Sequence record: NC_047880.1
Reading direction: 5' to 3' (one strand)
DNA: 64,000 nt
Part shown: piece after piece, positions 1 through 64,000 of the stretch
Layout of the letters: every line of letters begins with the position of its first letter
How positions within the stretch are numbered: position 1 is the first letter of the stretch
Translations under genes and position numbers: made by a program
Notes under the pieces: model-generated
The model's database searches: none
Seen by the model: the letters and a program-made list of their open reading frames with translations, nothing else
What the model was told of the DNA's origin: nothing

Positions 1-32
1 TCAACAAGTATGACTCGTCGCGTGGTGCGATT

Positions 33-422
33 GTGAGTTATACGAAGTGGTGGATTCTGAACGCTCAAACCTGTAGCAGTAGCGAACACGAATATGGGAT
101 CGCGTATACAATACCGCAGACCCAGCGTAAGAAACTCGCAACAGGTGAAGATACCACTTCACTCAATTTCTCGGTTAGTCTCGATGCTCCGACTTCTGAA
201 TCTGATGAAGGACCGGACGCGAGCCTCCATCAAAAAGTGAGTGACCATCATCACTTAGAAGATCACGTCGATAGCGAAAGACGAACCGGAAAGCTGAGAC
301 TCTTGATTAAGCGTGTAGACCCGTTGGGTGTCGCTCGCCTCACGATGGATGTGGGTGAGGAGTTCGACAAAGACGAACTGGAATTTATGCGCCGTTACAT
401 GAAGTCTCAACGGCTAGCCTAA
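33..422 (+). CDS. hypothetical protein
   Basis: 129-aa ORF on the coding strand; the true start may lie upstream. Confidence 0.55.
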   Translation: MSYTKWWILNAQTCSSSEHEYGIAYTIPQTQRKKLATGEDTTSLNFSVSLDAPTSESDEGPDASLHQKVSDHHHLEDHVDSERRTGKLRLLIKRVDPLGVARLTMDVGEEFDKDELEFMRRYMKSQRLA

Positions 423-466
423 AACTGTAAACATTGCGAAAGCAAACTCAATATTGAGGATATATA

Positions 467-1729
467 ATGGCACGTGGATTTGATAACATCAGCGACAACA
501 GTAAGCGCGACAGCTTACGTGAGTCGGATATCTTTGAGATTTATCCGTTAGCGAAAAAAGCTGCTGGCGGCTGGGTGTCTATTCGTTTACTTGAAACTGA
601 CCTGCTGCCTATCAAAAAGCACTGGATCAAAATCATGGGCGGCAAAGACAAAGACAAAGAAATCAAAATCCCACGTCTTTGTGTTAGCTTCGACCCTGAC
701 AATGCCGGTAAACCGTTACGCGGTATGAAGTGTCCGTACTGCGGCATTGCTCACGGTAACGATGAATCAGGTGCACCAGCGCAGTACGACTTTAAGTGGT
801 ATGCGCAAGCGATTGTTCGTGATGAACAAGAAACTCAGCCACGCAAATTGCCGAAGCACACGAAGCAAGAGCTGAAAACGAAAAAGAAAGAAAAAGGCTC
901 AGAAAGCTGGACTCCGGTATTTTGTATCCCGCTCACTAACAGTCTGGCTGGCCGTATCAAAGAGCTGGGCGAGCGCAACATTCACAACGTTAAAGACAAA
1001 AAGTCTGGCAAGAAGTCTAAGCAAGCGTTTCAGGTCAATCATCCGAAGTACGGCTGTGACATTGAAATCAAATACAACGCTAAGAAATCTCCTGCAGAGC
1101 GTTACTCAATCGAACGCGGTGAGCATAAGCCGCTGACCGAAGAAGAAAAAGAATATCTGACCTGGGACTTCGAAAACTGGGAAGAGATTTATGATCTTCT
1201 CGGCCGTCTGTCAGAAGCAGATGCTCTTGCTGACTTCAAGAAGATGGACGTTCTCGGCGTCGAACCTGATGATAGCGATGACGACGAAGACGACGATGAC
1301 GATGGCATGTCATTGGGCAAGAAAGGTAAAAAGTCCAAGAAGTCTCGCAAAGACGATGACGACGAAGACGACGAGGATGACGAAGACGAACGACCGTCTA
1401 AGAAATCCAAGAAGTCCAAGCCTTCTAAGTCTAAGCGTCTGCTGGACGATGATGAAGACGACGAAGACGAAGATGATGACGAAGACGATCGTCCATCTAA
1501 AAAGTCCAAGAAGTCTTCTAAGGACAAAAAGTCAGTGAAGTCCAAGAAGTCTAAAAAATCCAGTCGTGACGATGACGACGAAGATGATGAAGACGACGAA
1601 GACGAAAAGCCTAAGAAGAAGAAAAAGAAAACTTCTTCTGCTGACAAGTCTTCCGTGAAGAAGAAGAAAAAGAAATCTTCTGACGACGATGAAGACGAAA
1701 AGCCAAAGAAAAAGAAAAAGAAAAAGTAA
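467..1729 (+). CDS. T4 gp32-like ssDNA-binding protein with a long D/E- and K-rich tail
   Basis: Globular N-terminal ~265 aa with Zn-type Cys/His residues (RLCVSF..KCPYCGIAH) in a gp32-like arrangement; directly upstream of RecA/UvsX; GAGG SD at 456-459. Confidence 0.65.
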   Translation: MARGFDNISDNSKRDSLRESDIFEIYPLAKKAAGGWVSIRLLETDLLPIKKHWIKIMGGKDKDKEIKIPRLCVSFDPDNAGKPLRGMKCPYCGIAHGNDESGAPAQYDFKWYAQAIVRDEQETQPRKLPKHTKQELKTKKKEKGSESWTPVFCIPLTNSLAGRIKELGERNIHNVKDKKSGKKSKQAFQVNHPKYGCDIEIKYNAKKSPAERYSIERGEHKPLTEEEKEYLTWDFENWEEIYDLLGRLSEADALADFKKMDVLGVEPDDSDDDEDDDDDGMSLGKKGKKSKKSRKDDDDEDDEDDEDERPSKKSKKSKPSKSKRLLDDDEDDEDEDDDEDDRPSKKSKKSSKDKKSVKSKKSKKSSRDDDDEDDEDDEDEKPKKKKKKTSSADKSSVKKKKKKSSDDDEDEKPKKKKKKK

Positions 1730-1743
1730 CTGATCGATCACAT

Positions 1744-1771
1744 GGGGTGGCATAAGCTGCCCCATTCTTTT
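1744..1771 (+). terminator. intrinsic terminator
   Basis: GGGGTGGC-ATAA-GCTGCCCC followed by a T-rich tract. Confidence 0.7.
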
Positions 1772-1794
1772 CTCTAATCAGGAATTACCTCTCG

Positions 1795-4287
1795 ATGGCC
1801 AAAGAGAAGAAAGTAAAAGAACCCAAAGCTAAGAAAGCAAAAGCTGTTGCTTCTGATGATGTGGGTGGAAAAGAGATTAAGGTGTTTAGTCTCTCAAGCA
1901 TGATGGACGACACGCTCGATCTCATTGAGAAGAAAACGAAAGTAAGTTCTCAGGATGCAGCGCGTCACGCACCACGTATCTCAACTGGTGTGCTCGCTCT
2001 CGATATGTATCTCGATGGCGGTATTGTACCTGGTGGCTGGTATACATTTGCAGGCGGTGAGCAGTCCTGTAAGTCTACGATGACCATGAGTATCATGGCG
2101 TCTCTGATTCGTCTGAAATATAAAGGGACCAGCGTAGTATTCGACTACGAAGGTTCAACCGATGCTGACTACGTTGCTGGTCAGTTGAAAACGTTTGGCG
2201 TTACTGTCGATCCGAAAACAATCTTCGGTGTGCGCGATACTGATGGTGGTGGCTGGATCATCAAACCTCAGATTCGCTACTACGCACCTGATAACGGTGA
2301 GCGCTTCTTCGATTACATGTCGATGCTGCGTCGTCGTCTGCCGAACAAAATCGTTGAGAAAGACGGCTCTGCGTATTACGTCTTTGAGAACACCAAAGAG
2401 AACGCGAAGAAAGTCGCTGGCTTCTACGATAAGAAGTGGTTCAGTCGTAACAACGAATTCAAAGTACCTGCCGAAGATGCACACATGCAGGCTATGGTTA
2501 TCGTTGACTCCTATCCGGCAATGATGCCTGATGCTGTCGATGATGACGATGGTTCAAAAGCAATGGCAATGCAGGCGCGTATGTTCTCTGACGGTATCAA
2601 ACGTTTCCGTGGCGGTATGCGTCGTAAGATGATGACTATCGTTGGCGTTAACCAGATTCGTCTGAAACCTGCTGTAATGTTCGGCCCGCCTGAGTACGAG
2701 CCGTGTGGTGAAGCGTTGAAGTTCTATTGCTTCGCGTCTGACACTAACATCCGTACTGATCACGGTGTGCTGACTGCACCTCAGATCAAAGAGCTGCTGG
2801 ATGCAGGTAAAGACGTTAGCGTTGAATCGTTCGACGGCTTCCAACAGATCGTTCAGGCGTGGAAAGTCGATGACGCTCCATTCCCTATCGAGCTGTACGC
2901 TGGTGGTCACGCATATGTTGGCAGTGCAGAGCACCGTCAGTTCACGCTGATGCACGACACAACCGATGATGGTATGCGTGTGTTACGTCCTGAATGGAAC
3001 ACACTCAATCAGCTTGCGCAATTCCCAAGCGCCGAAGGCCAGTACGCCGCGTTGCGTGTCGCTAAAGTTGAAGAACTGAAACAGCATACGCCTGACGTGT
3101 ATGATGAATCTTCCGCTGCTGTTAAACGCCTACTCGCTAACTGCGATCCACAAAGCAAGCAACTGCCTCTCGTATCTAAAGGTGATACGACGTATGCAGC
3201 GAACTGCCTCGTGATTGATATGGTTGGTGATAGCACTGACCAGTCAGACTTCGAGCTGTGGGTTAAGCACTTCATGAACATCGGTATCTTGGCGTTTGCT
3301 GATGCTAACGGTATCTGGTTGCCGGGTCTGCATAAGCATGAGCTGGAAGAAGCCTTAGTTCAAGATGCTCTCGGTGCACACGCAGGTATCAGTGATGCTT
3401 CGTCCGCTCGTCAACGTCAGACTCAGATGCTGACTGTGATCGCTGACGTATTCCCTGAACTGACTCGTTACGTCCTCGACTACAACCTGACTAACGAGCC
3501 TATCTATCTGGCTCCTGGTTATGATTTCGCGGAAGCGCTTGACGCAATTCTGCATAAAGAAATCAGCGGTTACGACGACCAGTACGATCTGCTGATGACT
3601 CAGCTTGCGTATATCGAAGACTGGTACACGGTCTGTGACTCAATCGTTCCTGTTCCGTTCTCTCTTCGCGCTCTCGACCGTGATGTTGAGTTCTGGGATG
3701 TTAACGTTGCATCAACCTCAGTCGTTATCACGAACAACTTCGCATCGCATAACAGTGACGTGCGCGTTCGTCTGACTTCTCGCGCTGTGCCTCAGGGCTG
3801 GCCTGTGATGAAAGACGCTCACGGTATCGTCGGCGAGAAGTCTGTTACTGTTGAAGGTGGTACTGACCGCTATCGTTTCATTGCGGCTAAGACTACCAAG
3901 AACAAGATGGGTGGCATCCCGAATCAGCAAACGTGGATGCGTTTGTGGGAAGCAGATGGTAATGGTGAAGCTCGTGGCTTCGACCCAGTGTTTGACTGCT
4001 GGCATTATCTGAAAACCCTGGGCTTGATCAACGGTACGCGCAAGAACTTCAAAATGAAAGCGCCGTGTCCTCTCGCATCTGATGTTAAGATCGATTGGGA
4101 CGAGTTCCGTACTTTGATCAACGGTAACAAGCAACAAATCATTGACGTGTGTCGTAAGCTGAAAGTGAAGAAGCCTCTGTCTTTACGTGCGTGGTGCTTC
4201 AAGTTCGTGCAGTCCACACAGGGCAAAGAGATGTTGAAAGCGTCTATCAGTAAGTCGGCTAAAGTCGAAGACGACGAAGACGATTAA
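1795..4287 (+). CDS. recA: RecA/UvsX recombinase, intein-containing
   Basis: RecA motifs: ISTGVLALD, P-loop GGEQSCKST, VIVDS, QARMFS, NQIR, GEALKFY/SDVR, KNK. Confidence 0.9.
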   Translation: MAKEKKVKEPKAKKAKAVASDDVGGKEIKVFSLSSMMDDTLDLIEKKTKVSSQDAARHAPRISTGVLALDMYLDGGIVPGGWYTFAGGEQSCKSTMTMSIMASLIRLKYKGTSVVFDYEGSTDADYVAGQLKTFGVTVDPKTIFGVRDTDGGGWIIKPQIRYYAPDNGERFFDYMSMLRRRLPNKIVEKDGSAYYVFENTKENAKKVAGFYDKKWFSRNNEFKVPAEDAHMQAMVIVDSYPAMMPDAVDDDDGSKAMAMQARMFSDGIKRFRGGMRRKMMTIVGVNQIRLKPAVMFGPPEYEPCGEALKFYCFASDTNIRTDHGVLTAPQIKELLDAGKDVSVESFDGFQQIVQAWKVDDAPFPIELYAGGHAYVGSAEHRQFTLMHDTTDDGMRVLRPEWNTLNQLAQFPSAEGQYAALRVAKVEELKQHTPDVYDESSAAVKRLLANCDPQSKQLPLVSKGDTTYAANCLVIDMVGDSTDQSDFELWVKHFMNIGILAFADANGIWLPGLHKHELEEALVQDALGAHAGISDASSARQRQTQMLTVIADVFPELTRYVLDYNLTNEPIYLAPGYDFAEALDAILHKEISGYDDQYDLLMTQLAYIEDWYTVCDSIVPVPFSLRALDRDVEFWDVNVASTSVVITNNFASHNSDVRVRLTSRAVPQGWPVMKDAHGIVGEKSVTVEGGTDRYRFIAAKTTKNKMGGIPNQQTWMRLWEADGNGEARGFDPVFDCWHYLKTLGLINGTRKNFKMKAPCPLASDVKIDWDEFRTLINGNKQQIIDVCRKLKVKKPLSLRAWCFKFVQSTQGKEMLKASISKSAKVEDDEDD
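2728..3753 (+). mobile_element. intein (342 aa) in RecA/UvsX
   Basis: Starts CFASDT (block A), has block B-like YVGSAEHRQF, ends VITNNFASHN followed by Ser+1; removing it restores ALKFY-SDVR. Confidence 0.92.
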
Positions 4288-4301
4288 TATAAACCAATAG
4301 A

Positions 4302-4327
4302 GGCGGGCTTCGGCTCGCCCTTTCTTT
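4302..4327 (+). terminator. intrinsic terminator
   Basis: GGCGGGC-TTCG-GCTCGCC followed by CTTTCTTT. Confidence 0.85.
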
Positions 4328-4342
4328 AACAGGAAAAATGAA

Positions 4343-4720
4343 ATGTCAAAAACGTATCTCGCTGATATCGGAAACTTAGGTCTTATCAAACTGGCTATCA
4401 ATGCTGACGTTCGCCCTCTGAATATCGAAACGCTCAAAGAGCTGGACTCTGCTGATCTGCCTACTGACCTGAACCGTGTGTATGTCGTTGGGGCTAACGT
4501 CGCGCCTGCTATGTTCACTGAACTCGAAAGCTACATCGACCCGTCTGAACTCGTTGCTGACGTTGAGAAAGGTAATATCGGCAAGCTGTTCAACCGTGAT
4601 GTTATTCGCAGCGAACAGGTAGACCCGGATATGCTGGCGCTGGTCCTGCTGTTTAGTCCGAACAATGACAGCGCAGCACTCGAAGTTCTCGGCTTTGCTG
4701 CTGTGAAGATTAATCTGTAA
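4343..4720 (+). CDS. hypothetical protein
   Basis: 125-aa ORF with AGGA SD. Confidence 0.8.
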   Translation: MSKTYLADIGNLGLIKLAINADVRPLNIETLKELDSADLPTDLNRVYVVGANVAPAMFTELESYIDPSELVADVEKGNIGKLFNRDVIRSEQVDPDMLALVLLFSPNNDSAALEVLGFAAVKINL

Positions 4721-4794
4721 ATACAACACAGAGCGGGAGATTCACTCTCGCTCACATTCAACTCGATAGACCATACGGTCAGGAGTATTAGACG

Positions 4795-5514
4795 ATGAAA
4801 AGAATTCACGTACAGACATTACCGCTAGACGCACTCAACGGACTTGTTCACGGTTTCCACCACCATGAACGTCACCACAATTTCGGTCGGGTCGATGTAT
4901 CTTTATATTACATGGACGTGACAGCTCAAGCAGCGCAGAACTCCTTGTTTTCTATTTTGAAAAAAGAAAAGCATAACATCAAACCTGTGGGTTACGATAG
5001 TATCAGTTCTGTTCAAGGTAAAACGCTGCCTGAAATAGCTGGCACTGTGTTATCTACTAGCCTGCTTCACGTTGACCGTGCATCTATCGCATCTAACCTA
5101 AACGACATGTTTGGCAGTATGCGCCGCTCTGGACTCACTAAACAAAGCACAATAACAATTTACGGTGAGCCTGGAATTGAGAAGCTTATGCACATGGCGA
5201 ACGACGTTGCATACGCAGCATATAGCGAAGCCGATAACTCCTCAATCCGACTGGGCCATGAAGGTACGACGACAAATCTTCCGTTAGATACTCTCATGAA
5301 ACTTATTCTCGACACTGAGAAGAACATTTGTGCTACGATTCATAATTCGCCTGCGAACGTATACACGTTTGGTCCTGAGCTTACGATCTTGGACCCTGAG
5401 TGGTTGTCTAAGTTTCTTTCGTGTGTGAAGCGTACAGGCAAGAGCGCACATCTTCATCCAGAACTTCATCGTAAGTTTTTTGACGCTGAAATTTCCATTT
5501 ACGAATTCGTATAA
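4795..5514 (+). CDS. hypothetical protein
   Basis: 239-aa ORF with AGGAG SD. Confidence 0.8.
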   Translation: MKRIHVQTLPLDALNGLVHGFHHHERHHNFGRVDVSLYYMDVTAQAAQNSLFSILKKEKHNIKPVGYDSISSVQGKTLPEIAGTVLSTSLLHVDRASIASNLNDMFGSMRRSGLTKQSTITIYGEPGIEKLMHMANDVAYAAYSEADNSSIRLGHEGTTTNLPLDTLMKLILDTEKNICATIHNSPANVYTFGPELTILDPEWLSKFLSCVKRTGKSAHLHPELHRKFFDAEISIYEFV

Positions 5515-5553
5515 CTGAACACAATGCTGTGTGTAGTCTTTGCCAATTGGCAC

Positions 5554-5583
5554 GGGAGATCATGATGGTCTCCCATTTTTTTT
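5554..5583 (+). terminator. intrinsic terminator
   Basis: GGGAGATC-ATGAT-GGTCTCCC followed by a long T run. Confidence 0.8.
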
Positions 5584-5620
5584 ATTTAAATTCCCCGCAT
5601 ATGTCTTGAGAGTCTGCGCT

Positions 5621-6640
5621 ATGTCTAAAGAAACTTACTTAGAAGTACATGATGCCTATATTGCAAACAATTTCTTGCAGGATATTCCACGTTCTAAACT
5701 GACAGCTCGCTTCACTGAATATTTGAATCGTGTCAAAGGCGTTGTTCCTTCCAACGGTATTCCTATGGCTGAATTCTTGCAGTGGGCAAACATGATGCCA
5801 GCTAAGGACGAGGAGATCGATTCCCGTAGAATGCTGTTTACGGTTGGCATTGTCTACACGCATTTCATCTGGTCGTTCACTAAAGCCTCCTATGTTGTTG
5901 AGCGTGATATATGGAAGCATCTTGTCGAGAGCGACTCTCCAAAAATACTACCGTCTGCTACACTCAAGCAACTCCCTCACTGGTCTCAGTGGATTGCAGC
6001 ACCAGTTACTGTCACACACAAAGACAGCAAGTCCGATACATCTTACATAATTGATTCGGATGGTTTCTGGGCGACCTATGCAAATTTCAACGAAACAACC
6101 CACATGAACCTGGCCTTTGTTGGGTCTATCAGCATTAATAACGCCCGTCATATAATGCACATGCAACTTATCTTTGACATTACCAAAGATATGGAATTGA
6201 TTGATGGTTTCGATTGGTTCATGTTTATATTGGGTGAAAACGGAAGTTCACATATAGACCCGAGTACACCAGAAGGTCCTGTCGTAGCTCGTATTCTTCA
6301 AGAATTTATGAAGCCTGTCGTCAACGTGCTTTTGTTCATTGCCTCAGAAGTAGACAACATCTACAAGGGAGGTATGAAAAGATTTAAACCCCGCAAACAG
6401 GGTAACTCATACAAAGTTATACCAGTGCGCGATGTAAGAGAGTGGAAAGTAGGTACAGAGTTACTTAATGAAATTCGTACATACGAAAACGAAGTAGAGA
6501 CTGCGAAATCTCAAGGCCGTCGTGCTCATATACGACGCGGCCATTATCATAACTACTGGTACGGTCCGCGTACTGGTGATCGTCAGCTCAAATCAAGATG
6601 GGTTCCACCTTGTGTTGTTAGAGGCACCATCGAAGATTGA
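5621..6640 (+). CDS. hypothetical protein with C-terminal RxHxRRGHxH motif
   Basis: ATG at 5621 preferred, since the ORF-track start overlaps the terminator; C-terminus RRAHIRRGHYHNYWYGPR..RWVPP. Confidence 0.8.
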   Translation: MSKETYLEVHDAYIANNFLQDIPRSKLTARFTEYLNRVKGVVPSNGIPMAEFLQWANMMPAKDEEIDSRRMLFTVGIVYTHFIWSFTKASYVVERDIWKHLVESDSPKILPSATLKQLPHWSQWIAAPVTVTHKDSKSDTSYIIDSDGFWATYANFNETTHMNLAFVGSISINNARHIMHMQLIFDITKDMELIDGFDWFMFILGENGSSHIDPSTPEGPVVARILQEFMKPVVNVLLFIASEVDNIYKGGMKRFKPRKQGNSYKVIPVRDVREWKVGTELLNEIRTYENEVETAKSQGRRAHIRRGHYHNYWYGPRTGDRQLKSRWVPPCVVRGTIED

Positions 6641-6685
6641 GTTCTATCAACCTCCACGTATGAGCGTTTAGCTCGGAGAAAAACT

Positions 6686-7447
6686 ATGTCTCGTGTACAA
6701 AATGTCTATATCCCTGATGTTGAATCGTTTGAACCTTACGTCCGCTCACTGTGTCACATGGCGCGTATACTCGATCAAAATGGTACTAACTACAACAAGA
6801 TGAAACACGTAGTTGTTATCGGTACTTCTAAACGTATGGCAGAAGCTTATGTGCGACAGCTTCTTGGATCAAAAGACCTGCCTAGCAATCTTATCTGCTT
6901 CGGTTGTGATGAATCACCTGTCAATCACCGCGAGTTCTCTTACATCGGTTCGCATGTCGTGCTGCTGCCTGAATTGAACTATGCGTCTGAAAGCGCTTTG
7001 GATAAAATCTCACGCCGCGTTATTGAAATGATTTTGAGCCTGAAACAGAAGGACGAAGACACAGAGCTAAAGAATGGCGCTCTCACTGTCACGTATCAGA
7101 ATCCAAGAATCTGGTCATGCCTCATTTCATGTGGGGCCGTCATGAACGCGCCGAACTATGCTAACATTCAGTTCCAGAAAGATTTGGTGTCTTCCATAGG
7201 CGTAGGCCAACTCATGGACTGTATGACGAATGAAGACTACCACGAACTTCATGCGCAAACGATCACGATCGGCCTTGAGTTCCTGTACGTCAAAACCGAA
7301 TACATTATTGAGAAACTGCACAACCTGCTGTGGTCACTCAGCTCAACAAACAGTGAGTTCAAGGATAAGCACACGATAGTCCTGCACGACGATTTCCGTC
7401 TGGCCTTATTCGAACAATATCTGCTCTACGACTTCCGTGGGTTTTAA
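6686..7447 (+). CDS. hypothetical protein
   Basis: 253-aa ORF with GGAG SD. Confidence 0.8.
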   Translation: MSRVQNVYIPDVESFEPYVRSLCHMARILDQNGTNYNKMKHVVVIGTSKRMAEAYVRQLLGSKDLPSNLICFGCDESPVNHREFSYIGSHVVLLPELNYASESALDKISRRVIEMILSLKQKDEDTELKNGALTVTYQNPRIWSCLISCGAVMNAPNYANIQFQKDLVSSIGVGQLMDCMTNEDYHELHAQTITIGLEFLYVKTEYIIEKLHNLLWSLSSTNSEFKDKHTIVLHDDFRLALFEQYLLYDFRGF

Positions 7448-7521
7448 GACTATTCTTAGTCCTGTTCTCTAATTTCTAAACGTCGGCAAGTAGTGCTGAC
7501 GAGACGTTATTGGAGAATAAC

Positions 7522-7782
7522 ATGTGCGGACGTAGCCTAGTACGGTTGAAGTATCTCGCACGGTCCTCGAACTGGTGCAACAATAAAGTAAACGCTTGTA
7601 ATAAGCGGAAGGCGAAGCATGTACAGTGTGAAGAATTTCTGGCAGCCACGAAAGGTTGTAGCACTGTCCAACTCTCGCCCAGTGTTATCTCGTTCTATTG
7701 TAATTCTGAACTGGTCGGTCAGACAGTATGGCATGAAATAGAAGGCGATAATTCACTTCAATTCCGTCTGTTACTCGCATAG
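7522..7782 (+). CDS. hypothetical protein
   Basis: GGAG at 7512-7515, ATG at 7522, followed by a terminator. Confidence 0.55.
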   Translation: MCGRSLVRLKYLARSSNWCNNKVNACNKRKAKHVQCEEFLAATKGCSTVQLSPSVISFYCNSELVGQTVWHEIEGDNSLQFRLLLA

Positions 7783-7785
7783 TCT

Positions 7786-7827
7786 AAAGGGCTGTCAGAA
7801 ATCAATCTGATGGCCCTTTCTCTTTTA
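7786..7827 (+). terminator. intrinsic terminator
   Basis: AAAGGGCTGTCAGA...TCTGATGGCCCTTT followed by a T-rich tract. Confidence 0.75.
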
Positions 7828-7890
7828 TACGCTAATTTTTAAACGTATAAACGCGCGGTGTTCCGCTACCTCACTCTAAGGATATTCATT

Positions 7891-8823
7891 ATGTCTTTGA
7901 TTAAACTCGAAGGCGTTGCATCTACTTCTGCTGTATCAAAAGCACAGAAAGATGCGGCTGTCTACATGTTCGGTTCTAAAGGTCACAGCATTGTTGCAGT
8001 GCTTGACAAGTTCGCTCGCGCAAAAGAAATTCAGGCGCCGCACCTTGCTGGTATTCTCGCGCTGATGAAAGATGGTGAAGATGACGAAATCATCAAATTC
8101 ACATCGTCCGCTGCTGGGAAGAAGTCTATCGTTGCTGCGAAGCAATTCGCTATTGCAAAAACGTTTACGAACGCAATCAAATACCTGAAACTGATTCGCG
8201 TTCCGATGAAGTGGATTCCAGGCCACTCTGATACTGCGGCTGCACGTATTCAACAAACCGAAACTATTCGTGCAAGCAAACGCGCTTCTACAAAACCTGA
8301 GAAGCCTATCAAGCTTGATAACCCTCATGCACCTGAAGCCGTAGAGCAAGAACAAACCAAAGCGTCTGCCGCTATCAACAAGATTTGGGACCTGTCTAAG
8401 TTCAAATCAAATCTTCTTGATTCGTCTTGGTCTGCGTTGATCACTGCATTCAACACAGAGTTCAAAGGTCGCTATGTGTTGAAACTGAACAAGCGTGAAG
8501 GTGCATTCCGCATCAACACTCTCAATGGCGGTTACTCTGGTCGTGGTGAAGCATTCCTGTCTGCTGCTTTCGAAAACAATTCGTGGGTAATGTTTGCCAA
8601 CGACCCTGCGACTAAGAGTGCTGCATTCGATAGTTGGTACGTCGGTCCTAAACTGACATTCGCAACAATCGTTTCGTATCTGAGCAACGAACTTGCTGGT
8701 CCTCATTCCGGTGAGAAGCAAGAGATCGATAAGCTGATCGCTGGCGCTGTTATCTTCCCGCACAATGATCGCTATTACGATGCGACAGAAGACCAGCCGA
8801 AAAAGACTACTGCAAAAAAGTAG
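7891..8823 (+). CDS. hypothetical protein (0-frame product; may be extended by a -1 frameshift)
   Basis: AAGGA SD, ATG at 7891; ends GCA AAA AAG TAG. Confidence 0.8.
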   Translation: MSLIKLEGVASTSAVSKAQKDAAVYMFGSKGHSIVAVLDKFARAKEIQAPHLAGILALMKDGEDDEIIKFTSSAAGKKSIVAAKQFAIAKTFTNAIKYLKLIRVPMKWIPGHSDTAAARIQQTETIRASKRASTKPEKPIKLDNPHAPEAVEQEQTKASAAINKIWDLSKFKSNLLDSSWSALITAFNTEFKGRYVLKLNKREGAFRINTLNGGYSGRGEAFLSAAFENNSWVMFANDPATKSAAFDSWYVGPKLTFATIVSYLSNELAGPHSGEKQEIDKLIAGAVIFPHNDRYYDATEDQPKKTTAKK

Positions 8824-9524
8824 TTACCAGTGCACCTGCTGCATACACTCCTTCTGGGAAAAGCGCAGATACACTGGTAGACGAAATCGCAGAAACTCCT
8901 GCCAAGAAAATTGCAGCGAAAGGTCTTCGCGAGAAAGAAGAATACTTTGCTGCACTAGCTACGGTGCTAGGTCGTAACTTGCCTGCATATCGCGTAGAAG
9001 CAACGCACGAAGGTGTGACTGTTACACGTGGCTCGAAGGTCAACACTGTGCGTCTTGGCGAAAAAGCTTGGACCATTCAGATGGGCATCACTGCTAAATT
9101 GAAATCACTCGGCTCCAAGTTTGATATCGTTGATCTGCTTGGTATGATTGACAAAGGTATCGCCAGCCCAAAGCTTAAAGCCGGAGTTCCCGGCCAAGCA
9201 ATGCCGATGCCTTACTTTGATGCCGTGAAGAAGAACGCGCAAGACGGAACGTATGATACCGTTATCTACATGGAAGCTGATCGAATTTATCCTCTGGCGC
9301 TCAAGCGTGAAGGGAATATGTTCACAATGAAAGTTTCTATGTTCGGCCCTATTCAGCATTTCATCACTCAAGGTATTCAGGAGTGTGGTGCAACGCTGAC
9401 TGGTGTGACGGGTAGATCATTCACGTTCAATGAAGACGATGCCAACGCATTTGAGAAGTGGCTTAAAGCTCAACGTAGACCGAAGACGCTTTCGACCAAA
9501 TATCTGATGCCACAGGCTTTGTAG
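8820..9524 (+). CDS. -1 frame extension of the 7891 ORF (the ORF track reports only 8964-9524)
   Basis: Frame is open from 8820 (VVTSAPAAYTPSGKSADTLVDEIAETPAKK...); no SD before GTG 8964. Confidence 0.65.
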   Translation, partial: VVTSAPAAYTPSGKSADTLVDEIAETPAKKIAAKGLREKEEYFAALATVLGRNLPAYRVEATHEGVTVTRGSKVNTVRLGEKAWTIQMGITAKLKSLGSKFDIVDLLGMIDKGIASPKLKAGVPGQAMPMPYFDAVKKNAQDGTYDTVIYMEADRIYPLALKREGNMFTMKVSMFGPIQHFITQGIQECGATLTGVTGRSFTFNEDDANAFEKWLKAQRRPKTLSTKYLMPQAL

Positions 9525-9541
9525 TAGCAACTGCTTGAACC

Positions 9542-9570
9542 AAAAAGGGGTGCCTTCGGGTGCCCCTTTT
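9542..9570 (+). terminator. intrinsic terminator (possibly bidirectional)
   Basis: AAAAAGGGGTGCC-TTCG-GGTGCCCCTTTT. Confidence 0.9.
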
Positions 9571-9644
9571 GCGTCTCTGTATGCCGTTAAAAGCACTAAA
9601 AATCGACCTCATATAGCTACATATAATAGACCGCACATCTGCTG

Positions 9645-9703
9645 AACTCTGCATATAATAGGCTAAAATAGCGCTAGATTTGAGGTGCTGAATATGATAT
9701 ACT
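9645..9703 (+). promoter_or_regulatory. boxed sigma70-type promoter, copy 1
   Basis: AACTCTGCATATAATAGGCTAAAATAG, 23 nt, then TG-A-TATACT. Confidence 0.8.
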
Positions 9704-9750
9704 GAATGCGAGCAATAACGCTCAATACACTGATTGCCAAGGGGCATACA

Positions 9751-10389
9751 ATGACTACTTATACATCTATCTATGAAATCGCAGAAGCAATCGACGGCGG
9801 CCTGAATTCAGAAGAAGTTGCGCAAGCTCTTAACATCACAGCGTCTGCACAAGAAATTCTGGTTTGTGGTCTGCAAGAAGACTTCGGTATCTACGTGCCG
9901 CTAATCAATGATCAAAACTATCTGATCGCTGACACAGACGATTTGTTCTCTGAACATCTGAAAGGTCAAGGCGCTTTCACCGTATGCCGCATCTTCACAC
10001 CAGAAAATGAAATGTTCGATCAAGAAGAAGTCGAAGTTGAACAGCTCGGCGAGTTTAATGATTTTGAAACTGCACTCGCAGCATTCGTATCTGCTATCAA
10101 CACAGCCGCAAATCTGAAAGCAGAATTAGAAGCATTTGCCGCACGTATCAATCAACTGCTGCCTGATGATCGCAGTGTTGTGGTTTTCGATGATATCGAA
10201 GATGAAGCCGCATACATGATGATCGTCAAAGTAGAGAACGGCAACGTGGTTGAAGATATCGGCTACAGTATTTCTCACTCGCTTTCAGGCACTGATTGTT
10301 CTTACGCTGACGCGGGCGACTACCCGACAATCGAGCTTGGCAAAACTGATGAAGAAGTTGCGGCCAACATCGCTGCTCTGACATTCTAA
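9751..10389 (+). CDS. hypothetical acidic protein
   Basis: AAGGGG SD, ATG at 9751. Confidence 0.8.
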   Translation: MTTYTSIYEIAEAIDGGLNSEEVAQALNITASAQEILVCGLQEDFGIYVPLINDQNYLIADTDDLFSEHLKGQGAFTVCRIFTPENEMFDQEEVEVEQLGEFNDFETALAAFVSAINTAANLKAELEAFAARINQLLPDDRSVVVFDDIEDEAAYMMIVKVENGNVVEDIGYSISHSLSGTDCSYADAGDYPTIELGKTDEEVAANIAALTF

Positions 10390-10402
10390 ACTGACACATA
10401 GC

Positions 10403-10445
10403 AGGCAGAAATTCTGATTGTATTTGAACTGCTGCCTGCTATTAT
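10403..10445 (+). promoter_or_regulatory. boxed promoter, copy 2 (variant)
   Basis: AGGCAGAAATTC, 22 nt, then TG-C-TATTAT; TTGTAT -35. Confidence 0.65.
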
Positions 10446-10494
10446 ATGATCTCTAGCGCAATGACGCGCTCAACACTGAACGAGAGAAAACAAA

Positions 10495-10746
10495 ATGACA
10501 GACAAGAAAGTAGTTATTGATTTAGTCGCTGACGTTGCATCGCCAACAGAAGTTGTTTTTGAAGATGGCCAGAAATCATCTGAGTGGCTTGCGCCTTACG
10601 ATCTGCGTTTGAACGTGTCGCAAACTGTAGGACCGAACGGCTACCCCGAAGTTGAAATCATCGGCGACGATGCTAATCTCATTAAGTTCTTCGACGAGCA
10701 AATGCCTAACTCTGAACTTTCAGAAAACGACTTGCTCGATCTGTAA
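10495..10746 (+). CDS. hypothetical protein
   Basis: 83-aa ORF downstream of a promoter. Confidence 0.75.
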   Translation: MTDKKVVIDLVADVASPTEVVFEDGQKSSEWLAPYDLRLNVSQTVGPNGYPEVEIIGDDANLIKFFDEQMPNSELSENDLLDL

Positions 10747-10760
10747 CAGCGCCGTACACA

Positions 10761-10789
10761 AGAGACGTTACGGCGTCTCTTTTCTTTTA
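10761..10789 (+). terminator. intrinsic terminator
   Basis: AGAGACGT-TACG-GCGTCTCT followed by TTTCTTTT. Confidence 0.85.
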
Positions 10790-10813
10790 TACTAATTGCC
10801 AAGGGGCATACTG

Positions 10814-11470
10814 ATGAACGTTTTAAAAACTGCTGCTGACTTTGATCGCGCACTACATAACGCCGTTACTCTGAACGACACGACTGAGATTGATCAATTC
10901 ATCACGTCTATCACAACTGAACTTAATCGTTCAGATATCGTTTTGCGTTTTGTTGCAGGCGACGACCCCGCGAATAGCGAGTCTAACATGGACCTTTCGC
11001 CTACATACATTTCAGCGGCGCGTGTTGCGAACCCCGAAGAAGAGTTGCTCACTATCATTCTGCCTACTGCTCATGAAGATTATAAGTGTGATACGATTGA
11101 TATCGTAGGCACTGACCTGTGCGTGTCTCGCTGTAAGGCTTACATCAAAATCAACGATACGACAATACAAGAAGTCGCTCGCGTGATAGCGCAGACCATT
11201 AAGCGCCGTTCGCCTCTGCTTAAACTGGCTGACGCTGATCGCTCTATCATTGAGATGTACAGTGCAGGTCTTATCTCGATGACTGAGCTTGTGCTTGACC
11301 TTGTATCGCGTGGTATTGGCATTCGTCAAATAACTACAGGCACAACTGATGACCCAGCAATCGAAGTCATTGTTCGTCACGGCAAACTCTACTTAGACCT
11401 CACACATGATGCAGGCCAAGTCGATGAACACAACTGGCCTGTGCTGCAATCAGTTGTTGTGCTAATCTAA
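10814..11470 (+). CDS. hypothetical protein
   Basis: AAGGGG SD, ATG at 10814. Confidence 0.8.
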   Translation: MNVLKTAADFDRALHNAVTLNDTTEIDQFITSITTELNRSDIVLRFVAGDDPANSESNMDLSPTYISAARVANPEEELLTIILPTAHEDYKCDTIDIVGTDLCVSRCKAYIKINDTTIQEVARVIAQTIKRRSPLLKLADADRSIIEMYSAGLISMTELVLDLVSRGIGIRQITTGTTDDPAIEVIVRHGKLYLDLTHDAGQVDEHNWPVLQSVVVLI

Positions 11471-11478
11471 TTCAATTC

Positions 11479-11497
11479 GCCCTGCTGCGGGGCTTTT
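11479..11497 (+). terminator. intrinsic terminator
   Basis: GCCCTG-CTG-CGGGGC followed by TTTT. Confidence 0.65.
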
Positions 11498-11521
11498 ATA
11501 TTTCTGTTTGAGAGAATCGTT

Positions 11522-12049
11522 ATGAAAAATCAATACCTCATTATTCGCATGAAAGCCGCTGACCTGTACAACAACAAATTTTTAATGCGCGGCTTTGATC
11601 GAAAACGTATCGATCAAGTCATCGGGATCGTTGTCGTTGTAGCTGATGAACACAGCACTTCCCTGAAAGACAACATGTATCACCTGTCCAGCGTTGGTGT
11701 TGAAATGCTAGTTTCTGATACGCAGCAAAAACATGCGCGACTGTTCTGGAATGACGAAGACCGTCGTGTGATACAAGATGGTAAAACACTTCTGCCTGCG
11801 GATTTACGCAAGACGATTGATTCTATGCTGAACAATCGTATGTACCATACAGTAGATACTCAAATACCAGAAGCGTTTCGTGAGTGCCACACTGTGTTTG
11901 ATATTCCAGCAGGCACAGAAATGCGTGAGCGCATAAATAAACGCTTGCACGATATGCAGAAGAAAGACGTTCTGGATAAATTCACTGTAGAAGAATTATT
12001 GCAGCACCTGAAGAAACGTACAGGTGCTAAGATCACACTCGAACTGTAA
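11522..12049 (+). CDS. hypothetical protein
   Basis: 175-aa ORF. Confidence 0.8.
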   Translation: MKNQYLIIRMKAADLYNNKFLMRGFDRKRIDQVIGIVVVVADEHSTSLKDNMYHLSSVGVEMLVSDTQQKHARLFWNDEDRRVIQDGKTLLPADLRKTIDSMLNNRMYHTVDTQIPEAFRECHTVFDIPAGTEMRERINKRLHDMQKKDVLDKFTVEELLQHLKKRTGAKITLEL

Positions 12050-12105
12050 ATCAAAACTAACCAACAGCCTTGCGCAAGCGGGGCTTTTCTGATCTGGAGA
12101 ATGCT

Positions 12106-12375
12106 ATGTACCAATACGATCACGATGAACTGTCTGTTATGCCTCTCGATGCGCTGTATGGTCTTGCTGAGTCTCGTAACTTGTTGGACGACGATGCTGG
12201 CGATGATGATTCAGATGCACCTGATGCGGACCAGTTGATTGCACTGATTATTCAAGATCAGATCGATCAACAACAGGACGAAGATGACGCGGCAGACAAG
12301 CAGCGAGCCGAAGATGATCGCGATCCGCTGATCAATCGTCGTGATGGCCAAGACGGCTCTGACGACTACTGCTAA
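12106..12375 (+). CDS. hypothetical Asp-rich protein
   Basis: GGAG SD, ATG at 12106. Confidence 0.75.
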   Translation: MYQYDHDELSVMPLDALYGLAESRNLLDDDAGDDDSDAPDADQLIALIIQDQIDQQQDEDDAADKQRAEDDRDPLINRRDGQDGSDDYC

Positions 12376-12419
12376 AACGAAGAGACACCAAACGAGTGTT
12401 TCAATAACTGGAGAACATC

Positions 12420-12761
12420 ATGGACCGCATGATAATCAAAGTAAGCCCTGACGAATTCAACGCTCGTCAGATTCTATTGCCTCACGCTTTACCTTTCACT
12501 AAAGAAGAGGCTGTTGTGTTTGTCGTAACGAGCACGAACGAGTTTGGTGGTTTGACGTATGAAGACGCATACCTTATCACTAAACTCAAAGTGACTGACA
12601 ACACAACTCCTGGAGGGCCTGCTCAAACGCTTGAAACGCAAGAGTATGGCAAAGTCACATTAGACGAAGCGTGGAAAATTCCACTCTTGCCTAAAGTGTA
12701 TATCGTTGAGCCTGTACCTGAACGCGATCAGCGTATCTACTCGCAGACTGAATTCGTCTAA
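12420..12761 (+). CDS. hypothetical protein
   Basis: GGAG SD, 113 aa. Confidence 0.8.
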   Translation: MDRMIIKVSPDEFNARQILLPHALPFTKEEAVVFVVTSTNEFGGLTYEDAYLITKLKVTDNTTPGGPAQTLETQEYGKVTLDEAWKIPLLPKVYIVEPVPERDQRIYSQTEFV

Positions 12762-12766
12762 CTATC

Positions 12767-12793
12767 AAGGGCTGCCTAACGGTGGCCCTTTTT
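12767..12793 (+). terminator. intrinsic terminator
   Basis: AAGGGCTGCC-TAAC-GGTGGCCCTT followed by TTT. Confidence 0.85.
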
Positions 12794-12837
12794 CGTTTCT
12801 GTAAATACTGCTCACGAACAAACAAAAGGTAATCACT

Positions 12838-13197
12838 ATGCGCCGCTCTTTCATTGTATTTCTTATCTCTCAAGGCGAACTGAACAACGGTCGCTTCTTT
12901 CAACCCAAGATGAAACTTGGCGCAGACCTGCTGGCTCACATTGATTGTGTGTTGCTCGTCGTGCGTGATACCAAACACGTCTACTGCCCTAAGCAGTTTG
13001 AGCACCGTGAAAGCGCAGAGCCTGGAATCTATCAGGTTGACTTTGAAGACATGCAAGAAGTCACCACGATGATCAATGCTATTCAGGCACTCAAGATGCC
13101 TATTGACAGGACTGCACCGATCGAAGAGATTCGCTATTTCTTGCGCACACCAGCACAAGACACAGACCCGTCACTTGTAACTTATATCGAGGTATAA
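12838..13197 (+). CDS. hypothetical protein
   Basis: 119-aa ORF with AAGG SD. Confidence 0.75.
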   Translation: MRRSFIVFLISQGELNNGRFFQPKMKLGADLLAHIDCVLLVVRDTKHVYCPKQFEHRESAEPGIYQVDFEDMQEVTTMINAIQALKMPIDRTAPIEEIRYFLRTPAQDTDPSLVTYIEV

Positions 13198-13467
13198 ATG
13201 GCATACGATCCACCTAAGCCGAGAACGAATCTCGGTGCATCACTGGCAGCACGTTTTGGTGTTACTTCTGCTGAGAAGATTGCGAAGAGAAAAAAGATCT
13301 ATCCGAAAAACAAAACAGCTTCGTCTGCTGTCACTACTCCGATGTATGTTGCACTGACGAAGCTGGCTAATCGTCGTGGTATCTCTGCTGCCCGTCTTAT
13401 CGAAAGTCTGTTGGAGCGTGAGCTTACCGCAGAGAACATTCCTTACATAGGAGTTCAAGACGAATGA
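13198..13467 (+). CDS. putative ribbon-helix-helix (CopG/Arc-like) DNA-binding protein
   Basis: SAVTTPMYVALTKLANRRGISAARLIESLLERE fits the beta-alpha-alpha RHH pattern. Confidence 0.5.
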   Translation: MAYDPPKPRTNLGASLAARFGVTSAEKIAKRKKIYPKNKTASSAVTTPMYVALTKLANRRGISAARLIESLLERELTAENIPYIGVQDE

Positions 13468-13829
13468 GTCTGCATATTTATTGTCGTCTGTATGGCGTAC
13501 AGCATCGCTTGCGTATCACGGAGCATGATTTCACACGCACACCTAAAATGGTCACTGTGTGTAACGCAGACTTCCTCACAATGATGCCTCTTGTTATTGT
13601 CGGTGCTGCTTACGACACGTACACGCCGTACAAAATTTTGAAAGCAGGTAAAGCTGATTTTAAGATCAGAAGAATTGAACGTGTATCGTCAGACAAGTGG
13701 CTTTATGTATTCGAAGATTCACAGGGCAATGCGTTCCAAACGTATTTGCATAGGAGGATGTATGAAACGTATCGGGACAATCGTAGCACTCGGACTGAAA
13801 GACAAACAGCCGAAGTCGTGCGACATTGA
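13464..13829 (+). CDS. hypothetical protein
   Basis: 121-aa ORF, ATGA overlap with the upstream gene. Confidence 0.7.
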   Translation: MSLHIYCRLYGVQHRLRITEHDFTRTPKMVTVCNADFLTMMPLVIVGAAYDTYTPYKILKAGKADFKIRRIERVSSDKWLYVFEDSQGNAFQTYLHRRMYETYRDNRSTRTERQTAEVVRH

Positions 13830-14397
13830 TATAACGCCTGTGTCGAAAGACGACGAATGGGGCTCGCTGAGTCCCTTTCATTTAGGACCATGCAGAACAC
13901 CTGACGGTACGATGTTCTATAACATGGAAAACCTCTGGCAGTACAGCAAAGTGTATGAAGACCATCTGAACAACTCTAACGATATCTTTAGTGGTGAAGT
14001 TAGTCCAGACTGGTATGCGTGGCATCTCAAAGGTGCTATGTCAAAACAGGCGCATCGTTATCCCATGGGTAAAGGCCAAAAGCCGTTATTCAGTCGCTGG
14101 GGTAATCTGCGTCTTTCTTACGTTCCAGCGCGAAAACAAATCTACGTGCCTGAGTATGCGAAGCTGGTAATTGAACAGAAGAAGTTCAAACAGCTCCTCA
14201 AAGAATATAAGAAAGGTGCTAACATCGTTGTGCGTGACTATGACACATACGATATTCATAAAGCATATCCTGATTCACGCTCCCCGTGGATAAGTGCGAT
14301 AGAGAATCCTCACAACAAGTTCGGACACTCATTCGTGATCGCTCTTGCTCTCTTATTTCATGAACGACCTCTCTGGTACAATCAATGGGTTTTATAA
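13762..14397 (+). CDS. DUF6939-like protein (NADAR-related, inferred)
   Basis: LSPF..GP, ENLWQYSKVY, ARKQIYVPEY, RDYD and FGHSFV motifs recalled from this family; GGAGG SD before ATG 13762. Confidence 0.55.
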   Translation: MKRIGTIVALGLKDKQPKSCDIDITPVSKDDEWGSLSPFHLGPCRTPDGTMFYNMENLWQYSKVYEDHLNNSNDIFSGEVSPDWYAWHLKGAMSKQAHRYPMGKGQKPLFSRWGNLRLSYVPARKQIYVPEYAKLVIEQKKFKQLLKEYKKGANIVVRDYDTYDIHKAYPDSRSPWISAIENPHNKFGHSFVIALALLFHERPLWYNQWVL

Positions 14398-14759
14398 AAA
14401 TCAATCGACAAGGTTGTACGCGCATTGTTTTCCTGACAAAGAAGTATGCGATCAAGATTCCTACTATAACAACGTGGGAAGGATTCGTTCTCGGCCTGCT
14501 GGGAAATATGAATGAGCGCAGGTGGAAAGACTCACCTCCTGAATGGTTTATCTGCCCGCTTCTTTATAGCAATCGTTTTGGTCTGTTGAACATAATGCCT
14601 CGTTGTAGTCCAGTCAAACATCGAGGTTTGTATCTCACGGAACTGAAACGTATCTGTGTGCTTTCACCTCTGTCCGATGAATTCTATATGTCAGACGCAA
14701 AGCCTCAGAACTATGGAACGTATAAAGGCCGCATGGTCAAACTTGATTATGGGAGTTAA
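14385..14759 (+). CDS. miniature protein-kinase-like protein
   Basis: GCTRIVF..YAIKIP (subdomains I/II), DAKPQNYG (catalytic loop), VKLDYG (DFG-like). Confidence 0.6.
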   Translation: MGFIKINRQGCTRIVFLTKKYAIKIPTITTWEGFVLGLLGNMNERRWKDSPPEWFICPLLYSNRFGLLNIMPRCSPVKHRGLYLTELKRICVLSPLSDEFYMSDAKPQNYGTYKGRMVKLDYGS

Positions 14760-14762
14760 AGC

Positions 14763-15077
14763 ATGATTCAACCTAAATACGAATGGCGTATGCGCTTCGA
14801 AAACCGTGAAGGTAATCTCAACTTACCTGAGTTACCTCCTGATATCGAAATCTATATCAAAGACAACCTCACGCTTCAACGCATCCCTGTCTTAGTTAAC
14901 CGCACAACAATCGTAAGCGTTAACGGTAAGACGTGTGGTTGTTTACAGTGGCTCGATACTGCTAATCTACTCGTTTGGTCTTCATTTGAGATCTATCGTT
15001 TTACGCTGTTTGTCGAACGAGTCACACGCGAAACTGCATCTGAGACAGCCCTGCAATCTGAACAACTCTGCATATAA
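14763..15077 (+). CDS. hypothetical protein
   Basis: 104-aa ORF with GGAG SD. Confidence 0.7.
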   Translation: MIQPKYEWRMRFENREGNLNLPELPPDIEIYIKDNLTLQRIPVLVNRTTIVSVNGKTCGCLQWLDTANLLVWSSFEIYRFTLFVERVTRETASETALQSEQLCI

Positions 15078-15122
15078 TAGGCTAAAATAGCCGTTCACTT
15101 CTAGACGCTCCTATGCTATAAT
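15064..15122 (+). promoter_or_regulatory. boxed promoter, copy 3
   Basis: AACTCTGCATATAATAGGCTAAAATAG, 23 nt, then TG-C-TATAAT. Confidence 0.85.
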
Positions 15123-15168
15123 AGATTCAAGCAATAGTGCTTATAAATCTAACGCTGAGGAGCGTATC

Positions 15169-15612
15169 ATGACTGTATATCACATCTCAACTCTGACTTC
15201 CCCAGAAGACTTCCTTGAAGCGCGTTTTGGCCACATGGAAAACCTCGTTACTAAAATCAAAGAAGCGTTGAATCGTCCTGATATCGAAGTGTACTTAGAT
15301 GCGGACGACGGGCAGATGCTCGAAGAAGCAAACACAGAAGGTCCAGACCAGAAGATTGACGATAGCCTGATCAACGTTCACATTCGTTATGCAGGTATGT
15401 CGTCTGATGAATCGACTGAGAAAGGTGTGTGGGATATTCTGCTGGGCGTTCCTCATGTTGATAACGACATGGGCGACTGGACGAATTCATACACGCTGTT
15501 CATTCTCGATGAAGACATGGACGCTCTTGAGGAAGTTGCGATTGAAAACGGAAATCCTCATATGTTTGAGACTATCGTTGATCGCATTAACTTCTGGTTA
15601 CCTAAACTGTAA
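15169..15612 (+). CDS. hypothetical acidic protein
   Basis: SD in hairpin ACGCT-GAGG-AGCGT. Confidence 0.85.
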   Translation: MTVYHISTLTSPEDFLEARFGHMENLVTKIKEALNRPDIEVYLDADDGQMLEEANTEGPDQKIDDSLINVHIRYAGMSSDESTEKGVWDILLGVPHVDNDMGDWTNSYTLFILDEDMDALEEVAIENGNPHMFETIVDRINFWLPKL

Positions 15613-15677
15613 TTGATTTGTGAAGGGCCTTCTCTGAGGGCTCTTTGAAAATCTAACCTAAGCTGAGGAGCTTAACA

Positions 15678-16004
15678 ATGTCATCATCAACTGAAATCAC
15701 TTTCTCTTTCTCTTCTCTGACTAGCCTTGAAGTTGTGACAGGCAGTAGTGCTGTTGCCGACTATATGGGCGTGGCTGCGAATCAGAAGAAAACGTTTAGC
15801 AACAAAGAAGCGTTGGACCTGATGCAGAACAGCAACATCATTAGCGCGTTGTCTCGCTTTGACCAAGCGATTGTCAATCTGCTGATCGATCAGCAAGAGA
15901 GCCACGAAGAACAGCGCAAGCATTATGTTGAACTTGCTCGTGGTATCGATCGTCCTGAAGATGTCCATGCAGGCGTGTATCTGACAATCAGACACTGCCG
16001 CTAA
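15678..16004 (+). CDS. hypothetical protein
   Basis: SD in hairpin TAAGCT-GAGG-AGCTTA. Confidence 0.85.
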   Translation: MSSSTEITFSFSSLTSLEVVTGSSAVADYMGVAANQKKTFSNKEALDLMQNSNIISALSRFDQAIVNLLIDQQESHEEQRKHYVELARGIDRPEDVHAGVYLTIRHCR

Positions 16005-16070
16005 GATTTGTGAAGGGCATTCTAGCGAGTGTCCTTTGAAAATCACATAACCCGTTCTGAGGAGAACAAC

Positions 16071-16427
16071 ATGTCTGCTACTCAACTGCCTATCGACGCT
16101 CGCGCTTTTGATGACCTCGATAACATCGGCTTTTTGCATATCACTAACTGCCTGTCGATTATGCTTTCTCGTGGCGATTTAGAACTCGTCACTGATATTG
16201 CAGATCGCACAGTCACTGTTAAGTACAGCACTGGCGCTGTGAACAAACTCGGACACGGACTCATTGTCCTGCGTTTCCCCTCAGAAGTGCTTCAATCAGA
16301 TATTCTCGAAGACTTCGAAGTGACCGTTGATAAGAATATTGTGATTCTTATCGAACGCCAGTACAGTTCAGCCGCAACGTTTCAGCGCATTGCTGGCGTG
16401 ATTGAAGGTCTGATGTACAAACTGTGA
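16071..16427 (+). CDS. hypothetical protein
   Basis: SD in hairpin GTTCT-GAGG-AGAAC, ATG at 16071. Confidence 0.85.
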   Translation: MSATQLPIDARAFDDLDNIGFLHITNCLSIMLSRGDLELVTDIADRTVTVKYSTGAVNKLGHGLIVLRFPSEVLQSDILEDFEVTVDKNIVILIERQYSSAATFQRIAGVIEGLMYKL

Positions 16428-16491
16428 TTGTTGCTTGCAGGTTCTTACGAGAGCTTGCTGTCAACATAACCCACATGCTGAGGAGCATACA

Positions 16492-16911
16492 ATGATGAAA
16501 TTCCCAACACGCGGCCAGACTTACACACTGCGTCAAATTCTGCTTGAACTGCCTTTACGTGATTCCGCGTTCTTGCGTTTCTACCCGACTAAAGTTCGTT
16601 ATGTCGGATCAAGTGAAGCAGATATTCAAGTCATTCAGACTTCTGCATTGAGCGACGAGCATTTGCTGCTTGACCCTCAGTGGGAAAACAGTGAGTGGGT
16701 ATTCGTCGAAGAGACTTACGAGTGGATTCCTATCTTCCGCGCAAAAGATAATGCAGCAATCGAAGCGCTGTGTGTTATCGAAGCTTCAACCGAGTCATTC
16801 CATCGTAACAACGGGCACATGCACGTATACCCAAAAGGTATGCAGTTCCCGCAGTACGAACCGTATGATGAAACAGTTCACGCCAGCTATCTTGAGCGTG
16901 TAGGCGAATAA
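16492..16911 (+). CDS. hypothetical protein
   Basis: SD in hairpin ATGCT-GAGG-AGCAT, ATG at 16492. Confidence 0.85.
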   Translation: MMKFPTRGQTYTLRQILLELPLRDSAFLRFYPTKVRYVGSSEADIQVIQTSALSDEHLLLDPQWENSEWVFVEETYEWIPIFRAKDNAAIEALCVIEASTESFHRNNGHMHVYPKGMQFPQYEPYDETVHASYLERVGE

Positions 16912-16917
16912 CAAAAC

Positions 16918-16949
16918 AGGGATGCTCACAAAGGTGGGTGTCCCCTTTT
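16918..16949 (+). terminator. intrinsic terminator
   Basis: AGGGATGCTCAC...GTGGGTGTCCCCTTTT. Confidence 0.75.
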
Positions 16950-16971
16950 ACTTTCTGTTGAGGAAAAAGCT

Positions 16972-17481
16972 ATGACAAATAACACCAGTGCTATCGTTCT
17001 TCGTCTCATGACTCACGTTCATCTGATGCACAGTGTAGAGCAGGTCTGCATCATGCAGGACGTTGTACGCATCCGTCTGTCTGGGATCATGTATGACGTG
17101 CGCACAAACGGCCATACGTTCTTAGTGCATGAGATTGAATCCTCCTGCATGTCATCAACTAAGGCAGCGCGTGACCTTGAAGAGAAATTGAACGGCGAGC
17201 GTGAAGCGGTACCTGTGCACGGTTTAAAAATTCAACCACACTGGCCACCGATTATCGACAAATACACCCAGTCAATGTCTCCTCATTACATTCAAGAATA
17301 CACGGAACATTGTGGTGGGCCTGACTTAGATGGTCTCAAAACAAAAACTATCTGGGTAAGATCTCACTTGCTTGAATTCTGGCGAGCGAATGGTCTGAAC
17401 AATTTCCTCGACCACGTACTCTTTATCGAAGGTCGCATTCGCCGCGACGAGCTGTTCAAAGAAATCCAAAAGCACTGCTAG
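16972..17481 (+). CDS. hypothetical protein
   Basis: GAGG SD, 169 aa. Confidence 0.8.
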   Translation: MTNNTSAIVLRLMTHVHLMHSVEQVCIMQDVVRIRLSGIMYDVRTNGHTFLVHEIESSCMSSTKAARDLEEKLNGEREAVPVHGLKIQPHWPPIIDKYTQSMSPHYIQEYTEHCGGPDLDGLKTKTIWVRSHLLEFWRANGLNNFLDHVLFIEGRIRRDELFKEIQKHC

Positions 17482-17507
17482 TTCACTCATAACAAAAGAA
17501 GGACCAA

Positions 17508-17816
17508 ATGAAAACATTACCGCTTAACTTAGCGGGCTTTGTTGTAGCGATTTATAGTCGCATTAAGTACCGTAGGGAAAGATTTAAAAACGAAATATTG
17601 GACGCGATTATAAAATTGAATCAACGAGACCGTAACCTGTTGTTCATCGTGTTTGATTTAGAAAACAATGACAGTGGCATAACTGCATTGTCTAACATGA
17701 GTCGCAGACAGCTTGCTGACCTGTGTGCTCAAAACTACGTGCGTGTCACAGGCAGAGATTGGTCTGTGTACCACACATTCAACCAAGTAGTATCTGCAAC
17801 TAGAAGATGGGGTTAA
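17508..17816 (+). CDS. hypothetical protein
   Basis: AAGGA SD, 102 aa. Confidence 0.7.
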   Translation: MKTLPLNLAGFVVAIYSRIKYRRERFKNEILDAIIKLNQRDRNLLFIVFDLENNDSGITALSNMSRRQLADLCAQNYVRVTGRDWSVYHTFNQVVSATRRWG

Positions 17817-17818
17817 TC

Positions 17819-18259
17819 ATGAGCGATATAGATATTCTGATCCGTGAATACCAACGGGCGTATCTGAAAGCGGAGTCATCACACTGGGGAAACGTTGCGT
17901 ACCACGTTGAAGATCTTACTGAGTGTTCGATCTACATGCGATTCCGTTCAGGCAGACAAGCTCTGTGGCAGCGACCCGTTCTTGTACTCGCAACAATCGA
18001 CGTGAAAAATCCGGGCAACGGTTTCTTCTCCAAGCTTCTCGCTGAAACGAAAGCCCTGTGTAAAGAACGCGACTGGGTGCTACAGCTTGAGAACGTGTTG
18101 ACTCCGCAGTTTCGTCGCTTCCTATCTCGTGGTGGATTCACACCACAAGGCGTAGACTCTGATTCTGATCATGGCAGTATGTACTGGTTCCATGACGAAA
18201 GTATCCTCAGCACAACGCCTATGCGACCTGAGTATTTTGAATTGATCAAACAGCTCTGA
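17819..18259 (+). CDS. putative GNAT-family acetyltransferase
   Basis: LATIDVKNPGNGFFSKLL (motif A-like) and ENVLTPQFRRFLSRGGF (motif B-like). Confidence 0.55.
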   Translation: MSDIDILIREYQRAYLKAESSHWGNVAYHVEDLTECSIYMRFRSGRQALWQRPVLVLATIDVKNPGNGFFSKLLAETKALCKERDWVLQLENVLTPQFRRFLSRGGFTPQGVDSDSDHGSMYWFHDESILSTTPMRPEYFELIKQL

Positions 18260-18275
18260 ACATTGATAACCACCC

Positions 18276-18305
18276 AAGCACTGGTCTGAAAAGGTCAGTG
18301 CTTTT
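18276..18305 (+). terminator. intrinsic terminator
   Basis: AAGCACTGGTCT-GAAA-AGGTCAGTGCTT followed by TT. Confidence 0.8.
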
Positions 18306-18326
18306 CCTACATTACTGGAGCACTAC

Positions 18327-19367
18327 ATGACTAACGAAACTGGCATGATGATTGATGAAGATGTTCTTGATTACCTCGAAGACAGACTCACGCATGAGAT
18401 GCAAGACATTACCAATGCGTTGAACAACCTGCTGTACGCACACCGCGCTGTGTTGCAGATCTCTCACCTTGAATCAGATGAAGACATTGCTGCATTGTCT
18501 CACGCTGACCTTACGCTGCTGCTCAAGCTGGCTGACCCGAACAGTTCTTACGACAACGTTACTCTGTCTAACAGAAAGATTCTCGGTCTTGTGCTGAATG
18601 CTCTGAACGTTGTAGAGTACCGCCTGCCGACATATCAATCCACGCTCTTGGAGAAACGTGCCTTTGAGCTAAATGAAGTTCTCATTCTCGACAAGACTGT
18701 AGGCCAAGGTGTTATCTTCTCTGCTGCATGGAACTGGCTGCACGGCATTCAAGATGTGAACCTCGATCAGATTGGATTCAGTGAAGTGCCTGAGACAGAT
18801 GGTATCTATCTCGTACTTGATGAACATAAGCAAGTGCGTATGGGCCGACTGTTCCACAACGCAGATGATGGACTTTCGTTTATTGAGCATCATGCAAATG
18901 AAAGTTCTGCGTGGCACAAGGCAGAAGAACTCAACGAAGATGAATTGCCTATTTGCTTACTCACTAACTGGGTTCTGGTTATACCTGAGATAGTGCCTAC
19001 AGTCCGTGCAACAGGTGCACCGCTTAAAGCTGCTACTGACTGCACTCGCATCTATGCGTTCGTGACAAACCTCAGCCCTCACGTTAAGACTGAACTTGTC
19101 ACACACTTCGCAGGCATTCTTGATCGTGAACTCAATTCCGTTCAAGCGATAGGTCGTCTGTCTGAACTTGACTGGCAGAACGCAGCCCGCGCCGTTGCTG
19201 ACGATGTGCTGTTACGCCTGAGTGACCGTACATCGTGGTCTACAGAGAAAGCGTGGCCGTGCTTTGTTGCTGTGTTAAAGGAGTTGGGCTTCAACTTCGA
19301 AACCCATCAGTTCGATGCTCAATATGAGTATGGTGCTAACGATGAAGAACATGATACAGATTCGTAA
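18327..19367 (+). CDS. hypothetical protein
   Basis: 346-aa ORF with GGAG SD. Confidence 0.85.
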   Translation: MTNETGMMIDEDVLDYLEDRLTHEMQDITNALNNLLYAHRAVLQISHLESDEDIAALSHADLTLLLKLADPNSSYDNVTLSNRKILGLVLNALNVVEYRLPTYQSTLLEKRAFELNEVLILDKTVGQGVIFSAAWNWLHGIQDVNLDQIGFSEVPETDGIYLVLDEHKQVRMGRLFHNADDGLSFIEHHANESSAWHKAEELNEDELPICLLTNWVLVIPEIVPTVRATGAPLKAATDCTRIYAFVTNLSPHVKTELVTHFAGILDRELNSVQAIGRLSELDWQNAARAVADDVLLRLSDRTSWSTEKAWPCFVAVLKELGFNFETHQFDAQYEYGANDEEHDTDS

Positions 19368-19563
19368 AAAGTTATATTTGAATGTGACAGCCTTAGTGCT
19401 GTCCTTCATTCTTATCACACTGCTTTGTTGGTCCGACCTAAACATATTTGCGTTTGCATACGCTATGCTGCTGGGTCTATCTCTATTCTGCGCAGGCGTT
19501 GCTATTGGCCGCGTAGAAAAAACAATTGAAGAACTATTTGAAAAGGAAGATCAGAATGGCTAA
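19351..19563 (+). CDS. small membrane protein (2 TM)
   Basis: Two hydrophobic stretches; start approximate. Confidence 0.65.
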   Translation: MIQIRKKLYLNVTALVLSFILITLLCWSDLNIFAFAYAMLLGLSLFCAGVAIGRVEKTIEELFEKEDQNG

Positions 19564-20101
19564 GTCACTCGGCGTATACATGACATACGTGTTACGTCAC
19601 AGTCCGCAATCAATCGGTATTGCTATGGACACTCAGGGTTGGGTATCAGTTTCTGATTTCTTGCAGAAGCAACAATGGCACAAGACAAAGACTGTCTCTC
19701 TGGAAATGCTGATCGAAGAAGTGGCGAATGACGAGAAAGGCAGATTCGAGTTGAACACAAGTCAGACCAAGATTCGTTGTGTTCAAGGACACTCCGTCGA
19801 GCATGTGATTCTTAACTTGCAGGACTACATGCCTGAAGATTACCTGTATCACGGTACTGCTGAAAAGAACTTGGCAATCATCTTACAGGAAGGTCTGAGC
19901 AAGATGCGCCGCAAGCACGTTCACATCTCTGACAACCAAACTACTGCAATGCAAGTAGGTCAGCGACACGGCAAACCTGTTGTGCTTTCAGTTGACGCCG
20001 CTACTATGGCTTCTCATGGATATAAGTTCTACCGTGCAGAGAACGGAGTCATTTTGATTAACGAAGTACCTCCACGATATCTTAGGATTGCTCATGAATA
20101 A
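19556..20101 (+). CDS. kptA: RNA 2'-phosphotransferase (Tpt1/KptA family, NAD+-dependent)
   Basis: YVLRH, DEKGRFE, IRCVQGHS, LYHGT, KMRRKHVH and RHGKPVVL motifs. Confidence 0.92.
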   Translation: MAKSLGVYMTYVLRHSPQSIGIAMDTQGWVSVSDFLQKQQWHKTKTVSLEMLIEEVANDEKGRFELNTSQTKIRCVQGHSVEHVILNLQDYMPEDYLYHGTAEKNLAIILQEGLSKMRRKHVHISDNQTTAMQVGQRHGKPVVLSVDAATMASHGYKFYRAENGVILINEVPPRYLRIAHE

Positions 20102-20492
20102 AAGATACTATCAATATCTAGGTGGTCGTCGATTCGTCAGATCGCCTAGCGGTACTTGGTACTTCGTGTTTCAGCGCGATGGTGCTATGGTAACGAACAG
20201 CAACGGAACAACGTTCTACCGTACAGGTTCAGAAGTGTGGAAAGATATCACGATGACTGAACGTAACCAACTTGAACGCATGTTCGTGGAATCGAGACAA
20301 GCCGAACGCAAAGTAATGAAAGAGGAAGATATGCACTGGCTGACCCTGATCCGTGTTCTTATCAATGACTCAATGATTGAAAGCAACGAAAACAAGGCCG
20401 AATTGGCGGGGCTTTTAGATGGGCTGCGCATAGCGTCATATCAAGAGAAGCTGTCTGATCTAGACACATTATTGGACAAAACGTCTGTATAA
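20088..20492 (+). CDS. hypothetical protein
   Basis: 134-aa ORF. Confidence 0.7.
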   Translation: MLMNKRYYQYLGGRRFVRSPSGTWYFVFQRDGAMVTNSNGTTFYRTGSEVWKDITMTERNQLERMFVESRQAERKVMKEEDMHWLTLIRVLINDSMIESNENKAELAGLLDGLRIASYQEKLSDLDTLLDKTSV

Positions 20493-20516
20493 AGTGTAAG
20501 CACAACCTGATATACT
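20473..20516 (+). promoter_or_regulatory. boxed promoter, variant copy
   Basis: TGGACAAAACGT, 23 nt, then TG-A-TATACT. Confidence 0.6.
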
Positions 20517-20567
20517 ATCTATGAACGCTAGACATTCTGTTTAGCTATTTACATGAGGAACATGTAC

Positions 20568-21911
20568 ATGAAAAAGATCAAACACACTTTCCGCCTTGCT
20601 GACTTGGTTCACATCAAACCAAACACAAAGAAAACCCGCAGTCACTTCGAATCCGATGTTGATGCAATCGTCGTTGGTCGTGATGATGAAGAAGACAAGT
20701 ATGACCTTCACATTAAAGGTGTTGGTGTAAGTGCTTGGTACCCAGCAGAAGATCTGATTCTGATCAAACATGATCAGAGCGAACTGCTTGACCAGTGGGA
20801 ATCAGGCAACTACGGGAAAAAGAAGCGCAAGATTCCTAAGACGCTGCGCAACTTCACAGCGATTCTGCCTGTGACCTGCAACGCCGATTGTTCGTTCTGT
20901 CCAGAGAAAGAGATGGAAACGAAAGCAGGCCAGAAAGAATGGCAAGACAATTTGATCGCTTCTATTCTTGCGCATGAACATCGCTTCGACCACGTATCAA
21001 TCAGTGGAGGCGAACCTACTCTGCGTCAGAAATTCCTGTTCGAAACGATCGACCGTATTCTGTCTGAGACTTCAATCAAGAAAGTCGGTCTGACCTCCAA
21101 CGGCCAATTCCTTGAGAAGCATAATAACACTCTGGACTTTCTTGATCGTAACACAACGCTTGAGATGACGAGCAAGCTGTCGCATCTGAATATCAGTATG
21201 CACTCATTCAACCGTGACCGTGCAAACGAAATTATGGGCGTGAAGTATCAGCACAGTCTGGAAGAGCTTGCCCGCTTTCGTCGTCAGTTAGGTCGCAACG
21301 TTAGCTTCCACATTAACTTTGTTCTGAATGAAAAGTCCGATGACTATCAGAAAGAGTTTCTGGCAGCACAAGCTTTCATGAAAGAACATCCGTACATTGA
21401 TGTTGTATTCCGTGTTGACTACAACAACAAAGAGCTGTCGCAAGAGCTGCGCGACTACGCTATGGCCGTTGAAGAGTATCACGCACAATCTGCTGATGCT
21501 GTTAAACGCCGCTTGAAGTTCAAGGCGCCTAAAGTATTACGTCCTAAGCTTGTTCAGAAGTTTGATGGAGTCTTCGGGCATAACGAAGATCACGAAGAAG
21601 GTGCTTGGACAACGGGCTGTCCGTCTTGCTTCACTCACTGTTCTGATTCCGTCAACAATAGTCATGCGTACTTGAAAGCGAGTTCATACGAACCGAATGA
21701 AGATGAAGATGAATACACTGAGATGGTGTTTCACATGGACGGTAAGTTGTACTTCGATTGGTCGCGTGTGGATGTAGTGCCTGCTAAGAAACCGAAAGCA
21801 AAGAAAGTTGTGGCGAAAGCTAAGAAAGAAAAGACTAAACGCGATTGTGTGTACTACCCGCGTTCTGGTTGTTCTTATGCTCGTACTGGCGTAGGCTCTT
21901 GTCAATTCTAA
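20568..21911 (+). CDS. radical SAM protein with extra N-terminal domain and Cys-containing tail
   Basis: CNADCSFC (CxxxCxxC) at 20877-20900, SISGGEPT, LTSNG, LNISMHS. Confidence 0.9.
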   Translation: MKKIKHTFRLADLVHIKPNTKKTRSHFESDVDAIVVGRDDEEDKYDLHIKGVGVSAWYPAEDLILIKHDQSELLDQWESGNYGKKKRKIPKTLRNFTAILPVTCNADCSFCPEKEMETKAGQKEWQDNLIASILAHEHRFDHVSISGGEPTLRQKFLFETIDRILSETSIKKVGLTSNGQFLEKHNNTLDFLDRNTTLEMTSKLSHLNISMHSFNRDRANEIMGVKYQHSLEELARFRRQLGRNVSFHINFVLNEKSDDYQKEFLAAQAFMKEHPYIDVVFRVDYNNKELSQELRDYAMAVEEYHAQSADAVKRRLKFKAPKVLRPKLVQKFDGVFGHNEDHEEGAWTTGCPSCFTHCSDSVNNSHAYLKASSYEPNEDEDEYTEMVFHMDGKLYFDWSRVDVVPAKKPKAKKVVAKAKKEKTKRDCVYYPRSGCSYARTGVGSCQF

Positions 21912-21922
21912 GGGGATAAAAA

Positions 21923-22477
21923 ATGAAACCTGTTGAACATTCCGAAGGTTACTGGGCATCTGCACTCTGCCCTCTTCTGCCTACAGCGATTCATAAAGAT
22001 CGCGCATGGCACGGCAAGAAACTGTTTCTTGCAAAACTTGATCGCGTAGAGTTGCAAGCGAACCGTGTGCAATTCCGTGGCATCTCTAAATGTCGTCTGT
22101 GTAACTGTCAGAACGGTGGAGGTACCTTTGAGTATCTCGGCTGGCGTTGGCCTCAAGGCTATTCTCATTACATCGACGAGCACAACATCAAGCCGTCTGC
22201 TGAGTTCTTTGAATTCGTTAATCGCTGTACGACCGACCCGAAGATCAAAGTAGACGTTAGCACAGGCGTAACGAAAAAAGAGATGTTGCTTCTGGAGCAT
22301 GTTGCATGTGCCTATGCAGGCAGCGAGCAAGTGCGCCTCCATGCAATGTATATTGTGGCTAAGATGCTACGTGCTGAACGCGGCCAGAACATGCCGCACA
22401 CTAACGTGGTTATTGTTGATGAAAATAGTAGCGAAGACGAACTCCGCGCTGCTCTGAAAAGAATGGGAGTCTTATAA
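21923..22477 (+). CDS. hypothetical protein (CxxC + WPxGYxHYIxxHNxKP motif)
   Basis: CRLCNC..WRWPQGYSHYIDEHNIKPS, a probable metal-binding motif. Confidence 0.75.
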   Translation: MKPVEHSEGYWASALCPLLPTAIHKDRAWHGKKLFLAKLDRVELQANRVQFRGISKCRLCNCQNGGGTFEYLGWRWPQGYSHYIDEHNIKPSAEFFEFVNRCTTDPKIKVDVSTGVTKKEMLLLEHVACAYAGSEQVRLHAMYIVAKMLRAERGQNMPHTNVVIVDENSSEDELRAALKRMGVL

Positions 22478-22809
22478 TGTATTCTGTTTATTACACTGCG
22501 TACCATACGTGGCGCAAACGCTTTTCTGCTGTCGTCGTGTTGTTAGTTCTGACTCTGATTGCTCAGGGTTACATGAGCCAAACAATGGCGAACAGTTACT
22601 GGATGTGGATTGGCATTCTGTACATCATACCGCTTGCTGTTAGTTGGTACTACATGGCTTTCTATAGTGACTGTCTGATTTCTGATTTGCAGGCAGGAAC
22701 TCACGTTGTCTGTCCTGGCTATGACAAGTGGAAAAAGCGACACATCGCTTGGTACACAAAACGTTTTGGCAGCGCACCTCGTATTAAACAGATGGGGGAT
22801 AATAACTAA
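22477..22809 (+). CDS. membrane protein (2 TM)
   Basis: Two hydrophobic helices. Confidence 0.75.
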   Translation: MYSVYYTAYHTWRKRFSAVVVLLVLTLIAQGYMSQTMANSYWMWIGILYIIPLAVSWYYMAFYSDCLISDLQAGTHVVCPGYDKWKKRHIAWYTKRFGSAPRIKQMGDNN

Positions 22810-23135
22810 TGATTACTTTCCTTCTCCGTGCTCTAGGCCTGCGCTACCCCTCAGTCTATTGTGCCCTGAACAATATGCGCAAAGATTGTGTGCGTATCTC
22901 CTATGACTCTTACGTTGTAAAAAATTCTTCTGGACTAGCCGAAGCAATCAATGACTATATCAAAAATACTTACGATATGGTTAGCCCTAATGATCGTGAT
23001 ACAGCTTCGGCGTTGCGCGTTAATCTTTTAGAAGGTGCAACAAACGTGCATTATCCTAGCGTTGTGTGGGTGACGCAGAGTTCATTAGAAATTCTGCATG
23101 TTGATTATGATCAATCTGATGCGTACGGAGCGTAG
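22809..23135 (+). CDS. hypothetical protein
   Basis: Stop/start overlap, 108 aa. Confidence 0.7.
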   Translation: MITFLLRALGLRYPSVYCALNNMRKDCVRISYDSYVVKNSSGLAEAINDYIKNTYDMVSPNDRDTASALRVNLLEGATNVHYPSVVWVTQSSLEILHVDYDQSDAYGA

Positions 23136-23138
23136 CTA

Positions 23139-23615
23139 ATGAGTCGTCTGTTTACTGAGAACCACCGCAAGAAACATCACGTTGCTTCAACTGACCCTAA
23201 GTATCATGGTGCTGAGTGTGAAGCAATCTATCTCAACGGTATGGAGTTGTTGAAAGAGCATCACTACCTACGCTCTGTGCTGACCAACATAAATATTGTT
23301 TCTAGTTCTTCTGGCATCACTAATAAGACAACGCGCAAGACTCGTAACGCTTGGGTGAAAGCTGTTGCTGCCCTAGCAGACGAACCGCGTAGTCGTGCAA
23401 CTCTTATTGCTCGGTACAACGATGTTGCCGAGCTGCTGAAAGATGCAAGGCACTCTTATTCCGAGTACCACAGCGAACGACACGGCGTGCCTATCCTGTA
23501 TCACGTAGTCGACCCGCGTATGCAGGTTCTCGTCAAGTGTCACACTCACGGGTATGCCCGTCACTATATCGACTCAACGGGCATCATCGCAAAACTTAAA
23601 TATATTAAGGTGTAA
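23139..23615 (+). CDS. hypothetical protein
   Basis: 158 aa, GGAG SD. Confidence 0.75.
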   Translation: MSRLFTENHRKKHHVASTDPKYHGAECEAIYLNGMELLKEHHYLRSVLTNINIVSSSSGITNKTTRKTRNAWVKAVAALADEPRSRATLIARYNDVAELLKDARHSYSEYHSERHGVPILYHVVDPRMQVLVKCHTHGYARHYIDSTGIIAKLKYIKV

Positions 23616-23619
23616 AGAA

Positions 23620-23877
23620 ATGGCTGTAGGCTTTGGACCTGCTGATGGTGTTCAAGATACCATCCACGCAAACTTGATGAATGAACTTGATCGCGTTCGT
23701 TCAGAACTTCAAGGTAGTGGTAGCGATTATTGCCATGACTGTGACGCAGAGATTCCAGTCATGCGCAAGCTTGCAATGCCGAACGCTATCTACTGTGTAA
23801 GCTGTCAATCAGATCACGACGGCAGCGCTCACGTTTCCTACAACCGACGTGGCTCGAAAGACTCACAGTTGAGGTAA
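23620..23877 (+). CDS. ybiI: DksA/TraR C4-type zinc-finger protein (YbiI-like)
   Basis: CHDCDAEIP..R..A.P...CVSCQ, and C-terminal YNRRGSKDSQLR matching E. coli YbiI as recalled. Confidence 0.9.
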   Translation: MAVGFGPADGVQDTIHANLMNELDRVRSELQGSGSDYCHDCDAEIPVMRKLAMPNAIYCVSCQSDHDGSAHVSYNRRGSKDSQLR

Positions 23878-23879
23878 GT

Positions 23880-24245
23880 ATGGGTATCAGATATATTCCT
23901 CGTTGGATTTACCTGAGTATCAAACGTGTCGTTCTCTCCATCGAATTGAAACTGCTCGAACGTAAAGTCCAGCGAACGGAAGAACAAAGAGTTGTGTTCG
24001 ATGCGATTGCGAACATGGGCGTTCGTGGTCATCAAGTCTTGGTTTACTTTGATCGTTACTACAAGAAACCTCGTGGCATTAGTCACAATCTTGTTTACTT
24101 GTGGCCGAAGAAAACATTGCATCAAGTATTCCACAATAACGGTATTGAAGTGTCAGACACACCTGACTACGAAGTTGCGTTCAACCAACTACTCGACAAA
24201 GTATACAGAGAAGATAAGCATGAAACCGACTATATGGAAAGTTAA
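23880..24245 (+). CDS. hypothetical protein
   Basis: GAGG SD, 121 aa. Confidence 0.75.
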   Translation: MGIRYIPRWIYLSIKRVVLSIELKLLERKVQRTEEQRVVFDAIANMGVRGHQVLVYFDRYYKKPRGISHNLVYLWPKKTLHQVFHNNGIEVSDTPDYEVAFNQLLDKVYREDKHETDYMES

Positions 24246-24579
24246 GTACACGCAGAAAGATAAGCCAAGCAATACGCATGGCGCTATCTTTTTCTCTCAA
24301 GAGGACTTTGAGAAATCTGCGTGGTTGCACTCTCTCAATTTCACTGTCGATGTTCAGACATTCATTGAGCTGCCGCTTGATTCGTTTCAATACCCAAACG
24401 TACCAAGCACCACGGAACCTCCGCGTATCTTTAGCGTTAAGCATTACACAGGCGACGAGCATCCGTCACTGATAGGCATGAAGCAATACTTCCACGTCAT
24501 TGGTGATCGTGAGGAAGTACAAGAGTTTGCTGACATGCTCAACACCGCACTGCTGTGTGCGTCAAAAGTTAAACAGTAG
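24220..24579 (+). CDS. hypothetical protein
   Basis: ATG at 24220 in the 23992 frame. Confidence 0.7.
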   Translation: MKPTIWKVKYTQKDKPSNTHGAIFFSQEDFEKSAWLHSLNFTVDVQTFIELPLDSFQYPNVPSTTEPPRIFSVKHYTGDEHPSLIGMKQYFHVIGDREEVQEFADMLNTALLCASKVKQ

Positions 24580-24586
24580 GTGAATC

Positions 24587-24922
24587 ATGAACGAGAAATT
24601 CGGTGGAATCTCTGACGAAGAAGTGGAAGTCTTCTTGAAGCAGAATGGTTTTATGCAAGTGCGTAAGCTTGAGACAGGTGAATGGATTGGACTGATGCGC
24701 CTAGCATTCACAATGAGCGTGTGTTGTGATATTGATGACATGACACCGTTTCGTTATCGTTGGTGTTTCAGCGAACTTGCCGAAGCCATGCACTTCTTCG
24801 CTGTATGCAAGTCTGTGACAGAAGTACCAGAAGAAGATCGTAGACATTCACTTGCTGGTCATCGGTACATTGATAAGCCGTTACTCGTTCTGTACAACGA
24901 AGTGGGGCTGCCTCGCTGGTAG
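24587..24922 (+). CDS. hypothetical protein
   Basis: AGGTG SD, 111 aa. Confidence 0.8.
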   Translation: MNEKFGGISDEEVEVFLKQNGFMQVRKLETGEWIGLMRLAFTMSVCCDIDDMTPFRYRWCFSELAEAMHFFAVCKSVTEVPEEDRRHSLAGHRYIDKPLLVLYNEVGLPRW

Positions 24923-24973
24923 TCGATACGATTCTGTAAATCCCCTCTATAACTGTTGAGTAAGGAAAAGAAA

Positions 24974-25339
24974 ATGATTAAACAACTTCCGAACATCGTC
25001 AAAGGTATGAACTGTGACGATGCTGCCGATTACGTCGGACTTCACGAGTACAGCGCTACTGTCAAAGGTACGTGGCGTCTCATTCACGGTTTGAGTGCAA
25101 GCGGTGAACGGGTCGTTGTCCTGTCCGTACCTCAAGAACATCATGTGCTGCCTGACTATAAAGGCGTTCAGACTCTTATCCACTACGGCTTCAAAGAAGT
25201 GGACGCTCTGCTTGCGTTGTGTATTCATCGTAACGAGTATGCACAAATGAAGAAGAAAGACAGAGCTGCCAAACGTAAAGCAGCCGAAGTAAAACAACAA
25301 CCGCGTCGCAGCGGTCCTGTATCTCTCGACGATCTTTAA
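24974..25339 (+). CDS. hypothetical protein
   Basis: AAGGA SD, ATG at 24974. Confidence 0.75.
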   Translation: MIKQLPNIVKGMNCDDAADYVGLHEYSATVKGTWRLIHGLSASGERVVVLSVPQEHHVLPDYKGVQTLIHYGFKEVDALLALCIHRNEYAQMKKKDRAAKRKAAEVKQQPRRSGPVSLDDL

Positions 25340-25348
25340 GGAACAATC

Positions 25349-26065
25349 ATGACAACTAAACCTGAACTGAGTGAGTTCGCTAAAAGCGGCCGTATCGTTC
25401 GTCAATGTGAAATCCGTCTGGCTCTTGCTGATTGCTATCGGACTCTGCGTGATAACACATTCTTGCAGTCGATTGAATTGCCTGCTGATGAACGTAAAGC
25501 ATTCAACATGTTCACGTCTACCATGGACGAAGGCGATTGTGTACGCTTCCAGTCAATGGTATCAACGTGTGCATTCGCTCTCGATAAGTTTTGTAGCGGC
25601 GCACTGACTGATCTCTCTAAACTGATTGCGCTTCATTATGATCGCAGCCGTGAAGAAGATAGCGTCCGCACTTCTATTCACCCGCATCAACAAGCTATCA
25701 TGGATGATCTTGCACGTACTGAAGGTGCAACTATTCATGTGGCTTCTGTTGAGCCTGAAGAAGACATTCGCACATTCGTTGCTGCGTTGATCGAATACAT
25801 CAAAGAGCATCTGGACGAAGAAGACCGCGAGCCGTGTGTAATCGAAATCTGCGAAGCGCTTGAAGGTGAAGAGTACGATATCTTCGCAGACAAGACCGAA
25901 GACGAGATGTTCGCGTTCTTGCGTGAAGCGATGTTTGCCACAGACATTCCTGTTGAAGATCTCAAAGAAGATGTTCTGAATGTTATTCAAGGAAACGGCT
26001 GGCCTCAAGTTGGTATCTTCGGGGCTGACGAGGCTGACGATGAAAACTACGCACTCGCTCCTTAA
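25349..26065 (+). CDS. hypothetical protein with acidic C-terminal half
   Basis: AAGGA SD, 238 aa. Confidence 0.85.
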   Translation: MTTKPELSEFAKSGRIVRQCEIRLALADCYRTLRDNTFLQSIELPADERKAFNMFTSTMDEGDCVRFQSMVSTCAFALDKFCSGALTDLSKLIALHYDRSREEDSVRTSIHPHQQAIMDDLARTEGATIHVASVEPEEDIRTFVAALIEYIKEHLDEEDREPCVIEICEALEGEEYDIFADKTEDEMFAFLREAMFATDIPVEDLKEDVLNVIQGNGWPQVGIFGADEADDENYALAP

Positions 26066-26237
26066 TCGTTACTGGCGCGAACTGATCATTGTGATTGTGT
26101 TCGCTGCCGTTGCTACTGCTGTTATTTTCCTTGGAGTAGAAAGCCCGAAGGTTGTCGTGATAGTGGCAATCATCTGTGCTCTCTACTTCATTGCTGTTCA
26201 GGTCTGTAGACCATCTTATGGGGATAAGAAAGAATGA
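26040..26237 (+). CDS. small membrane protein (2 TM)
   Basis: GAGG SD, two hydrophobic helices. Confidence 0.7.
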   Translation: MKTTHSLLNRYWRELIIVIVFAAVATAVIFLGVESPKVVVIVAIICALYFIAVQVCRPSYGDKKE

Positions 26238-26794
26238 AAAAGAATGAAGTTAAACTGAGTGCGAAAGATATTGAAGCAGGCAAGAAGCAAATCTTAGACA
26301 TGTGCCTGCATTACGGTATCACTGTTGAAGCTGGTGGCGTGGGTTATGAAACGCTGTACACCGATGACATGGATGAAACGCAAGGCGGCTGGTATTGTTC
26401 TTTCGATAAGAAGATGAAAGAGCGACTGCGTGAAGCGCGTGTTACTTCGTGGCAGAACATCGGCATGGTGTCTGATGATACCATCAACGGCTTACTCGTC
26501 AATCTGCGTGACTTAGGCACCAAGCTGCGCAATCGCCGCAAAGCAGATCCTCAGACTGGTCTGACTAAAGCTGAGACTCTGACTAAAATGAAAGTGGCCA
26601 ACACAAAAGCTGCGATCAACAAGTTCCACAGCACGGGTGCTCTGACTGATGAAGAACTCAATCTTTGCATCAAGCACTATCAAACCTTAGAGCAAGCAAT
26701 TCATGCAGACCAAACACTGCAACTTGCTTGGGCTTATGTGTCGCAGAGTCTAAACACTCTCGTCCAGTTTAAAGAAGCACGTAAGCGCAAGTAA
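26234..26794 (+). CDS. hypothetical protein
   Basis: 186 aa, ATGA overlap. Confidence 0.8.
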   Translation: MKKNEVKLSAKDIEAGKKQILDMCLHYGITVEAGGVGYETLYTDDMDETQGGWYCSFDKKMKERLREARVTSWQNIGMVSDDTINGLLVNLRDLGTKLRNRRKADPQTGLTKAETLTKMKVANTKAAINKFHSTGALTDEELNLCIKHYQTLEQAIHADQTLQLAWAYVSQSLNTLVQFKEARKRK

Positions 26795-26797
26795 CAT

Positions 26798-26828
26798 AAT
26801 GGGAGATCTCGACAAGAGGTTTCCCATT
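26798..26828 (+). terminator. intrinsic terminator-like hairpin
   Basis: AATGGGAGATCTC-GACAA-GAGGTTTCCCATT. Confidence 0.65.
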
Positions 26829-26850
26829 AGTCATTTCTGGAGCAAATTTT

Positions 26851-27825
26851 ATGAAGTACGGATTCGCCTGCAAGCTGATTGATAACAAGGGCAAACAGCC
26901 TTTCCCTAATCGCAGTATCAGCTACAAACACTTCGCACCGTTAACTGACGAAGACCAGAGACTCAAACTGATTGAGATCGCTACGCACAACCTGACAATG
27001 TTGCTCGCTATGATTCACTATGTCGGACGTCTGCGTATGGACTTGCGTATGTTCCGCATAACAAGCGAACTGCTTCCTCTGTACACGCATCCGAAAGTCA
27101 GTGCATTGTATCAAGAGCCTCACATACGATCATTGATTGAACCAATGCTTGCTGAGTGTGGTCGTGCTGCGCGTACACGTCAAGTTCGTTTGTCGTTTCA
27201 CCCAGGCCAGTTCACCGTACTTGCATCTGACCGACCAGAAGTTGTCGTGTCTGCAATTGAAGAACTTGAGTACCACGCGTACTGTGCATATCAGATGGGA
27301 TACGGCAGAAAGTTCCAAGACTTCAAAATCAACATTCATCTGAGTGGCCGACTCCGTGCAGAAGGTTTCCGTACTGCGTTCAAACTCCTGTCACCTCACT
27401 GTCGTCGCATGTTGACCGTTGAGAATGACGAGATCACCAGCAGCATCGAAGACGTGTTAACTCTAGGTGACTTGTGTCCGATCGTCTTGGACGTGCATCA
27501 TCATTGGGTAATGACTAACGAATACATTCTGCCTACAGATGATCGCGTTAAGCGCGTGATAGACTCGTGGCGTGGCGTTCGACCTGTTGCACACTATTCA
27601 GTGTCTCGACCTGAGCATGTACCGTCACGTGGTATGCCCGATCAGAACAAGCTGCAAGCTAACAGAATGCAGTTACGCGCACACGCTGAATACTATCACA
27701 ATGAAGACGTAAACGACTGGGTCCGTACTTTCTCTGATTTCGACATAATGTGCGAGTCAAAAGCTAAAAATCTAGCTCGCTTAAAATTGGTGTATTTTGA
27801 GTCAACTCTGCATATAATAGGCTGA
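26851..27825 (+). CDS. uvsE: UV DNA-damage endonuclease (UvsE/UvdE)
   Basis: MFRITSELLP, RLSFHPGQF, LTVENDE, VLDVHHH, HYS and DIMCESKAKNLA motifs. Confidence 0.93.
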   Translation: MKYGFACKLIDNKGKQPFPNRSISYKHFAPLTDEDQRLKLIEIATHNLTMLLAMIHYVGRLRMDLRMFRITSELLPLYTHPKVSALYQEPHIRSLIEPMLAECGRAARTRQVRLSFHPGQFTVLASDRPEVVVSAIEELEYHAYCAYQMGYGRKFQDFKINIHLSGRLRAEGFRTAFKLLSPHCRRMLTVENDEITSSIEDVLTLGDLCPIVLDVHHHWVMTNEYILPTDDRVKRVIDSWRGVRPVAHYSVSRPEHVPSRGMPDQNKLQANRMQLRAHAEYYHNEDVNDWVRTFSDFDIMCESKAKNLARLKLVYFESTLHIIG

Positions 27826-27862
27826 AATACGGCTTGTGCTGTAGGTCGCACCGTGATAAACT
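27804..27862 (+). promoter_or_regulatory. boxed promoter copy
   Basis: AACTCTGCATATAATAGGCTGAAATAC, 23 nt, then TG-A-TAAACT; TTGTGC -35. Confidence 0.8.
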
Positions 27863-27916
27863 GTACATGAGCACTTTTGCTCGTTTAGCTTGTCTAAAAA
27901 GACATAAGGAAACGCT

Positions 27917-28210
27917 ATGTACACTAATCACATTATCGCAAAGAAACCTGCTGCACCTCTGACGTATTCAGCAAGCAACACGTATGAACAACGCGACCGC
28001 ATCTCCTGCATCTGGCCTGGCTGTCTCGATGTTCCTGCTGCAATTAAACGTTGGTGCCGTGCTCATGAGATTATGATCGATCTCGATTCCTATATGCGCG
28101 TTCGATTTCGAGGACGTCGTGCGGATATCCTGACATTGATTGCAACTCACATTGCGCCTAACAATTCTGAACTGACCGCACGTATCGTCAGCACAATCAC
28201 AGAGGCTTAA
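27917..28210 (+). CDS. hypothetical protein
   Basis: AAGGA SD, 97 aa. Confidence 0.75.
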   Translation: MYTNHIIAKKPAAPLTYSASNTYEQRDRISCIWPGCLDVPAAIKRWCRAHEIMIDLDSYMRVRFRGRRADILTLIATHIAPNNSELTARIVSTITEA

Positions 28211-28211
28211 A

Positions 28212-28475
28212 ATGAAAATCGAAAGAATGGAAGCTACCTATGAGTTGCGTGATACGAAAGCGGCTTTAGTTGAGAAGAGGGGCTTTCGTACCGTTGAGTC
28301 GAAGTATGTTGACGGTACGGAGGTTAGATTACAACGGAGAGACCACGAGGTTCTCGAACGTATCGTTGTAGGCTACGACAGATTTGGTCGTGCCGTGTAC
28401 GGGTCACTCGTACCACAACGTTCGTTCGAAGTGCGTGACAGCAAGGACGGCGTACCTCAAGTGCCAGCTCCCTAG
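28212..28475 (+). CDS. hypothetical protein
   Basis: GAGG SD, 87 aa. Confidence 0.7.
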   Translation: MKIERMEATYELRDTKAALVEKRGFRTVESKYVDGTEVRLQRRDHEVLERIVVGYDRFGRAVYGSLVPQRSFEVRDSKDGVPQVPAP

Positions 28476-28552
28476 CAAGCTCACAACAAGAAGCCATAGA
28501 ATATACAAACTCAAAAATAATTCTGTGCTTAAACCTAGTGGGGTGTCACAAA

Positions 28553-28930
28553 ATGATCGTCATCTGTAATTCTTCAAAAGACTTTTCTTTTGAACGGTTG
28601 TCACACGGGGACGCATTTGTTTTTGGAAAGACACGCATGTTACTACGTGCGGACTTTATCGTCCTGACCGACAAGAACAATGCTTTCTATGTTATACGCA
28701 AATCTGATGTTGTTTGGTCGCCGGAACTTACTGGTGCAACGCAAATGGTGAAAGTCCGGGCGTTTGCCCAGATTAAACCGTTCGAACTAAACACTGCATG
28801 TCCGCAATTCAACAGCCGCGTATACGGAACAGTAGCTTTTCGCAACACGCACTTTGAGTATCGGTTAAATCACCTACAATATAAACCAACACAGTTCGGA
28901 GGTTTACATGGCACGGTATCATGTGTTTAG
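28553..28930 (+). CDS. hypothetical protein
   Basis: GGGGTG SD, ATG at 28553. Confidence 0.65.
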   Translation: MIVICNSSKDFSFERLSHGDAFVFGKTRMLLRADFIVLTDKNNAFYVIRKSDVVWSPELTGATQMVKVRAFAQIKPFELNTACPQFNSRVYGTVAFRNTHFEYRLNHLQYKPTQFGGLHGTVSCV

Positions 28931-29156
28931 CGCTACCCATCAGTATTACGGCGAAGCTTACGCTGGGACATATCTTAAAGATATCGACATGGGCGTAACG
29001 CTGAACCAAGCGGAGTTCAAGGACTTCGCCTCAGCCAAAACTTGTGCAGACAAACTGCATGAGGTTTGCGATATAGGCTGGATTGTCTACAACGCATTTT
29101 CTGAAATGCCGATGTACGACACTCGGACGTCTACTGACGAGTCTGTAAATACATAA
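28908..29156 (+). CDS. hypothetical protein
   Basis: GGAGG SD, 82 aa. Confidence 0.75.
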   Translation: MARYHVFSATHQYYGEAYAGTYLKDIDMGVTLNQAEFKDFASAKTCADKLHEVCDIGWIVYNAFSEMPMYDTRTSTDESVNT

Positions 29157-29226
29157 CAGGCCCGCCTACATCTTCCAGTGTGATGCTTACGGGCTTCACG
29201 CAAATTCACTTAAATGAGGTTTTACT

Positions 29227-29736
29227 ATGAAACGTTTTATCACTGCTATCGCTTTTGTTGTTGCTTCTTCTAACGCATTCGCTTCTACCCAGTACGTTGC
29301 GCCAACAATTAGCGGACTGAACCCAAGCACTGACCTGACTATCACTCATGCACTTGATAGTTCTTGCAGTACAAAGATGGCGACTGCTATCGATCTGCGT
29401 GGTGGCCTTGTTGATTTTGCTGTCAACAAGAACACAATAGACACTAAACCTCTGTGGCCTCTGCTGTGTAGTCCGACAGTTGAAGCCACGAAAGTGGATG
29501 TGGAACGTGCGGGGCAAGACATTACTCTGACCTATACCAACCGCGATAAATCAATGCCTAAGCTGATTATCGTTATGCAGCGCGTCGAATCTGAGAACGA
29601 CGATGATGCGCCAACGTATCAGATCGTCCGCGTAGGCGATATGAATGCTATGGGCTATGAAGAACAGGCGGCACTGCAAGACTGGCTGCTTGATTGCTAC
29701 GCTGCAACTAATCAAGATTCGTTGGCGCTGAACTAA
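29227..29736 (+). CDS. exported protein with Sec signal peptide
   Basis: MKRFITAIAFVVASSNAFA|S, an AxA cleavage site. Confidence 0.8.
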   Translation: MKRFITAIAFVVASSNAFASTQYVAPTISGLNPSTDLTITHALDSSCSTKMATAIDLRGGLVDFAVNKNTIDTKPLWPLLCSPTVEATKVDVERAGQDITLTYTNRDKSMPKLIIVMQRVESENDDDAPTYQIVRVGDMNAMGYEEQAALQDWLLDCYAATNQDSLALN

Positions 29737-30038
29737 TGGCTAAAACGAAAACCATGCTGACGTATTCTAATCAGTTGCAGAAAGATATCTCAAAGCCCGA
29801 AGACTGGCAGTTGTTCAAGGACATGCTACTTAATCTTCGGCTTGCTGTACTGACTGAGCCTAAGCCTCATGCTAAAGTGCGTGAACTATGTCGCACTTGG
29901 TATAGTGGCGGGAAATATCGAAGCCCGATTTGTGATTCAACCCTTATTCGTTTGTCTTCAACAAAGAAAGCGCATACGCTGTTAGACGAACTGATTGAAC
30001 TTTATGTTGATATTGAGGAAAAGAATGATGACCAGTAA
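29736..30038 (+). CDS. hypothetical protein
   Basis: Stop/start overlap, 100 aa. Confidence 0.7.
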   Translation: MAKTKTMLTYSNQLQKDISKPEDWQLFKDMLLNLRLAVLTEPKPHAKVRELCRTWYSGGKYRSPICDSTLIRLSSTKKAHTLLDELIELYVDIEEKNDDQ

Positions 30039-31095
30039 ACCTGTTATGAGTGCAACCCAAATTGAAAACCGTCGCGTGACTGGTGTGCGCAACAAAGTTA
30101 CTGCTGCCTTGCAAGGTGGTTTCGATGCAATGCGTGTGCCGCGTCCTGATCAAAGCCATGTGCGTGATGCTTTCCGCTTCATTGCTAATCAGGTTCTTCA
30201 CGCAGGCGCACAGTTCAAGTATGAAGACACTAAGCCAAGTCATGCAGCCGCGTACGATATTATTCGTCAGTACGAAATCAAACTCACTGGACCTCAAGCG
30301 CGAATCGCTCGCCCTGATGTTATTGTTGATTTTGAAGATCTGCTGCGTCCGAACTTACAGGCAGTCTGGCCGAGCGTTCTGCGCAATCTAACGATCACAA
30401 ACTCGTTGCTTCGCAATCCAGATTCGAACGTATTCTCTCCTGACCCTGATGCGAATACACAAAACCTGATGAACTCGCTTGCGTTCTGGTTCACTGAACT
30501 TGGCTTGAAAAATATGCTTATCGATCCATCAATCGTTGAGCACACCAACTTAGTATCGATCAACGTTGTCACTGCGGCATCGCACTATGATCTGTCTGCG
30601 TGTGATTGGGAGTATCGCAACCGTCTCTACGGCCGCTCGTATGAACCTGATACACAAGAAGTCCCAGACTGGAAAAAGCCAGCACCTTCGAACTGCACCT
30701 GCAACACAAGTTCTTATGACGACGATTGCCCTGCTCACGATACAGGCGATGATATTGACGATGAAGTTCCTGCTTTCTATACAGACCGCTACATCGTCGA
30801 ATTCGAACACAGCCTGCGTGACGTTGATTTCAACGCTGAAAGGCCTGCACCAGTTGCCTTAGATTCCGTACAACAAAAACAGCGCTTCAAGAAAGCAAAG
30901 TCTAAAACACCTCGTGGCGGCACGTTCGATTTCATGCCTCAATGGTATGTGCTCGATGAACGTGAAGCGAAAGGCGTATACTTCGCTGTCGTGCTTATGT
31001 CTCGTTCTACAGTCGGTATCCCAGTTGTTACTGCGACAACCCGCGAAGCTCTCGCAATCGCAGAAGTCCTGCACTCGTTCGAATTCGACAAATAG
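30025..31095 (+). CDS. hypothetical protein with internal CxC...CPxH motif
   Basis: GAGG SD; NCTCNTSSYDDDCPAHD. Confidence 0.8.
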   Translation: MMTSKPVMSATQIENRRVTGVRNKVTAALQGGFDAMRVPRPDQSHVRDAFRFIANQVLHAGAQFKYEDTKPSHAAAYDIIRQYEIKLTGPQARIARPDVIVDFEDLLRPNLQAVWPSVLRNLTITNSLLRNPDSNVFSPDPDANTQNLMNSLAFWFTELGLKNMLIDPSIVEHTNLVSINVVTAASHYDLSACDWEYRNRLYGRSYEPDTQEVPDWKKPAPSNCTCNTSSYDDDCPAHDTGDDIDDEVPAFYTDRYIVEFEHSLRDVDFNAERPAPVALDSVQQKQRFKKAKSKTPRGGTFDFMPQWYVLDEREAKGVYFAVVLMSRSTVGIPVVTATTREALAIAEVLHSFEFDK

Positions 31096-31096
31096 A

Positions 31097-31140
31097 AGGT
31101 AGAAACAGCGCTCGAAATGAACGCACTTCTATGATATAAT
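31097..31140 (+). promoter_or_regulatory. boxed promoter, variant copy
   Basis: AGGTAGAAACAG, 23 nt, then TG-A-TATAAT. Confidence 0.75.
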
Positions 31141-31206
31141 CATAGCTAGAGCATATCGCTCTCACGTAACCTTTAAACATACGTTAATCAGTAACGGGAA
31201 TATATA

Positions 31207-31509
31207 ATGGCTCGCACACTCTCACGCAAGAAAGCACTCGCCCTCATGTCTGACGCTTACAACTCAAAACACGAACAATACCTTCCACGACTTATGGCGG
31301 AAGATATGGAATCGAAACACCTCTTCGAATTCCGTGAGCAAGTTGTCGCTAAGATTCAGGCGGGCGAGAATCCCTCTAAAGTTGTCGATGATATGATCGA
31401 TACCGCGATTCGCGTTACTCTGGTCCGTCGTCGCACGAGCAATGACTATAATCCAAAACTTTCTGATGTGCTCACTGACGAACTGCGTGATGCACTGCGT
31501 AACTTATAA
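31207..31509 (+). CDS. hypothetical protein
   Basis: 100 aa, downstream of a promoter. Confidence 0.8.
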   Translation: MARTLSRKKALALMSDAYNSKHEQYLPRLMAEDMESKHLFEFREQVVAKIQAGENPSKVVDDMIDTAIRVTLVRRRTSNDYNPKLSDVLTDELRDALRNL

Positions 31510-31517
31510 GGTATAAA

Positions 31518-32078
31518 ATGAAAAGCTACGGTTACTTTTTGGTTCTTAACCACATCGCACTCGCGGTTGACAATCCCAGCAAGGAGGCTGGGTTCAAGTC
31601 TCTTATCGAACTTGATATGTTCAATCGTGCTTCCTCAATCGTTCTGCCTGATGCTGAGCCGAAAGGTTTCAAGCTCGCAAAAGATTTGACGGAAGCTATC
31701 TATCCTGCGTCTGCTGACGTTCAACCAACAATCGGCCAACGCATGATGATGGTGCAAGCCCTTCATGACCAAGAAGTAGCCGCACTGTTAGGCGATACAA
31801 CGATCTTTGTCGCTCATTCATTCACTAATGATGAATTGATGACACGCTTTGGTTTCTTCTACGACGGTACAGACACTGCGCTGTTCATGCCGTACTACTT
31901 GCGCAAACACATCATGGCAGATCAAGCGGTCTTCTGTGAAGGTAAGCTGACGAGTTTTGATTATGCCTGCTCAAACGGTGCAATCACACCTCATGTCCAT
32001 TCTTACGGTTTGCTGACTGCGCAAGCTTATGGTCACGATACAATGCCAGCTAAGTACCGTCACAATTTTCTTCTCTGA
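31518..32078 (+). CDS. hypothetical protein, possibly a degenerate DnaQ/DEDD exonuclease fold
   Basis: IFVAHSFTND resembles the ExoII motif; ExoI acidic residues are absent. Confidence 0.35.
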   Translation: MKSYGYFLVLNHIALAVDNPSKEAGFKSLIELDMFNRASSIVLPDAEPKGFKLAKDLTEAIYPASADVQPTIGQRMMMVQALHDQEVAALLGDTTIFVAHSFTNDELMTRFGFFYDGTDTALFMPYYLRKHIMADQAVFCEGKLTSFDYACSNGAITPHVHSYGLLTAQAYGHDTMPAKYRHNFLL

Positions 32079-32092
32079 CGGAGGCCGCACTC

Positions 32093-32539
32093 ATGGGTGT
32101 AGTCAAAGGTATCACATCGACTGAGTTTCCAGCTCGCGACCGCGACGAGTATTCGCAAGTCATTATTCAAATGTCTGACGGTACATTCAGCGCAACGCTA
32201 ATGCGACGAGATCGTACGGAGCCGCTGAATACAATCTGGCGTATCGACGGCGACTGTCTGCCTGAAGAATTCTTTCAAGGCACTCGCCCTATGTATGTGT
32301 CTGCATCGTATCTGCAAGACAACGGCAAGAGCTTGTTAGTTGCAGCAGGTCCGAATGAAGGTCTGTTCTGCGAAGTCTGTTTTGATTTTGATTTGAAGTC
32401 AAAAGTTGACGGCGTTGTTCTTACACACCGTGCTAACCAAACAATCATTCAGATTCTGAGCGGACCTCATGAGGGTCGTATCGTCAGTTCTGCTGAGTGT
32501 CAGTATTCAATCCTCCCGTATAAAGGAGTTAAGCTGTGA
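32093..32539 (+). CDS. hypothetical protein
   Basis: GGAGG SD, 148 aa. Confidence 0.8.
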   Translation: MGVVKGITSTEFPARDRDEYSQVIIQMSDGTFSATLMRRDRTEPLNTIWRIDGDCLPEEFFQGTRPMYVSASYLQDNGKSLLVAAGPNEGLFCEVCFDFDLKSKVDGVVLTHRANQTIIQILSGPHEGRIVSSAECQYSILPYKGVKL

Positions 32540-32718
32540 TCAAGTTTAAAGTTCTCGTAATCTCTACCGTTGTCCGTGGCTGTGAGTCTGGCGCAGGTGT
32601 CAGTCAGACCGTGCTAGACTTCGACACAAAAGAAGAGGCTGATACTGCCGCAGATCGAATCAACGGCACAAAGCCAGTAGAGTATTACTTAAAGAATCAG
32701 GCTATCCCACTCTACTGA
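32536..32718 (+). CDS. hypothetical protein
   Basis: AAGGAG SD, GTGA overlap. Confidence 0.75.
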   Translation: MIKFKVLVISTVVRGCESGAGVSQTVLDFDTKEEADTAADRINGTKPVEYYLKNQAIPLY

Positions 32719-32731
32719 TTTAGGTGACGCT

Positions 32732-32995
32732 ATGAGCAAAGGTAATTTCATGAAGCGCCTTGAAGCGGGCGAGACGTTCTACATGTACGTGTCTGGAAAA
32801 GACTGCACTCCAATCGCTCTTGGTCACGATGCTAATATTACGGACTTGCGTGTTGCTATAGGCGGACTTGCGTTTGCTCACAACCTCAAGAAAGTAAAAG
32901 TATCTTTTAGTCGCAACATCATGGCAGACCCTGATGGTGTTGTGTATTTCGATATCGTTCAAACAATCACTGTTAAAAAAGAAAAGGTGTACTAA
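32732..32995 (+). CDS. hypothetical protein
   Basis: AGGTG SD, 87 aa. Confidence 0.75.
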   Translation: MSKGNFMKRLEAGETFYMYVSGKDCTPIALGHDANITDLRVAIGGLAFAHNLKKVKVSFSRNIMADPDGVVYFDIVQTITVKKEKVY

Positions 32996-33531
32996 TGCAA
33001 TTTCTCGTTAAGCCAGACCTGAATCGTTACCCAGATTTCATCGTACCAAAGCGTGGCTCTGCGCAAGCTGCTGGTATTGATCTGTTCGCTCAACAGGATA
33101 TGATCATTACTGCTGATACTGAGCTGTTCGACCTGGGTTTTCAAGCTGCTGTGCCTGATGGTTACGTTGCTATTATTTTCCCTCGTAGCGGTCTTGGCGC
33201 TAAGTTCAATGTGCAACTGTCGAACACTACTGGCGTTATTGATAGTGACTATCGTGGCGAGTGGAAAGCTGCTATTCATCTCGGCGGTAAAGGTACGCAA
33301 GTCGATCAACTTGATTGGCTGAGCGCTGCGTATCTGCAATCGGACATGGACGAATTCCCTGACCTCGACGATGACGAAGATCAGAAAGCATTGCTGATCA
33401 AACGCGGCGAAGCTTACGCACAGGTACTCTTCTTTGAAGTGCCTCTGATGGAAGTTGCGCTGGCCGAAGAACTGCCTGATACAGAACGCGGTGATGGTGG
33501 CTTCGGTTCTACAACTGCACCACGTGTCTAA
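32995..33531 (+). CDS. dut: trimeric dUTPase with acidic insertion
   Basis: All five motifs: AGIDL, PRSGLG, GVIDSDYRGE, AYAQ, RGDGGFGST. Confidence 0.95.
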   Translation: MQFLVKPDLNRYPDFIVPKRGSAQAAGIDLFAQQDMIITADTELFDLGFQAAVPDGYVAIIFPRSGLGAKFNVQLSNTTGVIDSDYRGEWKAAIHLGGKGTQVDQLDWLSAAYLQSDMDEFPDLDDDEDQKALLIKRGEAYAQVLFFEVPLMEVALAEELPDTERGDGGFGSTTAPRV

Positions 33532-33748
33532 TTGGCCAGCGATAGCCATCGCGTATTATCTCGTTGGTTGTGTTATGGCTTATCGTGATTTCAAAGTGGC
33601 TAGTGCGGAAGTCAAGAAAGATTCTTACAAGACAACCATTCTTGGCAAAATGCCTCGATATAAAATTGTTTTGTTAGCTCTGATGATTTCCGCCATCGTG
33701 GTGTTCATTGATATCCCCACGTGGCCATTTAGGAAGAAACGTTCTTAA
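33524..33748 (+). CDS. small membrane protein
   Basis: Two hydrophobic segments; start uncertain. Confidence 0.55.
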   Translation: MSNWPAIAIAYYLVGCVMAYRDFKVASAEVKKDSYKTTILGKMPRYKIVLLALMISAIVVFIDIPTWPFRKKRS

Positions 33749-33796
33749 ACACGAAGGGTCCTTCACTGGGCCCTCATTTATCGTAATATAAACACT

Positions 33797-34111
33797 ATGA
33801 GAAAGAAAACTTGCTTGCTGCCACGAGAGCGTAAAAGCCCGCTAAAGAACATGCGCGCCTATCTCGCATTTCTCGCCCGGAAACCCAATGATAATCGCAG
33901 AGTATTAGAAGCGTATTGCAATGCAGCGTTAGCTCAAATGCGCCGTGACAGATTCTTTGTTGGCAGGCTCTTTGCTCATAAAGTGTATACGAAGTCGAAC
34001 AAGGTCGCATACACAGTTGTCTGGATTGACCCATACAACTACGACTGTCTTGTTCTCAATCACAGAGAGAGGAAAGTAGAATTTAAAAATCTATATGGCC
34101 TGATTCTTTGA
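33797..34111 (+). CDS. hypothetical basic protein
   Basis: 104-aa ORF. Confidence 0.6.
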   Translation: MRKKTCLLPRERKSPLKNMRAYLAFLARKPNDNRRVLEAYCNAALAQMRRDRFFVGRLFAHKVYTKSNKVAYTVVWIDPYNYDCLVLNHRERKVEFKNLYGLIL

Positions 34112-34150
34112 TTAGGTCCTAGCGCCTACACACTAGGAGATATTCCAAAA

Positions 34151-34828
34151 ATGTTAGTTATCATCAACAATCGTACCGACGAGGTAATGAACCGCCTGAA
34201 CGTAGCAGTATGGGTTTGTGTGGCATTCGCGTTTGCGCTTTTAATAGCGTTACGCATTTCGCCGTCATTCGCCAGTATGTCTACAGGCATCGAGAAACCA
34301 ATTGATGTTTCGTCCGCAGTGTCGCTTGATGCCTCCCATCGAGTGGCTAAACAATACAAGGAGATAGCTGCATCTGAGCAACAACAAGAACGAAGGCGAG
34401 AGAAATCCCTGACGAAAGAACGCCTTCAACAATTGTATGCACACCTGCCGCACCCGTCAGACCTAGGCAAGCAAATTGATTTGGCCGCAGCAAAGTATGG
34501 CGTAGACGCAAAACTCGTCCTCTCTATCTGCGTGTCCGAGTCGCATCTTCGTGCTAAAGTCAGAAACAAATCTGGTGCTACTGGCTTATGTCAGATAATG
34601 CCAAAGATGCACGGGCGTAGTTCCCGCGAGTTACTTGATTACCGTGTTAACGTTGATCTTGCAGCACGTATCGTTTCAGATCTTACCAAGCAATGCAAAG
34701 GCCGTCGTGCCTGTGTGATTCAATCTTACAATACTGGCTGGGGAGCATACCTGAAGGGTGCGCGAGCGCCACAATACTTAGCTAAAGTACAGACCGAGTA
34801 TCGCCGCAAGCATACTCCTTCTTCCTGA
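34151..34828 (+). CDS. lytic transglycosylase (SLT) with N-terminal TM anchor
   Basis: AAKYGVD..LVLSICVSES (catalytic Glu), GATGLCQIMP, YRVNVDLAA, SYNTG. Confidence 0.9.
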   Translation: MLVIINNRTDEVMNRLNVAVWVCVAFAFALLIALRISPSFASMSTGIEKPIDVSSAVSLDASHRVAKQYKEIAASEQQQERRREKSLTKERLQQLYAHLPHPSDLGKQIDLAAAKYGVDAKLVLSICVSESHLRAKVRNKSGATGLCQIMPKMHGRSSRELLDYRVNVDLAARIVSDLTKQCKGRRACVIQSYNTGWGAYLKGARAPQYLAKVQTEYRRKHTPSS

Positions 34829-34842
34829 GAGGATATAATACA

Positions 34843-35517
34843 ATGAATATTCAATTCGCAGACCTGTGTAAGTTGCAGCGGGAAATATTAAAGCCGTTAT
34901 CTCCGAACCAAGAGTTCGCTCTGGTTCAGTTGCTCGTTGACGAAGACTGTGCTGATGAAGTTGCTGGCATCATTGAAGTGATGTTGAAAGAGCATGACCA
35001 CACAGAACGTCTGTATAGTGCTTGGTTGGAATCGTCTAAGCACACAAACGTTGTCCCGCTGATCGTTCCTGTTATTGACAGTGAAAACATCATGCGTGAC
35101 ATTCTCAACCGCGATAATAGCACTCTCGGTCTGGCGGACAGCTTGCGCCACGTTCTTGATGAAGCACACATCCGCATGTTGCGTACTGCTGAATCTCAAA
35201 CAGAACTGCTGTCTGTATCAACTACTGGTCCTGCACTGACTGTTGATTATGTTGTTGGCTGTATGCTCGACGCTCTTAATGAAAGTCTGATGCCTATCGC
35301 AGTACGCCCTACTCAGGAACAACGTGCTTCGCGTAAAGAGAACCTGCTGTCATTCAGCAAACTCAAAGCACTCGACCTGTTCTCTGGCACACTCGATTAT
35401 AGCCGCGCACTCCGCCCTACTCCTGAACATCGTCAGGAACGTATGCAGATTGCCGCTTCAATCGCACACAGTGCTGGTAAATCAAACGAAGATTATTCCT
35501 TCGTGTTTGAACGCTAA
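34843..35517 (+). CDS. hypothetical protein
   Basis: GAGGA SD, 224 aa. Confidence 0.8.
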   Translation: MNIQFADLCKLQREILKPLSPNQEFALVQLLVDEDCADEVAGIIEVMLKEHDHTERLYSAWLESSKHTNVVPLIVPVIDSENIMRDILNRDNSTLGLADSLRHVLDEAHIRMLRTAESQTELLSVSTTGPALTVDYVVGCMLDALNESLMPIAVRPTQEQRASRKENLLSFSKLKALDLFSGTLDYSRALRPTPEHRQERMQIAASIAHSAGKSNEDYSFVFER

Positions 35518-35526
35518 GTAAAACTC

Positions 35527-35557
35527 AACGGGAGACCTTAACTGGTTTCCCGTTTTT
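35527..35557 (+). terminator. intrinsic terminator
   Basis: AACGGGAGACC-TTAACT-GGTTTCCCGTT followed by TTT. Confidence 0.85.
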
Positions 35558-35588
35558 CATTCTTGTACGAATTTTTGAGATCAACCAA

Positions 35589-36530
35589 ATGACTAAAATG
35601 GTTACTATGCCGTGGGAAACTTCTGAGCAACGCAATGACTTTTTCTCTACGCAAGTGCGTCAGTTAGACTTACATCCTGTGTGGAGCTATGTCGAAGTGC
35701 AAAACAATCCTCAGTGGAAAGGTGACCCGCTGCTTCACCACATGCACTATCATTCGACAGAACACATGAAGCAGGTAACTGCACTTGCATTGTGGTTGCT
35801 GACAGAAGAAATGCAGTACGCATGGCAGTATGAAAACGGTGCGCTGCCGCTGGCCGTCGCGTGTATGTTCCACGATATGCACCACTCACTTGGTCGTCTT
35901 AATGATTCAGGCAATATTCTCATCGCCAAAGATGCTTTCAAAAAGTATCTGACCTTCTGTACAGACCAACGTATTATTGATCAGCAAGAGATCATTCTTG
36001 AACTGATTGGCATTACCGAATTCCCTTACATGAAGAACAGACAGCCGAAGAATCTGATTGAGCGCTGTATTCGTGATGCAGATATTCTCTACGGTATGCA
36101 GGATGACGCAATGGACGTAGTGCTATTTGCTCTGCGTCGTGAAGTGAATCGCAACGTCAATACTAATACGCGCTACAACCAAGAACAGTGGGCTACAGGC
36201 CGTGTTGACTTCCTCATGTCCGTTGAGATGTACACACCTACTGCGAATGCAATCATGGCCTGGGCATTAGCTGAGGATAACGATCACAACCATCAATCTA
36301 AGATTGATAGCTGGGCGAAAGAGAATGTATACTTCCGTGATACGACTGCACACCAGCTAAAAGCTAATGACGTGTTGTTCATTGATACGCAGGAAGACAG
36401 TACTCCGAAACGCCGTCTGATCGAAAGTGTTGAGACAGTTCATCCATACCTGAACATATACTTCCACGACGGCTCTGCTATCTCGCTGCGTGATGGAGAG
36501 AGCTGCGTGGTATGCGAAAGACGCAAATAA
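35589..36530 (+). CDS. HD-domain phosphohydrolase
   Basis: YHSTEH ... FHDMHH ... IRDADIL. Confidence 0.85.
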   Translation: MTKMVTMPWETSEQRNDFFSTQVRQLDLHPVWSYVEVQNNPQWKGDPLLHHMHYHSTEHMKQVTALALWLLTEEMQYAWQYENGALPLAVACMFHDMHHSLGRLNDSGNILIAKDAFKKYLTFCTDQRIIDQQEIILELIGITEFPYMKNRQPKNLIERCIRDADILYGMQDDAMDVVLFALRREVNRNVNTNTRYNQEQWATGRVDFLMSVEMYTPTANAIMAWALAEDNDHNHQSKIDSWAKENVYFRDTTAHQLKANDVLFIDTQEDSTPKRRLIESVETVHPYLNIYFHDGSAISLRDGESCVVCERRK

Positions 36531-36531
36531 T

Positions 36532-36575
36532 AGGCTGAAATAGAGGTTCAGCAAACACCTCATATGTGATATAAT
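36532..36575 (+). promoter_or_regulatory. boxed promoter copy
   Basis: AGGCTGAAATAG, 23 nt, then TG-A-TATAAT. Confidence 0.85.
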
Positions 36576-36604
36576 AATCAGACACACATAAAGAGAGAAA
36601 TAGA

Positions 36605-37297
36605 ATGAGAACTTTAAAACGAATCAACATCGGCTCAGATACTAACTTTTTTGCGCTTAACGCAATCGTCGTACCTGTTGCTGCAATCTACATGGACGTC
36701 ACTATGACGGAGTCAGGCAAAGAACTGAAACTACCTGTACGTGTTGATCCGAACGTATCTCCTGAAGCCATGTCGATATTTGTTGAATACAAACTGGATA
36801 TTCCTGTGCTTGCCTGTCATCCGATATCTGATACCGAGTTCTATACAGAGATCGGATTTACGTCAGTTAATGCTCGTCGTTTTAATCTTGAACACAGAGG
36901 TGTTTCGCCTATCGCTTACATGGGAATGCTGCCTGACGTTACCGAATCTGATGTTGGGGATAAACGATACGTTGCGCCTTTATCAGTTTATCAACTTCCT
37001 GAACGTACAGACATTCCTAAACCATTTTCAAAGGTCCGCAGATACGGCGCTGTATTGCGTACTGATTATTTGCACACACCACTTCTTGATGCTATTGATG
37101 ACGAAACGTGGGCCGCTCGTTTGCTGGAGCCAACAGGTATGATGTGGTCTGAATTTCTCGAGGGTGCGACAAACGGTAGATTCACACCAGCCGATGATTT
37201 GTCTGAATGCTTCGGCGATCTGGATGCGGAGTTTGTACCTGAGTCTGACCTAAAGTATCTTGTAGGTCTTAAAGTTAAAAATCGAATGAAGGACTAA
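36605..37297 (+). CDS. hypothetical protein
   Basis: 230 aa, downstream of a promoter. Confidence 0.8.
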   Translation: MRTLKRINIGSDTNFFALNAIVVPVAAIYMDVTMTESGKELKLPVRVDPNVSPEAMSIFVEYKLDIPVLACHPISDTEFYTEIGFTSVNARRFNLEHRGVSPIAYMGMLPDVTESDVGDKRYVAPLSVYQLPERTDIPKPFSKVRRYGAVLRTDYLHTPLLDAIDDETWAARLLEPTGMMWSEFLEGATNGRFTPADDLSECFGDLDAEFVPESDLKYLVGLKVKNRMKD

Positions 37298-37299
37298 TC

Positions 37300-37518
37300 A
37301 TGATGCACGATTTGTATAAGGTAAGTGCTATCCTGTTCTACGCTCTAGGCGCTATGGCATTCCTTGCACATATCGTAGGCTTCATGAAGAACTGGATGAA
37401 GATAAAAGAGATGCGCCAGAAGAGTCGTGACAAGCTGAAAAAATCAGTAACGCCTATGGCAGCAATTCGTCGTCGTCTTAAACAAGCAAAGCGCGATACA
37501 CTGCGCAATAAGAGGTAA
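37300..37518 (+). CDS. small membrane protein (1 TM, basic tail)
   Basis: Hydrophobic N-terminus, K/R-rich C-terminus. Confidence 0.7.
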   Translation: MMHDLYKVSAILFYALGAMAFLAHIVGFMKNWMKIKEMRQKSRDKLKKSVTPMAAIRRRLKQAKRDTLRNKR

Positions 37519-37522
37519 TGCT

Positions 37523-37855
37523 ATGACAACCAAACAACGTAACAGCCAGTATATCCGAAGTCGTGTGATGTTAGCCCTTGATGCAATGTTCGCACGTAAG
37601 CAAGAGCAGAACCTCGCTGATGATACAGCGTTCTCCGTGTTACAGACAGACCTACTTCCTGTTGGGGAAATGATGTTCAGAGATGCCTCAATGATTGAGC
37701 GGTGTCTGCAAAGTCCCCACTTCGTTAATCTCTACGGCGCGTATACAATCACTCCTGCTCGTAATCAAAAAGACGAGCGCGTTGTTGTTTTCGTTCGTGT
37801 GCCTGATATTGATGACGTAGTGCAAGTGGAGGTACTGAACGATGGAACAAATTGA
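37523..37855 (+). CDS. hypothetical protein
   Basis: GAGGT SD, 110 aa. Confidence 0.8.
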   Translation: MTTKQRNSQYIRSRVMLALDAMFARKQEQNLADDTAFSVLQTDLLPVGEMMFRDASMIERCLQSPHFVNLYGAYTITPARNQKDERVVVFVRVPDIDDVVQVEVLNDGTN

Positions 37856-38384
37856 TATGTTCGCTTTCAGAGAAGCGCAATCAGTGACACGATTCTCTGA
37901 GTACCACAACCCTGCTATTTCTGATGATGATCGTGCTAGGACTTGGCGTAAAGCACAAGCAGCCTTTGGTGCCGGACCTGCTGGCAGTCCTATTCGTGTT
38001 GAAACTCTGCACAAACAAGTTGGCCGTGTGCATGAACTTGTTATCGTTCCAAGCGAGTTCTTCCGTGCAAAGCTTGTACAGAACATGGGTGAGCCGCGTG
38101 ATGCAGATGACCAGACCTACTTAACTAACCTGTATACGCATACAGAAACAGTTGGTGCGTTTGTCCGCGACTTTCTTGAGTACGAACAAGACATGGGACT
38201 CGTAGGCTGTATGCCGTTATTCACGGCTGCTACGATATATGAAATCCGTCTCGTCATGTTCTGGCATTTGAATAAACTTGAAACAGTAGACGATTGGACT
38301 GCATGGTTAAAAGCAGTTAGCGACTACATCGATCAAGAGAAGTGTTTCGAAATCCACAGTTCGACTGAACTCTATTCCAAATAA
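37842..38384 (+). CDS. hypothetical protein
   Basis: GGAGG SD, 180 aa. Confidence 0.8.
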   Translation: MEQIDMFAFREAQSVTRFSEYHNPAISDDDRARTWRKAQAAFGAGPAGSPIRVETLHKQVGRVHELVIVPSEFFRAKLVQNMGEPRDADDQTYLTNLYTHTETVGAFVRDFLEYEQDMGLVGCMPLFTAATIYEIRLVMFWHLNKLETVDDWTAWLKAVSDYIDQEKCFEIHSSTELYSK

Positions 38385-38421
38385 GCCGTAATGCTCACGG
38401 GCATTATACAGGAGATACAAA

Positions 38422-39720
38422 ATGTTATTCGATATCCGTAAGAACTTACTCATGGTTCGTGTTGTTATGGGCGGCCAGCCTGTGTACAACTTCTACAATG
38501 CGTGTGGTCGTGAGTATCAACTCACTGGCCTAGTGTGGAAAGAAATTGTAGAGCGCCAGTTCTCTGGTAGTCTGAACGTACAAACTGCGTGGGGTCAAAG
38601 CGTCCGCATTGATCGTCAGACTTTCATCTTCGACGAATCGGGTGACATGTTGATTCGCCTGTATGTAGGTCCGTACGGTTCAATTGATGTACCTGTCGCT
38701 GATGTGACTAACGGCGATTCTATCTTCAACGTGATTGACGGTGTGTGCATTGAAGACTCAATGCGTGGTGATATCCGCGCCCACCTGCGGGCAACAAACA
38801 GACCTGTTGAAAACATTGTCTGGTATCATGATATGTCTGATACTGAGCTGCGTATTGTTCTCAAGAGCTTCGGGCAAGGTCCGATGCGTATCGACAAAGC
38901 TGACACAGAAGGTCTGCATAAGATCTGGGAAACGTTTATCGAACGTCACGATGACGTGTACAAATACACGCACAGAGCAATCGGTATTGAAGACGATGAA
39001 AAGATTCCTGCTGATCTGCGCCCTGAAAGTCTGCGCCCGATTTCAAAACGTTCTATGGCTCCGAATAAAACCGTTGAGCTGATGAACGTTGCTCTATTTG
39101 ACATACTCAAAGTCATGGCCATTATTCCTGTAGATGCGGAGAATGGACTTGATCGCCAGCAGTTGCATGACATTGTTTTCGAGTGGTACAAGTCGCTTGA
39201 AGATGATCGCCTGCCTACGTACTTGAGAAACCCTCAGTTCACTGTCAATTTCATCTACGGTATGTTGCCCGACTATGATTGGAAAACAATCAATGACGAG
39301 ACAGAAGACTATCAACAATCTCTCGTCCGCGCTGCGCTTATCGAGCTGGAAAAAGAATTCGAATTAAATCCACGCCCAGAATTGAAGCAGACTGGTGCGT
39401 GTAAGCTTCCTGAGCTGAGGCTTCTCTCTGATGTGAAGTGGGCTATAGTGCGCCGCGTCTTACGCACTATTGAGACACGTTGTGCTTTGGGTCATGACGT
39501 ACTTCGTATCGGCATCCCAGACGTTCTCAAACTTCTTGAGCAAGATGATGTATTGTCCTCGCTGCACAAAAGCCAGCTTGTGACTCTTGCTAGTGCTTTA
39601 AGCCACTTTGAAGCAGCAAAACAAAATACAGAATACCTGAAAGAACTAATTACATATGCGGCGCTGAACATAGAACGTCTTTCAGATGAAGCCGACGAAG
39701 AGGAAGAAGAAGACGAGTAA
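38422..39720 (+). CDS. hypothetical protein
   Basis: AGGAG SD, 432 aa, acidic C-terminus. Confidence 0.85.
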   Translation: MLFDIRKNLLMVRVVMGGQPVYNFYNACGREYQLTGLVWKEIVERQFSGSLNVQTAWGQSVRIDRQTFIFDESGDMLIRLYVGPYGSIDVPVADVTNGDSIFNVIDGVCIEDSMRGDIRAHLRATNRPVENIVWYHDMSDTELRIVLKSFGQGPMRIDKADTEGLHKIWETFIERHDDVYKYTHRAIGIEDDEKIPADLRPESLRPISKRSMAPNKTVELMNVALFDILKVMAIIPVDAENGLDRQQLHDIVFEWYKSLEDDRLPTYLRNPQFTVNFIYGMLPDYDWKTINDETEDYQQSLVRAALIELEKEFELNPRPELKQTGACKLPELRLLSDVKWAIVRRVLRTIETRCALGHDVLRIGIPDVLKLLEQDDVLSSLHKSQLVTLASALSHFEAAKQNTEYLKELITYAALNIERLSDEADEEEEEDE

Positions 39721-39769
39721 GCTTCTTCCGATTCACACTCAATCATACCTAACATTGTAGGGAACAAAA

Positions 39770-40201
39770 ATGGTACAGTTTAATAAAAAGATTCTTGTAG
39801 TTGACCGCGTGTCTCTCGTAATGAATGACGAAACTATTGCTGCGTGGGGAATAGCTGCTGGTGCTGATCGTGAAGGCGCAGCGACTAACACTGCCCTGAT
39901 ACTCGGCAAGCTGCAACGTGATATCGCTTGTTCGCTTTATACGAACCATCCAGAAGCTGCGCTGCGTGGAGAAATTCTCTGGACCTCTTACGGTAGCGTG
40001 TCACTGCAAGGTCTGTTCGTCATTGCGTCTAATGCTGACAATGAACTCCTCAACTCTATCGAAGATCAGGATTACCTGTGCCATCTTCGTAGCATTCAGG
40101 AAGTTGCCACTGCCTCTGGTTTTAACGTCAACATCCAGCGCGTTCAAACGTCATTCCCGATCAATACAATCGAAGTACCTGCGTCTCTCTTAAACTCCTG
40201 A
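39770..40201 (+). CDS. hypothetical protein
   Basis: AGGGA SD, 143 aa. Confidence 0.8.
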   Translation: MVQFNKKILVVDRVSLVMNDETIAAWGIAAGADREGAATNTALILGKLQRDIACSLYTNHPEAALRGEILWTSYGSVSLQGLFVIASNADNELLNSIEDQDYLCHLRSIQEVATASGFNVNIQRVQTSFPINTIEVPASLLNS

Positions 40202-40210
40202 GGTGATATC

Positions 40211-40510
40211 ATGACAACAAAGACAATGACAGTACCGAATGCTGTAATCGTTTGCGCCATGCGTGAGTCTAGTTCTTTCATGGGGCAGAAAGCAGACGGC
40301 TGGGTTTATCTGCCAAGCAAAGAAGCGCTCGAACAATTCAAGAAACACATTGAACAACACAAGCGCATTGAGGAGTACAGCTACATTGTGAGCATAGACC
40401 TCAAAGTAATCAATGAAGCGGGTATGCTGCAACTCGCGGACTGCATCAACGACGAAGATGATCGCCCGTGGCTGTGGTCGAATGATGACTTCTCTGTCAA
40501 GCTGTGGTAG
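40211..40510 (+). CDS. hypothetical protein
   Basis: GAGGTG SD, 99 aa. Confidence 0.8.
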   Translation: MTTKTMTVPNAVIVCAMRESSSFMGQKADGWVYLPSKEALEQFKKHIEQHKRIEEYSYIVSIDLKVINEAGMLQLADCINDEDDRPWLWSNDDFSVKLW

Positions 40511-40515
40511 CTATC

Positions 40516-40574
40516 AAGTCTGCACAAAATAGGCTGAAATAGCGGTATCAATAAAAGCCTCAATATGATACAAT
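40516..40574 (+). promoter_or_regulatory. boxed promoter copy
   Basis: AAGTCTGCACAAAATAGGCTGAAATAG, 23 nt, then TG-A-TACAAT. Confidence 0.85.
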
Positions 40575-40627
40575 AGAAGCGTAGCAGATGCTGCGCTTTT
40601 TTACTTTATAGTCTGAGGAGACTCGTT

Positions 40628-41092
40628 ATGTTAGAACCAATCAAATTCAATCAGTCTGAAATCGATCTGCAAGACGCAATCATGGAAGTAGCTGTGAGCA
40701 ACGTTATCAAGCTGACACCTAACTGGACTGATATTTGTCTTGCTGCTGCCCGCCTGTATCTGACAACCTGCGATATGCTTAACGGAACAATTCCTGAAAT
40801 CCGTTTCATTCATAACGGAAAGTCTACTCGCCTTGAGTACCGTCTCAAAGAAGTTGAAGGTACCGAAGATTTTGAAGCTGACGCTGCGGACATTGAAAAG
40901 CAGAAAGCAATTCTCGACGCGATGTTTGACACTGCTGAGAAATCAGAAGACGGATTCAGTTACGGCGACTTGCTGATCTGTTCGGGTCGTTTGTTCATGA
41001 TTGGTTACGATGGTCTTGCTGGAACCAAAGACGTTCTGAAATTCCGTCACAACAAAAAGAACTTCACTATGCACCTTGTTGAGGCCAAATAA
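40628..41092 (+). CDS. hypothetical protein
   Basis: SD in hairpin AGTCT-GAGG-AGACT. Confidence 0.85.
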   Translation: MLEPIKFNQSEIDLQDAIMEVAVSNVIKLTPNWTDICLAAARLYLTTCDMLNGTIPEIRFIHNGKSTRLEYRLKEVEGTEDFEADAADIEKQKAILDAMFDTAEKSEDGFSYGDLLICSGRLFMIGYDGLAGTKDVLKFRHNKKNFTMHLVEAK

Positions 41093-41725
41093 ATGGAAAC
41101 CTATTTCGTACTCAAACGTCACATGCGCGATAGCCGCAATCTTGCATTCTTCCACGACGATAAGTGTCTGGCGATGTTCTCAACACGCTTGATGCAACGT
41201 GTGCTGGAAATTCTTGAGCTGCCTACAGTTATGTCCACAATCGTTTGGGCAGACGACAAAGAAACGCACAACCGTCTGTTGATCGTTGACCGCTCATTCA
41301 TAACACGCGACAACGAAATGCGCACTAACTTTGAACTGTCGATGATCACTTCGCCTGCTGGCCGTCCTGATTATTCGATACCTGTTGATGTGTGTCGTAT
41401 GCACGACGGCATCACACCGTACATCAAAGAGATTCGCATTGAACAGGCGATTGCTCAACTCATGCTGAAAGAGATTCAAACTCTGCTGCTGTCTGAACCT
41501 AAAGAAGACGACGAAGACATGTATGAGTCTCTTTTAGACGGCGACGAAGTATCGGACATAGAATTCTCTCCTGAGTTCCTGCGTCAGGAAATTGCCGACG
41601 GCTATCGCACAGAAGACTACATGCTTCGCCTGAGCATTGAAGACGTATTGGAGATACACGATAAAGAAGTCGGAGTATTCATGCCAGACCACGAAGACCA
41701 AGACCAAACACCTTTCTATTATTAA
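41093..41725 (+). CDS. hypothetical protein
   Basis: GAGG SD, 210 aa. Confidence 0.8.
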   Translation: METYFVLKRHMRDSRNLAFFHDDKCLAMFSTRLMQRVLEILELPTVMSTIVWADDKETHNRLLIVDRSFITRDNEMRTNFELSMITSPAGRPDYSIPVDVCRMHDGITPYIKEIRIEQAIAQLMLKEIQTLLLSEPKEDDEDMYESLLDGDEVSDIEFSPEFLRQEIADGYRTEDYMLRLSIEDVLEIHDKEVGVFMPDHEDQDQTPFYY

Positions 41726-41736
41726 GGCAGTACAGA

Positions 41737-41928
41737 ATGAAAACAACAAGTGACCTTGTCAAAGAACTCAAACAACATGGCGTCTTGATTATTGAAGACC
41801 ACATGAAACACACTCTGCCTGATTTAACTTTCACGCTTGATTGTATGTGTATCACTTATTCTAAGCGTGAGATTGAAAGTACCAAGCTGGGCCGTGTTGT
41901 TCGTATTCGAATGATGGCCGCACACTAA
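41737..41928 (+). CDS. hypothetical protein
   Basis: 63 aa, AAGG SD. Confidence 0.65.
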   Translation: MKTTSDLVKELKQHGVLIIEDHMKHTLPDLTFTLDCMCITYSKREIESTKLGRVVRIRMMAAH

Positions 41929-42052
41929 TACATGCGGTTTGCCTGACGTGCCTCACACTCAACCACGCATTTGCGGGTGGCATAGTCGGGCTCTTTTTGA
42001 AATGTGTTTGTTTGACGCGCATTACATAAAGATAAACCAACAGGAGGCTGTT

Positions 42053-42391
42053 ATGAACAGATTTACCGCAGTATCGAAAGACGCACAAATCGTTTTGCTG
42101 AGTTGCGCTCTCGCAGGCACGCTGAACATTCTAGGCAGAGAACATCAAGACGGCGGAAAGCAGGTATTCGAATTCACCCTTGCTAAAATTGGCCTCGCAC
42201 CAGACGAGTTCAAATTCATTCTTGATCAAATGTCGTCTGATGTGGAAGAAGAAGTCAGATCTGTTACTGGTCTGCCTGACGAAGACGAAGACACCGCGTC
42301 TGATTTAGACACTATGGAAGACAGCCCAAACAAAGGCGAATATGATACAAGCCGCATGAACAAAGATGGCTGGGAAGATTTAGACCGCTAA
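42053..42391 (+). CDS. hypothetical acidic protein
   Basis: SD in hairpin AACAG-GAGG-CTGTT, ATG at 42053. Confidence 0.8.
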   Translation: MNRFTAVSKDAQIVLLSCALAGTLNILGREHQDGGKQVFEFTLAKIGLAPDEFKFILDQMSSDVEEEVRSVTGLPDEDEDTASDLDTMEDSPNKGEYDTSRMNKDGWEDLDR

Positions 42392-42395
42392 TGTG

Positions 42396-42454
42396 AAGTC
42401 TGCATAAAACAGGCTAAAATAGAGGTTGAGACATATATCAACACCTGTTATACT
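42396..42454 (+). promoter_or_regulatory. boxed promoter copy driving a non-coding segment
   Basis: AAGTCTGCATAAAACAGGCTAAAATAG, 23 nt, then TG-T-TATACT; TTGAGA -35. Confidence 0.85.
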
Positions 42455-42460
42455 TATTAG

Positions 42461-42600
42461 ACAGCGAGACATATGTGTTGCTGAGTTCGATTGATAGCTT
42501 TTAGCTGTATGTGAACTTTTCCCCCGCATACAGCTCTTTTTAAAGTGACTTGATTGAGGTTGCTTTAAAAAAGACCAGCTATTTGATGTATGCAAAAAGT
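42461..42600 (+). ncRNA. candidate structured small RNA
   Basis: ORF-free ~140 nt between two promoters; 5' hairpin plus a three-way junction (helices 42494-99/42577-82, 42503-11/42527-35, 42536-49/42559-73). Confidence 0.5.
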
Positions 42601-42643
42601 TGGACGAAATAGCGGTTGTGCAAAATGCTCTGCCTGCTATACT
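42601..42643 (+). promoter_or_regulatory. boxed promoter, variant copy
   Basis: TGGACGAAATAG, 22 nt, then TG-C-TATACT; TTGTGC -35. Confidence 0.75.
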
Positions 42644-42708
42644 TATATCTCTAGCGCAATAACGCGCACAACGTAGTATCTCATATACAATACTGAGGAG
42701 TATTAATC

Positions 42709-44247
42709 ATGGCTATCGAAACTAACACAAATCTGGTTGGCAAAACTATCGTTCTGTTGGACGGCACTAAAACTAAAATCACTGATGCAATCGCGTCTGG
42801 TTATAAAGTGAAAAGCCGCACAGCCCGCGTATCAACTCGTTGTGTAGTTAAAGACGGCGCTCACTTCCGTGAAATCGAGCGCATGAACATGAGCCAGTTA
42901 GAAGATACAGGCGAAGGTTACGTGAAAGTGAAAGACGCGAAAGCGACCAAGTCTGCTAAAACCGCGAAAGCTGAAAAGCCAGCTAAGACCGCGAAGACAA
43001 CCAAAGCAGATAAGAAACCTGCTAAGCCGTCTAAGAAAGACGAACCTGCTCCGAAAGTTCGCAGCAAGAAAGAAAAAGAAGCGAAGCAACAAGAAGATTA
43101 CTTGAGCCTCGCAACTGCGATCATTAAAGGCGGCAAGAAAGTTGCGCCTGTCGAAATCGAAGCAACCGACGCTGAACTGACAGACGCGATTGCAAAACGT
43201 CTGGTCGATGTTCTCGAAAATACCGAAATCGCCCGTGTAGCTGCTGACAACAAAACGCCGATCGCAAACGCAATCGCAATCACGTACGGCGCTGAGTTCG
43301 CCGAAGAAGCTAACGTGCTTCAAATCACGCTGAACCTGCAATACGCTAAGCCTGTAGTATCAGCGCCTGAGCCTGAGCTGGATGAAGCTGTTGCTCGTCG
43401 TGCTGCTAAACTCGCCGCTAAGAAAGTGGGCAAAGTGCTGGCGAAAGCGATCAAAACTGCATTCGACCTCGAAGATGCAAACGACCTGCTGCCTGGTACC
43501 GTGTTGCTCAAAGCAGAAGAAGAGTTTATCTTCTGCGGCGAAAGCGCGAAACATGCAGGCAAAGCGCTGCTGTACAAAACAGCCGACGATAAGTTTGCGT
43601 CTGTCGCTGCTGATGCTCTGACTGAATACGAAATTGTTCAGGAAGAAGCTGAGGCCGAAGAAGAGGAAGAGGAAGAGGAAGCTGATGAAGACCTCGATGA
43701 CTCTGACGCTTATTCATACATCGCCGTTGATAAAGACCAGCTCGCACTCGTTAACAAGAAAGTGACTGCTAAGTATCACGCTGCAACCGCTGAACGTTTC
43801 GGCGTTAGCGAAGAAGCTCTGGTCCCTGGCCTTGTCGTTACAGACGGCGACACAACGTTTGCTTATCTGGGCTTCGATAGCAAAGGCGGTATGCTCGTCA
43901 TTGACAATGAAGCCGAAGATCAAGATGTTCTGTGCTACTCAAAAGCAGACATTAAATCTCTGGTAGACTTCTCGCCAGTAGTTGGCGAAGCGGACGAAGC
44001 TGATTCTGACGACGAAGAAGACCTCGACGACGAAGAAGAAGCTGCTGATGACGAAGAGGAAGAGGAAGCAGACGACGAAGAAGAAGCTGATGATGACTTC
44101 GACTTCGGCTCTGATATCCCGTCAGAAGATCTTGAAGACCTGACCGCTGATGAACTGCGTGACCGTGTTGTTCACTTAGGTCTGTCTACCCAGAAGAAAG
44201 CAGATCGCATGGACGAAGACGAACTCCGCGCACTGCTGACTGAATAA
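42709..44247 (+). CDS. multi-domain protein with a K/A/P-rich linker and poly-D/E tracts
   Basis: SD hairpin AATACT-GAGG-AGTATT; 512 aa. Confidence 0.9.
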   Translation: MAIETNTNLVGKTIVLLDGTKTKITDAIASGYKVKSRTARVSTRCVVKDGAHFREIERMNMSQLEDTGEGYVKVKDAKATKSAKTAKAEKPAKTAKTTKADKKPAKPSKKDEPAPKVRSKKEKEAKQQEDYLSLATAIIKGGKKVAPVEIEATDAELTDAIAKRLVDVLENTEIARVAADNKTPIANAIAITYGAEFAEEANVLQITLNLQYAKPVVSAPEPELDEAVARRAAKLAAKKVGKVLAKAIKTAFDLEDANDLLPGTVLLKAEEEFIFCGESAKHAGKALLYKTADDKFASVAADALTEYEIVQEEAEAEEEEEEEEADEDLDDSDAYSYIAVDKDQLALVNKKVTAKYHAATAERFGVSEEALVPGLVVTDGDTTFAYLGFDSKGGMLVIDNEAEDQDVLCYSKADIKSLVDFSPVVGEADEADSDDEEDLDDEEEAADDEEEEEADDEEEADDDFDFGSDIPSEDLEDLTADELRDRVVHLGLSTQKKADRMDEDELRALLTE

Positions 44248-44332
44248 GCTGTACTCACTGTAAACTGATATGATAGCGGTCTATGAAGGCCGCTATACTT
44301 TGACTAATCGCGCTGATTGAGGAATCACAACT

Positions 44333-45568
44333 ATGTCAACTTCAAACAAAATGTTATTGAACGCCCGTGTACGTCGTCTTGATGGTACTGTTACTCACAT
44401 CAACAAGATCAACACTAACGGTTATAGCACTGATGCCAAGGGGCCTCAGATACCTGTTAAGCGTCTCGTTCTTGCAGGCAAATCTTTGAAAGAGATTGAA
44501 GCGCCGTTCGCAAAAGACGAGTGCATCATCTCACAAGGCGTTACAGTCAAACTGAACAAACGCCAGCAACGTGAACTCGCAGATAAAACGCTTGATGAAA
44601 AAGCGTTGCGTCCTGACTTCGGTAGCTTGGTGTTTATCGACCCTGACACAGGCAAAGCGACTGACGGCAAGAAAGTGAAAGTGAAAGCTGGTGCGAAAGA
44701 AAGTCTGAAAGAAACGCGCAAGCATAACAAAGAGCCGAAAGTTAAGAAAGCAGAGAAAGTTTCTGCCAAGAACGATCTGAAAGATTCACTCGACCTGATT
44801 GACGAACGTAAGGCGCCTAAGTCTGCGCTCGTTGAAATGCTCACTGCTACACTCGAAGGCGATACGACGAAAGAACAGCGTAAGCAATTCGCTGATGCGT
44901 TTGGTATCGACTGGAAAGCTGCTAAGAAGCTCGGCGGCAAGGGTATCGTTAAGCAACTCGGACGTAAAGCTGCGCAAGCTGCTGCTGACAAGCTGAATGC
45001 TACTGTGACCTCTGATGCGTTCATTAAGCAGATGCCTCCTGAGTTGAAGCGTCTGATGCGTGAAGGTTCGCTGACCCTGAACAAAACACAGATTGAGCGT
45101 GTACTGTCTGCGCTTGGTCTTGATACGAAGTTCTATGCTATCGCAATGCAGAACTTCCTGGGTAATCTGACACTGGCTATCAAGCCTGAAGAAGTGAAGA
45201 CTACGCAGAAGAAAAAGAAAGCTGCACGTCCGCAGTATGCGACTGATAAAGACGCGAAGCGCCGTGTAAAGAAGATGACAATAAAGCTGTTGGCGCCTGA
45301 TGCGAAAGGTATGAAGACTGCTAAGGCTCACCTGAAACAGGCGAAAGCAATCTTAGCCTCTAAGCTGGGTATCGCTACAAAAGATATTAAACGCGGTCTG
45401 ATTGTGTATCACAAGAACGGCGTTGATTACATGTTCGTGGCCTGTGATGTACGCGGTCCGATCTTCATCGACAAAGATGGTGACCCGGCAGTGTATACTT
45501 ACGCGAACCTGCAAGACACGTTCGACTTCACACTGACGCCAACCTCTGAGCTGGACGCCGCTGTATGA
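44333..45568 (+). CDS. Lys-rich protein, probable paralog of the 42709 protein
   Basis: SD hairpin TGATT-GAGG-AATCA; N- and C-terminal segments resemble those of the 42709 protein. Confidence 0.88.
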   Translation: MSTSNKMLLNARVRRLDGTVTHINKINTNGYSTDAKGPQIPVKRLVLAGKSLKEIEAPFAKDECIISQGVTVKLNKRQQRELADKTLDEKALRPDFGSLVFIDPDTGKATDGKKVKVKAGAKESLKETRKHNKEPKVKKAEKVSAKNDLKDSLDLIDERKAPKSALVEMLTATLEGDTTKEQRKQFADAFGIDWKAAKKLGGKGIVKQLGRKAAQAAADKLNATVTSDAFIKQMPPELKRLMREGSLTLNKTQIERVLSALGLDTKFYAIAMQNFLGNLTLAIKPEEVKTTQKKKKAARPQYATDKDAKRRVKKMTIKLLAPDAKGMKTAKAHLKQAKAILASKLGIATKDIKRGLIVYHKNGVDYMFVACDVRGPIFIDKDGDPAVYTYANLQDTFDFTLTPTSELDAAV

Positions 45569-45954
45569 AAACATCTGAAATAGTTATGACAGGTGTATTT
45601 GCTCAACTGTATGCGCGGCTAGTAATGGCCGCCATCAATAAAGTTCACATCTACTACATGGACTTAGCGCCTGTAGTGTTCGGTGTGCAATTCAGTAAGA
45701 TGGATAACTCGCAAGTAGAAGCTGTCTGGCAGATGCTGCGTATGTCCATGCAAATGGATATGCAACACAATAGACCGCCGCTCGCTGCGCTGTTTGTCAG
45801 TCGCGCTTCTGAGTTAAAGAAACCTGGCCGCTCATTCTTCAATGAGTATGAGAAGATTACAGGAATTAAGCTCTCCTACGAAGACTGGCAGAAGCTCGTT
45901 GAAGAAGTATGGGCGCATTATTCAATGCAAGATTTCGTTGGAGAGCAATCATGA
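45565..45954 (+). CDS. small putative DNA-binding protein (PPLxALxV...PGxxF family)
   Basis: RPPLAALFVSRASELKKPGRSFF motif; ATGA overlap. Confidence 0.55.
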   Translation: MKTSEIVMTGVFAQLYARLVMAAINKVHIYYMDLAPVVFGVQFSKMDNSQVEAVWQMLRMSMQMDMQHNRPPLAALFVSRASELKKPGRSFFNEYEKITGIKLSYEDWQKLVEEVWAHYSMQDFVGEQS

Positions 45955-46430
45955 AAAAGTTAAAAATCAAATCGTCAATCAGTCGCGGTGGTTACAAGCC
46001 GAAGTCTGATGACGAAGCCCGCAAGCTGGTAGTTGAGTTTATTCTCGGTACTATCGGTACTGCACCAACTGTTCTGAGCCAGACGTTAGTTCTGAACGTT
46101 GCGAACTACAACTGGCTGACGTCAATACCTGATACTGCTAAGCCTACGCAATCGAATCAATCAGTGTTGCATAAAACTGTAAAAGAACTTAATGAGTTCT
46201 GTCGATTGAACAAATTTCCACTGGGCTTACTAATTATGCCCCACACATCATCGAGTGACTATAGCGGTGATGAAGTGATAGCAATCCCGTGGAAACATGT
46301 TGCGGCGAATTCACAAAGTCAGTCCGCTGTTAATTCGATTTTCGAAACAGTGATCGCTGATGGATATCCGCAGTTCGTAGCCGATGCAAAAACTTTGCAC
46401 GTAGACGTAGAGGGTAGCGATGTTTTATGA
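45951..46430 (+). CDS. hypothetical protein
   Basis: GGAG SD, ATG at 45951. Confidence 0.75.
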   Translation: MKKLKIKSSISRGGYKPKSDDEARKLVVEFILGTIGTAPTVLSQTLVLNVANYNWLTSIPDTAKPTQSNQSVLHKTVKELNEFCRLNKFPLGLLIMPHTSSSDYSGDEVIAIPWKHVAANSQSQSAVNSIFETVIADGYPQFVADAKTLHVDVEGSDVL

Positions 46431-47700
46431 TCACGTATTCACGCATGACGAGCGGCAGGCGTTGCTGCTCCTTGCTGAATCATTCTTTCTGGTAAAAACT
46501 GAATGTCCCGACTATCTCAAAAAGTCTAAGCACTCGATTGAGATTCGACACACGATTAATCATCGTGGGAAAGAACGCCGGTCGGGTCACATTGTAACGT
46601 CATTCGTTCCGCGTATTCACATGAGCGTTATTCAGCGTCTTGTTCGTGTGATTCGTGACGACTACGATATCCGCGCAGCACATCACCTGAGCAAGTTGTT
46701 TGAACTCGGACTCGGCGTGCCGAAGCAACGTGACATTGCACTTTACCTGAGTGACTACTCAAAAGAAGCTGATCCGAAAGGTGTGGGTATGAAGTATATC
46801 CGCAAGCTGATTAATGAGTATCACCGCAAGTATCGTCGCAGCATGGCAGGTAGTCGCTGGATTATGCCAGCCGCGTATACTGCGAACATGATGCACATGC
46901 AGTCTTTCATTCACTTGAAAGAGAACGGTTATGCGAAGCAACTCAAAGTGCCTGATGGAATACCTGTGGTTCTCGTGTACAACAACACGAACCATGAGCG
47001 TTCTGAGTTTACTTTGTGTGACGCATTCATGATAAGCCCGCTGGGCTTCCCTGTACCGTTCGCGCAGATTGCATTACGTCCTGAATTCAAAGCTGTGCCG
47101 AAAACGTTTTGCTCGAAAGCACTTCGCGGTCGTGGTATGTACAGCATGGTGATGGGTGTTGTTCATTGGTCTGATACTGATTCTGTGAAGCACTTCCGCG
47201 AACTGATGGAAATTGATGCTGATAGCTATCTGTCATTGCTTGATAGTGAACAGTACATGGACCGACGTTCGCCTGAGTATCAAGCGCTGTGCGACAAGCG
47301 CGCCGAGTATAACGAACAACGTGTAGAGATGAATGAAGTCCTCGCTAAGTTCGGAACTACGAAGCGTATTCTTAAACCCGAGCAGCAGGCTAAGTTAGAC
47401 CGTGCTCTCAAGTTCTTCGCAGACCGTAAAGACTTCCTCAAGGAGTTTGATCAGTTTGAGAAGAAAGAACAGCACAAGGCAGCGAAGCAATTCGCAGTAG
47501 CCAGTGCGCAGTTCGCAGCAATTGACTGTGGTACTATCATGGACCGCACAACGTATATGGCGGTCAGTACGACACTCGATAAAGTTCACCACATTCTTGG
47601 GAAGTGGGGATTTACTACTGTCGATACTGTTAATGCTAGTTTGAAACACTCACTCATGACTTACGGCGAATCAAAAGCAACTCGTCGCTGGTCACTATAA
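46420..47700 (+). CDS. hypothetical protein with one Sel1-like repeat and a coiled coil
   Basis: AAHHLSKLFELGLGVPKQRDIALY resembles the Sel1 consensus. Confidence 0.7.
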   Translation: MFYDHVFTHDERQALLLLAESFFLVKTECPDYLKKSKHSIEIRHTINHRGKERRSGHIVTSFVPRIHMSVIQRLVRVIRDDYDIRAAHHLSKLFELGLGVPKQRDIALYLSDYSKEADPKGVGMKYIRKLINEYHRKYRRSMAGSRWIMPAAYTANMMHMQSFIHLKENGYAKQLKVPDGIPVVLVYNNTNHERSEFTLCDAFMISPLGFPVPFAQIALRPEFKAVPKTFCSKALRGRGMYSMVMGVVHWSDTDSVKHFRELMEIDADSYLSLLDSEQYMDRRSPEYQALCDKRAEYNEQRVEMNEVLAKFGTTKRILKPEQQAKLDRALKFFADRKDFLKEFDQFEKKEQHKAAKQFAVASAQFAAIDCGTIMDRTTYMAVSTTLDKVHHILGKWGFTTVDTVNASLKHSLMTYGESKATRRWSL

Positions 47701-47722
47701 CCTTTATCTGAGGAGATATGTA

Positions 47723-50700
47723 ATGTCTGATAACAACGAAAACTTGGGCGCATCAAGCCGCTTCGGCACAGAGTTACAACAACAAGTGACGAACGAACAA
47801 CGTCGCGCTAACTCTGCTGAAAGTGGTACCGTACATCGCAGCACTATCGTGGTGCTGACTACCCTGAACTCGAACGAAAAATATTCGTACATGTCTGCCG
47901 ACGAGCAACTGCACGAAAAGCCTATCATCGGTAAAATCATCGACCGTCTGCCTGCGCTGATCGAACGTGCATCAGGTCCGTCTGCTGATAAGAACAGCGC
48001 GTACTATCTGCTGCATCCGAACAACGGTGTACCGACCAGCATTGATGAACGTGTTAAGTTCGGCGACTCATTTGCTGCTATCGTTTCATATACTGTAAAT
48101 AAAGCAGTATCAGAGATGCACGGTACGCTGTCGCTTGCGCTGTTTGCTGCTGTGGATTCTTCTGACTTGTCAGACTTAGCTGCTGAGTTCGGTATCCACG
48201 CAATCGCAATCGTGCCTGCTGATAATAGCGGTGTGTTCATCAAAGCACTGACTGAACAACTCGAAGCGCTGCAATCTGTAAACGTACTGAGCATTGACGA
48301 CACTGATGGTACTCTGGACCGCGAAGTGATCGACTACGCTGCTCTGCCCGGCAATCCAGTAACTGTGGTATCTGGTGCTGTGCGTACTTTCATTACGCAA
48401 TCTATCGGTGGCGAAGTCATCGCTGCAATCCCAAATAACGGAGAGTTCAACGTGAAACAAAACACAATCAATCCTGCGCCAGTCGATCTTGAAGAAGACT
48501 TCGATAATGAAGACGAAGTTGAAGATCAGCAGGAAGACGGTGAAGAAAGTCCTGCGTCTGGTGCCGAGCTGTTCGGCTTCAAGTCAGAAACCCTGACCAC
48601 TGAACAGATGACCGAAGCTCTGGAAGCTGTCGGTTATGATTGTACCGAATTCGCAGAAGATGAACTGCGTGTATCGTTCGAAACCGAACAGGCGTTGTAT
48701 CTGTCTAAAGAAGACGCTGCGGAAGAAGAGTCTGATGAAGAAGAATCAGACGACGAAGAAGAAGCGGAAGAAGAATTCGATCCGTGCGCTTCTCTCGCTC
48801 AACTGCTGGCTGAAGAATCTTTCGACCGTCGCGCTCTGAAAGTCCTGGTACTGTCACAAGAACTGAAAGTGTTCAAGTCTGACACCGAAGAAACTCTGGT
48901 AGCGAAGCTGCTGGAAAACGTCGAAGATGCAACGCAGCAAGAGCTGTTTGAGCTGGTATCAACGTTCGTTGAACTGCTGGGTGAACGTGAAATCGAATGC
49001 CCTGCGCTGACTGCCGCGATCTCGTCTGACGACGAAGACACATCAGGTGATGATTCTGACGACGAAGAAGAGTCAGAAGAAGAGGAAGACGAAGATGAAG
49101 ATGAAGAATCAGAAGATGATTCCGAAGAAGCGCCTGTCTCTGACCTGACCTCTGTAACTGATCCGCTCGACTACTTCCAGTTTGCTGGTGGTGAACTCGA
49201 ACATCATCATCGTCTGGCCGCTGTTGAAGCGATGGGCGAAAACGTTGAAGGCCTGAACATCATTCAGGTAATGAAAGCGTTCAACCGCATTCAGCAACAA
49301 ACCAACGCAATCGAAATCACCGGCCTGTCCGTCAACGCCGATGTAGACGATGCAGAAGACGCGGGTCTGGAAGATCAGATTCGTGCGATTCTCGAAGCGA
49401 ACGAAAGCGGTGATGACGACGACACTGCAATCGAAGATCTGTGGACGCTGCTTGATTGTGCATCTGATGATCAAGACGCTACCATGATTGACGATATCGT
49501 TGCGTCTGGTACCGAAGAGCGTCACGCTACCGCTCTGCAATCTGCTGCTGAAACCTACGGCGTGGACATTTCTGAAATGTCTTACGAAGAAGGTCTGCTA
49601 GCATTCCTGGCCGAGTTCTTCTCTGAGGGTGATGCAGAAGAAGAATCCGAAGAAGAGTCGGACGATGAAGAAGCGGAAGAAGTTGATGACCGTGAAGGTT
49701 ACGAAGCTGACACTGCTGAAAACGCATCGAGCCTGCTGTTCCTGAAAGATATCGACAAGTCAAACCCAATCGGTCCGATGCTGTCTGTTGATATGGCGCA
49801 AGCGCTGATCATCAACTTCACGCTGACTGATGGCCGCACTTACACTGATATCGAAGCTGAACTGAACGATGTTAACGATGTTAACTATCGCATTCCGTTC
49901 AACGTAGGCGCTGCTGATAAAGCTGCCGGTTCTATGCACGTACCTGCCGGTATCATCGTTGATGTTATTCAACGCGCAGGGACCAGCCGCTTCTTAGCTG
50001 ATCCGAAAACGTTCGACGTTGGTTCATGGGCTGAAAGTCTGGAACAAACTCTCGACGCTGAGATTCAGAACTCTATCTACGAAGGCCGCATTCCTGATGG
50101 CGCTGACCCGCAGGAAGCTGGTGTTGTAGTCGGTGACTTCATCGACGAAGACGAGCTGGAAGAAGCTGCCGAGCTGGGTATTGACCCAAGTCAGTTTGAC
50201 GAAATGGGTACTGGTGATCATCTGCCGATTGCAAGCCTGTACAACGCACACACTCGCGTCCGTCCGGTTAACGATGGTGATAACTACATCGTCGCTCACA
50301 CCACTGTGTTGAACGTTGCACTGCCGGGCTTCTGGGGAGCTGAGTCTGCTGAGATTGTTGGCCGCATGATTCAAGCTGCTGTCAATCGCGTTATCAGTAG
50401 CATCGCAGATCGCACCGACGTTAAAGTCTACGCTGCGTTCACTCTGGAAGCTGCTGCTCTGCTGAACAATAGCAACCTGTTCGCTGCTATGTCTGTGTTG
50501 CGTGACATGGAGCGTGTACAAGCGTACTCTGCGGCTGACGCCGCTGCGTTCACCGAAACTGATGACGTGATCGAAACTGCATCTGCTCTGGATGATCGTG
50601 ACCTGCCGTTCACTGTCCTGACTTCTGGCATTGCACAAGCAACGTTCGAAAACGGCGGTGACCTGACTGTTCTGGTGCCATGCTTCGAAGAAGAAGCTGA

Positions 50701-50740
50701 GTACGAAGACGAAGCCGAAGACGACGGCGACGACGAATAA
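47723..50740 (+). CDS. very large, highly acidic protein (1005 aa)
   Basis: SD hairpin TATCT-GAGG-AGATA; repeated poly-D/E linkers between short helical modules. Confidence 0.92.
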   Translation: MSDNNENLGASSRFGTELQQQVTNEQRRANSAESGTVHRSTIVVLTTLNSNEKYSYMSADEQLHEKPIIGKIIDRLPALIERASGPSADKNSAYYLLHPNNGVPTSIDERVKFGDSFAAIVSYTVNKAVSEMHGTLSLALFAAVDSSDLSDLAAEFGIHAIAIVPADNSGVFIKALTEQLEALQSVNVLSIDDTDGTLDREVIDYAALPGNPVTVVSGAVRTFITQSIGGEVIAAIPNNGEFNVKQNTINPAPVDLEEDFDNEDEVEDQQEDGEESPASGAELFGFKSETLTTEQMTEALEAVGYDCTEFAEDELRVSFETEQALYLSKEDAAEEESDEEESDDEEEAEEEFDPCASLAQLLAEESFDRRALKVLVLSQELKVFKSDTEETLVAKLLENVEDATQQELFELVSTFVELLGEREIECPALTAAISSDDEDTSGDDSDDEEESEEEEDEDEDEESEDDSEEAPVSDLTSVTDPLDYFQFAGGELEHHHRLAAVEAMGENVEGLNIIQVMKAFNRIQQQTNAIEITGLSVNADVDDAEDAGLEDQIRAILEANESGDDDDTAIEDLWTLLDCASDDQDATMIDDIVASGTEERHATALQSAAETYGVDISEMSYEEGLLAFLAEFFSEGDAEEESEEESDDEEAEEVDDREGYEADTAENASSLLFLKDIDKSNPIGPMLSVDMAQALIINFTLTDGRTYTDIEAELNDVNDVNYRIPFNVGAADKAAGSMHVPAGIIVDVIQRAGTSRFLADPKTFDVGSWAESLEQTLDAEIQNSIYEGRIPDGADPQEAGVVVGDFIDEDELEEAAELGIDPSQFDEMGTGDHLPIASLYNAHTRVRPVNDGDNYIVAHTTVLNVALPGFWGAESAEIVGRMIQAAVNRVISSIADRTDVKVYAAFTLEAAALLNNSNLFAAMSVLRDMERVQAYSAADAAAFTETDDVIETASALDDRDLPFTVLTSGIAQATFENGGDLTVLVPCFEEEAEYEDEAEDDGDDE

Positions 50741-50752
50741 GCACAAGCCTGC

Positions 50753-50780
50753 AAGCGGCTCTTCGGGGCCGCTTCTCTTT
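50753..50780 (+). terminator. intrinsic terminator
   Basis: AAGCGGCTC-TTCG-GGGCCGCTT followed by CTCTTT. Confidence 0.85.
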
Positions 50781-50795
50781 GAAGGAAATGTGTAA

Positions 50796-51644
50796 ATGTC
50801 AGAAGCAAAGCAAGACAGTATTGACCACGGTGCAAAGCTCGCTGAATTGATTGGCAAGCAAAGCGCAGACTACGACAAGCTGCATTACAGCTATGTTGAA
50901 GTACGTGGCAAGAACATGGACTTGGAAGAAGAACTCGCCGAGTCCACCCGCCGTGAAACGAAGCTGCGCCTCGAAGCACGTAACACGCAGCGTCTTAACC
51001 GCGACCATGCGATTCGCCTCGAACGTATCATCGAGCAAGAACGTGGTGATAAGGTTGATGCGCAAAACGAAAATGCTCGTCTGCTTGTTCAGATCGATAA
51101 GCTGAATGAAACTGTAAAACAGAAGCATGTAGAGCAAGCGTCTGTTGTTCTGCAAATGATAATGTCAGAATCTGTCAGGCAGTTCGGTAATGTTGTTCAA
51201 GCTGTCTCGCACATGTTCGTCAATCGTCGTAAGTCAAAAGCCGACGCAGCCATGCAATCAACATTGCTGATGGACTATGTGACTAAACAGCCTTCACTGT
51301 ATCGCACTGTTGCGCAGTATTACAACTCAATCAATCTGCCTGTACCAACCGCAGCCGCGTTGAAGTTGCAAATGATTGAGCACGTTAAACAGAACGCGCA
51401 TCTGTATCTCAAAGACCCTGATATTCAAGCCTATCGTGAAGCATTGATTATCATGGTTACGCAACCGACTTCGCAAGTTAATCGCAGCCGCGTTATGACC
51501 AGTGTGCGTGATGGTTTCGACTACATCAATGTTTTCGATGCTGGGTTCGACGTAGCTATTCTGTCGGACAATACTTCGTGGGCAGCAACACTGTCTGACT
51601 CGCTGTTAGATATTTCGGGTCATCTTATCAGCGCGAATTTTTAA
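50796..51644 (+). CDS. coiled-coil protein
   Basis: Heptad-rich N-terminal half; AAGGA SD. Confidence 0.8.
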   Translation: MSEAKQDSIDHGAKLAELIGKQSADYDKLHYSYVEVRGKNMDLEEELAESTRRETKLRLEARNTQRLNRDHAIRLERIIEQERGDKVDAQNENARLLVQIDKLNETVKQKHVEQASVVLQMIMSESVRQFGNVVQAVSHMFVNRRKSKADAAMQSTLLMDYVTKQPSLYRTVAQYYNSINLPVPTAAALKLQMIEHVKQNAHLYLKDPDIQAYREALIIMVTQPTSQVNRSRVMTSVRDGFDYINVFDAGFDVAILSDNTSWAATLSDSLLDISGHLISANF

Positions 51645-51739
51645 TCTGTAAAAAATATTCGTAAAGTAATCTGTAAACACTAATTGAAGTTCACACTGAG
51701 CAACTCGCTCAACCGCATAAATCTGGAGCATTAAAGAAA

Positions 51740-52300
51740 ATGGCAAAAGCTACTAAAGGTACTAATCTGGTTCCGACCATTGTTTCCCGTATCGCAAAGA
51801 AAGCTGGTTCTATCGGAACTACCAAAGTTAAGCCAACTGATCTGCCGCACGACATTCTGATTGAAAGCGTTCACGCTTCTGAAATCGTCGGTTTCATCAC
51901 AGACCGTTCTGCTACCAGCGTAACGATTCGTCACAAACGTGGCCACGGTTCTTCTGCTCAAATCGTTTCTACTTTCGGTCCTGGTCAACTGCTGACTGTT
52001 CTGGGTGAAGCCGGTTCTCACGGTCAAGTCCGTGCAATCGTGACTGCGCCAGTGTGTGAGCTGAAAGGTTACACTGTTAAATTCGACGGCGCAATCATCA
52101 TCGCCACCTCAATCGAAACTGGCGAAGTGATTAACGTTAACACCAACCTGCCGGGCTACACTGTTCGCGCTACTGTTAACGAAAACGCTGCTGCTAAAAA
52201 GTACGGCACTGCTGCGCCAGTTAAAAACAAAAAAGTTGAAAAGTCTGACAAAGCCGGTAAATCTGCGAAAGCGATTAAAGGCGGCAAAGTAAAAAAGTAA
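51740..52300 (+). CDS. beta-rich protein with Lys-rich tail
   Basis: GGAG SD, downstream of tandem CTGTAAA motifs; ends KNKKVEKSDKAGKSAKAIKGGKVKK. Confidence 0.85.
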   Translation: MAKATKGTNLVPTIVSRIAKKAGSIGTTKVKPTDLPHDILIESVHASEIVGFITDRSATSVTIRHKRGHGSSAQIVSTFGPGQLLTVLGEAGSHGQVRAIVTAPVCELKGYTVKFDGAIIIATSIETGEVINVNTNLPGYTVRATVNENAAAKKYGTAAPVKNKKVEKSDKAGKSAKAIKGGKVKK

Positions 52301-52452
52301 CGGCGTCTGACGAAGACTTTTAATAGTCTCTGACGAATCTGTAAAGAATGATTATGCAGCAACATAAAAAATGTGTTGCTGCCGAATACAAACGAATCTG
52401 TAAATCTTAATTGAAGCAATAACGCTTCTCGAACTCAAAGGAAATTCGTATC

Positions 52453-53232
52453 ATGGCTAAAGCTAAATCCGCAAACGCAGCAACTCTGGTTCTGGCATCT
52501 ATCTTCGGTGTTGTTGTTGAGAACGCTTCGAACGAAGAGATTCAAAAGCTGCTGGCAGACGCGGGTCTGACTGTATCCGGTGGTAAAGTTGTTAAAGGCA
52601 AAGCTGCTAAAGCTGAAAAGCCTGCTGCTAAAGGTAAAGGCAAGAAAGCTAAAGCGCCGACCGTTGCTGAAATCGTTGCAGCGGTGAAGGAAGAAGAAGA
52701 ACTGGACATCTCTGCTGTGAGCGAAGATGATCTGCGCGCCGCAGTTGTGAAAGCTAAACTGGCCGCTGCCAAGAAAGCAAAAGCGCTGGACGAAGACGAT
52801 CTGCGCGAACTGCTGAACGAAGCAATGGGCGTCGAGTCAGAGGATGACGAAGACGACGAAGAAGAGGACGACGAAGAAGAAGAGGACGAAGACGACTCTG
52901 ACGACGAAGACGAAGACGACTCTGATGAAGAGGACGACGAAGACGACGAAGAAGAGGATGAAGACGACGAGGAAGAAGAAGAGGACGAAGACGACGAAGA
53001 CGAAGACGAGGACGAAGATGAACTCGACCTTGATTCGCTCGACGAAGACGAACTCCTGGCCCTCGTGATCGAACACAAGCTGGCGCCTAAGGCGAAAGCT
53101 AAGAAAATGGACGAAGACGAACTGCGCGAATTGTGCGAAGGTCACTTCGGCGGTGATGACGAAGAAGAAGAGGACGAAGACGACGAAGACGAAGACTTCG
53201 ACGATGAAGACGAAGACGAAGACGACGAATAA
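52453..53232 (+). CDS. acidic protein with poly-D/E tracts and two copies of a ~40-aa helical module
   Basis: About 60 consecutive residues almost all D/E between the modules; AAGGA SD. Confidence 0.9.
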   Translation: MAKAKSANAATLVLASIFGVVVENASNEEIQKLLADAGLTVSGGKVVKGKAAKAEKPAAKGKGKKAKAPTVAEIVAAVKEEEELDISAVSEDDLRAAVVKAKLAAAKKAKALDEDDLRELLNEAMGVESEDDEDDEEEDDEEEEDEDDSDDEDEDDSDEEDDEDDEEEDEDDEEEEEDEDDEDEDEDEDELDLDSLDEDELLALVIEHKLAPKAKAKKMDEDELRELCEGHFGGDDEEEEDEDDEDEDFDDEDEDEDDE

Positions 53233-53446
53233 GTCCTGACTCCCGGTCGCTGCCCTTCAAAGTAGAGATGCTTGCGAAGGGCTAATATTCGAAACTTCTT
53301 CTCGAATATTTTAGTAAAATGTTTTAAGTTTCCTGTACATCGTATGCTGATTATAGTAATGTACGAGTACAGGGAATTACCTGAATTGAATTTTGTATTT
53401 CATCCCGCGACAATACTCGCACAAAACAAATTGAACGGAGTTTATC
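53233..53446 (+). other. highly structured intergenic/leader region (four hairpins)
   Basis: Inverted repeats at 53252-58/53276-82, 53284-92/53302-10, 53329-38/53367-76 and 53391-96/53421-26. Confidence 0.55.
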
Positions 53447-54010
53447 ATGAGCAACAAAAAAATCATCAGCGGTCTGAACAAAAACCTGAAAGCCATCGCC
53501 AAATCTGAGCAGGCGCTGTCTAAGACCGTCGCGTCTACTTCTAAAGAAATCGAAAACCTGGGCGCACAACGTGCTGGTATCGAAGCGCAGATCGCAGAAC
53601 TGAGCGGCGCCGCTGCTGCACCGGTTAAAGCGGGCAAAGCTGCTAAAGTTGCCAAAGCTGAAAAGCCAGCTAAAGCAACCAAAGCTGACAAGAAAGCCGC
53701 GAAAGCTGAAAAGGCCGCTAAGCCTGCTAAAGCAGATAAGAAAGCTGCTAAAGCTGAGAAAGCCGCCAAGCCTGCTAAAGCAGACAAGAAAGCCGCCAAA
53801 GCTGAAAAGCCTGCTAAAGCAACCAAAGCAGATAAGAAAGCTGCTAAAGCTGAAAAACCTGCCAAGGCCGGTAAAGCTGCTAAAGCAGAAAAGCCGGGCA
53901 AAGCTGATAAAAAAGCTGGCAAGAAAGTGAAAGCTGAAAAGCCTGCTAAAGCCGGTAAGAAAAGCAAGAAAGCTTCCGAGTCCGAAGACTTCGACTTCGA
54001 CATGGAATAA
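53447..54010 (+). CDS. histone H1-like (AlgP/Hc2-type) K/A/P-repeat protein
   Basis: N-terminal coiled coil, then tandem KAEKPAKATKADKKAA / KAEKAAKPAKADKKAA units, then a short acidic C-terminus. Confidence 0.8.
   Translation: MSNKKIISGLNKNLKAIAKSEQALSKTVASTSKEIENLGAQRAGIEAQIAELSGAAAAPVKAGKAAKVAKAEKPAKATKADKKAAKAEKAAKPAKADKKAAKAEKAAKPAKADKKAAKAEKPAKATKADKKAAKAEKPAKAGKAAKAEKPGKADKKAGKKVKAEKPAKAGKKSKKASESEDFDFDME
53636..53960 (+). repeat. ~48-nt (16-aa) imperfect tandem coding repeat
   Basis: AAAGCTGAAAAGCC...AAAGCAGATAAGAAAGCTGCT units repeated about 5-6 times. Confidence 0.85.
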
Positions 54011-54041
54011 AAAGTAATCGCTGAGGCGGTTGCTTAAATTT

Positions 54042-54074
54042 AAGAGGGCAGCGCTGACGGGCGTTTGCCCTCTT
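54042..54074 (+). terminator. terminator-like hairpin
   Basis: AAGAGGGCAG-CGC-TGACGG-GCG-TTTGCCCTCTT; weak U tract. Confidence 0.6.
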
Positions 54075-54110
54075 GTCGTATCTAGCACAATTTTTTTGAA
54101 GGAAGTTCAA

Positions 54111-54608
54111 ATGACATCCGATGAACTTAACAAACATGAAGCAGGCGTTATGTCTCGGCTCGATGCGATTCCAAAGGCATCGGCACCACAAAAGAAACCT
54201 TCTTACTTCGAACTCGTATCACTCCGCATCGAAGCGTCTGGCCGTCTGGCTCGCGCTCTCTTCACTCTGCATTCTGCAAACGTTATCAGCATGAACTTAG
54301 CGCATGACTCGGCCGAGCAGGAAGCTCTGACAGTTGCTGAAAAGCACTGGGCTGATATCTGCAACGGCCTTGTGCCTGTACAAGACGGCACAGGTACAGT
54401 CAAGCTACGCGCTGATCTTCCTGCATGTATCGAAGCGTTTCGCATCGTCGTTATGGAATGCGCTCAACGTGCTGCACTCGATAAAGAATGCAGAGAGAAG
54501 ATGGCTCATGGCGAAGGCTTTAAGCTGCTGACTCAATCCACTCAACTCTCCCTTCCTGTTAAACATACCTGCAATGAGGACTGCGATCATGGCACAGAAG
54601 CTATCTGA
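54111..54608 (+). CDS. hypothetical protein
   Basis: SD in the loop of TTGAA-GGAAG-TTCAA, ATG at 54111. Confidence 0.75.
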   Translation: MTSDELNKHEAGVMSRLDAIPKASAPQKKPSYFELVSLRIEASGRLARALFTLHSANVISMNLAHDSAEQEALTVAEKHWADICNGLVPVQDGTGTVKLRADLPACIEAFRIVVMECAQRAALDKECREKMAHGEGFKLLTQSTQLSLPVKHTCNEDCDHGTEAI

Positions 54609-55353
54609 GCAAATCAACCGTTACTTCAATCTCATGGAATCAATCCGTAAGCAACTGTTTCGTGTTATGCCTATCTCTAACCGTTACTTGTGCATCGTGA
54701 GTTTCAGTACGCAGTATCAAGCGGTCATGAGCGATCTGGTGAGCAAAGAAAGTCTGCTGCCTGTTAAGCTGCTTGATGGTCTGACGGGTTCTGAGCTTGT
54801 TGCTTACGGCACAATCATGCAGGCAATCGAACAGTGGGTTGCTTCTGGTATGCAAGAGGATTTCCCTCTCGACCAGCGTCAGGATGTTTATTCCGAGTAT
54901 CGTCGTCTTACTACAGACGCAGAGCAGGAATCAACTGAACCTCAAGTCGCAGTGGTTCGTGCTGATACTCATACACGCGCGGCTATCTTACGCATGTCAT
55001 TCGCCTCGCTCGTTGAAGCTGCATCCGACCTTGGTATCTGCCACGATGTTCAGACGAAAGATCTCAAACACAAAGATCTGCAAGCTGCCGTTCTTAAACA
55101 CTTAGGCATGGCTCAGCCTGATGCGGAAGAACGTGATGCACAGGATATCGACAATATCAAAACAACGATTCTGTCTGCTACCGATGATGAACTCCGTGTT
55201 ATGTGTGCTGAGGCTCATGTAGTCGCTCGTAAAGAACTGCGCCTTGTCGGTCGTGACGAGATGATCAGCCTGATGTTCATCCACCATGACATTGAAGAAG
55301 AAGACGATGACTGCGGATGTGGCGAACTAAGCTGCATCTGTCACGCTCGCTAA
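54589..55353 (+). CDS. hypothetical protein with two short helical modules and a Cys-rich tail
   Basis: GAGG SD, ATG at 54589; ends DCGCGELSCICHAR. Confidence 0.8.
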   Translation: MAQKLSEQINRYFNLMESIRKQLFRVMPISNRYLCIVSFSTQYQAVMSDLVSKESLLPVKLLDGLTGSELVAYGTIMQAIEQWVASGMQEDFPLDQRQDVYSEYRRLTTDAEQESTEPQVAVVRADTHTRAAILRMSFASLVEAASDLGICHDVQTKDLKHKDLQAAVLKHLGMAQPDAEERDAQDIDNIKTTILSATDDELRVMCAEAHVVARKELRLVGRDEMISLMFIHHDIEEEDDDCGCGELSCICHAR

Positions 55354-55410
55354 GTCTGCATAAACGAGGACGAAACGTGAGTAGCGTTTAGTACCAGTCT
55401 GTGCTATAAT
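55352..55410 (+). promoter_or_regulatory. boxed promoter copy upstream of the topoisomerase genes
   Basis: AAGTCTGCATAAACGAGGACGAAACGT, 23 nt, then TG-C-TATAAT. Confidence 0.8.
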
Positions 55411-55480
55411 GTCATGAGACAAGTAGTGTCTGAATATGCTAATATCGAGTGGTAACGCTACTCACTTGGAGAATACGAAA

Positions 55481-57520
55481 ATGGCCAAAGCGCCTAAAGC
55501 GGTTAAAGTTAAAAAATCATCGGGTGGCGATGGAAGCCAAGAAGGCTTCGTCATTGCAGAAGGCCTTGATGGTATTCGTTTGAATCCCGGAATGTATATG
55601 GGCGAACGTGGTTCTGACATGGCTTATCGCGCAGTCAAGGAACCTACTGATAACGTCTACGATGAATTGATGGCGGGCCGCAACAAAGTTCTTGAGGTTG
55701 TTATCGACTATGACAACGACCTGAACGTTGTAGCGGATATGGCAAAAGGTATTCCGACTGACTTCAAGAAATTGAAAGACGGTTCGAAAGAAACGATCAT
55801 GACCGCAGCATTCAGTCGCGCACATGCTGGTGGCAAGTTCAACGACCAAGCATATAAGACCTCTGCTGGTACTCACGGCGTAGGCGTTGCAGCACTGAAC
55901 GCAATCTCAAGCAAACTCCGCGTATGGTCTATGTACAAAAGTGGTTGTGCATATCAGATGTGGGAATGCGGTGTTGCTAAGTCAGGCAAAGATCCGAAGC
56001 AAGTCAAATCCGTCGATAAAGATGTTATGTCGCTGCTGCGTGAAAAGAAACACAGCAAGTACGGAACGATTGTTGCGTGGACTCTCGACCAGACCGTCGT
56101 ATCTGCTGACGTGCAACGTGGCAAGAAGCTCGCAAAGAACTATCGTCATGCTGAGCCAGACCCTGCACGTATCGGCGAGTGGCTGCGTAACATGTCGCTG
56201 CTCAACCCAGGTTTCGAAGTACGCCTGACGCTTATCAAGAAAGGCAAGCGCAAAGAATTCACGTTCCACAACAAGAAAGACCTCGCACATATCGTTAAGA
56301 CGATGGTCGAAGAACGCGAACTGGAAACAGTCGGCAAGCCGTTCGTATTCAAATCAGATAATATCACTGCTGCACTTGTGTGGACGAATCATCCAGACAC
56401 TGATAACTTCCTGTCTTTCGTTAACACAAGCCCGACAGTCGATGGTGGCTGGCACGTTGTAGGTTTCCGTGATGCGCTGTTTGATGCTATCAAGCCGTAC
56501 ATGAAAGAGCCTAAAGCTGCGAAAGGCAAGAGCAAGAAGAAACTTGCATTCAAGCAAGAAGACTTGCTTATCGGTCTGACTGGTATGTTCGACTGGCGTA
56601 TGCACGGCGCACAGTACACCTCACAGGTTAAAGACAAGTTGGCCTCGCGTATCGAGAAAGATGTTTACGAGTTGATGAAAGACCAGCTTGTGAAATATTT
56701 CAAAGACAACAAGAAAGTTGCAACGACGATTATCAAGCGCGCCGAAGCAATGTCTAAAGGCCGTGATGAACTGTCTGCTGTCGTCAAGTCTATGGCTGAC
56801 ACGAAGAAGAAGCTGAAAGGTAACGCACTGCCTGCTGATCTTATCACTGCTCTCAAGTGTAAGCCGCATGAACGTGAACTGATTATCGTGGAAGGTGATT
56901 CAGCAGGTGGTACAGCGAAACACGCACGTAACCCTGACTATCAGGAAGTAATGCTTGCTGGTGGTAAACCGCTGAACGGTCTGAAAGCAACTCTCGCGGC
57001 CGTGTTGGTTCACAAAGAAGTCCAGTCAATGCTGGTCTCTCTCGGCGCTGACTTGAAATCGTTAGACCCGAAAGCTGAGTTCCCGATACTGAGCACGAAG
57101 AACTTGCGTGTGGGTAACTTGCTTCTCTTAATGGATGCCGACCCAGATGGTTTCCATATCGCAACGTTGTTCATGGGCGTTATCTATCGCTTGCTGCCTG
57201 ACTTGATGAAAGAAGGTCGCGTCTGGATTGTTGATGCACCTCTGTATAACGTGATGCACAAAGGCATTCACTACGGTGGCATGACATTCGATGAATGCCG
57301 TGCAATTGCACCAGCAGCAATCAAAGACAAAGAGATTGTACGTGCAAAAGGCTGGGGTGAAGTTGAGCCTGATGTGCTTGAAGCGATTGCATTCAATCCG
57401 AAGACTCGTCGCTTGATTCGCGTTAACCCATTCGCTAGTGTTGAACAAGAACGCTGGTTCCGTGGTGTTGTCGCAGAAGATGCTGTGCACCGTCGTCGCT
57501 TACTTGGTCTGGAGTCTTAA
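55481..57520 (+). CDS. gyrB: type IIA topoisomerase B subunit (GyrB/ParE-like)
   Basis: GHKL motifs EPTDNVYDE, DMAKGIP, HAGGKF, GTHGVG; TOPRIM motifs EGDSA, DADPDG, KGWGE. Confidence 0.93.
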   Translation: MAKAPKAVKVKKSSGGDGSQEGFVIAEGLDGIRLNPGMYMGERGSDMAYRAVKEPTDNVYDELMAGRNKVLEVVIDYDNDLNVVADMAKGIPTDFKKLKDGSKETIMTAAFSRAHAGGKFNDQAYKTSAGTHGVGVAALNAISSKLRVWSMYKSGCAYQMWECGVAKSGKDPKQVKSVDKDVMSLLREKKHSKYGTIVAWTLDQTVVSADVQRGKKLAKNYRHAEPDPARIGEWLRNMSLLNPGFEVRLTLIKKGKRKEFTFHNKKDLAHIVKTMVEERELETVGKPFVFKSDNITAALVWTNHPDTDNFLSFVNTSPTVDGGWHVVGFRDALFDAIKPYMKEPKAAKGKSKKKLAFKQEDLLIGLTGMFDWRMHGAQYTSQVKDKLASRIEKDVYELMKDQLVKYFKDNKKVATTIIKRAEAMSKGRDELSAVVKSMADTKKKLKGNALPADLITALKCKPHERELIIVEGDSAGGTAKHARNPDYQEVMLAGGKPLNGLKATLAAVLVHKEVQSMLVSLGADLKSLDPKAEFPILSTKNLRVGNLLLLMDADPDGFHIATLFMGVIYRLLPDLMKEGRVWIVDAPLYNVMHKGIHYGGMTFDECRAIAPAAIKDKEIVRAKGWGEVEPDVLEAIAFNPKTRRLIRVNPFASVEQERWFRGVVAEDAVHRRRLLGLES

Positions 57521-57521
57521 T

Positions 57522-57824
57522 ATGCGCGGAACTAACTTTCCTGTAGTACATGGCACCGAGCACTGGGCAATTCCTTTGCTCGACTATCCAGACATTGTAT
57601 CACCTGAGTTGAGTGCGAAGCTCGATGCGTCACTTGCAGAGATTCGTCAGATTGCTGCACGGAGTGGAAAAGAAATGAAACAGAACGAAGCATTCATCGG
57701 TATTCAAAGCACAGCACAGAAGAAAGATGTTGTTGCCGTGCGTGTGCTCAAAGCTCGCAAGCCTGCCACTGACTCAATGTGTGTGATGGCGAAACTTGCA
57801 GCACTACCTAAAGGAGCGCAGTGA
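57522..57824 (+). CDS. hypothetical protein between the topoisomerase subunits
   Basis: GGAG SD, ATG at 57522, GTGA overlap with the A subunit. Confidence 0.7.
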   Translation: MRGTNFPVVHGTEHWAIPLLDYPDIVSPELSAKLDASLAEIRQIAARSGKEMKQNEAFIGIQSTAQKKDVVAVRVLKARKPATDSMCVMAKLAALPKGAQ

Positions 57825-59476
57825 TGGCGATTAAGCCGAAGAAAGTCAAAGTAGTGAAGTCCACTGCTGTCGCTAAAGTAAAGCCTGCGAAGTTGAAAAC
57901 GAAAGTAGTTGCTGTCGATGACCTGCCGAAGAAAAAGAAAAAGAAAAGCAGTGACGTTGCAACTTCGACTGGTGTTATGACCTCGTTGTATCCGATGATT
58001 GGCCAAGACCCGAAGTTGATTCGTGACGAGAACCTCGCGGACTTCACTAAACGCGCTCTGTTCCAGTATGGTTCATACGTTGTTGAAGACCGAGCTATCG
58101 CTGACTATCGTGACGGCCTCAAGCCTGTGCATCGTGCGTTACTCTGGTCGCTGTGTGACTTAGGCTTACGTCCTGGTGGTGCGTTCAAGAAAGCTGCTCG
58201 TACTGTTGGTGATGCCTTAGGTAAGTATCACCCACACGGTGACGCTGCGTGTTACGGTGCGATGGTAACGATTGCAAACACAGTGCCGCCTGCTGTTGCT
58301 GGTCAAGGTAACTGGGGTGACCCTGTAGCACCTGCCGCTGCGATGCGTTACACCGAAGCGAAAATGAGTAAGTTCGCTGGTAGCTTCCTGCTCGACACTG
58401 ACTACCTCGAAGTAACGCCGATGGTGGACAACTTCTCGAACGATATGAAGCTGCCTCTGTATCTGCCTGCTCTGTTGCCGTACATGCTGTTCAACGGTAG
58501 TGTGCCTGCGCCAGCATACGGCGTGAAGTGTGGTAACCCATCGTTCAGCTTTACGTCTGTTGCAAAAGTCGTGTGCGATATGCTGGAAGGCAAAGAGTAC
58601 GATGCGAAGAAGCTCGCTAAGACTCTCAAGATCAACCACGAGTACGGATGTAAAGACGTAAGCTCTGATGCTGATTACTTGAATCTGATGACAACTGGTC
58701 GCGGCAAAGTTACATACGAACCGCTGATGAAGATTGACGAGAAGAACAAGACAGTCACCGTTCAGACCTACGTGCCACTGGGCATGGCTAACACAGCAGG
58801 CATCACGAAGAAGCTGATGAAGATTGCTGAGTGGCAGGGTGTTGTGTCTGCATCGAATGCGAGTTCGAAGAAGAACAAAGACTCTGGTCCATGGGGCGCA
58901 GCGTTCGCAATCAAGTGTCGCGGTAGTGAAGACCAGTTGTATGAGATCGCGACCAAGGTTCAGAAAGAAGTAACAGCCGCTGTGAACTACTCGCTCGGTG
59001 TAACGATTCGTCGTGCTGATGCAGCGAACAAGTTTAAATACCTGTCGTATGTCGAATACTTCAAAGCGTGGATTGCGTATCGCATTAAGCTGGAAGTTGC
59101 GATGCTCAAGAACAAGATGGCCAAAGCAGAGAAAGCCTTGCACTTGCAGCAAGTATATCTCTGGGCAGTAGACAACATGGACAAGCTGCTCAAAGCTCTG
59201 CCTAAAGTGTTAGTCGCTGCTGACCCTGACGTTGCGCTGTCGAAAGCCTGTAAGCTGCCCGTTGAAGACGCGAAGATTATCCTCGATCGTCAAGTTCGTA
59301 AGCTTGCGAAACTTGAACGAGCTGGTCTGTTAGCCAAGATCAAGGAAATCAAATCTGAGATCGCTGAGTATAAAGCAGGCCTGAAAGAGCCTGGAAAATA
59401 TGCCGCTGCTGGTACTGCCGCAAAAGTTAAGGCGTATCTGAAATCGCCTGATGATAAGATGCCAGTCGGTCTGTGA
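57821..59476 (+). CDS. gyrA: type IIA topoisomerase A subunit (GyrA/ParC-like), without a C-terminal pinwheel domain
   Basis: RAIADYRDGLKPVHR, KYHPHGD, AAAMRYTEAK (catalytic Tyr), P..LFNG. Confidence 0.93.
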   Translation: MMAIKPKKVKVVKSTAVAKVKPAKLKTKVVAVDDLPKKKKKKSSDVATSTGVMTSLYPMIGQDPKLIRDENLADFTKRALFQYGSYVVEDRAIADYRDGLKPVHRALLWSLCDLGLRPGGAFKKAARTVGDALGKYHPHGDAACYGAMVTIANTVPPAVAGQGNWGDPVAPAAAMRYTEAKMSKFAGSFLLDTDYLEVTPMVDNFSNDMKLPLYLPALLPYMLFNGSVPAPAYGVKCGNPSFSFTSVAKVVCDMLEGKEYDAKKLAKTLKINHEYGCKDVSSDADYLNLMTTGRGKVTYEPLMKIDEKNKTVTVQTYVPLGMANTAGITKKLMKIAEWQGVVSASNASSKKNKDSGPWGAAFAIKCRGSEDQLYEIATKVQKEVTAAVNYSLGVTIRRADAANKFKYLSYVEYFKAWIAYRIKLEVAMLKNKMAKAEKALHLQQVYLWAVDNMDKLLKALPKVLVAADPDVALSKACKLPVEDAKIILDRQVRKLAKLERAGLLAKIKEIKSEIAEYKAGLKEPGKYAAAGTAAKVKAYLKSPDDKMPVGL

Positions 59477-59491
59477 TTAATCTGTAAATAC

Positions 59492-59551
59492 AAGTCAGCA
59501 TATTCTAGGACAGAATACGGTCTTGTTATTGTGTCACAAAAGTGTTATAAT
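59492..59551 (+). promoter_or_regulatory. boxed promoter, variant copy
   Basis: AAGTCAGCATATTCTAGGACAGAATAC, 24 nt, then TG-T-TATAAT; TTGTTA -35. Confidence 0.75.
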
Positions 59552-59821
59552 AGCAGAGTTAAATAGAACCCTAATGTTGGGAGATAGAGGGGTTCTACTT
59601 CTTCCCATTAATCAGGAGGTGCAATACGGCAAATATCGACCTTGCGTATTACAATGAGTCACACAGTGACCAACCGCCAGTTTCGCTGGAACGCGAACAA
59701 GAGCAATACTATAATCGACCCACGAAATACTAATATGTAGTTGCAGCATTTAGTATTCGAAGTGTCGCTAGGACCTAGGGTATGGTCCTCAACTCTTAAA
59801 GAAGTTTGGAAAAAATCCACA

Positions 59822-61090
59822 ATGAAAAATATGGTAAACAACCTTAAGGCTGGCGTTCAGACTGTTAAGACTGAGCTTGAGAAATTGTATAACGGTACGA
59901 ATCTCAAACGTCACCATGTTGTTAAAGTATTGGGTATTCCATCTGCTAGTTTGGCAGAGCTTACAAAAGCATTAAGAAGTAACACGTTTAAGTCATACCC
60001 CGATGTAATCGAATTACGTGATTCAGTACGCACTACAACCACAACCTGCCTCAACCTGTCAGAACTCGTAGCGACTGGTAAGATCAAGCCGCGTGAGCTG
60101 ATGGTAAAGCTTGGTGAAATTGTGAAATCGTTCTCTGCCGATATTGCATTGGCCGATGCGTGTATCGCTTATTTGCCTCAATCCAAAAAGTCATTGTCTC
60201 TCGATGACCTGTCAGAAGATGATCGCAAGGACTTGAAGAAAGTCTCGCAGCATCTGACTGATATGGAGAATCAAGTAAACGATCAGAAAGCTATACGCCG
60301 TGAAGAACGTGAAGACGCAGCAACAGCAAAGACTGGCCGTGTGCTTCAACGTTTGAAAGCGAAATACTTTCACAAGGTCCCAAGAAAGTTCAATAGCTCC
60401 ATTCAAATTCTACAATTGCCTGTAATGGCTCGATTCGGAACACTCGCCATGAGTCCTGAATCACTGTCTCGTATGGGATTCAAAATTGAAACTGCTGGTC
60501 TGCACTCAACCCCGAGTTCTGATCTTGGTATCATCTTTGAAAACCAACTTCTAATGTTCTTTCGTATGTCAGATGCGAAAGCAGTTGCAGAAGAAGAGGC
60601 CAGTCGTTACAAGAGTCGTGATGGTACCCTCGTAGAACGTAAACGCCTCCAGAAAGAACGCAATGCCGAACGTCGAGAACTCAAGAAACTGAATGCACTT
60701 TTGGAAAAGCAAACAGCCTTGAAAGTTCGTCGTAAGATACAAGCGCAGATCGATTCGAGCCAAGCAGATATCGACGATATCACAGCACAGCTTGACGATA
60801 TGGATGCGAAGGTTCGCGTGAGTAACTCTAACGCCCGTGTTCATCGTGTGATGACAACGAGCAACGACCATGCGATGTTGAATTACCTTAACCCGATAAT
60901 CGACACACTCAACGAGAAAAGCTCAAGCACTCTTGGTCTTTTCACCACAATGCCGTTACGTGGTATCATGCCTGATGCAGACGTGCATGTTGCTTGGATT
61001 ATGGAGAAATCAGCGATCAACCTTCTGCTGCGCCACACAGGCGGAGATGTGAAGTTGCAGAACTGGTTTATGCCTTGGTCTAATGGCTAA
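59822..61090 (+). CDS. hypothetical protein with coiled-coil segments
   Basis: Long ORF; start between 59822 and 59831 is uncertain. Confidence 0.8.
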   Translation: MKNMVNNLKAGVQTVKTELEKLYNGTNLKRHHVVKVLGIPSASLAELTKALRSNTFKSYPDVIELRDSVRTTTTTCLNLSELVATGKIKPRELMVKLGEIVKSFSADIALADACIAYLPQSKKSLSLDDLSEDDRKDLKKVSQHLTDMENQVNDQKAIRREEREDAATAKTGRVLQRLKAKYFHKVPRKFNSSIQILQLPVMARFGTLAMSPESLSRMGFKIETAGLHSTPSSDLGIIFENQLLMFFRMSDAKAVAEEEASRYKSRDGTLVERKRLQKERNAERRELKKLNALLEKQTALKVRRKIQAQIDSSQADIDDITAQLDDMDAKVRVSNSNARVHRVMTTSNDHAMLNYLNPIIDTLNEKSSSTLGLFTTMPLRGIMPDADVHVAWIMEKSAINLLLRHTGGDVKLQNWFMPWSNG

Positions 61091-61622
61091 CGAAAACCGT
61101 TTACCTGCGGAAACTTCTGGTGAGTTAACACGGTGTATCATCTGCGGCAAATTCAGTCGCTCGATACATTATCACCATACAGTTCCCCGCTCACTGGGTG
61201 GAGAAGATTCTCTTCAAATCCCAATAGACGGTGACTGCCACACAACGCTACATGCGAAAGCAGAAGCTGTGGTCAGTAAGTTGGCTGGTAACCGTAAAAA
61301 AGCAATTGGTCAATTCTGGCATGATCCAGAAGTAGAGCAACGTGCTGAAATGTGGCTAAGTATTCTGGTCGATGCTATGATTAACCCACCGGTGCAGCCG
61401 GGACAGAAAGAAGTGCTGCTGCCGATGATTAAGGTTGATCTAGAAACCAGAATGGCTTTAGAATTGTTGAAGCGTGACACTCCTGGCATTACTAATATGA
61501 GCCAAGTGTTGCGGTACTGTATCGAAACAACATTGAAGGTTAAGGGGTTAAAAAATGGCGATTCAAAAAATGCGCACACTGGACATCAAAGCACTCGTAA
61601 AAAGCGAACTGAGCTGTGGTGA
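61083..61622 (+). CDS. HNH-type endonuclease domain protein with a possible C-terminal RHH
   Basis: CIICG..IHYHHTVPRSLGGED...DGDCHTTLH. Confidence 0.75.
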   Translation: MANENRLPAETSGELTRCIICGKFSRSIHYHHTVPRSLGGEDSLQIPIDGDCHTTLHAKAEAVVSKLAGNRKKAIGQFWHDPEVEQRAEMWLSILVDAMINPPVQPGQKEVLLPMIKVDLETRMALELLKRDTPGITNMSQVLRYCIETTLKVKGLKNGDSKNAHTGHQSTRKKRTELW

Positions 61623-62415
61623 TTGCCGTGGTCTGACGAAAGATGCACTTCTCCCAAGTGCTGAGAAACCTTGTGCAACTCAAGGCCAACTCGCAGACTC
61701 GAAGATCTGCCGCCACTATCGTTCTGATAGTCAATCGCTGACAGAGCTTATGCAGAGTTCAGGCAACGAGCTTGTTGCGCTATTTAACCTGTTCAAGAAC
61801 TTTGCCGATAAAGATTTGCGCGTAGTTGCTGGTCTGCTGTTAGCTGAATCTAAGACACGCCGTCACGGTGTTCGTCTGGGTCAAGCTGTATTCGTTCGCT
61901 ATCGTGGACGTGAGACTCGTAACTACTTGAACAACTTCATGGCAGCCCGTGTGCTCGACGTGGACGACAACTCGATACGCCTTATTTCCGAGAAAGGTGA
62001 TGTTGTGTTGACGTACACAAACGCAGGCTTTGCAGGTCCTTCCGTATATACGAAAGCCCAGTTTGCTAAACTCCGTAAAGAGATGATCAAAGAAGGTAAG
62101 TTGATCGACCCTGAACGTGAGATTAAGACTTCTAAGCGTATGCTCCCAGAAGAAAGCAATGTCAACTTCTCTGCACCGAGTTCACTCGATGGCTTCTCAC
62201 TCCCTATGATGGGTGAAGTCGTGAAGGGTAAAGGTGCGAAGCGTAAGGCTCGTAAGACCAACACGCTGGTTGATATCGTAAGCATGATTGAAAGTGGTCA
62301 TGACATGGGCGCAGAGCAAGACGAGTCTGGTGTAATGTCGTTAGGCAGTAACAGCTATCGCCGTAAGAATAAAAGCCGTGGCGGTATTGTTGAGCTTGGC
62401 GATCTCGACGATTAA
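61555..62415 (+). CDS. hypothetical protein with N-terminal Cys cluster
   Basis: CGDCRGL...C...IC; 286 aa. Confidence 0.8.
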   Translation: MAIQKMRTLDIKALVKSELSCGDCRGLTKDALLPSAEKPCATQGQLADSKICRHYRSDSQSLTELMQSSGNELVALFNLFKNFADKDLRVVAGLLLAESKTRRHGVRLGQAVFVRYRGRETRNYLNNFMAARVLDVDDNSIRLISEKGDVVLTYTNAGFAGPSVYTKAQFAKLRKEMIKEGKLIDPEREIKTSKRMLPEESNVNFSAPSSLDGFSLPMMGEVVKGKGAKRKARKTNTLVDIVSMIESGHDMGAEQDESGVMSLGSNSYRRKNKSRGGIVELGDLDD

Positions 62416-62472
62416 TTTGATACACAGCAAACAAAACAATCTGACAAAAATATACGATTAGGATCTCGGAAA

Positions 62473-63603
62473 ATGATCGCAGAAGAACAAGACTTAAATT
62501 CCTTCCTTTCCCAGCGTTTGAACCTCGTTGAGGGTTCTGCTGAATTTCGTAAAGTATACGCTGCAACCGTACGATATGTCGGCAGCGGTTATAAATCTAT
62601 CGCGGGGTATCATCGTGATTTGCAGGCAGTAGTTGATTTCAAACAATTTGAATTCACAGCCGCTGACCTGCGTATTGATCTTTCTTCTATCTGTCGGTTC
62701 ACGCTCAAGATGCGTTTCTTTGTGCTTGCTGTTTGCTTTCACAAAGAGCCTCAAGAAATCATTCAGAAGTATGCGTCTTACGGTCTGTCTAAGCGCGAAG
62801 CAGTGCTTGCATGGAACACGCTACTCAAGTCTGATGATGAACGTAAAACGATTCGTCGCACAGCAAAAGCAAAACACAAAGGTCTGGTGCTCGCAATGGT
62901 TAGCAGCCGCGAACTCCGTGTGCGCCTAGACCAAACATCAAGTCTGTTCGCAGAGCTTCATCGTAATGCGAAACGTCTGGTGCGTAAAAACTTGCAGTGG
63001 GTTAGCCTGTCGCACAACATCCCAATCGCTGATCTCACCTGTGATATCATGTGTAAGGTGTTGCTGTCTTATTATCAATCGCTCCCTAACAAATTCAGTG
63101 AGGCACATCAACTCAACTATCTCCGTGCATCGTTGACTAACCGCATCAACAACATGAACAACTACTACAGCGCAGAGAAGCGCCGTCGTATGCACAAAGT
63201 GGGTGAAGACAAATACGAGATCATTGTTATGTCTGACAATCAGATGTGGCACGATCCGAATGACGATTCATCTGCCTCGTACGAGGACATGTTGGGTTCT
63301 GATGCTCGCGTACACACGGAGCAAATGGAAAACTCCCTTACTATTAATCGTCTGCTGGTTGATGCAGAAGGAACGAAGCGCCACCGCCTGTACACGACTG
63401 TGCTTGGTCGTGATTGTGCTGATTTTACGGAATACTTGCGCGAGAACGGAATGCTGAAAAACACCATGACCTGTGCGACTGAATGGTTTATGGCTAAGCC
63501 GTCCAAGTTCATACGCAAGACGCTGGCAAAATGGTTGGACGTGAGTATCACTTCAATCAATGCTGGTCTTGATACGTTACGCGGCTCTCTACAAGCTGCA
63601 TGA
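62473..63603 (+). CDS. divergent sigma-factor-like protein
   Basis: DLTCDIMCKVLLSYYQSLPNKF..QLNYLRASLTNRINNMNNYYSAEKRR aligns by eye with sigma70/ECF region 2. Confidence 0.5.
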   Translation: MIAEEQDLNSFLSQRLNLVEGSAEFRKVYAATVRYVGSGYKSIAGYHRDLQAVVDFKQFEFTAADLRIDLSSICRFTLKMRFFVLAVCFHKEPQEIIQKYASYGLSKREAVLAWNTLLKSDDERKTIRRTAKAKHKGLVLAMVSSRELRVRLDQTSSLFAELHRNAKRLVRKNLQWVSLSHNIPIADLTCDIMCKVLLSYYQSLPNKFSEAHQLNYLRASLTNRINNMNNYYSAEKRRRMHKVGEDKYEIIVMSDNQMWHDPNDDSSASYEDMLGSDARVHTEQMENSLTINRLLVDAEGTKRHRLYTTVLGRDCADFTEYLRENGMLKNTMTCATEWFMAKPSKFIRKTLAKWLDVSITSINAGLDTLRGSLQAA

Positions 63604-63992
63604 GAGGGTACTCGACAGTGATGCACAAAGCAATCATCAACACTGACGTGGAGCGTTCTGCTTTAGCTCTGTTCAGTCGTCCTCAGTTAGACGAGGACTA
63701 TAAGCGTACCGTATTGTATCTCGTATATAAGACTGTAAATCGTAATGGCATGATGCAAGTCAGGCGTCTTGTTTTTGAGATCAACAAAGCATATGCGATC
63801 AACAAAGAAGATGTGAAGTCTGCGATCAGTGCGCTCAAAGCACCGTTCGCATTCAACGCTCTGAATATCTTTGTACCTCGCGCGGACGCTAATACCAACC
63901 AAGTGTGTAGGGTTAACTCTGGTCCTGAGATCGAAAGCTGGATCTCAGAGGTAGAAGTGATGTACCCTCACCTAAGTCGCATGTTGCAGTAG
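63600..63992 (+). CDS. hypothetical protein, possibly winged helix
   Basis: ATGA overlap with the sigma-like gene; alternative ATG at 63621. Confidence 0.7.
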   Translation: MRGYSTVMHKAIINTDVERSALALFSRPQLDEDYKRTVLYLVYKTVNRNGMMQVRRLVFEINKAYAINKEDVKSAISALKAPFAFNALNIFVPRADANTNQVCRVNSGPEIESWISEVEVMYPHLSRMLQ

Positions 63993-64000
63993 GGGCGTAA

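Follow-up and report, generated by a model that had tools for sequence, protein, structure and literature searches.

A Shine-Dalgarno sequence held in a four-base hairpin loop: what looks like a previously undescribed translation-control element in early mRNAs of a jumbo phage

The last 64 kb of the 261-kb genome of the Erwinia jumbo phage vB_EamM_Y3 (Y3), which is the window considered here, contain two blocks of early genes, and at nine genes of these blocks the core of the Shine-Dalgarno (SD) sequence is enclosed by a short perfect inverted repeat. The initial annotation had picked out the nine, with 5- to 6-nt arms around GAGG, and all are present on the + strand as listed below; the stem is 5 bp in seven of them and 6 bp in two (15659 and 42689), all pairs are Watson-Crick and the loop is GAGG. 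The GenBank-annotated ATGs of the genes concerned, gp263, gp264, gp265, gp266, gp311, gp314, gp315, gp316 and gp320, begin 0–5 nt past the 3' end of the hairpin, on the coding strand.

15152..15165, + strand: SD hairpin ACGCT-GAGG-AGCGT of gp263 (ATG 15169, 3 nt on); in orthologues the stem is ACGCT or AAGCT and the loop GAGG or AAGG.
15659..15674, + strand: SD hairpin TAAGCT-GAGG-AGCTTA of gp264 (ATG 15678); orthologue stems are TAAGCT, AAGCT, ACGCT, TAGCT, TTAGCT or GTTCT.
16054..16067, + strand: SD hairpin GTTCT-GAGG-AGAAC of gp265 (ATG 16071); orthologue stems are GTTCT or TAAGCT, with a U.G wobble at pair 3 in SNU35.
16475..16488, + strand: SD hairpin ATGCT-GAGG-AGCAT of gp266 (ATG 16492); orthologues have TAAGCT, TGTTCT, ATGTTCT or TGCT.
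40610..40623, + strand: SD hairpin AGTCT-GAGG-AGACT of gp311 (ATG 40628); at pair 5, Y3 has A-U, Alexandravirus and Snuvirus have U-A, SNU5 has C-G and Yoloswag has U.G.
42039..42052, + strand: SD hairpin AACAG-GAGG-CTGTT adjoining the ATG of gp314 (42053); unchanged in 10 relatives, though the proteins are 30–41% identical.
42689..42704, + strand: SD hairpin AATACT-GAGG-AGTATT of gp315 (ATG 42709), which RNAalifold predicts from 14 leaders; in Yersinia phage fHe-Yen9-02, pair 3 shows a compensatory change of A-U to U-A.
44314..44327, + strand: SD hairpin TGATT-GAGG-AATCA of gp316 (ATG 44333); unchanged in 12 relatives and absent from fHe-Yen9-02, Yoloswag and SNU5.
47705..47718, + strand: SD hairpin TATCT-GAGG-AGATA of gp320 (ATG 47723); the stem is 5–6 bp in 14 relatives, and fHe-Yen9-02 has an ATCT/AGAT stem of 4 bp with a larger loop.

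Chance does not explain these hairpins. GAGG stands in SD position at 28 of the 92 annotated starts in the window, and at nine of the 28 it is flanked by a perfect stem of at least 5 bp; when the flanks were shuffled (5000 trials) the mean was 0.09 and the maximum 2, which bears out the enrichment that had been supposed. The reverse strand of the window has none, despite 154 occurrences of GAGG against 97 on the + strand. The octamer CTGAGGAG occurs seven times in the window, on every occasion as the SD of a member of the set and with 3–4 extra complementary pairs. Outside the window, in 197 kb of genome, no gene is preceded by a GAGG hairpin, and the only remaining GAGG-tetraloop hairpins in the whole 261 kb are two that are antisense to genes. 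The same scan of a 64-kb stretch of the T4 early region found no GAGG-loop hairpin and only four heterogeneous G-containing ones, and Rfam 15 had no match in the window at gathering score. The set behaves like a small regulon, as had been proposed, confined as it is to the two early-gene blocks. That its members include most of the acidic/basic gene cluster was an overstatement: three genes there have the hairpin (gp315, gp316 and gp320), these being all of the independently initiated cistrons of that block, and across both early blocks every independently initiated cistron has one.

The pairing of the stems is under selection. The hairpin is retained in the orthologous leaders of 15 relatives, belonging to at least five genera, with at least 13 different stems; the relatives have a few hairpin genes beyond the nine of Y3, all in the early region. 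Among 52 distinct orthologous and paralogous hairpins the inner five pairs are ~99% paired, with 3–4 Watson-Crick pair types at each of pairs 3–5, so that three of the five covary, while the next three positions outward are 15–37% paired, giving a sharp boundary at 5 bp. The covariation score is 0.54, against 0.13 for shuffled sequences. The earlier suggestion that structure rather than sequence is selected is thus borne out by the pairing, the covariation and the unpaired outer positions alike. The loop is always 4 nt, with GG at its positions 3 and 4, the stem is 5–7 bp, and the 3' arm begins with the A of GGA, which is paired. U8, G11, G12 and A13 never vary, and conservation is at least 90% at C7, G9, A10 and G14; the SD (U..GGAG) together with pairing accounts fully for these bases, and no additional bulge or loop base is conserved, as one normally would be at a site dedicated to a protein.

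Could the inverted repeats be a feature of the DNA or of its mutation (a protein-binding site, a cruciform, or quasipalindrome template switching), with no function in RNA? Template-switch mutation can perfect inverted repeats, and the non-Watson-Crick cells of the alignment (three wobble, two other) are too few to reveal a sense-strand bias. Against this, the repeats lie solely around coding-strand SDs and in fixed register with the start codon, the same orthologous genes carry them across genera, and no gene in the other 197 kb is preceded by one; a sequence-specific DNA binder, moreover, does not fit arms that vary from site to site. We regard such an origin as most improbable.

Of the four looser sites that had been grouped with the nine, at 451 (gp242), 20550, 39763 and 54096, comparison with relatives covered the last three and divided them: one, at 20550, is retained in some relatives only, and two, at 54096 and 39763, fail. 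The gp325 site (54096) is conserved in none of the relatives, and at the gp309 site (39763) one arm changes without compensation.

20550..20566, + strand: looser member TACATG-AGGAA-CATGTA of gp274; SNU35 and SNU17 retain it with a loop of 4 or 6 nt, fHe-Yen9-02 has a weak 4-bp stem, and SNU30, SNU1 and the UViG contig have lost it.

The hairpin genes have an early-type promoter context, which, with the rest of the leader, comprises the following.

15094..15122, + strand: predicted sigma70-type promoter TTCACT-17-TATAAT with TG, for the gp263–266 unit (consensus scan, 10/12 matches, extended −10).
15129..15142, + strand: 5'-proximal hairpin A (AAGC-AATAGT-GCTT) of the gp263 leader, with the SD hairpin 9 nt further on.
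16919–16944: terminator-like site ending the gp263–266 unit.
42638..42643, + strand: extended −10 box TGnTATACT of the gp315 leader, read from the sequence.
42654..42667, + strand: 5'-proximal hairpin A (GCGC-AATAAC-GCGC) of the gp315 leader, whose stem covaries in relatives.

Conserved promoters of the TGnTATAAT type precede the gp263 and gp315 hairpins by ~30–50 nt, and most of the 14 aligned leaders keep the TGNTATA(A/C)T box of gp315; orthologues do not conserve a TATAAAT-like string before gp263. With these promoters well upstream, the transcripts would carry the entire hairpin. Within the first unit gp264–266 have a common layout, in which the stop codon is followed by a GC stem-loop, CUUUGAAAAUC, a G-poor tract and the SD hairpin. 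Strong SDs and 5' stem-loops are established stabilizers of mRNA, and the hairpin might be mainly a stability or processing element close to a new 5' end, generated by transcription or by intercistronic cleavage in the AU-rich CUUUGAAAAUC spacers, that protects the ribosome binding site and message from 5'-end-dependent decay. The layout shared by gp264–266 does resemble that of processed polycistronic units, and the gp316 hairpin may sit ~8 nt from a predicted start site. In the gp263 and gp315 leaders, though, it is hairpin A that takes the 5' end, with the SD hairpin ~25–45 nt inside, and a stabilizer need not hold the SD in its loop at a fixed register; we consider stabilization improbable as the main role.

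The SDs themselves are strong. With UGAGGAG, seven pairs with the 3' end of 16S rRNA are possible, and the SD:anti-SD duplexes of the hairpin genes are the strongest in the window (mean −8.8 versus −5.75 kcal/mol). The AUG is outside the hairpin, with the SD in the loop and upper stem, and the predicted folding energy at 28°C is about −3.5 to −7.7 kcal/mol with flanks and −2.9 to −6.6 kcal/mol for the bare stem-loop; from these two sets of energies it follows that the stem must be paid for by the SD. In 75-nt context folds, seven of the nine leaders show the SD hairpin in their MFE or centroid structure, the regions being otherwise no more structured than shuffles, and the 16-nt tracts directly upstream are unpaired. 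G makes up 9–10% of these tracts, compared with 19% in control leaders and 24% overall. An RNA thermometer was considered and rejected: the predicted folding energy does not reach zero below 55–81°C, and at 15, 28 and 37°C the stems stay folded.

One role mooted for the hairpin was the display of the SD to enhance translation, with the loop as a toehold that avoids long-range structure and speeds 30S capture. The strength of the SDs, the otherwise unstructured leaders and the presence of a hairpin wherever a cistron of the two blocks is independently initiated would suit it. It is physically doubtful, an objection drawn from known RNA geometry: a 4-nt loop offers only about two stackable bases, and, with the U, A and G of UGAGGAG (three of the seven SD bases) paired in the stem, no SD:anti-SD helix forms unless the stem opens. 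Further, the stems are predicted to be >99% folded at 28°C and G is so scarce in the leaders that the SD has nothing to mispair with. Display is, in our estimation, quite improbable.

The reading we prefer, tentatively and at a probability of about 0.4, is that the stem-loops of the early-mRNA leaders gate a strong SD, the action at the RNA level, its inhibitory sign and a standby mechanism all being part of what is proposed. In the folded leader GAGG would be held in the tetraloop with the flanking U, A and G paired, so that a 30S subunit could form no SD:anti-SD helix until the 5–7 bp stem opens. Meanwhile a waiting 30S subunit would be held on the unstructured G-poor tract just upstream (ribosome standby) and, as the short stem breathes, the strong SD would capture the anti-SD and displace the stem. 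The net effect would be that every independently initiated cistron in both blocks starts translation at a throttled rate, insulated from context; folding may also protect a ribosome binding site while no ribosome is bound to it. Favouring gating are the covarying pairing, the strong SDs, the G-poor upstream tracts and the lack of any conserved base beyond SD and pairing.

Single-stranded standby tails rescue structured ribosome binding sites experimentally (PMC5934652), and the G-poor tracts of the Y3 leaders match such tails. The features expected of a structured ribosome binding site are there, namely an SD in a stable local stem-loop and, next to it, single-stranded RNA on which a 30S subunit could be held. 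The MS2 standby system is likewise a phage one with the SD in a stable local stem-loop and a single-stranded tract immediately 5' (PMC5934652); there, however, a single site is involved, whose helix includes the start codon as well, whereas the Y3 hairpins leave the AUG outside, hold the SD core in a tetraloop, recur at no fewer than nine genes with stems that covary, and have a putative standby function. The hairpins of T4 e, soc, 49 and I-TevI also lie at ribosome binding sites, where they mask SD or AUG and delay or limit translation, but they have a late promoter inside the 5' arm that yields late transcripts without the hairpin (PMC3014915). In Y3 the conserved sigma70-type promoters lie well upstream and the transcript would have the full hairpin; temporal masking of the T4 type, with a late promoter in or abutting the 5' arm, was rejected, since the Y3 promoters are instead ~30–50 nt upstream. 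The T4 masking hairpins are individually different and those of Y3 are one repeated design. That uniformity, exceeding the needs of simple attenuation when set beside the heterogeneous T4 hairpins, counts against gating. So does the keeping of the strongest SDs only to mask them, which hints at a switch between on and off whose condition the intrinsic model leaves unspecified, and, for standby, the composition of the upstream tracts of Y3 itself, A/T-rich and G-poor but not clearly CA-rich.

A second reading takes the hairpin for an operator of a trans-acting factor (a phage RNA-binding repressor or a structure-specific endoribonuclease, with a function like that of T4 RegA or RegB, or a host protein such as CsrA/RsmA) that would time or shut off translation of the early regulon by recognizing GGA(G) at the junction of loop and 3' stem of a short stem. 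T4 RegB cleaves between the G and A of GGAG, or rarely has GGAU as its target motif, in the SDs of early phage mRNAs, and ribosomal protein S1 stimulates it via A-rich 3' sequence. The CsrA/RsmA consensus is A-N-GGA, from RUACARGGAUGU. In favour of an operator are the uniform geometry, the small and discrete set (nine Y3 genes and a few in relatives, all in the early region) and the invariant GGA, with GGAG spanning the loop/stem junction; a RegB-type GGAG is in eight of the nine Y3 sites (gp316 has GGAA), and the sequences 3' of the sites are, by eye, A-rich. Natural RegB targets are likewise early-gene SDs in which GGAG is followed by A-rich sequence, and in the best S1-independent, artificial substrate GGA lies in a loop and the bases after it are paired (PMC1702504), whereas in Y3 only GG is in the loop and both A and G are paired. 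RegB is moreover generally inhibited by secondary structure (PMC1702504), and the analogy drawn with it falters on the absence of detectable homologues: among all six-frame ORFs of Y3 phmmer gave E ≥ 0.27 for RegB and ≥ 1.5 for RegA, the RegB figure being the best from phmmer and blastp with a single-sequence query against 2880 ORF segments of the whole genome. A very distant or analogous nuclease is possible.

The likeness to CsrA/RsmA sites is that these too have short variable stems and an invariant GGA at the SD, CsrA favouring GGA in the loops of short SD-overlapping hairpins (PMC2896534). The consensus nevertheless fits poorly, contrary to the parallel that had been made: instead of an A(N)GGA hexaloop Y3 has a 4-nt loop, the base two before GGA, expected to be a conserved A, is G in 49 of the 52 hairpins and A in three, and the A of GGA is paired. 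Bridging by CsrA/RsmA of two or more GGA sites per leader is ruled against by the single GGA in each (52–100 nt scanned, through 30 nt of coding sequence). Coat-protein and other translational operators (MS2 or PP7 replicase, T4 gene 43) share with Y3 a free stem sequence and fixed loop at or next to the ribosome binding site, but each serves one gene, and the loop or bulge bases specific to their proteins have no relation to the SD; the Y3 hairpins have no conserved base beyond the SD itself. Basic proteins that might bind are encoded by gp316 (a member, pI 9.8) and gp319 (a non-member in the same block, pI 9.4), but the structural model of gp316 is uninformative (pLDDT 46) and in a Pfam scan of ten proteins, those of the nine hairpin genes and gp319, none reached the curated cut-off. 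Thus, while the set does behave like the regulon of the initial annotation, a protein or nuclease reader for it stays hypothetical, given that no RegB or RegA homologue was detected and that the CsrA consensus fits poorly. Overall we take an operator for some trans-acting factor to be possible, if somewhat doubtful.

Gating remains the preferred reading, whether intrinsic, through standby and stem opening, or exerted by some factor for which the hairpin would be the operator, and the SD in a 4-base hairpin loop looks like a previously undescribed translation-control element. A bolder thought, unlikely though worth stating, is that jumbo phages of the PaBG/Y3 type have a post-transcriptional shut-off system, as yet undescribed, with these hairpins as its operators, in which a phage protein unlike RegB or RegA would recognize GGAG at the loop/stem junction of a 5–7 bp hairpin and, by cutting there or blocking the ribosome, would switch off the early regulon. 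If true, these phages would possess a structure-specific analogue of T4 RegB/RegA.

Erwinia phage vB_EamM_Y3 (Y3; KY984068 / NC_047880, 261,365 bp, genus Sasquatchvirus), to which 12 kb of the window is 100% identical by megablast, is a member of the PaBG/Lu11-like jumbo myovirus group (PMC7412058), and the window, which is exactly record positions 197,366-261,365, is annotated with 92 genes (gp242-gp333), all on the + strand. All nine Shine-Dalgarno (SD) hairpins of the initial annotation, each with GAGG in the 4-nt loop of a perfect 5-6 bp stem, are present there letter for letter, their 3' ends being 0-5 nt upstream of the GenBank-annotated ATG.

SD hairpins of the window (+ strand; 5' arm, loop, 3' arm)
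gp263: ACGCT-GAGG-AGCGT
gp264: TAAGCT-GAGG-AGCTTA
gp265: GTTCT-GAGG-AGAAC
gp266: ATGCT-GAGG-AGCAT
gp311: AGTCT-GAGG-AGACT
gp314: AACAG-GAGG-CTGTT
gp315: AATACT-GAGG-AGTATT
gp316: TGATT-GAGG-AATCA
gp320: TATCT-GAGG-AGATA

GAGG is in SD position in 28 of the 92 leaders, with a perfect flanking stem of at least 5 bp in 9 of the 28, as against a mean of 0.09 and a maximum of 2 in 5000 trials with shuffled flanks; chance is excluded as the source of the nine. The reverse strand of the window has no such hairpin despite its greater number of GAGG tetramers (154 versus 97), and all 7 CTGAGGAG octamers in the window are within these SDs, each with 3-4 extra complementary pairs. A scan of the remaining 197 kb (~240 genes) gave just two more GAGG-tetraloop hairpins, both antisense to genes. 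When loops of 3-7 nt containing GG were allowed, one site of the same build was found outside the window (CATCT-CAGG-AGATG, Y3 record 155542, minus strand, 3 nt ahead of the gp181 ATG), together with a few looser ones. The same scan of 64 kb of the T4 early region gave four unrelated hairpins, none with a GAGG loop, and the whole window has no Rfam family match. A weaker form of the SD-in-tetraloop idea is provided by gp251 and gp253, whose ribosome binding site (RBS) string is identical, ATTGCCAAGGGGCATAC (9735-9746 and 10797-10808), and folds as a 4-bp TGCC-AAGG-GGCA.

Conservation was assessed in syntenic regions from 15 relatives, with orthologues placed by tblastn: Alexandravirus (several SNUABM phages, hereafter SNU with a number, Alexandra and AD1), the Snuvirus SNU7 and the unassigned SNU25 close to it, the Rivsvirus SNU5, Yoloswag, Yersinia phage fHe-Yen9-02 and one metagenomic contig. 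Nearly all matches in IMG/VR scans for further relatives were genomes already present in GenBank. Orthologous genes keep the RBS hairpin, often with changed stem letters. The stems are ACGCT or AAGCT for gp263; TAAGCT, AAGCT, ACGCT, TAGCT, TTAGCT or GTTCT for gp264; and ATGCT, TGCT, TAAGCT, TGTTCT or ATGTTCT for gp266. Pair 5 of the gp311 hairpin is A-U, U-A, C-G or U.G, and pair 3 at gp315 is A-U, with U-A in fHe-Yen9-02. At gp314, gp316 and gp320 the hairpins are nearly invariant while protein identity is just 30-68%, and loop variation throughout is confined to the first two bases (GAGG, AAGG, ATGG). The gp316 hairpin is lost in the most distant phages (fHe-Yen9-02, Yoloswag and SNU5), and relatives have extra members, such as TTCTT-GAGG-AAGAA ahead of the gp294 orthologue in SNU7 and SNU25. 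Three of the four sites that the initial annotation listed as looser relatives fell within the compared regions: that at gp274 is kept in part; the one at gp325 is not conserved and that at gp309 is altered on one side only.

In a gap-free alignment of 52 distinct 20-mers, rows that are not to be equated with independent events, ~99% of cells are paired at the five inner pairs, 3-4 Watson-Crick pair types occur at each of pairs 3, 4 and 5, and just 15-37% of cells are paired at the three positions beyond the stem. The covariation score, 0.543, compares with 0.131 when shuffled (0 of 500 reach 0.543), and it collapses once the partner column is slid. That structure and not sequence is selected had been proposed from Y3 alone; with pairing kept while stems change in the orthologues of the 15 relatives, comparative sequence evidence shows pairing and not sequence to be what is kept, with the caveat that template-switch mutation can likewise perfect repeats. 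A sense-strand excess of G.U, which would prove RNA-level selection, was not demonstrable (3 wobble versus 2 other mismatches). With arms this variable, and with so strict a coupling to the coding strand and SD, a role as a DNA-level site is very unlikely. Genes of the gp263-266 array have clearly swapped entire leader cassettes: TAAGCT is ahead of three different genes in SNU17, and the GTTCT cassette precedes the gp264 orthologue in SNU25. Such placement of relatives' cassettes ahead of different genes suggests gene conversion in the array.

What is it about these hairpins that is held constant? In the aligned 20-mers U8, G11, G12 and A13 are invariant and conservation reaches 90% or more at C7, G9, A10 and G14, all of which combine as CU-GAGG-AG. 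Since UGAGGAG can pair over 7 positions with the 16S rRNA 3' end (one of them G.U), the closing C-G and U-A pairs are simply the complement of the SD-extending AG, and a different SD, GAGGAA in gp316 and GAGGCU in gp314, goes with a correspondingly different 5' arm. The aligned hairpins have no conserved base beyond SD and pairing. In Y3 gp314 (42039-42063) the order is AACAG-GAGG-CTGTT-ATG-AACAG, and the 3' arm could pair upstream, leaving the SD in the loop, or downstream, which would put the AUG in a triloop. Relatives are without the downstream repeat, so that it is probably fortuitous.

The SD/anti-SD duplexes of the hairpin genes are the strongest in the window (mean -8.8 versus -5.75 kcal/mol), with 8 of the 9 ranking in the top 12 of 92. 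Predicted hairpin stability at 28 C is about -3.5 to -7.7 kcal/mol with flanks; the bare stem-loop alone comes to -2.9 to -6.6. The hairpin features in the MFE or centroid structure of 7 of the 9 leaders folded in 75-nt context, the surrounding sequence having no more structure than shuffles, and the 16 nt upstream are poor in G: Y3 has 10%, the 78 orthologous tracts have 9% and control leaders 19%. With the predicted dG of the bare stem-loop reaching 0 only at 55-81 C, an RNA thermometer is unlikely and was rejected on that predicted melting.

The initial annotation had also entertained display of the SD by the loop. Geometry argues the opposite: because a stem-closed 4-nt loop cannot form a 4-7 bp anti-SD helix, and because the stem takes up three bases of the SD, folding would mask the SD. 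A strong SD with an unstructured tract upstream is the arrangement for capture by a standby 30S subunit on stem breathing (PMC5934652). As the SD duplex outmatches the stem and a G-poor unstructured tract adjoins just upstream, the reading we tentatively favor, at a probability of about 0.4, is a gate that acts in cis on a strong SD: the 30S subunit would wait on the standby tract and capture the RBS when the stem breathes, and the gate would throttle and insulate early-gene translation.

Almost as likely, though still doubtful, is that a trans-acting factor reads the hairpin, since its geometry is uniform and the regulon small and discrete. The RegB literature is suggestive here, the best S1-independent substrate having GGA in a loop with the next bases paired, and the natural targets being early SDs (PMC1702504). 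However, the analogy drawn at the outset with T4 RegB finds no counterpart in Y3, for T4 RegB and RegA have no detected homologue among all its six-frame ORFs, and the parallel with CsrA was set aside as a poor fit, with a single GGA per leader, that of the hairpin, and no second. Separately, gp229 (‘CRISPR/Cas system associated’) was rejected as a Cas6-type hairpin RNase because it is a PD-(D/E)XK nuclease. Outside the window gp239 (Y3 record 195864-196331), annotated ‘RNA ligase’, has as its best match the anti-CBASS phosphodiesterase family Acb1 (PF23474, E = 8e-13).

Each of the four cistrons gp263-266 has its own hairpin, in a unit with a sigma70-type promoter (TTCACT-17-TATAAT plus extended-10 TG, 15094-15122) and a terminator-like site (16919-16944). 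Its spacers (15613-15658, 16005-16053 and 16428-16474) have a common layout of stop codon, GC-rich stem-loop, CUUUGAAAAUC, A/C-rich tract and SD hairpin; a stability or processing role for the gp264-266 spacers is possible, ranking below both the cis-acting gate and a trans-acting reader. In the 40.6-50.7 kb block the hairpins are at gp311, 314, 315, 316 and 320, essentially the block cistrons without start/stop overlap with the preceding gene. The gp315 leader, aligned over 14 phages, has in order a TGnTATA(A/C)T box, a ~7-10 nt spacer, hairpin A (a covarying 4-5 bp stem with an AAUAAC or AAUAGU loop), a C/A-rich linker, the SD hairpin and AUG. Since promoter boxes precede the hairpins, the whole SD hairpin would be inside transcripts from host-type early promoters, as judged by consensus and conservation. 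A ‘late promoter inside stem’ of the T4-lysozyme type was rejected on the positions of the Y3 promoters.

Hairpin A belongs to a family, NNGC-AAUAAC/AAUAGU/AAUGAC-GCNN, with five copies in the whole Y3 genome, all of them in the window.

Hairpin A copies (Y3 genome scan)
9710-9723, + strand
10455-10470, + strand
15129-15142, + strand
42654-42667, + strand
52413-52428, + strand

Each is 5-10 nt past a -10-like box and 25-45 nt ahead of an ATG (gp251, 252, 263, 315 and 323), and the stem covaries in relatives. The AAUAAC loop resembles, though no more than that, the loop of the translational operator of T4 gene 43 (UAAUAACUC in T4). In the gp311 leader (40575-40609) a -10-like box is followed by a terminator-like hairpin of 8-11 bp and a T-run (AGAAGCGTAGC-AGAT-GCTGCGCTTTT), and just ~9 nt separate these from the SD hairpin downstream; such an order of promoter and terminator, kept in relatives, is attenuator-like.

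None of the nine hairpin proteins has a Pfam match at the curated cut-off, and gp319 is likewise without assigned function; PHROGs gave only unknown-function matches for the nine and assigned no function to them or gp319. Searching the PDB with the gp316 and gp319 sequences gave no useful match, and the AlphaFold model of gp316 (6 orthologues; pLDDT 46), mostly low-confidence or disordered, is unusable. Lysine-rich gp316 (44333-45568) has a pI of 9.8, and its neighbours gp315 (pI 4.4) and gp320 (pI 4.1) are strongly acidic. The annotated start of gp317 (45625, 109 aa) is probably too far downstream: starting at 45565, from an ATG that shares ATGA with the gp316 stop, would give 129 aa (45565-45954) and match the SNU32, AD1 and Alexandra orthologues in both length and 4-nt overlap.

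Translational operators and single RBS hairpins are both classical elements, the hairpins being known as isolated cases. A literature search found no account of the motif, the original Y3 description, which might mention it, being outside that search. The difference here lies in the reuse of a single compact SD-in-tetraloop design at about ten early genes, and in its maintenance via compensatory changes across several jumbo-phage genera. If a protein or nuclease does read the hairpin, that reader would add to the phage toolbox a new means of controlling RNA by both sequence and structure; if the behavior is intrinsic, this would be a natural standby-assisted insulated RBS, like designs that synthetic biologists have built by hand. 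Either way at least 13 natural stems are available on which the handling of a tetraloop-locked SD, by ribosome or factor, can be tested cleanly. For the phage, the hairpins mark an early regulon of some ten proteins of unknown function, with one design at every independently initiated cistron in two early gene blocks.

Follow-up and report, generated by a model that had tools for sequence, protein, structure and literature searches.

A conserved, structured and non-coding early unit of Erwinia phage vB_EamM_Y3, apparently kept after loss of the gene that it preceded

What does an early promoter produce when no gene lies behind it? The question arises in the 317-nt gap between Y3_314 (end at 42391) and Y3_315 (ATG at 42709), which carries no annotation in Erwinia phage vB_EamM_Y3 (KY984068, Sasquatchvirus, 261,365 bp). 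The stretch of DNA analysed here, called the window, has 64,000 nt and corresponds with 100% identity to the last 64 kb of this genome; positions are those of the window, in which 41900 equals 239265 in Y3 numbering. A preliminary description of the sequence had proposed that 42461-42600 is a promoter-driven, ORF-free small RNA of about 140 nt with several helices. For the PaBG/Lu11-like "hairy" jumbo phages that infect Erwinia and Dickeya, almost nothing is known, to our knowledge, about how transcription is controlled or which non-coding RNAs are made. Biocontrol of fire blight is being considered with several of them.

The description of the segment as promoter-driven and ORF-free agreed with our scans, which found the listed features at their positions and no ORF of at least 30 aa on the + strand of 42461-42600. 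On the minus strand, an ORF of 71 aa runs across the locus (42380-42595). Compared with pEp_SNUABM_52, which is 98.7% identical, the Y3 gap has a +2 and a -1 indel, so that any ORF spanning the region on either strand would be frameshifted; small-ORF readings, including the 71-aa minus-strand ORF, were rejected on this ground. These two nearly identical genomes, with 3 differences in 317 nt, make up the Sasquatchvirus sample. A -1 frameshift site at UUUAAAG was dropped since no ORF crosses it, and a replication origin or primer RNA was dropped since the locus has no GC-skew inflection.

Transcription of the segment is predicted to start from a boxed early promoter, P1 (42401-42454, + strand), composed of an upstream box TGCATAAAAC-AGGCTAAAAT (42401-42420), the -35 element TTGAGA (42426-42431), a 17-nt spacer with TG and the -10 element TATACT (42449-42454). 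The boxed promoter claimed upstream of the RNA is thus present; it scored 10/12 in a consensus scan with the extended -10 TG and is conserved in relatives. From the promoter geometry, the transcription start would be the A at 42461, 7 nt past the -10 element. A second boxed early promoter, P2 (42591-42643, + strand), lies in tandem with P1 at a distance of 190 nt and corresponds to the next promoter expected at 42601, its beginning being at about 42591/42601; it leads to Y3_315 via a leader of ~60 nt with its own small 5' hairpin. The PaBG/Lu11-like group has its own sigma factors and no RNA polymerase of its own (PMC7412058), so early promoters of the sigma-70 type are expected.

The promoter class was described by the pattern TGCAWAWA, a AGGCTAAAAT-like box, a -35 element, a 16-18-nt spacer and TAYACT/TATAAT, and P1 matches every box of it. 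As a regular expression, this pattern detected 5 copies in the window, each of them on the + strand. When the whole 261-kb genome was searched more loosely with the box alone, 6 copies appeared on the + strand, all within 207-253 kb (the last 55 kb), and 0 copies on the - strand. The six promoters lie at window positions 9650, 15069, 27809, 42401, 42591 and 55357 (genome 207015-252722, + strand). Within ~50-70 nt downstream of P2, and likewise of each of the four other boxed promoters, there is a gene preceded by a small 5' hairpin and a ribosome-binding site; P1 is the only one of the six without a gene behind it.

Two minor features of these promoters were recorded. Most boxed-promoter transcripts (e.g. 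at 9660, 15069 and P2) would begin with a small hairpin whose loop is AAUAA or AAUAG. The repeat GAGACATAT noted at 42428 and 42466 is real: GAGACA stands beside the -35 element (42428-42436) and again at +6 (42466-42474), as a direct repeat in Y3. Several Alexandraviruses have the repeat in inverted form (TGTCTC...GAGACA, e.g. L002:1478-1525), and pEa_SNUABM_32, 17 and 1 lack the copy near the -35 element. The repeat may serve as an operator, or may simply coincide with the -35 sequence.

The 140 nt of 42461-42600 folded at -43.7 kcal/mol (z = -5.58), and 0/200 shuffles were as stable. Multi-hairpin folding, first proposed by eye, was reproduced by RNAfold, and the 5' hairpin, H1 and H2 were each stable beyond chance. 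The 5' hairpin (CAGCGA/TTGCTG, 42462-42483, + strand, z = -4.4) is followed by a 19-nt linker predicted to be single-stranded (42484-42502, + strand, including 42494-42499) and then by H1 (42503-42535, + strand, -14.7 kcal/mol, z = -6.0). The stem of H1 is formed by AGCTGTATG/CATACAGCT at 42503-42511/42527-42535 (11 bp in RNAfold) and encloses a pyrimidine-rich loop of 11 nt, AACUUUUCCCC. After one C, H1 is adjoined by a U5 tract (42537-42541, + strand) with AAAG next. H2 (42536-42573, + strand, -13.5 kcal/mol, z = -4.9) is an A/U-rich hairpin of 15 bp, at the base of which the U-tract CUUUUUAAAG is paired with the downstream CUUUAAAAAAG.

The three-way junction that had been drawn around these hairpins was not supported as a conserved structure. 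Its closing helix would join ATAGCT and AGCTAT (42494-42499/42577-42582, + strand), and when the two flanks were shuffled with H1 and H2 kept, at least 6 flank-to-flank pairs formed in 61% of shuffles and 61% folded at least as well, which is chance level. The 3' strand (42577-42582) has its homologue in the sequence that precedes P2 in phB78 and AD1, and copy 2 of Snuvirus is closed by a different, non-homologous pairing. A three-way-junction RNA was therefore rejected, its closing helix having no support beyond chance and its 3' strand belonging to the conserved sequence before P2.

Syntenic gaps were compared in 17 phages of five genera. With the Y3 gap in blastn, only the RNA region aligned in Alexandravirus, at 74% over 123 nt (window 42449-42571); the proteins encoded upstream of the RNA in Y3 and Alexandravirus have 41% identity. 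Early promoter, 5' hairpin, linker, GC-rich H1, C(C)UUUUU and H2 occur in this order in all compared gaps, and in all of them H2 base pairs the U-tract with a downstream A-rich run. The RNA element is present in at least five related genera, and the H1-U5-H2 design recurs at several early-region junctions, again in at least five genera. RNAalifold predicted the 5' hairpin, H1, H2 and a further hairpin, H3, from the 17 sequences, with at least one double change in 16/31 pairs. Pairs were counted per helix in 13 full leaders, described below: 95.6% of cells were paired in H1, with compensatory changes in 5/9 pairs, 87% in H2, with 1 compensatory pair (A-U to C-G), and 88% in a fourth hairpin, H4, with 5 compensatory pairs. 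An additional C-G/G-C flip in H2 separates phB78 from pEa_SNUABM_13 (S13). The structure of the whole leader beat 500/500 column shuffles and all slid controls. Conserved pairing was thus found in the relatives, the compensatory changes being clear in H1.

The 5' end is conserved as well. The sequence AGACAGCGAGACA is identical in Y3 and 10/11 Alexandravirus genomes, and the first 13 nt, ACAGCGAGACA, are nearly invariant between genera. Alexandravirus has the same 5' arm of the 5' hairpin with a different 3' arm (UCUCUCUG), so that the hairpin is kept by a non-homologous partner. A covariance model of H1+H2 found exactly one copy in the 261-kb Y3 genome (76.5 bits).

The preliminary description had recognised no family, and the Infernal/Rfam check gave no match either. 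Rfam 15 at gathering thresholds gave 0 matches in the whole window; at the locus, E <= 10 returned only chance-level miRNA/snoRNA matches, and at the homologous sites of 9 relatives nothing appeared at E <= 5. No Rfam match to C4 or to a riboswitch was obtained for the RNA. A riboswitch was rejected, as the 5' part has only ~40 nt and no Rfam match, and a CsrA sponge was rejected because the Y3 RNA has no GGA motifs. A CRISPR-repeat mimic, suggested by a resemblance of only 8 nt, was dropped. The unit is a real, conserved, structured, non-coding early unit that is new to Rfam.

What the unit belongs to was seen in the relatives. In Alexandravirus, Snuvirus, Rivsvirus and Yoloswagvirus the module is followed by the T-loop hairpin H3, then by H4, a ribosome-binding site and an early gene of ~190-273 aa, named here the 316 family for pEaSNUABM35_00316. 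The leader of this gene has ~200 nt, and in 13 relatives the module makes up its 5' part. The preliminary description had allowed that the segment might be only a read-through leader of the downstream gene, and this stands in part: a homologous element fronts the downstream gene's leader in four sister genera, so the element is not a free-standing sRNA family by origin. Its ancestral job would, on the same ground, be cis control of the transcription or mRNA of that gene. In Y3, the 316-family gene and the distal leader were found nowhere in the genome by tblastn and blastn. Two Alexandraviruses, phB78 and pEa_SNUABM_30 (S30), have independently lost the 316-family gene and have the same layout as Y3, namely P1, RNA, P2 and a Y3_315 homologue. 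Snuvirus and Yoloswag carry the leader copy plus a second, gene-less promoter-RNA unit exactly at the Y3 position. Sequence comparison thus identifies the Y3 element as what appears to be a promoter with three hairpins kept after loss of the 316-family gene.

The distal leader of the 316-family gene is absent from the window and is itself highly conserved in pEa_SNUABM_35 (L002:1627-1711) and 12 other relatives; it has no Rfam match. The H4 loop GCGGUUU can pair over 7 bp with AAACCGC next to the ribosome-binding site, this pairing being invariant with 100% of cells paired, and the complementarity could represent a translational operator of the pseudoknot type. One Yoloswag leader contains three H1-U5-H2 elements in a row. 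The annotated 65-aa CDS YOLOSWAG_310 (L019:1423-1620) lies wholly over the third of these elements, H3 and H4, overlaps the start of gene 311, and is probably not a real gene.

The same leader bears on a further identity. In pEa_SNUABM_13, ARAGORN and GenBank call a 95-nt tRNA-Glu(UUC) at 241695-241789 (L006:2445-2539), at the homologous site, and this "tRNA-Glu" is the H1-H2-H3 part of the 316-family leader. If the RNA were tRNA-like or a degenerate tRNA, its D, anticodon and T arms would correspond to H1, H2 and H3, respectively, and its acceptor stem to the closing helix. The likeness lies in H3, which in relatives comes right after H2 and has a 5-bp stem, a canonical UUCGAUA/UUCAAUA T-loop and 2 compensatory changes. 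However, the Rfam tRNA model RF00005 had no match at 9 loci even at E <= 5, and ARAGORN found no tRNA or tmRNA in the window or in five other relatives. The acceptor-like helix had 57% of cells paired and 0 compensatory changes, and its 3' strand is the 5' strand of H4; H1 (9-12 bp) and H2 (~15 bp) are far longer than tRNA arms; H3 is lacking in Y3 and has decayed in both phB78 and S30. The tRNA family was accordingly rejected as a reading that is hardly credible. The GenBank tRNA-Glu annotation in pEa_SNUABM_13 is probably wrong, and the analysis corrects it.

H1 and the U5 tract resemble an intrinsic terminator. In a terminator scan that allowed long loops and included the next base after H1 in the score, H1 reached -15.6 kcal/mol and was followed by C + U5, which is comparable with the values of -13.4 to -15.5 kcal/mol for the window's clean terminators (5576, 12789 and 35553). 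H1-U5 combines a stable GC-containing hairpin with an adjoining U-rich tract; its loop of 11 nt and its tract of five U fall outside the 3-8 nt and 7-9 nt of the intrinsic-terminator test. A consensus scan restricted to loops of 3-8 nt missed H1, the 11-nt loop being long for an intrinsic terminator. In the 17 aligned homologues, 4/5 columns of U5 are invariant and the fifth varies by a 1-nt shortening in AD1 only, whereas the A-rich partner of the U-tract varies (AAAAAG vs GCGAAAG); a near-invariant U-tract with a variable partner is more easily explained by a terminator tail than by a plain duplex. The probable role of H1 + U5, as modelled from these features, is therefore that of an intrinsic terminator or attenuator hairpin. 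It would place the 3' end near 42541, so the predicted RNA has ~80 nt and not the ~140 nt first proposed.

The following hairpin sets the element apart. No hairpin pairing with the U-tract follows the canonical terminators of the window, which makes the H1-U5-H2 design special; a generic terminator type was rejected because of this lack of H2-like followers and because the covariance model had no second copy in 261 kb. A looser element of the same design lies ~500 nt upstream in the Y3_313/314 gap (41936-42034, + strand), in which a long GC-rich hairpin (-24.9 kcal/mol) precedes CUUUUU and a further hairpin pairing with the U-tract. The same arrangement is present in the 314/315 gap of pEa_SNUABM_35 (S35; L002:949-1095). 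No promoter was found between the 41936-42034 element and gene 314, and none of its own was seen for the 316-family gene in relatives, so that termination at these elements would be leaky, as in an attenuator, or absent.

Taken together, the best explanation, to which we give about an even chance, is that the Y3 element represents the front half, now orphaned, of a structured early leader, whose leaky H1-U5 terminator yields an RNA of ~80 nt and lets some transcription read through over P2 into Y3_315. P1, a promoter of host sigma-70 type, would fire at ~42461 into the 5' hairpin, the 19-nt linker and H1. H1-U5 would act as a partial intrinsic terminator (attenuator), at which many P1 transcripts would end near 42541, leaving an RNA of ~80 nt with a protective hairpin at both ends. 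Read-through polymerases would transcribe H2, by which the U-tract would be locked into a 15-bp hairpin, and would run on across P2 into Y3_315. The firing of P1, the termination at H1-U5 and the later fate or role of the RNA are steps that we infer from this model. H2 is conserved yet lies outside a terminated RNA, and this counts against the best explanation.

Instead of partial termination, the hairpins may possibly serve RNA processing or stability. The element would then be an intercistronic device in which H1 and H2 act without termination, with RNase III cleavage in H2 or RNase E cleavage nearby, and in which H1 and H2 are the 3' and 5' protective hairpins of the neighbouring mRNAs, like the early RNase III sites of T7. 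The conservation of H2, although beyond the U-tract, would be accounted for, and so would the three elements in a row in one Yoloswag leader; transcription must also pass through the elements of the same design that have no following promoter, as in the Y3 313/314 and S35 314/315 gaps. On the other hand, H2 with only ~15 bp is short for RNase III, the invariant U5 with its variable A-tract is better explained by a terminator than by a plain duplex, and the analysis identified no nuclease. We regard this reading as quite unlikely.

Whether the orphaned unit is still functional was assessed from the divergence of gene-less copies. Between phB78 and S30, 1 position differs in the ~150 nt that run from the start site through H2, whereas 10-13% of third codon positions differ in the flanking genes and the H3 remnant, of no use once its gene was lost, carries 3 changes over 13 nt. 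Between Snuvirus S13 and S7, the gene-less P1'-RNA-P2 unit has 2 changes in 287 nt (one in the -35 element and one in the H2 loop), while 5.5-7.8% of third positions differ. In Y3, where the flanks are too divergent for blastn to align, P1 and the three hairpins are still intact. Because the gene-less copies are near-invariant while flanking genes diverge, the orphan unit is probably still functional, and the comparison speaks for P1, the 5' hairpin, H1 and H2 being under purifying selection in the absence of the gene as well. Constraint was measured in the phB78/S30 and Snuvirus pairs, the Y3 lineage itself, with its two Sasquatchvirus genomes, being too narrow. The region is mosaic (gene 302/309 is 42% divergent), so recent recombination could partly explain the low divergence of the gene-less copies.

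These comparisons also weigh on a neutral origin, according to which the locus is a scar of cassette shuffling left when recombination between promoter and stem-loop units deleted the 316-family gene. The gene content between P1 and P2 is indeed 0, 1 or 3 genes among relatives, the deletion junction in phB78 and Y3 lies within conserved sequence upstream of P2, and the PeSL cassettes of T4-like phages behave in this manner (PMC4122927, PMC2839356). A neutral scar should, however, not be far less diverged than neutral sites in gene-less lineages while the H3 remnant decays, nor should P1 and the three hairpins of Y3 have stayed intact beside flanks too diverged to align; in addition, H1 may still serve as the terminator of the upstream operon, which would make the scar partly functional. 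A neutral scar is therefore decidedly improbable.

The persistence of the gene-less unit may be explained by an RNA that acts by itself. A free-standing, trans-acting sRNA of ~80-140 nt would be made immediately after infection, and its 5' end ACAGCGAGACA or its H1 loop would pair with host or phage mRNAs, or it would titrate an RNA-binding protein. It is consistent with this that one of six boxed early promoters is spent on the RNA, that the 5' 13 nt are nearly invariant between genera, that the predicted terminated form has the usual build of an sRNA (5' region, terminator hairpin and U tail), and that gene-less copies persist under constraint in four lineages. The search for targets, however, gave no complementarity beyond chance in the 64-kb window, where the best matches had 11-13 nt, lay inside coding regions and were about as many as expected by chance. 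In the sRNA seed test, the conserved 5' 13 nt were themselves inside a hairpin, and their matches in the window were at chance level and within coding regions. Pairing of the H1 loop with the AAGGGG ribosome-binding sites, as suggested in the preliminary description, was unremarkable (-9.2 kcal/mol, ~25th percentile of random windows) and had the wrong polarity, since UUUUCCCC pairs with GGGGAAAA and not with AAGGGG. Snuvirus copy 1, Rivsvirus and Yoloswag do not share the sequence of the H1 loop, and most relatives have the element as a leader instead of a separate gene. We consider a trans-acting sRNA unlikely.

A broader reading takes the locus as an immediate-early ncRNA gene of a new family that is kept for itself, either as a terminated ~80-nt RNA that would act in trans on the host in the first minutes of infection, or as a so far undescribed H1-U5-H2 device that would set the amount of passing transcription and the stabilisation or processing of the read-through RNA; this is a possibility on the doubtful side. 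An RNA that acts by itself would join the few immediate-early sRNAs known from virulent phages, whereas a mere attenuator would still define the punctuation of the early gene cluster. No transcript data for these phages were found in the literature.

Several known systems share parts of the design on which the orphaned-leader explanation is built. The pR'-tR' "6S RNA" unit of lambda, like similar leaders terminated close to their promoter, consists of a constitutive or early promoter followed within ~80-200 nt by an intrinsic terminator, ahead of the genes that it serves; its default product is a short non-coding RNA, and gene expression requires read-through. The Y3 element likewise has an early promoter with a promoter-proximal predicted terminator. 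It differs in that no antiterminator protein or qut/nut-like site was identified for it, the gene served is gone, a second promoter follows, and the U-tract of the terminator is paired by the next hairpin. Small RNAs derived from leaders include the riboswitch-derived SreA/SreB of Listeria and the leader-processed C4 RNA of phages P1/P7. As in these cases, a structured RNA at the front of a leader can outlive the downstream message or act apart from it; in contrast to them, no ligand-binding domain, target or processing site was found for the Y3 RNA. The PeSL units of T4-like phages are repeats of an early promoter and a terminator-like stem-loop, with gene insertions and deletions between them (PMC2839356, PMC4122927). 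The Y3 locus resembles them in its early promoter and stem-loop, its variable early region and the differing gene content between P1 and P2. Unlike PeSLs, which occur as many short units per genome, Y3 has six promoters and a unique H1+H2 element, and its hairpins are long, covarying, kept without a gene and without sequence similarity to PeSLs.

The locus thus defines an early promoter class with six copies in the genome and yields a new conserved structured RNA element with covariation across genera. It also provides a natural experiment, as loss of the downstream gene on at least two occasions left the promoter and two hairpins in place.

Some further observations were made around the locus. 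Pfam and PHROGs gave no function for the genes flanking the RNA or for the 316 family. Y3_315 (42709-44247), Y3_316 (44333-45568) and the 316-family proteins (L006:2601-3422) have a common build, with a short conserved N-terminal domain, lysine-rich and very acidic low-complexity stretches, and a C-terminal tail resembling helix-extension-helix; their sole Pfam match was a weak one to Ish1. A metagenome search for Y3_315 relatives gave no confirmed locus. The ribosome-binding regions at 9727-9747 and 10790-10810 have the 17-nt string AUUGCCAAGGGGCAUAC in common, which may be a repeated translational signal or a product of duplication. In IMG/VR, the 25.6-kb contig UViG_3300045789_000617, which looks unrelated, contains a 43-bit match to the H1-U5-H2 model (L025:1567-1625), so this design may also occur outside the Erwinia/Dickeya jumbo phages.

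What the first reader, a model, noticed from the sequence alone, without database searches (positions are those of the whole stretch)
42709..55353. Cluster of oppositely charged disordered proteins: possible nucleoid or condensate-forming system
Within 12.6 kb there is an acidic 512-aa protein (42709), a Lys-rich 411-aa protein (44333), a 1005-aa very acidic protein (47723), a protein with a Lys-rich tail (51740), a poly-D/E protein (52453) and a histone-H1-like KAEKPAK repeat protein (53447). The cluster sits next to the type IIA topoisomerase. The same KAEKPA motif, encoded by AAAGCTGAAAAGCC, recurs in three of these genes (~42968, ~52610, ~53654). Established: polyanion/polycation disordered proteins such as prothymosin-alpha with H1, or nucleoplasmin with histones, form chaperone complexes and coacervates. 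Inference: a phage chromatin or replication-compartment kit of a DNA-compacting protein plus acidic chaperones or DNA mimics, in a phage with no shell or tubulin gene visible in this window.
Basis: partly seen in the sequence, partly recalled or inferred. Interest (0 to 1): 0.8.

Follow-up and report, generated by a model that had tools for sequence, protein, structure and literature searches.

The report
Conserved charge-alternating gene module in jumbo phages
A run of extremely acidic and extremely basic proteins beside the topoisomerase genes of Erwinia jumbo phage Y3 is a real gene module, conserved in order and in charge across a whole lineage of jumbo phages. It carries the same expression signals as the DNA-replication genes, but it has no detectable relative of known function, so its proposed role in organising phage DNA remains an inference.

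Summary
The window is the last 64 kb of Erwinia phage vB_EamM_Y3. "Disordered" is only partly right. gp320 is about 82% confidently folded, and gp322 has a confident beta core. Only gp323, gp324 and the linkers are low-complexity.

The cluster keeps its order and net charges in nine phages of at least seven genera. A compact five-to-six-gene version recurs in Pseudomonas phage PaBG and in three metagenomic contigs.

gp322 and gp323 carry the CTGTAAA motif that also precedes the polymerase, clamp-loader, primase, ligase and SSB genes. gp315 and topoisomerase II share an extended -10 early-type promoter. The motif of the structural-gene block is absent from the cluster. None of the PaBG counterparts is among its 14 virion proteins.

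Pfam, NCBIfam, PDB sequence searches and Foldseek give no known family. SAP/LEM-like modules stay below threshold.

Best reading (about 0.4): a replication-phase set of basic DNA binders and polyacidic partner proteins that interact electrostatically. Condensate formation is untested. Interest 0.6.

The parts
42709..44247 (+). gp315: 512 aa, net -56. Layout: N-terminal about 57-aa domain shared with gp316, basic K/A/P linker, two conserved blocks separated by poly-Glu, a DDDFDF motif, and a C-terminal SAP/LEM-like helix-extension-helix module.
   Evidence: alignment of 9 orthologues; N-domain shared with gp316: hhalign prob 91.6%, E 8e-7; SAP E 0.013-0.02, below cut-off
44333..45568 (+). gp316: 411 aa, net +31. 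Basic paralogue of gp315 at the N-terminal domain, with conserved blocks separated by Lys-rich linkers.
45625..47700 (+). gp317, gp318 and gp319 (109, 159 and 426 aa). Near-neutral or mildly basic conserved genes inside the cluster. gp319 (+15) holds the position of the 450-506-aa gene that precedes the acidic gene in PaBG, L017, L021 and L022.
   Evidence: no family hit; no sequence-level link to the distant positional counterparts
47723..50740 (+). gp320: 1005 aa, net -190. N-terminal alpha/beta domain (about 40-240), four small helical modules, a C-terminal alpha/beta domain (about 668-990), acidic linkers between them and an acidic tail.
   Evidence: AF2: mean pLDDT 74, 18% of residues below 50; no PDB fold match; BFVD: JA29 orthologue 6e-57; 356-aa PaBG protein 8e-6
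50796..51644 (+). gp321: 282 aa, near neutral. Conserved in the Y3-like phages.
   Evidence: no family hit
51740..52300 (+). gp322: 186 aa, net +15. Basic N-terminal arm, confident beta-rich core (33-150) and a Lys-rich disordered tail. It is the best marker of the module.
   Evidence: L017 homologue E 8e-24; 64 representative clusters
52453..53232 (+). gp323: 259 aa, net -90. Three helix-extension-helix-like modules, a short basic linker, a poly-Asp/Glu tract of about 77 aa and an acidic tail with a conserved EDFDDE motif.
53447..54010 (+). gp324: 187 aa, net +30. N-terminal helical (coiled-coil-like) segment of about 55 aa, (KAAKAEKPAKAAKADK)n repeats, and a conserved acidic-aromatic C-terminal tip.
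   Evidence: no linker-histone domain; Motura analogue
54111..55353 (+). gp325 and gp326 (165 and 254 aa, mildly acidic), lying between the charged genes and topoisomerase II. gp326 is shortened or absent in some relatives.
55481..59476 (+). Type IIA topoisomerase: large subunit gp327, small ORF gp328 and subunit gp329.
42446..42643 (+). Two tandem early-type promoter-like sites (TGnTATACT extended -10, each preceded by TGCA(T/A)AAA..GG(C/A)(T/C)(A/G)AAATAG) upstream of gp315. The same type lies at 55402-55410 before topoisomerase II.
   Evidence: TGnTATA(A/C)T strict in Y3, AD1, Alexandra; degenerate in others; upstream TGGnCAAAAT element widely kept; 9 such sites in the genome, all on the + strand at record 207-257 kb
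51643..51677 (+). Two copies of the AATCTGTAAA promoter-like motif upstream of gp322.
   Evidence: conserved in 7 of 8 phages
52336..52404 (+). Two copies of AATCTGTAAA upstream of gp323, flanking a stable hairpin.
   Evidence: 8 of 8 phages; hairpin -17.3 kcal/mol, z -5.1
53327..53378 (+). Conserved stem-loop in the leader or promoter region of gp324.
   Evidence: 18 pairs, 5 with compensatory changes in 9 phages; -23 kcal/mol, z -5.65; no Rfam family
50753..50782 (+). Terminator-like hairpin followed by UUCUCUUU after gp320. Similar hairpins follow gp315 (about 44273-44296), gp323 (about 53252-53282) and gp324 (54012-54075).

Best explanation
The cluster is an early/middle-expressed, non-virion module that acts on DNA during replication in this lineage of jumbo phages, which has no annotated nucleus-shell genes.

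Basic members (inferred): gp322 (beta-rich core with basic arms), gp324 (helical oligomerisation segment plus a long Lys/Ala/Pro/Glu repeat tail) and gp316 bind phage and/or host DNA through their cationic regions.

Acidic members (inferred): gp323, gp315 and gp320 carry poly-Asp/Glu tracts strung between small helix-extension-helix-like modules and globular domains. They bind the cationic regions and so act as competitors or chaperones that tune DNA binding, solubility and hand-over. The short acidic-plus-aromatic tips would act as docking or auto-inhibitory peptides, in the way described for the acidic tip of bacterial SSB.

Shown: the module exists; its order and charges are conserved; it carries replication-type promoter motifs; and acidic tails are fused to basic cores in relatives.

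Inferred: DNA binding, mutual binding, and any higher-order assembly such as a coacervate or replication factory.
For: 1. Conservation.
- Order, gene lengths and net charges are kept in nine phages of at least seven genera, while protein identity falls to 33-55%.
- A compact version in the same order recurs in PaBG gp131-gp124 and in contigs L017, L021 and L022.
- Sequence homology is shown for gp322 (E 8e-24) and gp324 (E 2e-14, compositionally biased). Fold-level similarity is shown for gp320 against the PaBG protein (Foldseek 8e-6).

2. Expression signals.
- CTGTAAA(T/C)A lies 40-55 nt upstream of the starts of PolA, clamp loader, primase, NAD-ligase, SSB, the recombination endonuclease and the sigma factor, and also of gp316, gp322 and gp323. 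30 of its 31 CTGTAAATA copies are co-oriented with transcription.
- The motif is conserved before the gp322 and gp323 orthologues.
- gp315 and topoisomerase II share an extended -10 promoter type.
- The structural-block motif CTAATTT (20 of 24 copies on the coding strand of that block) is absent from the cluster.
- Each small gene is bracketed by hairpins.

3. Not virion. None of PaBG gp124-131 is among the 14 virion bands reported for that phage (PMC7412058).

4. Polyanion-polycation coupling. In the gp322 family (64 representative clusters) the N-arm is basic in 63 of 64. Ten members carry long net-acidic C-tails (down to -79), and many others end in an Asp/Glu run plus F/L/M/Y/W.

5. Replication context.
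- A gp322-family member lies 0.6 kb upstream of topoisomerase II on an unrelated 205-kb contig.
- The module lies next to the exonuclease, sigma, SSB and UvsX genes in PaBG and L017.
- The phage SSB itself carries a tail of about 160 aa made of alternating poly-acidic and poly-basic blocks.

6. The SSB acidic tip as a docking and self-competing peptide is taken from PMC7145534.
Against: - No protein of the module matches any DNA-binding family. Pfam, NCBIfam and PHROGs give nothing of known function. Profile searches of PDB sequences are empty. Foldseek against the PDB gives nothing below E 0.04.
- The SAP/LEM likeness is sub-threshold: 3 of 33 module copies each, best E 0.0016.
- Promoter classes are assigned only by which genes the motifs precede. 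No transcript data exist.
- The element after the motif at gp322 (CTAATTG) differs by one base from the structural-block motif, so late expression is not excluded.
- The PaBG proteome lists only Coomassie-visible bands.
- A second extremely acidic protein sits in the head module, which shows that this phage also uses polyanions in the capsid.
- Homology of the distant gp319-like and gp320-like genes rests on position and, for gp320, on fold only.
Confidence: 0.4

Rival explanations
1. Host take-over or anti-defence decoys. The polyacidic proteins (gp320, gp323, gp315) act as polyanionic DNA-like decoys that soak up host DNA-binding proteins such as nucleoid proteins, restriction or other defence nucleases, or SSB-interacting enzymes. 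The basic proteins coat or silence host DNA.
For: - Tandem sigma-70-like extended -10 promoters before gp315 suggest very early expression by the host polymerase.
- Extreme negative charge.
- Acidic-aromatic tips resemble in kind the bacterial SSB tip that docks many host enzymes (PMC7145534).
- The surrounding block is full of small early-type genes of unknown function.
Against: - No match to any known DNA-mimic or anti-restriction family in Pfam or PHROGs, and none in PDB sequence or fold searches. PADLOC, the defence-system library, was not searched.
- Known DNA mimics are, to my knowledge, small folded proteins rather than poly-Asp/Glu tracts.
- Counter-defence genes are usually variable, yet this module is a stable core across hosts as different as Erwinia, Dickeya, Yersinia and Pseudomonas.
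- gp322 and gp323 carry the replication-gene motif rather than the early type.
Confidence: 0.22
2. Packaged or capsid-associated proteins. The charged proteins are internal head, scaffold-like or ejected proteins that neutralise or organise DNA inside the large capsid.
For: - Jumbo phages package many proteins.
- Y3 has another very acidic protein (gp141, net -138) in the head module.
- The terminase and portal genes lie in the same + strand block.
- No virion proteome of the Y3-like phages is held in the library.
Against: - The structural-block motif is absent from the cluster, and the replication-type and early-type motifs are present.
- The PaBG counterparts are not among its 14 virion proteins.
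- The module neighbours the exonuclease, sigma, SSB, UvsX or topoisomerase genes in every genome seen.
Confidence: 0.1
3. Accessory factors specific to topoisomerase II or recombination. The module supplies DNA-binding and acidic regulatory subunits that work directly with the phage type IIA topoisomerase (or with SSB/UvsX), not a general DNA-organising system.
For: - Adjacent to topoisomerase II in all nine Y3-like genomes.
- Charged proteins of similar kind flank topoisomerase II in Motura.
- A gp322-family gene lies just upstream of topoisomerase II on a 205-kb contig.
- gp315 and topoisomerase II share a promoter type.
Against: - In PaBG the module is about 8 kb from topoisomerase II, and in L017 no topoisomerase lies within 10 kb.
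- The Motura proteins show no detectable homology to the folded Y3 domains, apart from the gp324-like one.
Confidence: 0.15
4. Nothing specific. On this reading these are fast-evolving low-complexity ORFs whose composition is a by-product of repeat expansion, grouped by chance.
For: - Tandem repeats underlie the acidic and basic tracts.
- The shared 14-mer is not conserved in relatives.
Against: - Order, lengths and net charges are conserved from Erwinia phages to Pseudomonas phage PaBG and metagenomic contigs.
- The promoters and a leader hairpin with compensatory changes are conserved.
- The models contain confident folded domains.
Confidence: 0.03

Closest known systems
Bacterial SSB, and from my own knowledge T4 gp32 and T7 gp2.5: a DNA-binding core, a disordered linker and an acidic C-terminal tip
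   Same: A basic or DNA-binding-like core is followed by a flexible charged extension that ends in an Asp/Glu run plus an aromatic or hydrophobic residue. This is seen in gp324 and in most gp322-family members. In SSB the tip docks partner enzymes and competes with DNA for the binding domain (PMC7145534). The cluster also has a replication-gene context and replication-type promoter motif.
   Different: No OB-fold or SSB family match. Y3 gp322 itself lacks the tip. The phage has a separate gp32-like SSB (gp242). The tips are not identical to the SSB tip.
Eukaryotic polyanion/polycation chromatin pairs: linker histone H1 with prothymosin-alpha, nucleoplasmin with histones, HMGB1 with its acidic tail (from my own knowledge and the finding's text)
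   Same: Long Lys/Ala/Pro-rich tails in gp324. Uninterrupted poly-Asp/Glu tracts of 70-110 residues in gp323 and its relatives. Acidic tails fused to basic cores in some gp322 relatives, as in HMGB1.
   Different: No linker-histone, nucleoplasmin, HMG-box or prothymosin domain was detected. The proteins are phage-encoded and form a fixed five-to-six-gene array. Binding and chaperoning were not tested.
SAP / LEM / HeH helix-extension-helix DNA-binding modules
   Same: Modules of about 40 aa in gp315, gp323 (two or three), gp320 and PaBG gp131, with two amphipathic helices around a Lys-rich connector. SAP and LEM are the two most frequent Pfam matches.
   Different: Every score is below the Pfam gathering cut-off (best 15.5 bits against 23.9). 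Only 3 of 33 copies match either family. The helices are net acidic.
Bacterial H1-like Lys/Ala/Pro repeat proteins (AlgP, PhaF-type phasins, the HupB tail; from my own knowledge)
   Same: An N-terminal helical segment followed by a K/A/P-rich repeat tail in gp324. Arg/Ala/Pro repeats form the N-arm of some gp322 relatives.
   Different: No family-level hit in NCBIfam or Pfam. The protein search returned no named relative. The gp324 repeats contain regular Glu/Asp residues and end in an acidic-aromatic tip.
DNA-mimic anti-restriction proteins (Ocr, ArdA, Arn; from my own knowledge)
   Same: Very acidic phage proteins expressed before late genes.
   Different: No homology. These proteins are far larger and built from low-complexity tracts plus unrelated folded domains. 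They are conserved as a core module rather than as a variable accessory.

Membership tests
Linker histone H1 / H1-like proteins | Winged-helix globular domain (Pfam Linker_histone) | tested here: not met
   gp324 gave no such hit even at E up to 10. NCBIfam gave none.
Linker histone H1 / H1-like proteins | Long Lys/Ala/Pro-rich basic tail | tested here: met
   gp324 has 52 Lys and 29% Ala in 187 aa, with a 16-aa repeat in 4.9 copies. This is a compositional likeness only.
SAP / LEM (HeH) domain | Profile match at or above the Pfam gathering score | tested here: inconclusive
   SAP best E 0.0016 and LEM best E 0.0037, each in 3 of 33 module copies, all below the cut-offs. The profile of the modules found no solved HeH structure.
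SSB-type proteins with an acidic C-terminal tip | OB-fold DNA-binding core | tested here: not met
   No Pfam or NCBIfam SSB hit. The Foldseek best hit for the gp322 core is E 0.04 with TM 0.18.
SSB-type proteins with an acidic C-terminal tip | C-terminal Asp/Glu run ending in an aromatic or hydrophobic residue | tested here: met
   All nine gp324 orthologues have it, as do PaBG gp124, gp125 and gp126 and many of the 64 gp322-family representatives. Y3 gp322 itself lacks it.
DNA-mimic anti-restriction proteins (Ocr/ArdA type) | Membership of the known families by sequence or fold | tested here: not met
   No Pfam or PHROG function, no PDB sequence match and no PDB fold match for gp320. gp323 and gp315 were not modelled.
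Virion / internal head proteins | Presence in purified particles | not testable with these tools
   There is only indirect evidence. The PaBG counterparts gp124-131 are absent from its 14 identified virion bands. No proteome for Y3-like phages is held in the library.
Virion / internal head proteins | Late (structural-block) promoter motif upstream | tested here: not met
   CTAATTT is absent from the cluster. The CTGTAAA and extended -10 types are present instead. There is a one-mismatch variant at 51680.
Phage-nucleus system (chimallin shell, PhuZ tubulin) | Shell and tubulin genes in the genome | not tested
   None of the 333 annotated Y3 features carries such a name, and the phage encodes a sigma factor rather than an annotated multisubunit RNA polymerase. 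No profile search was run for them.
Biomolecular-condensate scaffolds (complex coacervation) | Oppositely charged multivalent low-complexity regions | tested here: met
   Net charges and blocky patterning, and the block-polyampholyte tail of SSB. This is a necessary feature, not a sufficient one.
Biomolecular-condensate scaffolds (complex coacervation) | Demonstrated demixing or foci | not testable with these tools
   No data exist.

The most novel reading that the evidence does not exclude
A conserved five-to-six-gene electrostatic kit alternates polycationic DNA binders with polyanionic partners. Together with an SSB that carries a block-polyampholyte tail, it builds a membrane-less, coacervate-like replication compartment or phage chromatin in the PaBG/Y3 lineage of jumbo phages, which has no annotated protein shell. 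This would be a second, independent solution to the problem that the phage nucleus solves in Chimalliviridae.
Probability: 0.2. Interest if true: 0.85.

Novelty: categorically new. Interest (0 to 1): 0.6.

Why it matters
Jumbo phages outside the nucleus-forming family are poorly understood, and it is not known how they organise and protect a replicating genome of about 260 kb. This work defines a module with clear bounds, a reliable marker gene (the gp322 family), conserved regulatory signals and a simple physical logic of alternating charge. The module is present from Erwinia and Dickeya phages to Pseudomonas phage PaBG. That turns a vague idea of disordered charged proteins into a set of concrete objects whose expression, location and structure can be measured. 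If the module does organise DNA by electrostatic partnering, it would be the first phage-encoded counterpart of the histone-chaperone or H1/prothymosin type of system, and a candidate for condensate-based compartmentalisation in bacteria infected by phages. If it is instead a decoy system or capsid cargo, the marker and the module definition still give those fields a new conserved family.

Tried and rejected
Led nowhere:
- Pfam, NCBIfam and PHROGs on all cluster proteins and their neighbours gave only PHROG families of unknown function.
- Profile searches of PDB sequences with six alignments found nothing significant.
- Foldseek of the gp322 and gp320 models against the PDB found nothing below E 0.04.
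- The large protein search with gp324 was swamped by low-complexity words and returned four hits, none informative by name.
- Rfam found nothing over 41500-60000.
- The original Y3 paper is not held. No virion proteome or transcriptome for Y3-like phages was found. A review of jumbo phages does not mention condensates or histone-like proteins for this group.

Considered and rejected:
- That the shared 14-mer marks a conserved motif or recent exchange. It is not conserved in orthologues.
- That the N and C domains of gp320 are a detectable duplication (hhalign prob 2%).
- That the Motura charged proteins are homologues of gp316, gp322 or gp323. Only low-complexity matches were found, so they are treated as analogues, except for the gp324-like one.
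- That genomes with an acid-tailed gp322 have lost the separate poly-Asp/Glu gene. They keep it.
- That the CTAATCG upstream of Y3 gp316 is a late-type site. It is not conserved in relatives.

- In one search I used a nine-letter peptide recalled from memory as a text-search term inside a paper. The paper holds it once.
- None of these strings was used as a query in any sequence, structure or alignment tool, and nothing has been deleted.
- One call failed on mistyped coordinates and was corrected.

Full report
IDENTITY AND OBSERVATION

[quoted passage not shown] Window position equals record position minus 197,365. The six genes of the finding are annotated gp315, gp316, gp320, gp322, gp323 and gp324, all as "hypothetical protein".

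| Gene | Length (aa) | Net charge |
|---|---|---|
| gp315 | 512 | -56 |
| gp316 | 411 | +31 |
| gp320 | 1005 | -190 |
| gp322 | 186 | +15 |
| gp323 | 259 | -90 |
| gp324 | 187 | +30 |

The type IIA topoisomerase genes follow directly (gp327 and gp329). It encodes a K-A-E-K-P stretch in basic linkers whose sequence is not conserved in orthologues. I read it as composition plus codon usage, not as a motif.

The gp324 repeat has a 48-nt period with 4.9 copies. In a rough ORF set of the whole genome, gp320, gp323 and gp315 rank first, third and seventh in acidity. The second is a head-module gene (gp141, -138), so extreme acidity is not exclusive to the cluster.

ARE THE PROTEINS DISORDERED?

Only in part.
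- The AlphaFold2 model of gp320 (29-sequence alignment) has mean pLDDT 74, and only 18% of its residues fall below 50. Those residues are the acidic linkers. The rest forms an N-terminal alpha/beta domain, four small helical modules and a C-terminal alpha/beta domain.
- gp322 has a beta-rich core at pLDDT around 90, flanked by a disordered basic arm and a Lys-rich tail.
- Alignments of nine orthologues show that gp315 and gp316 are mosaics of conserved blocks and charged linkers. They share an N-terminal domain of about 57 aa (BLASTP 2e-4; hhalign 91.6%, E 8e-7). They are therefore an acidic and a basic paralogue, at least in that domain.
- gp323 and gp324 are mostly low-complexity.
- Charges are strongly segregated in gp315, gp320 and gp323, and well mixed in gp316, gp322 and gp324.

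SMALL MODULES AND SHORT MOTIFS

gp315 (C-terminus), gp323 (two clear copies plus a third at the N-terminus) and gp320 contain units of about 40 aa: two helices around a Lys-rich connector. SAP and LEM are the commonest Pfam matches, but they match only 3 of 33 copies each and stay below the gathering scores. No solved relative was found. Membership of the helix-extension-helix class is therefore inconclusive.

A second recurring element is an Asp/Glu run with Phe. It appears inside gp315, in the tail of gp323 and at the very end of gp324 in all nine phages.

CONSERVATION

The whole stretch from gp315 to topoisomerase II is syntenic in nine genomes covering at least seven genera: Y3, AD1, Alexandra, SNUABM_2, SNUABM_7, Yoloswag, SNUABM_5, Yersinia phage fHe-Yen9-02 and JA11. 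Gene lengths are nearly constant. Net charges are very stable while identity falls to 33-55%. For example, gp320 ranges from -174 to -201, gp323 from -89 to -105 and gp324 from +26 to +30.

In 5.8 billion clustered proteins, gp320 and gp322 have only 35 and 26 related clusters, none with a Pfam domain or a functional name.

More distant evidence came from three routes.

1. The gp320 model matches a 356-aa uncharacterised PaBG protein in BFVD (E 8e-6).
   - The PaBG annotation table has a single 1071-bp gene, gp127.
   - The supplementary GenBank file of PMC7412058 shows the same array around it. gp131 is gp315-like and has an internal helix-extension-helix-like stretch. gp128 is 459 aa. gp127 is acidic. 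gp126 is gp322-like, with a Lys tail and an acidic tip. gp125 is 150 aa and mostly poly-Asp/Glu. gp124 has a helical head, Lys-rich repeats and an acidic-aromatic tip.
2. A weak gp324 hit led to a 245-kb metagenomic contig (L017) with the same order of genes. A sigma factor, an SSB and UvsX lie 6 kb downstream.
3. A profile search with the gp322 family over 1.84 billion representatives gave 64 clusters at E of 1e-3 or better. Contexts of three of them were informative. Two short contigs (L021, L022) show the same five-gene order. A 205-kb contig has a family member 0.6 kb upstream of split GyrB-like and ParC-like genes.

Sequence-level homology to the distant arrays is demonstrated for gp322 (E 8e-24), gp324 (E 2e-14, biased), SSB and sigma. 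For gp315 it is weak. For gp319 and gp320 it is absent at the sequence level, so those equivalences rest on position and, for gp320, on fold.

In Achromobacter phage Motura, charged proteins of the same kinds flank topoisomerase II, but only the gp324-like one is detectably similar.

Adjacency to topoisomerase II is therefore common but not universal. The module itself is the conserved unit.

EXPRESSION SIGNALS

I held the whole Y3 genome and compared upstream regions. Three motif classes separate cleanly.

1. (A/T)ATCTGTAAA(T/C)A lies 40-55 nt before start codons. The core CTGTAAA(T/C) has 49 copies against about 19 expected, and 30 of the 31 copies of the stricter CTGTAAATA are co-oriented with the local genes.
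   - It precedes PolA, a second polymerase gene, the clamp loader, the primase, the NAD-ligase, a recombination endonuclease, a ParB-like gene, the sigma factor and SSB.
   - It also precedes gp316, gp322 (two copies) and gp323 (two copies).
   - It is conserved before the gp323 orthologues in 8 of 8 phages and before the gp322 orthologues in 7 of 8.
2. A bipartite element ends in an extended -10 (TGnTATAAT or TGnTATACT). It has nine copies, all on the + strand between record positions 207 and 257 kb. Two lie in tandem before gp315 and one before topoisomerase II.
3. CTAATTT has 20 of its 24 copies on the coding strand of the structural block, upstream of sheath, baseplate, tail and head-associated genes. 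The capsid gene has a close variant. This motif is absent from the cluster.

Stable hairpins follow gp315, gp320, gp323 and gp324. The assignment of these classes to early, middle and late rests on the functions of the genes they precede, not on transcript data. A one-mismatch variant of the structural motif lies just after the replication-type motif of gp322.

VIRION QUESTION

No particle proteome of a Y3-like phage is available in the library. For PaBG, the 14 proteins identified from purified particles are gp202, 215, 240, 213, 76, 257, 94, 191, 83, 261, 80, 81, 214 and 263 (PMC7412058). None belongs to gp124-131. This is weak negative evidence, because only abundant bands were analysed.

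WHAT THE gp322 FAMILY ADDS

Across the 64 representatives, the arm before the beta core is basic in 63. Ten members carry long net-acidic C-terminal tails (down to -79 over 112 residues). Many others have a Lys-rich tail that ends in an Asp/Glu run plus F, L, M, Y or W. One polypeptide therefore often combines a cationic nucleic-acid-binder-like core with a polyanionic tail or tip.

That arrangement is described for bacterial SSB, whose nine-residue acidic tip docks at least 17 partner proteins and also binds back to the DNA-binding domain (PMC7145534). From my own knowledge the same holds for T4 gp32, T7 gp2.5 and HMGB1.

The separate poly-Asp/Glu gene is still present next to acid-tailed family members. 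The tail and the free polyanion are therefore not simple substitutes for each other.

INTERPRETATION

The evidence best fits a replication-phase, DNA-associated module in which cationic binders (gp322, gp324, gp316) and polyanionic partners (gp323, gp315, gp320) interact electrostatically, with acidic-aromatic tips as docking or auto-inhibitory peptides.

It is made somewhat more attractive by the phage SSB, whose tail of about 160 aa alternates poly-acidic and poly-basic blocks (the same is seen in L017). But nothing here tests demixing or compaction.

The rivals are host-directed polyanionic decoys, capsid cargo, and dedicated accessory factors for topoisomerase or recombination. They remain open and are weighed in the report sections.

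COMPARISON WITH KNOWN SYSTEMS, AND NOVELTY

No defining sequence or fold feature of linker histones, SAP/LEM domains, SSB, DNA-mimic anti-restriction proteins or acidic histone chaperones was met. Only compositional or short-motif likenesses were found. The module works, at most, like those systems; it is not a member of any of them. As a conserved, ordered, charge-alternating gene array in a phage lineage it has, as far as the held literature shows, not been described.

SLIPS

See the section Tried and rejected. Short motif strings recalled from memory appeared in my reasoning, and one was used as a text-search term. None was used as a sequence query.

Noticed in passing
window 467-1729 (+), gp242: The phage SSB (gp32-like body, no Pfam hit) carries a C-terminal tail of about 160 aa made of alternating poly-Asp/Glu and poly-Lys/Ser blocks. 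Net charge is about 0, 49% of residues are charged, and kappa is 0.44. The same kind of tail is on the SSB of metagenomic contig L017 (16905-18143). The gene has the CTGTAAA motif upstream.
   Followed up: partly
window 53327-53378 (+), upstream of gp324: A conserved stem-loop (-23 kcal/mol, z -5.65) with 18 consensus pairs, 5 of them with compensatory changes across nine phages. It encloses an A/T-rich loop that resembles a -10 element. It has no Rfam family. It may be a regulatory or RNA-stabilising element for the gp324 transcript.
   Followed up: partly
whole Y3 genome (L012-L015 plus window): Three promoter-like motif classes separate by gene function and strand. They are CTGTAAA(T/C)A (replication and nucleotide-metabolism genes), an extended -10 bipartite type (nine sites, all at record 207-257 kb on the + strand) and CTAATTT (structural block).
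   Followed up: partly
Y3 record 106082-108157 (- strand; L014:6082-8157), gp141 annotated 'ATPase': A 691-aa protein with net charge -138, lying between the capsid and virion-protein genes and the head protease. It is the second most acidic ORF of the genome. Its PaBG counterpart gp82 carries similar spurious names. It is probably a scaffold-like or core protein, and the 'ATPase' label looks like a low-complexity artefact.
   Followed up: no
L016 (Achromobacter phage Motura) 11525-12331, 12836-13723, 18723-19184: Three strongly charged proteins flank the topoisomerase II genes: +41; -66, with a basic N-terminus, a beta domain and a poly-Asp/Glu/Ser tail of about 110 aa ending in an EDFDDE-type motif; and +31, with a coiled coil plus KAEKPAKA repeats. 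Only the last is detectably similar to a Y3 protein.
   Followed up: partly
L009:14707-15213 (Erwinia phage pEa_SNUABM_5): The gp324 orthologue is annotated 'putative valyl-tRNA synthase'. This is almost certainly a compositional false match to a Lys-rich coiled-coil region.
   Followed up: no
window 42053-42391 (+), gp314, and the 317-nt gap 42392-42708: The intergenic region before gp315 is unusually long. It holds two tandem extended -10 sites and a stem-loop-rich stretch. An overlapping longer ORF call starts at 41939.
   Followed up: no
L017 1494-2015: A further 173-aa protein (+24) with a helical head and KAPKAPKAPK-type repeats lies 2 kb upstream of the module in the metagenomic phage. 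This is a second protein with a gp324-like architecture in the same region.
   Followed up: no
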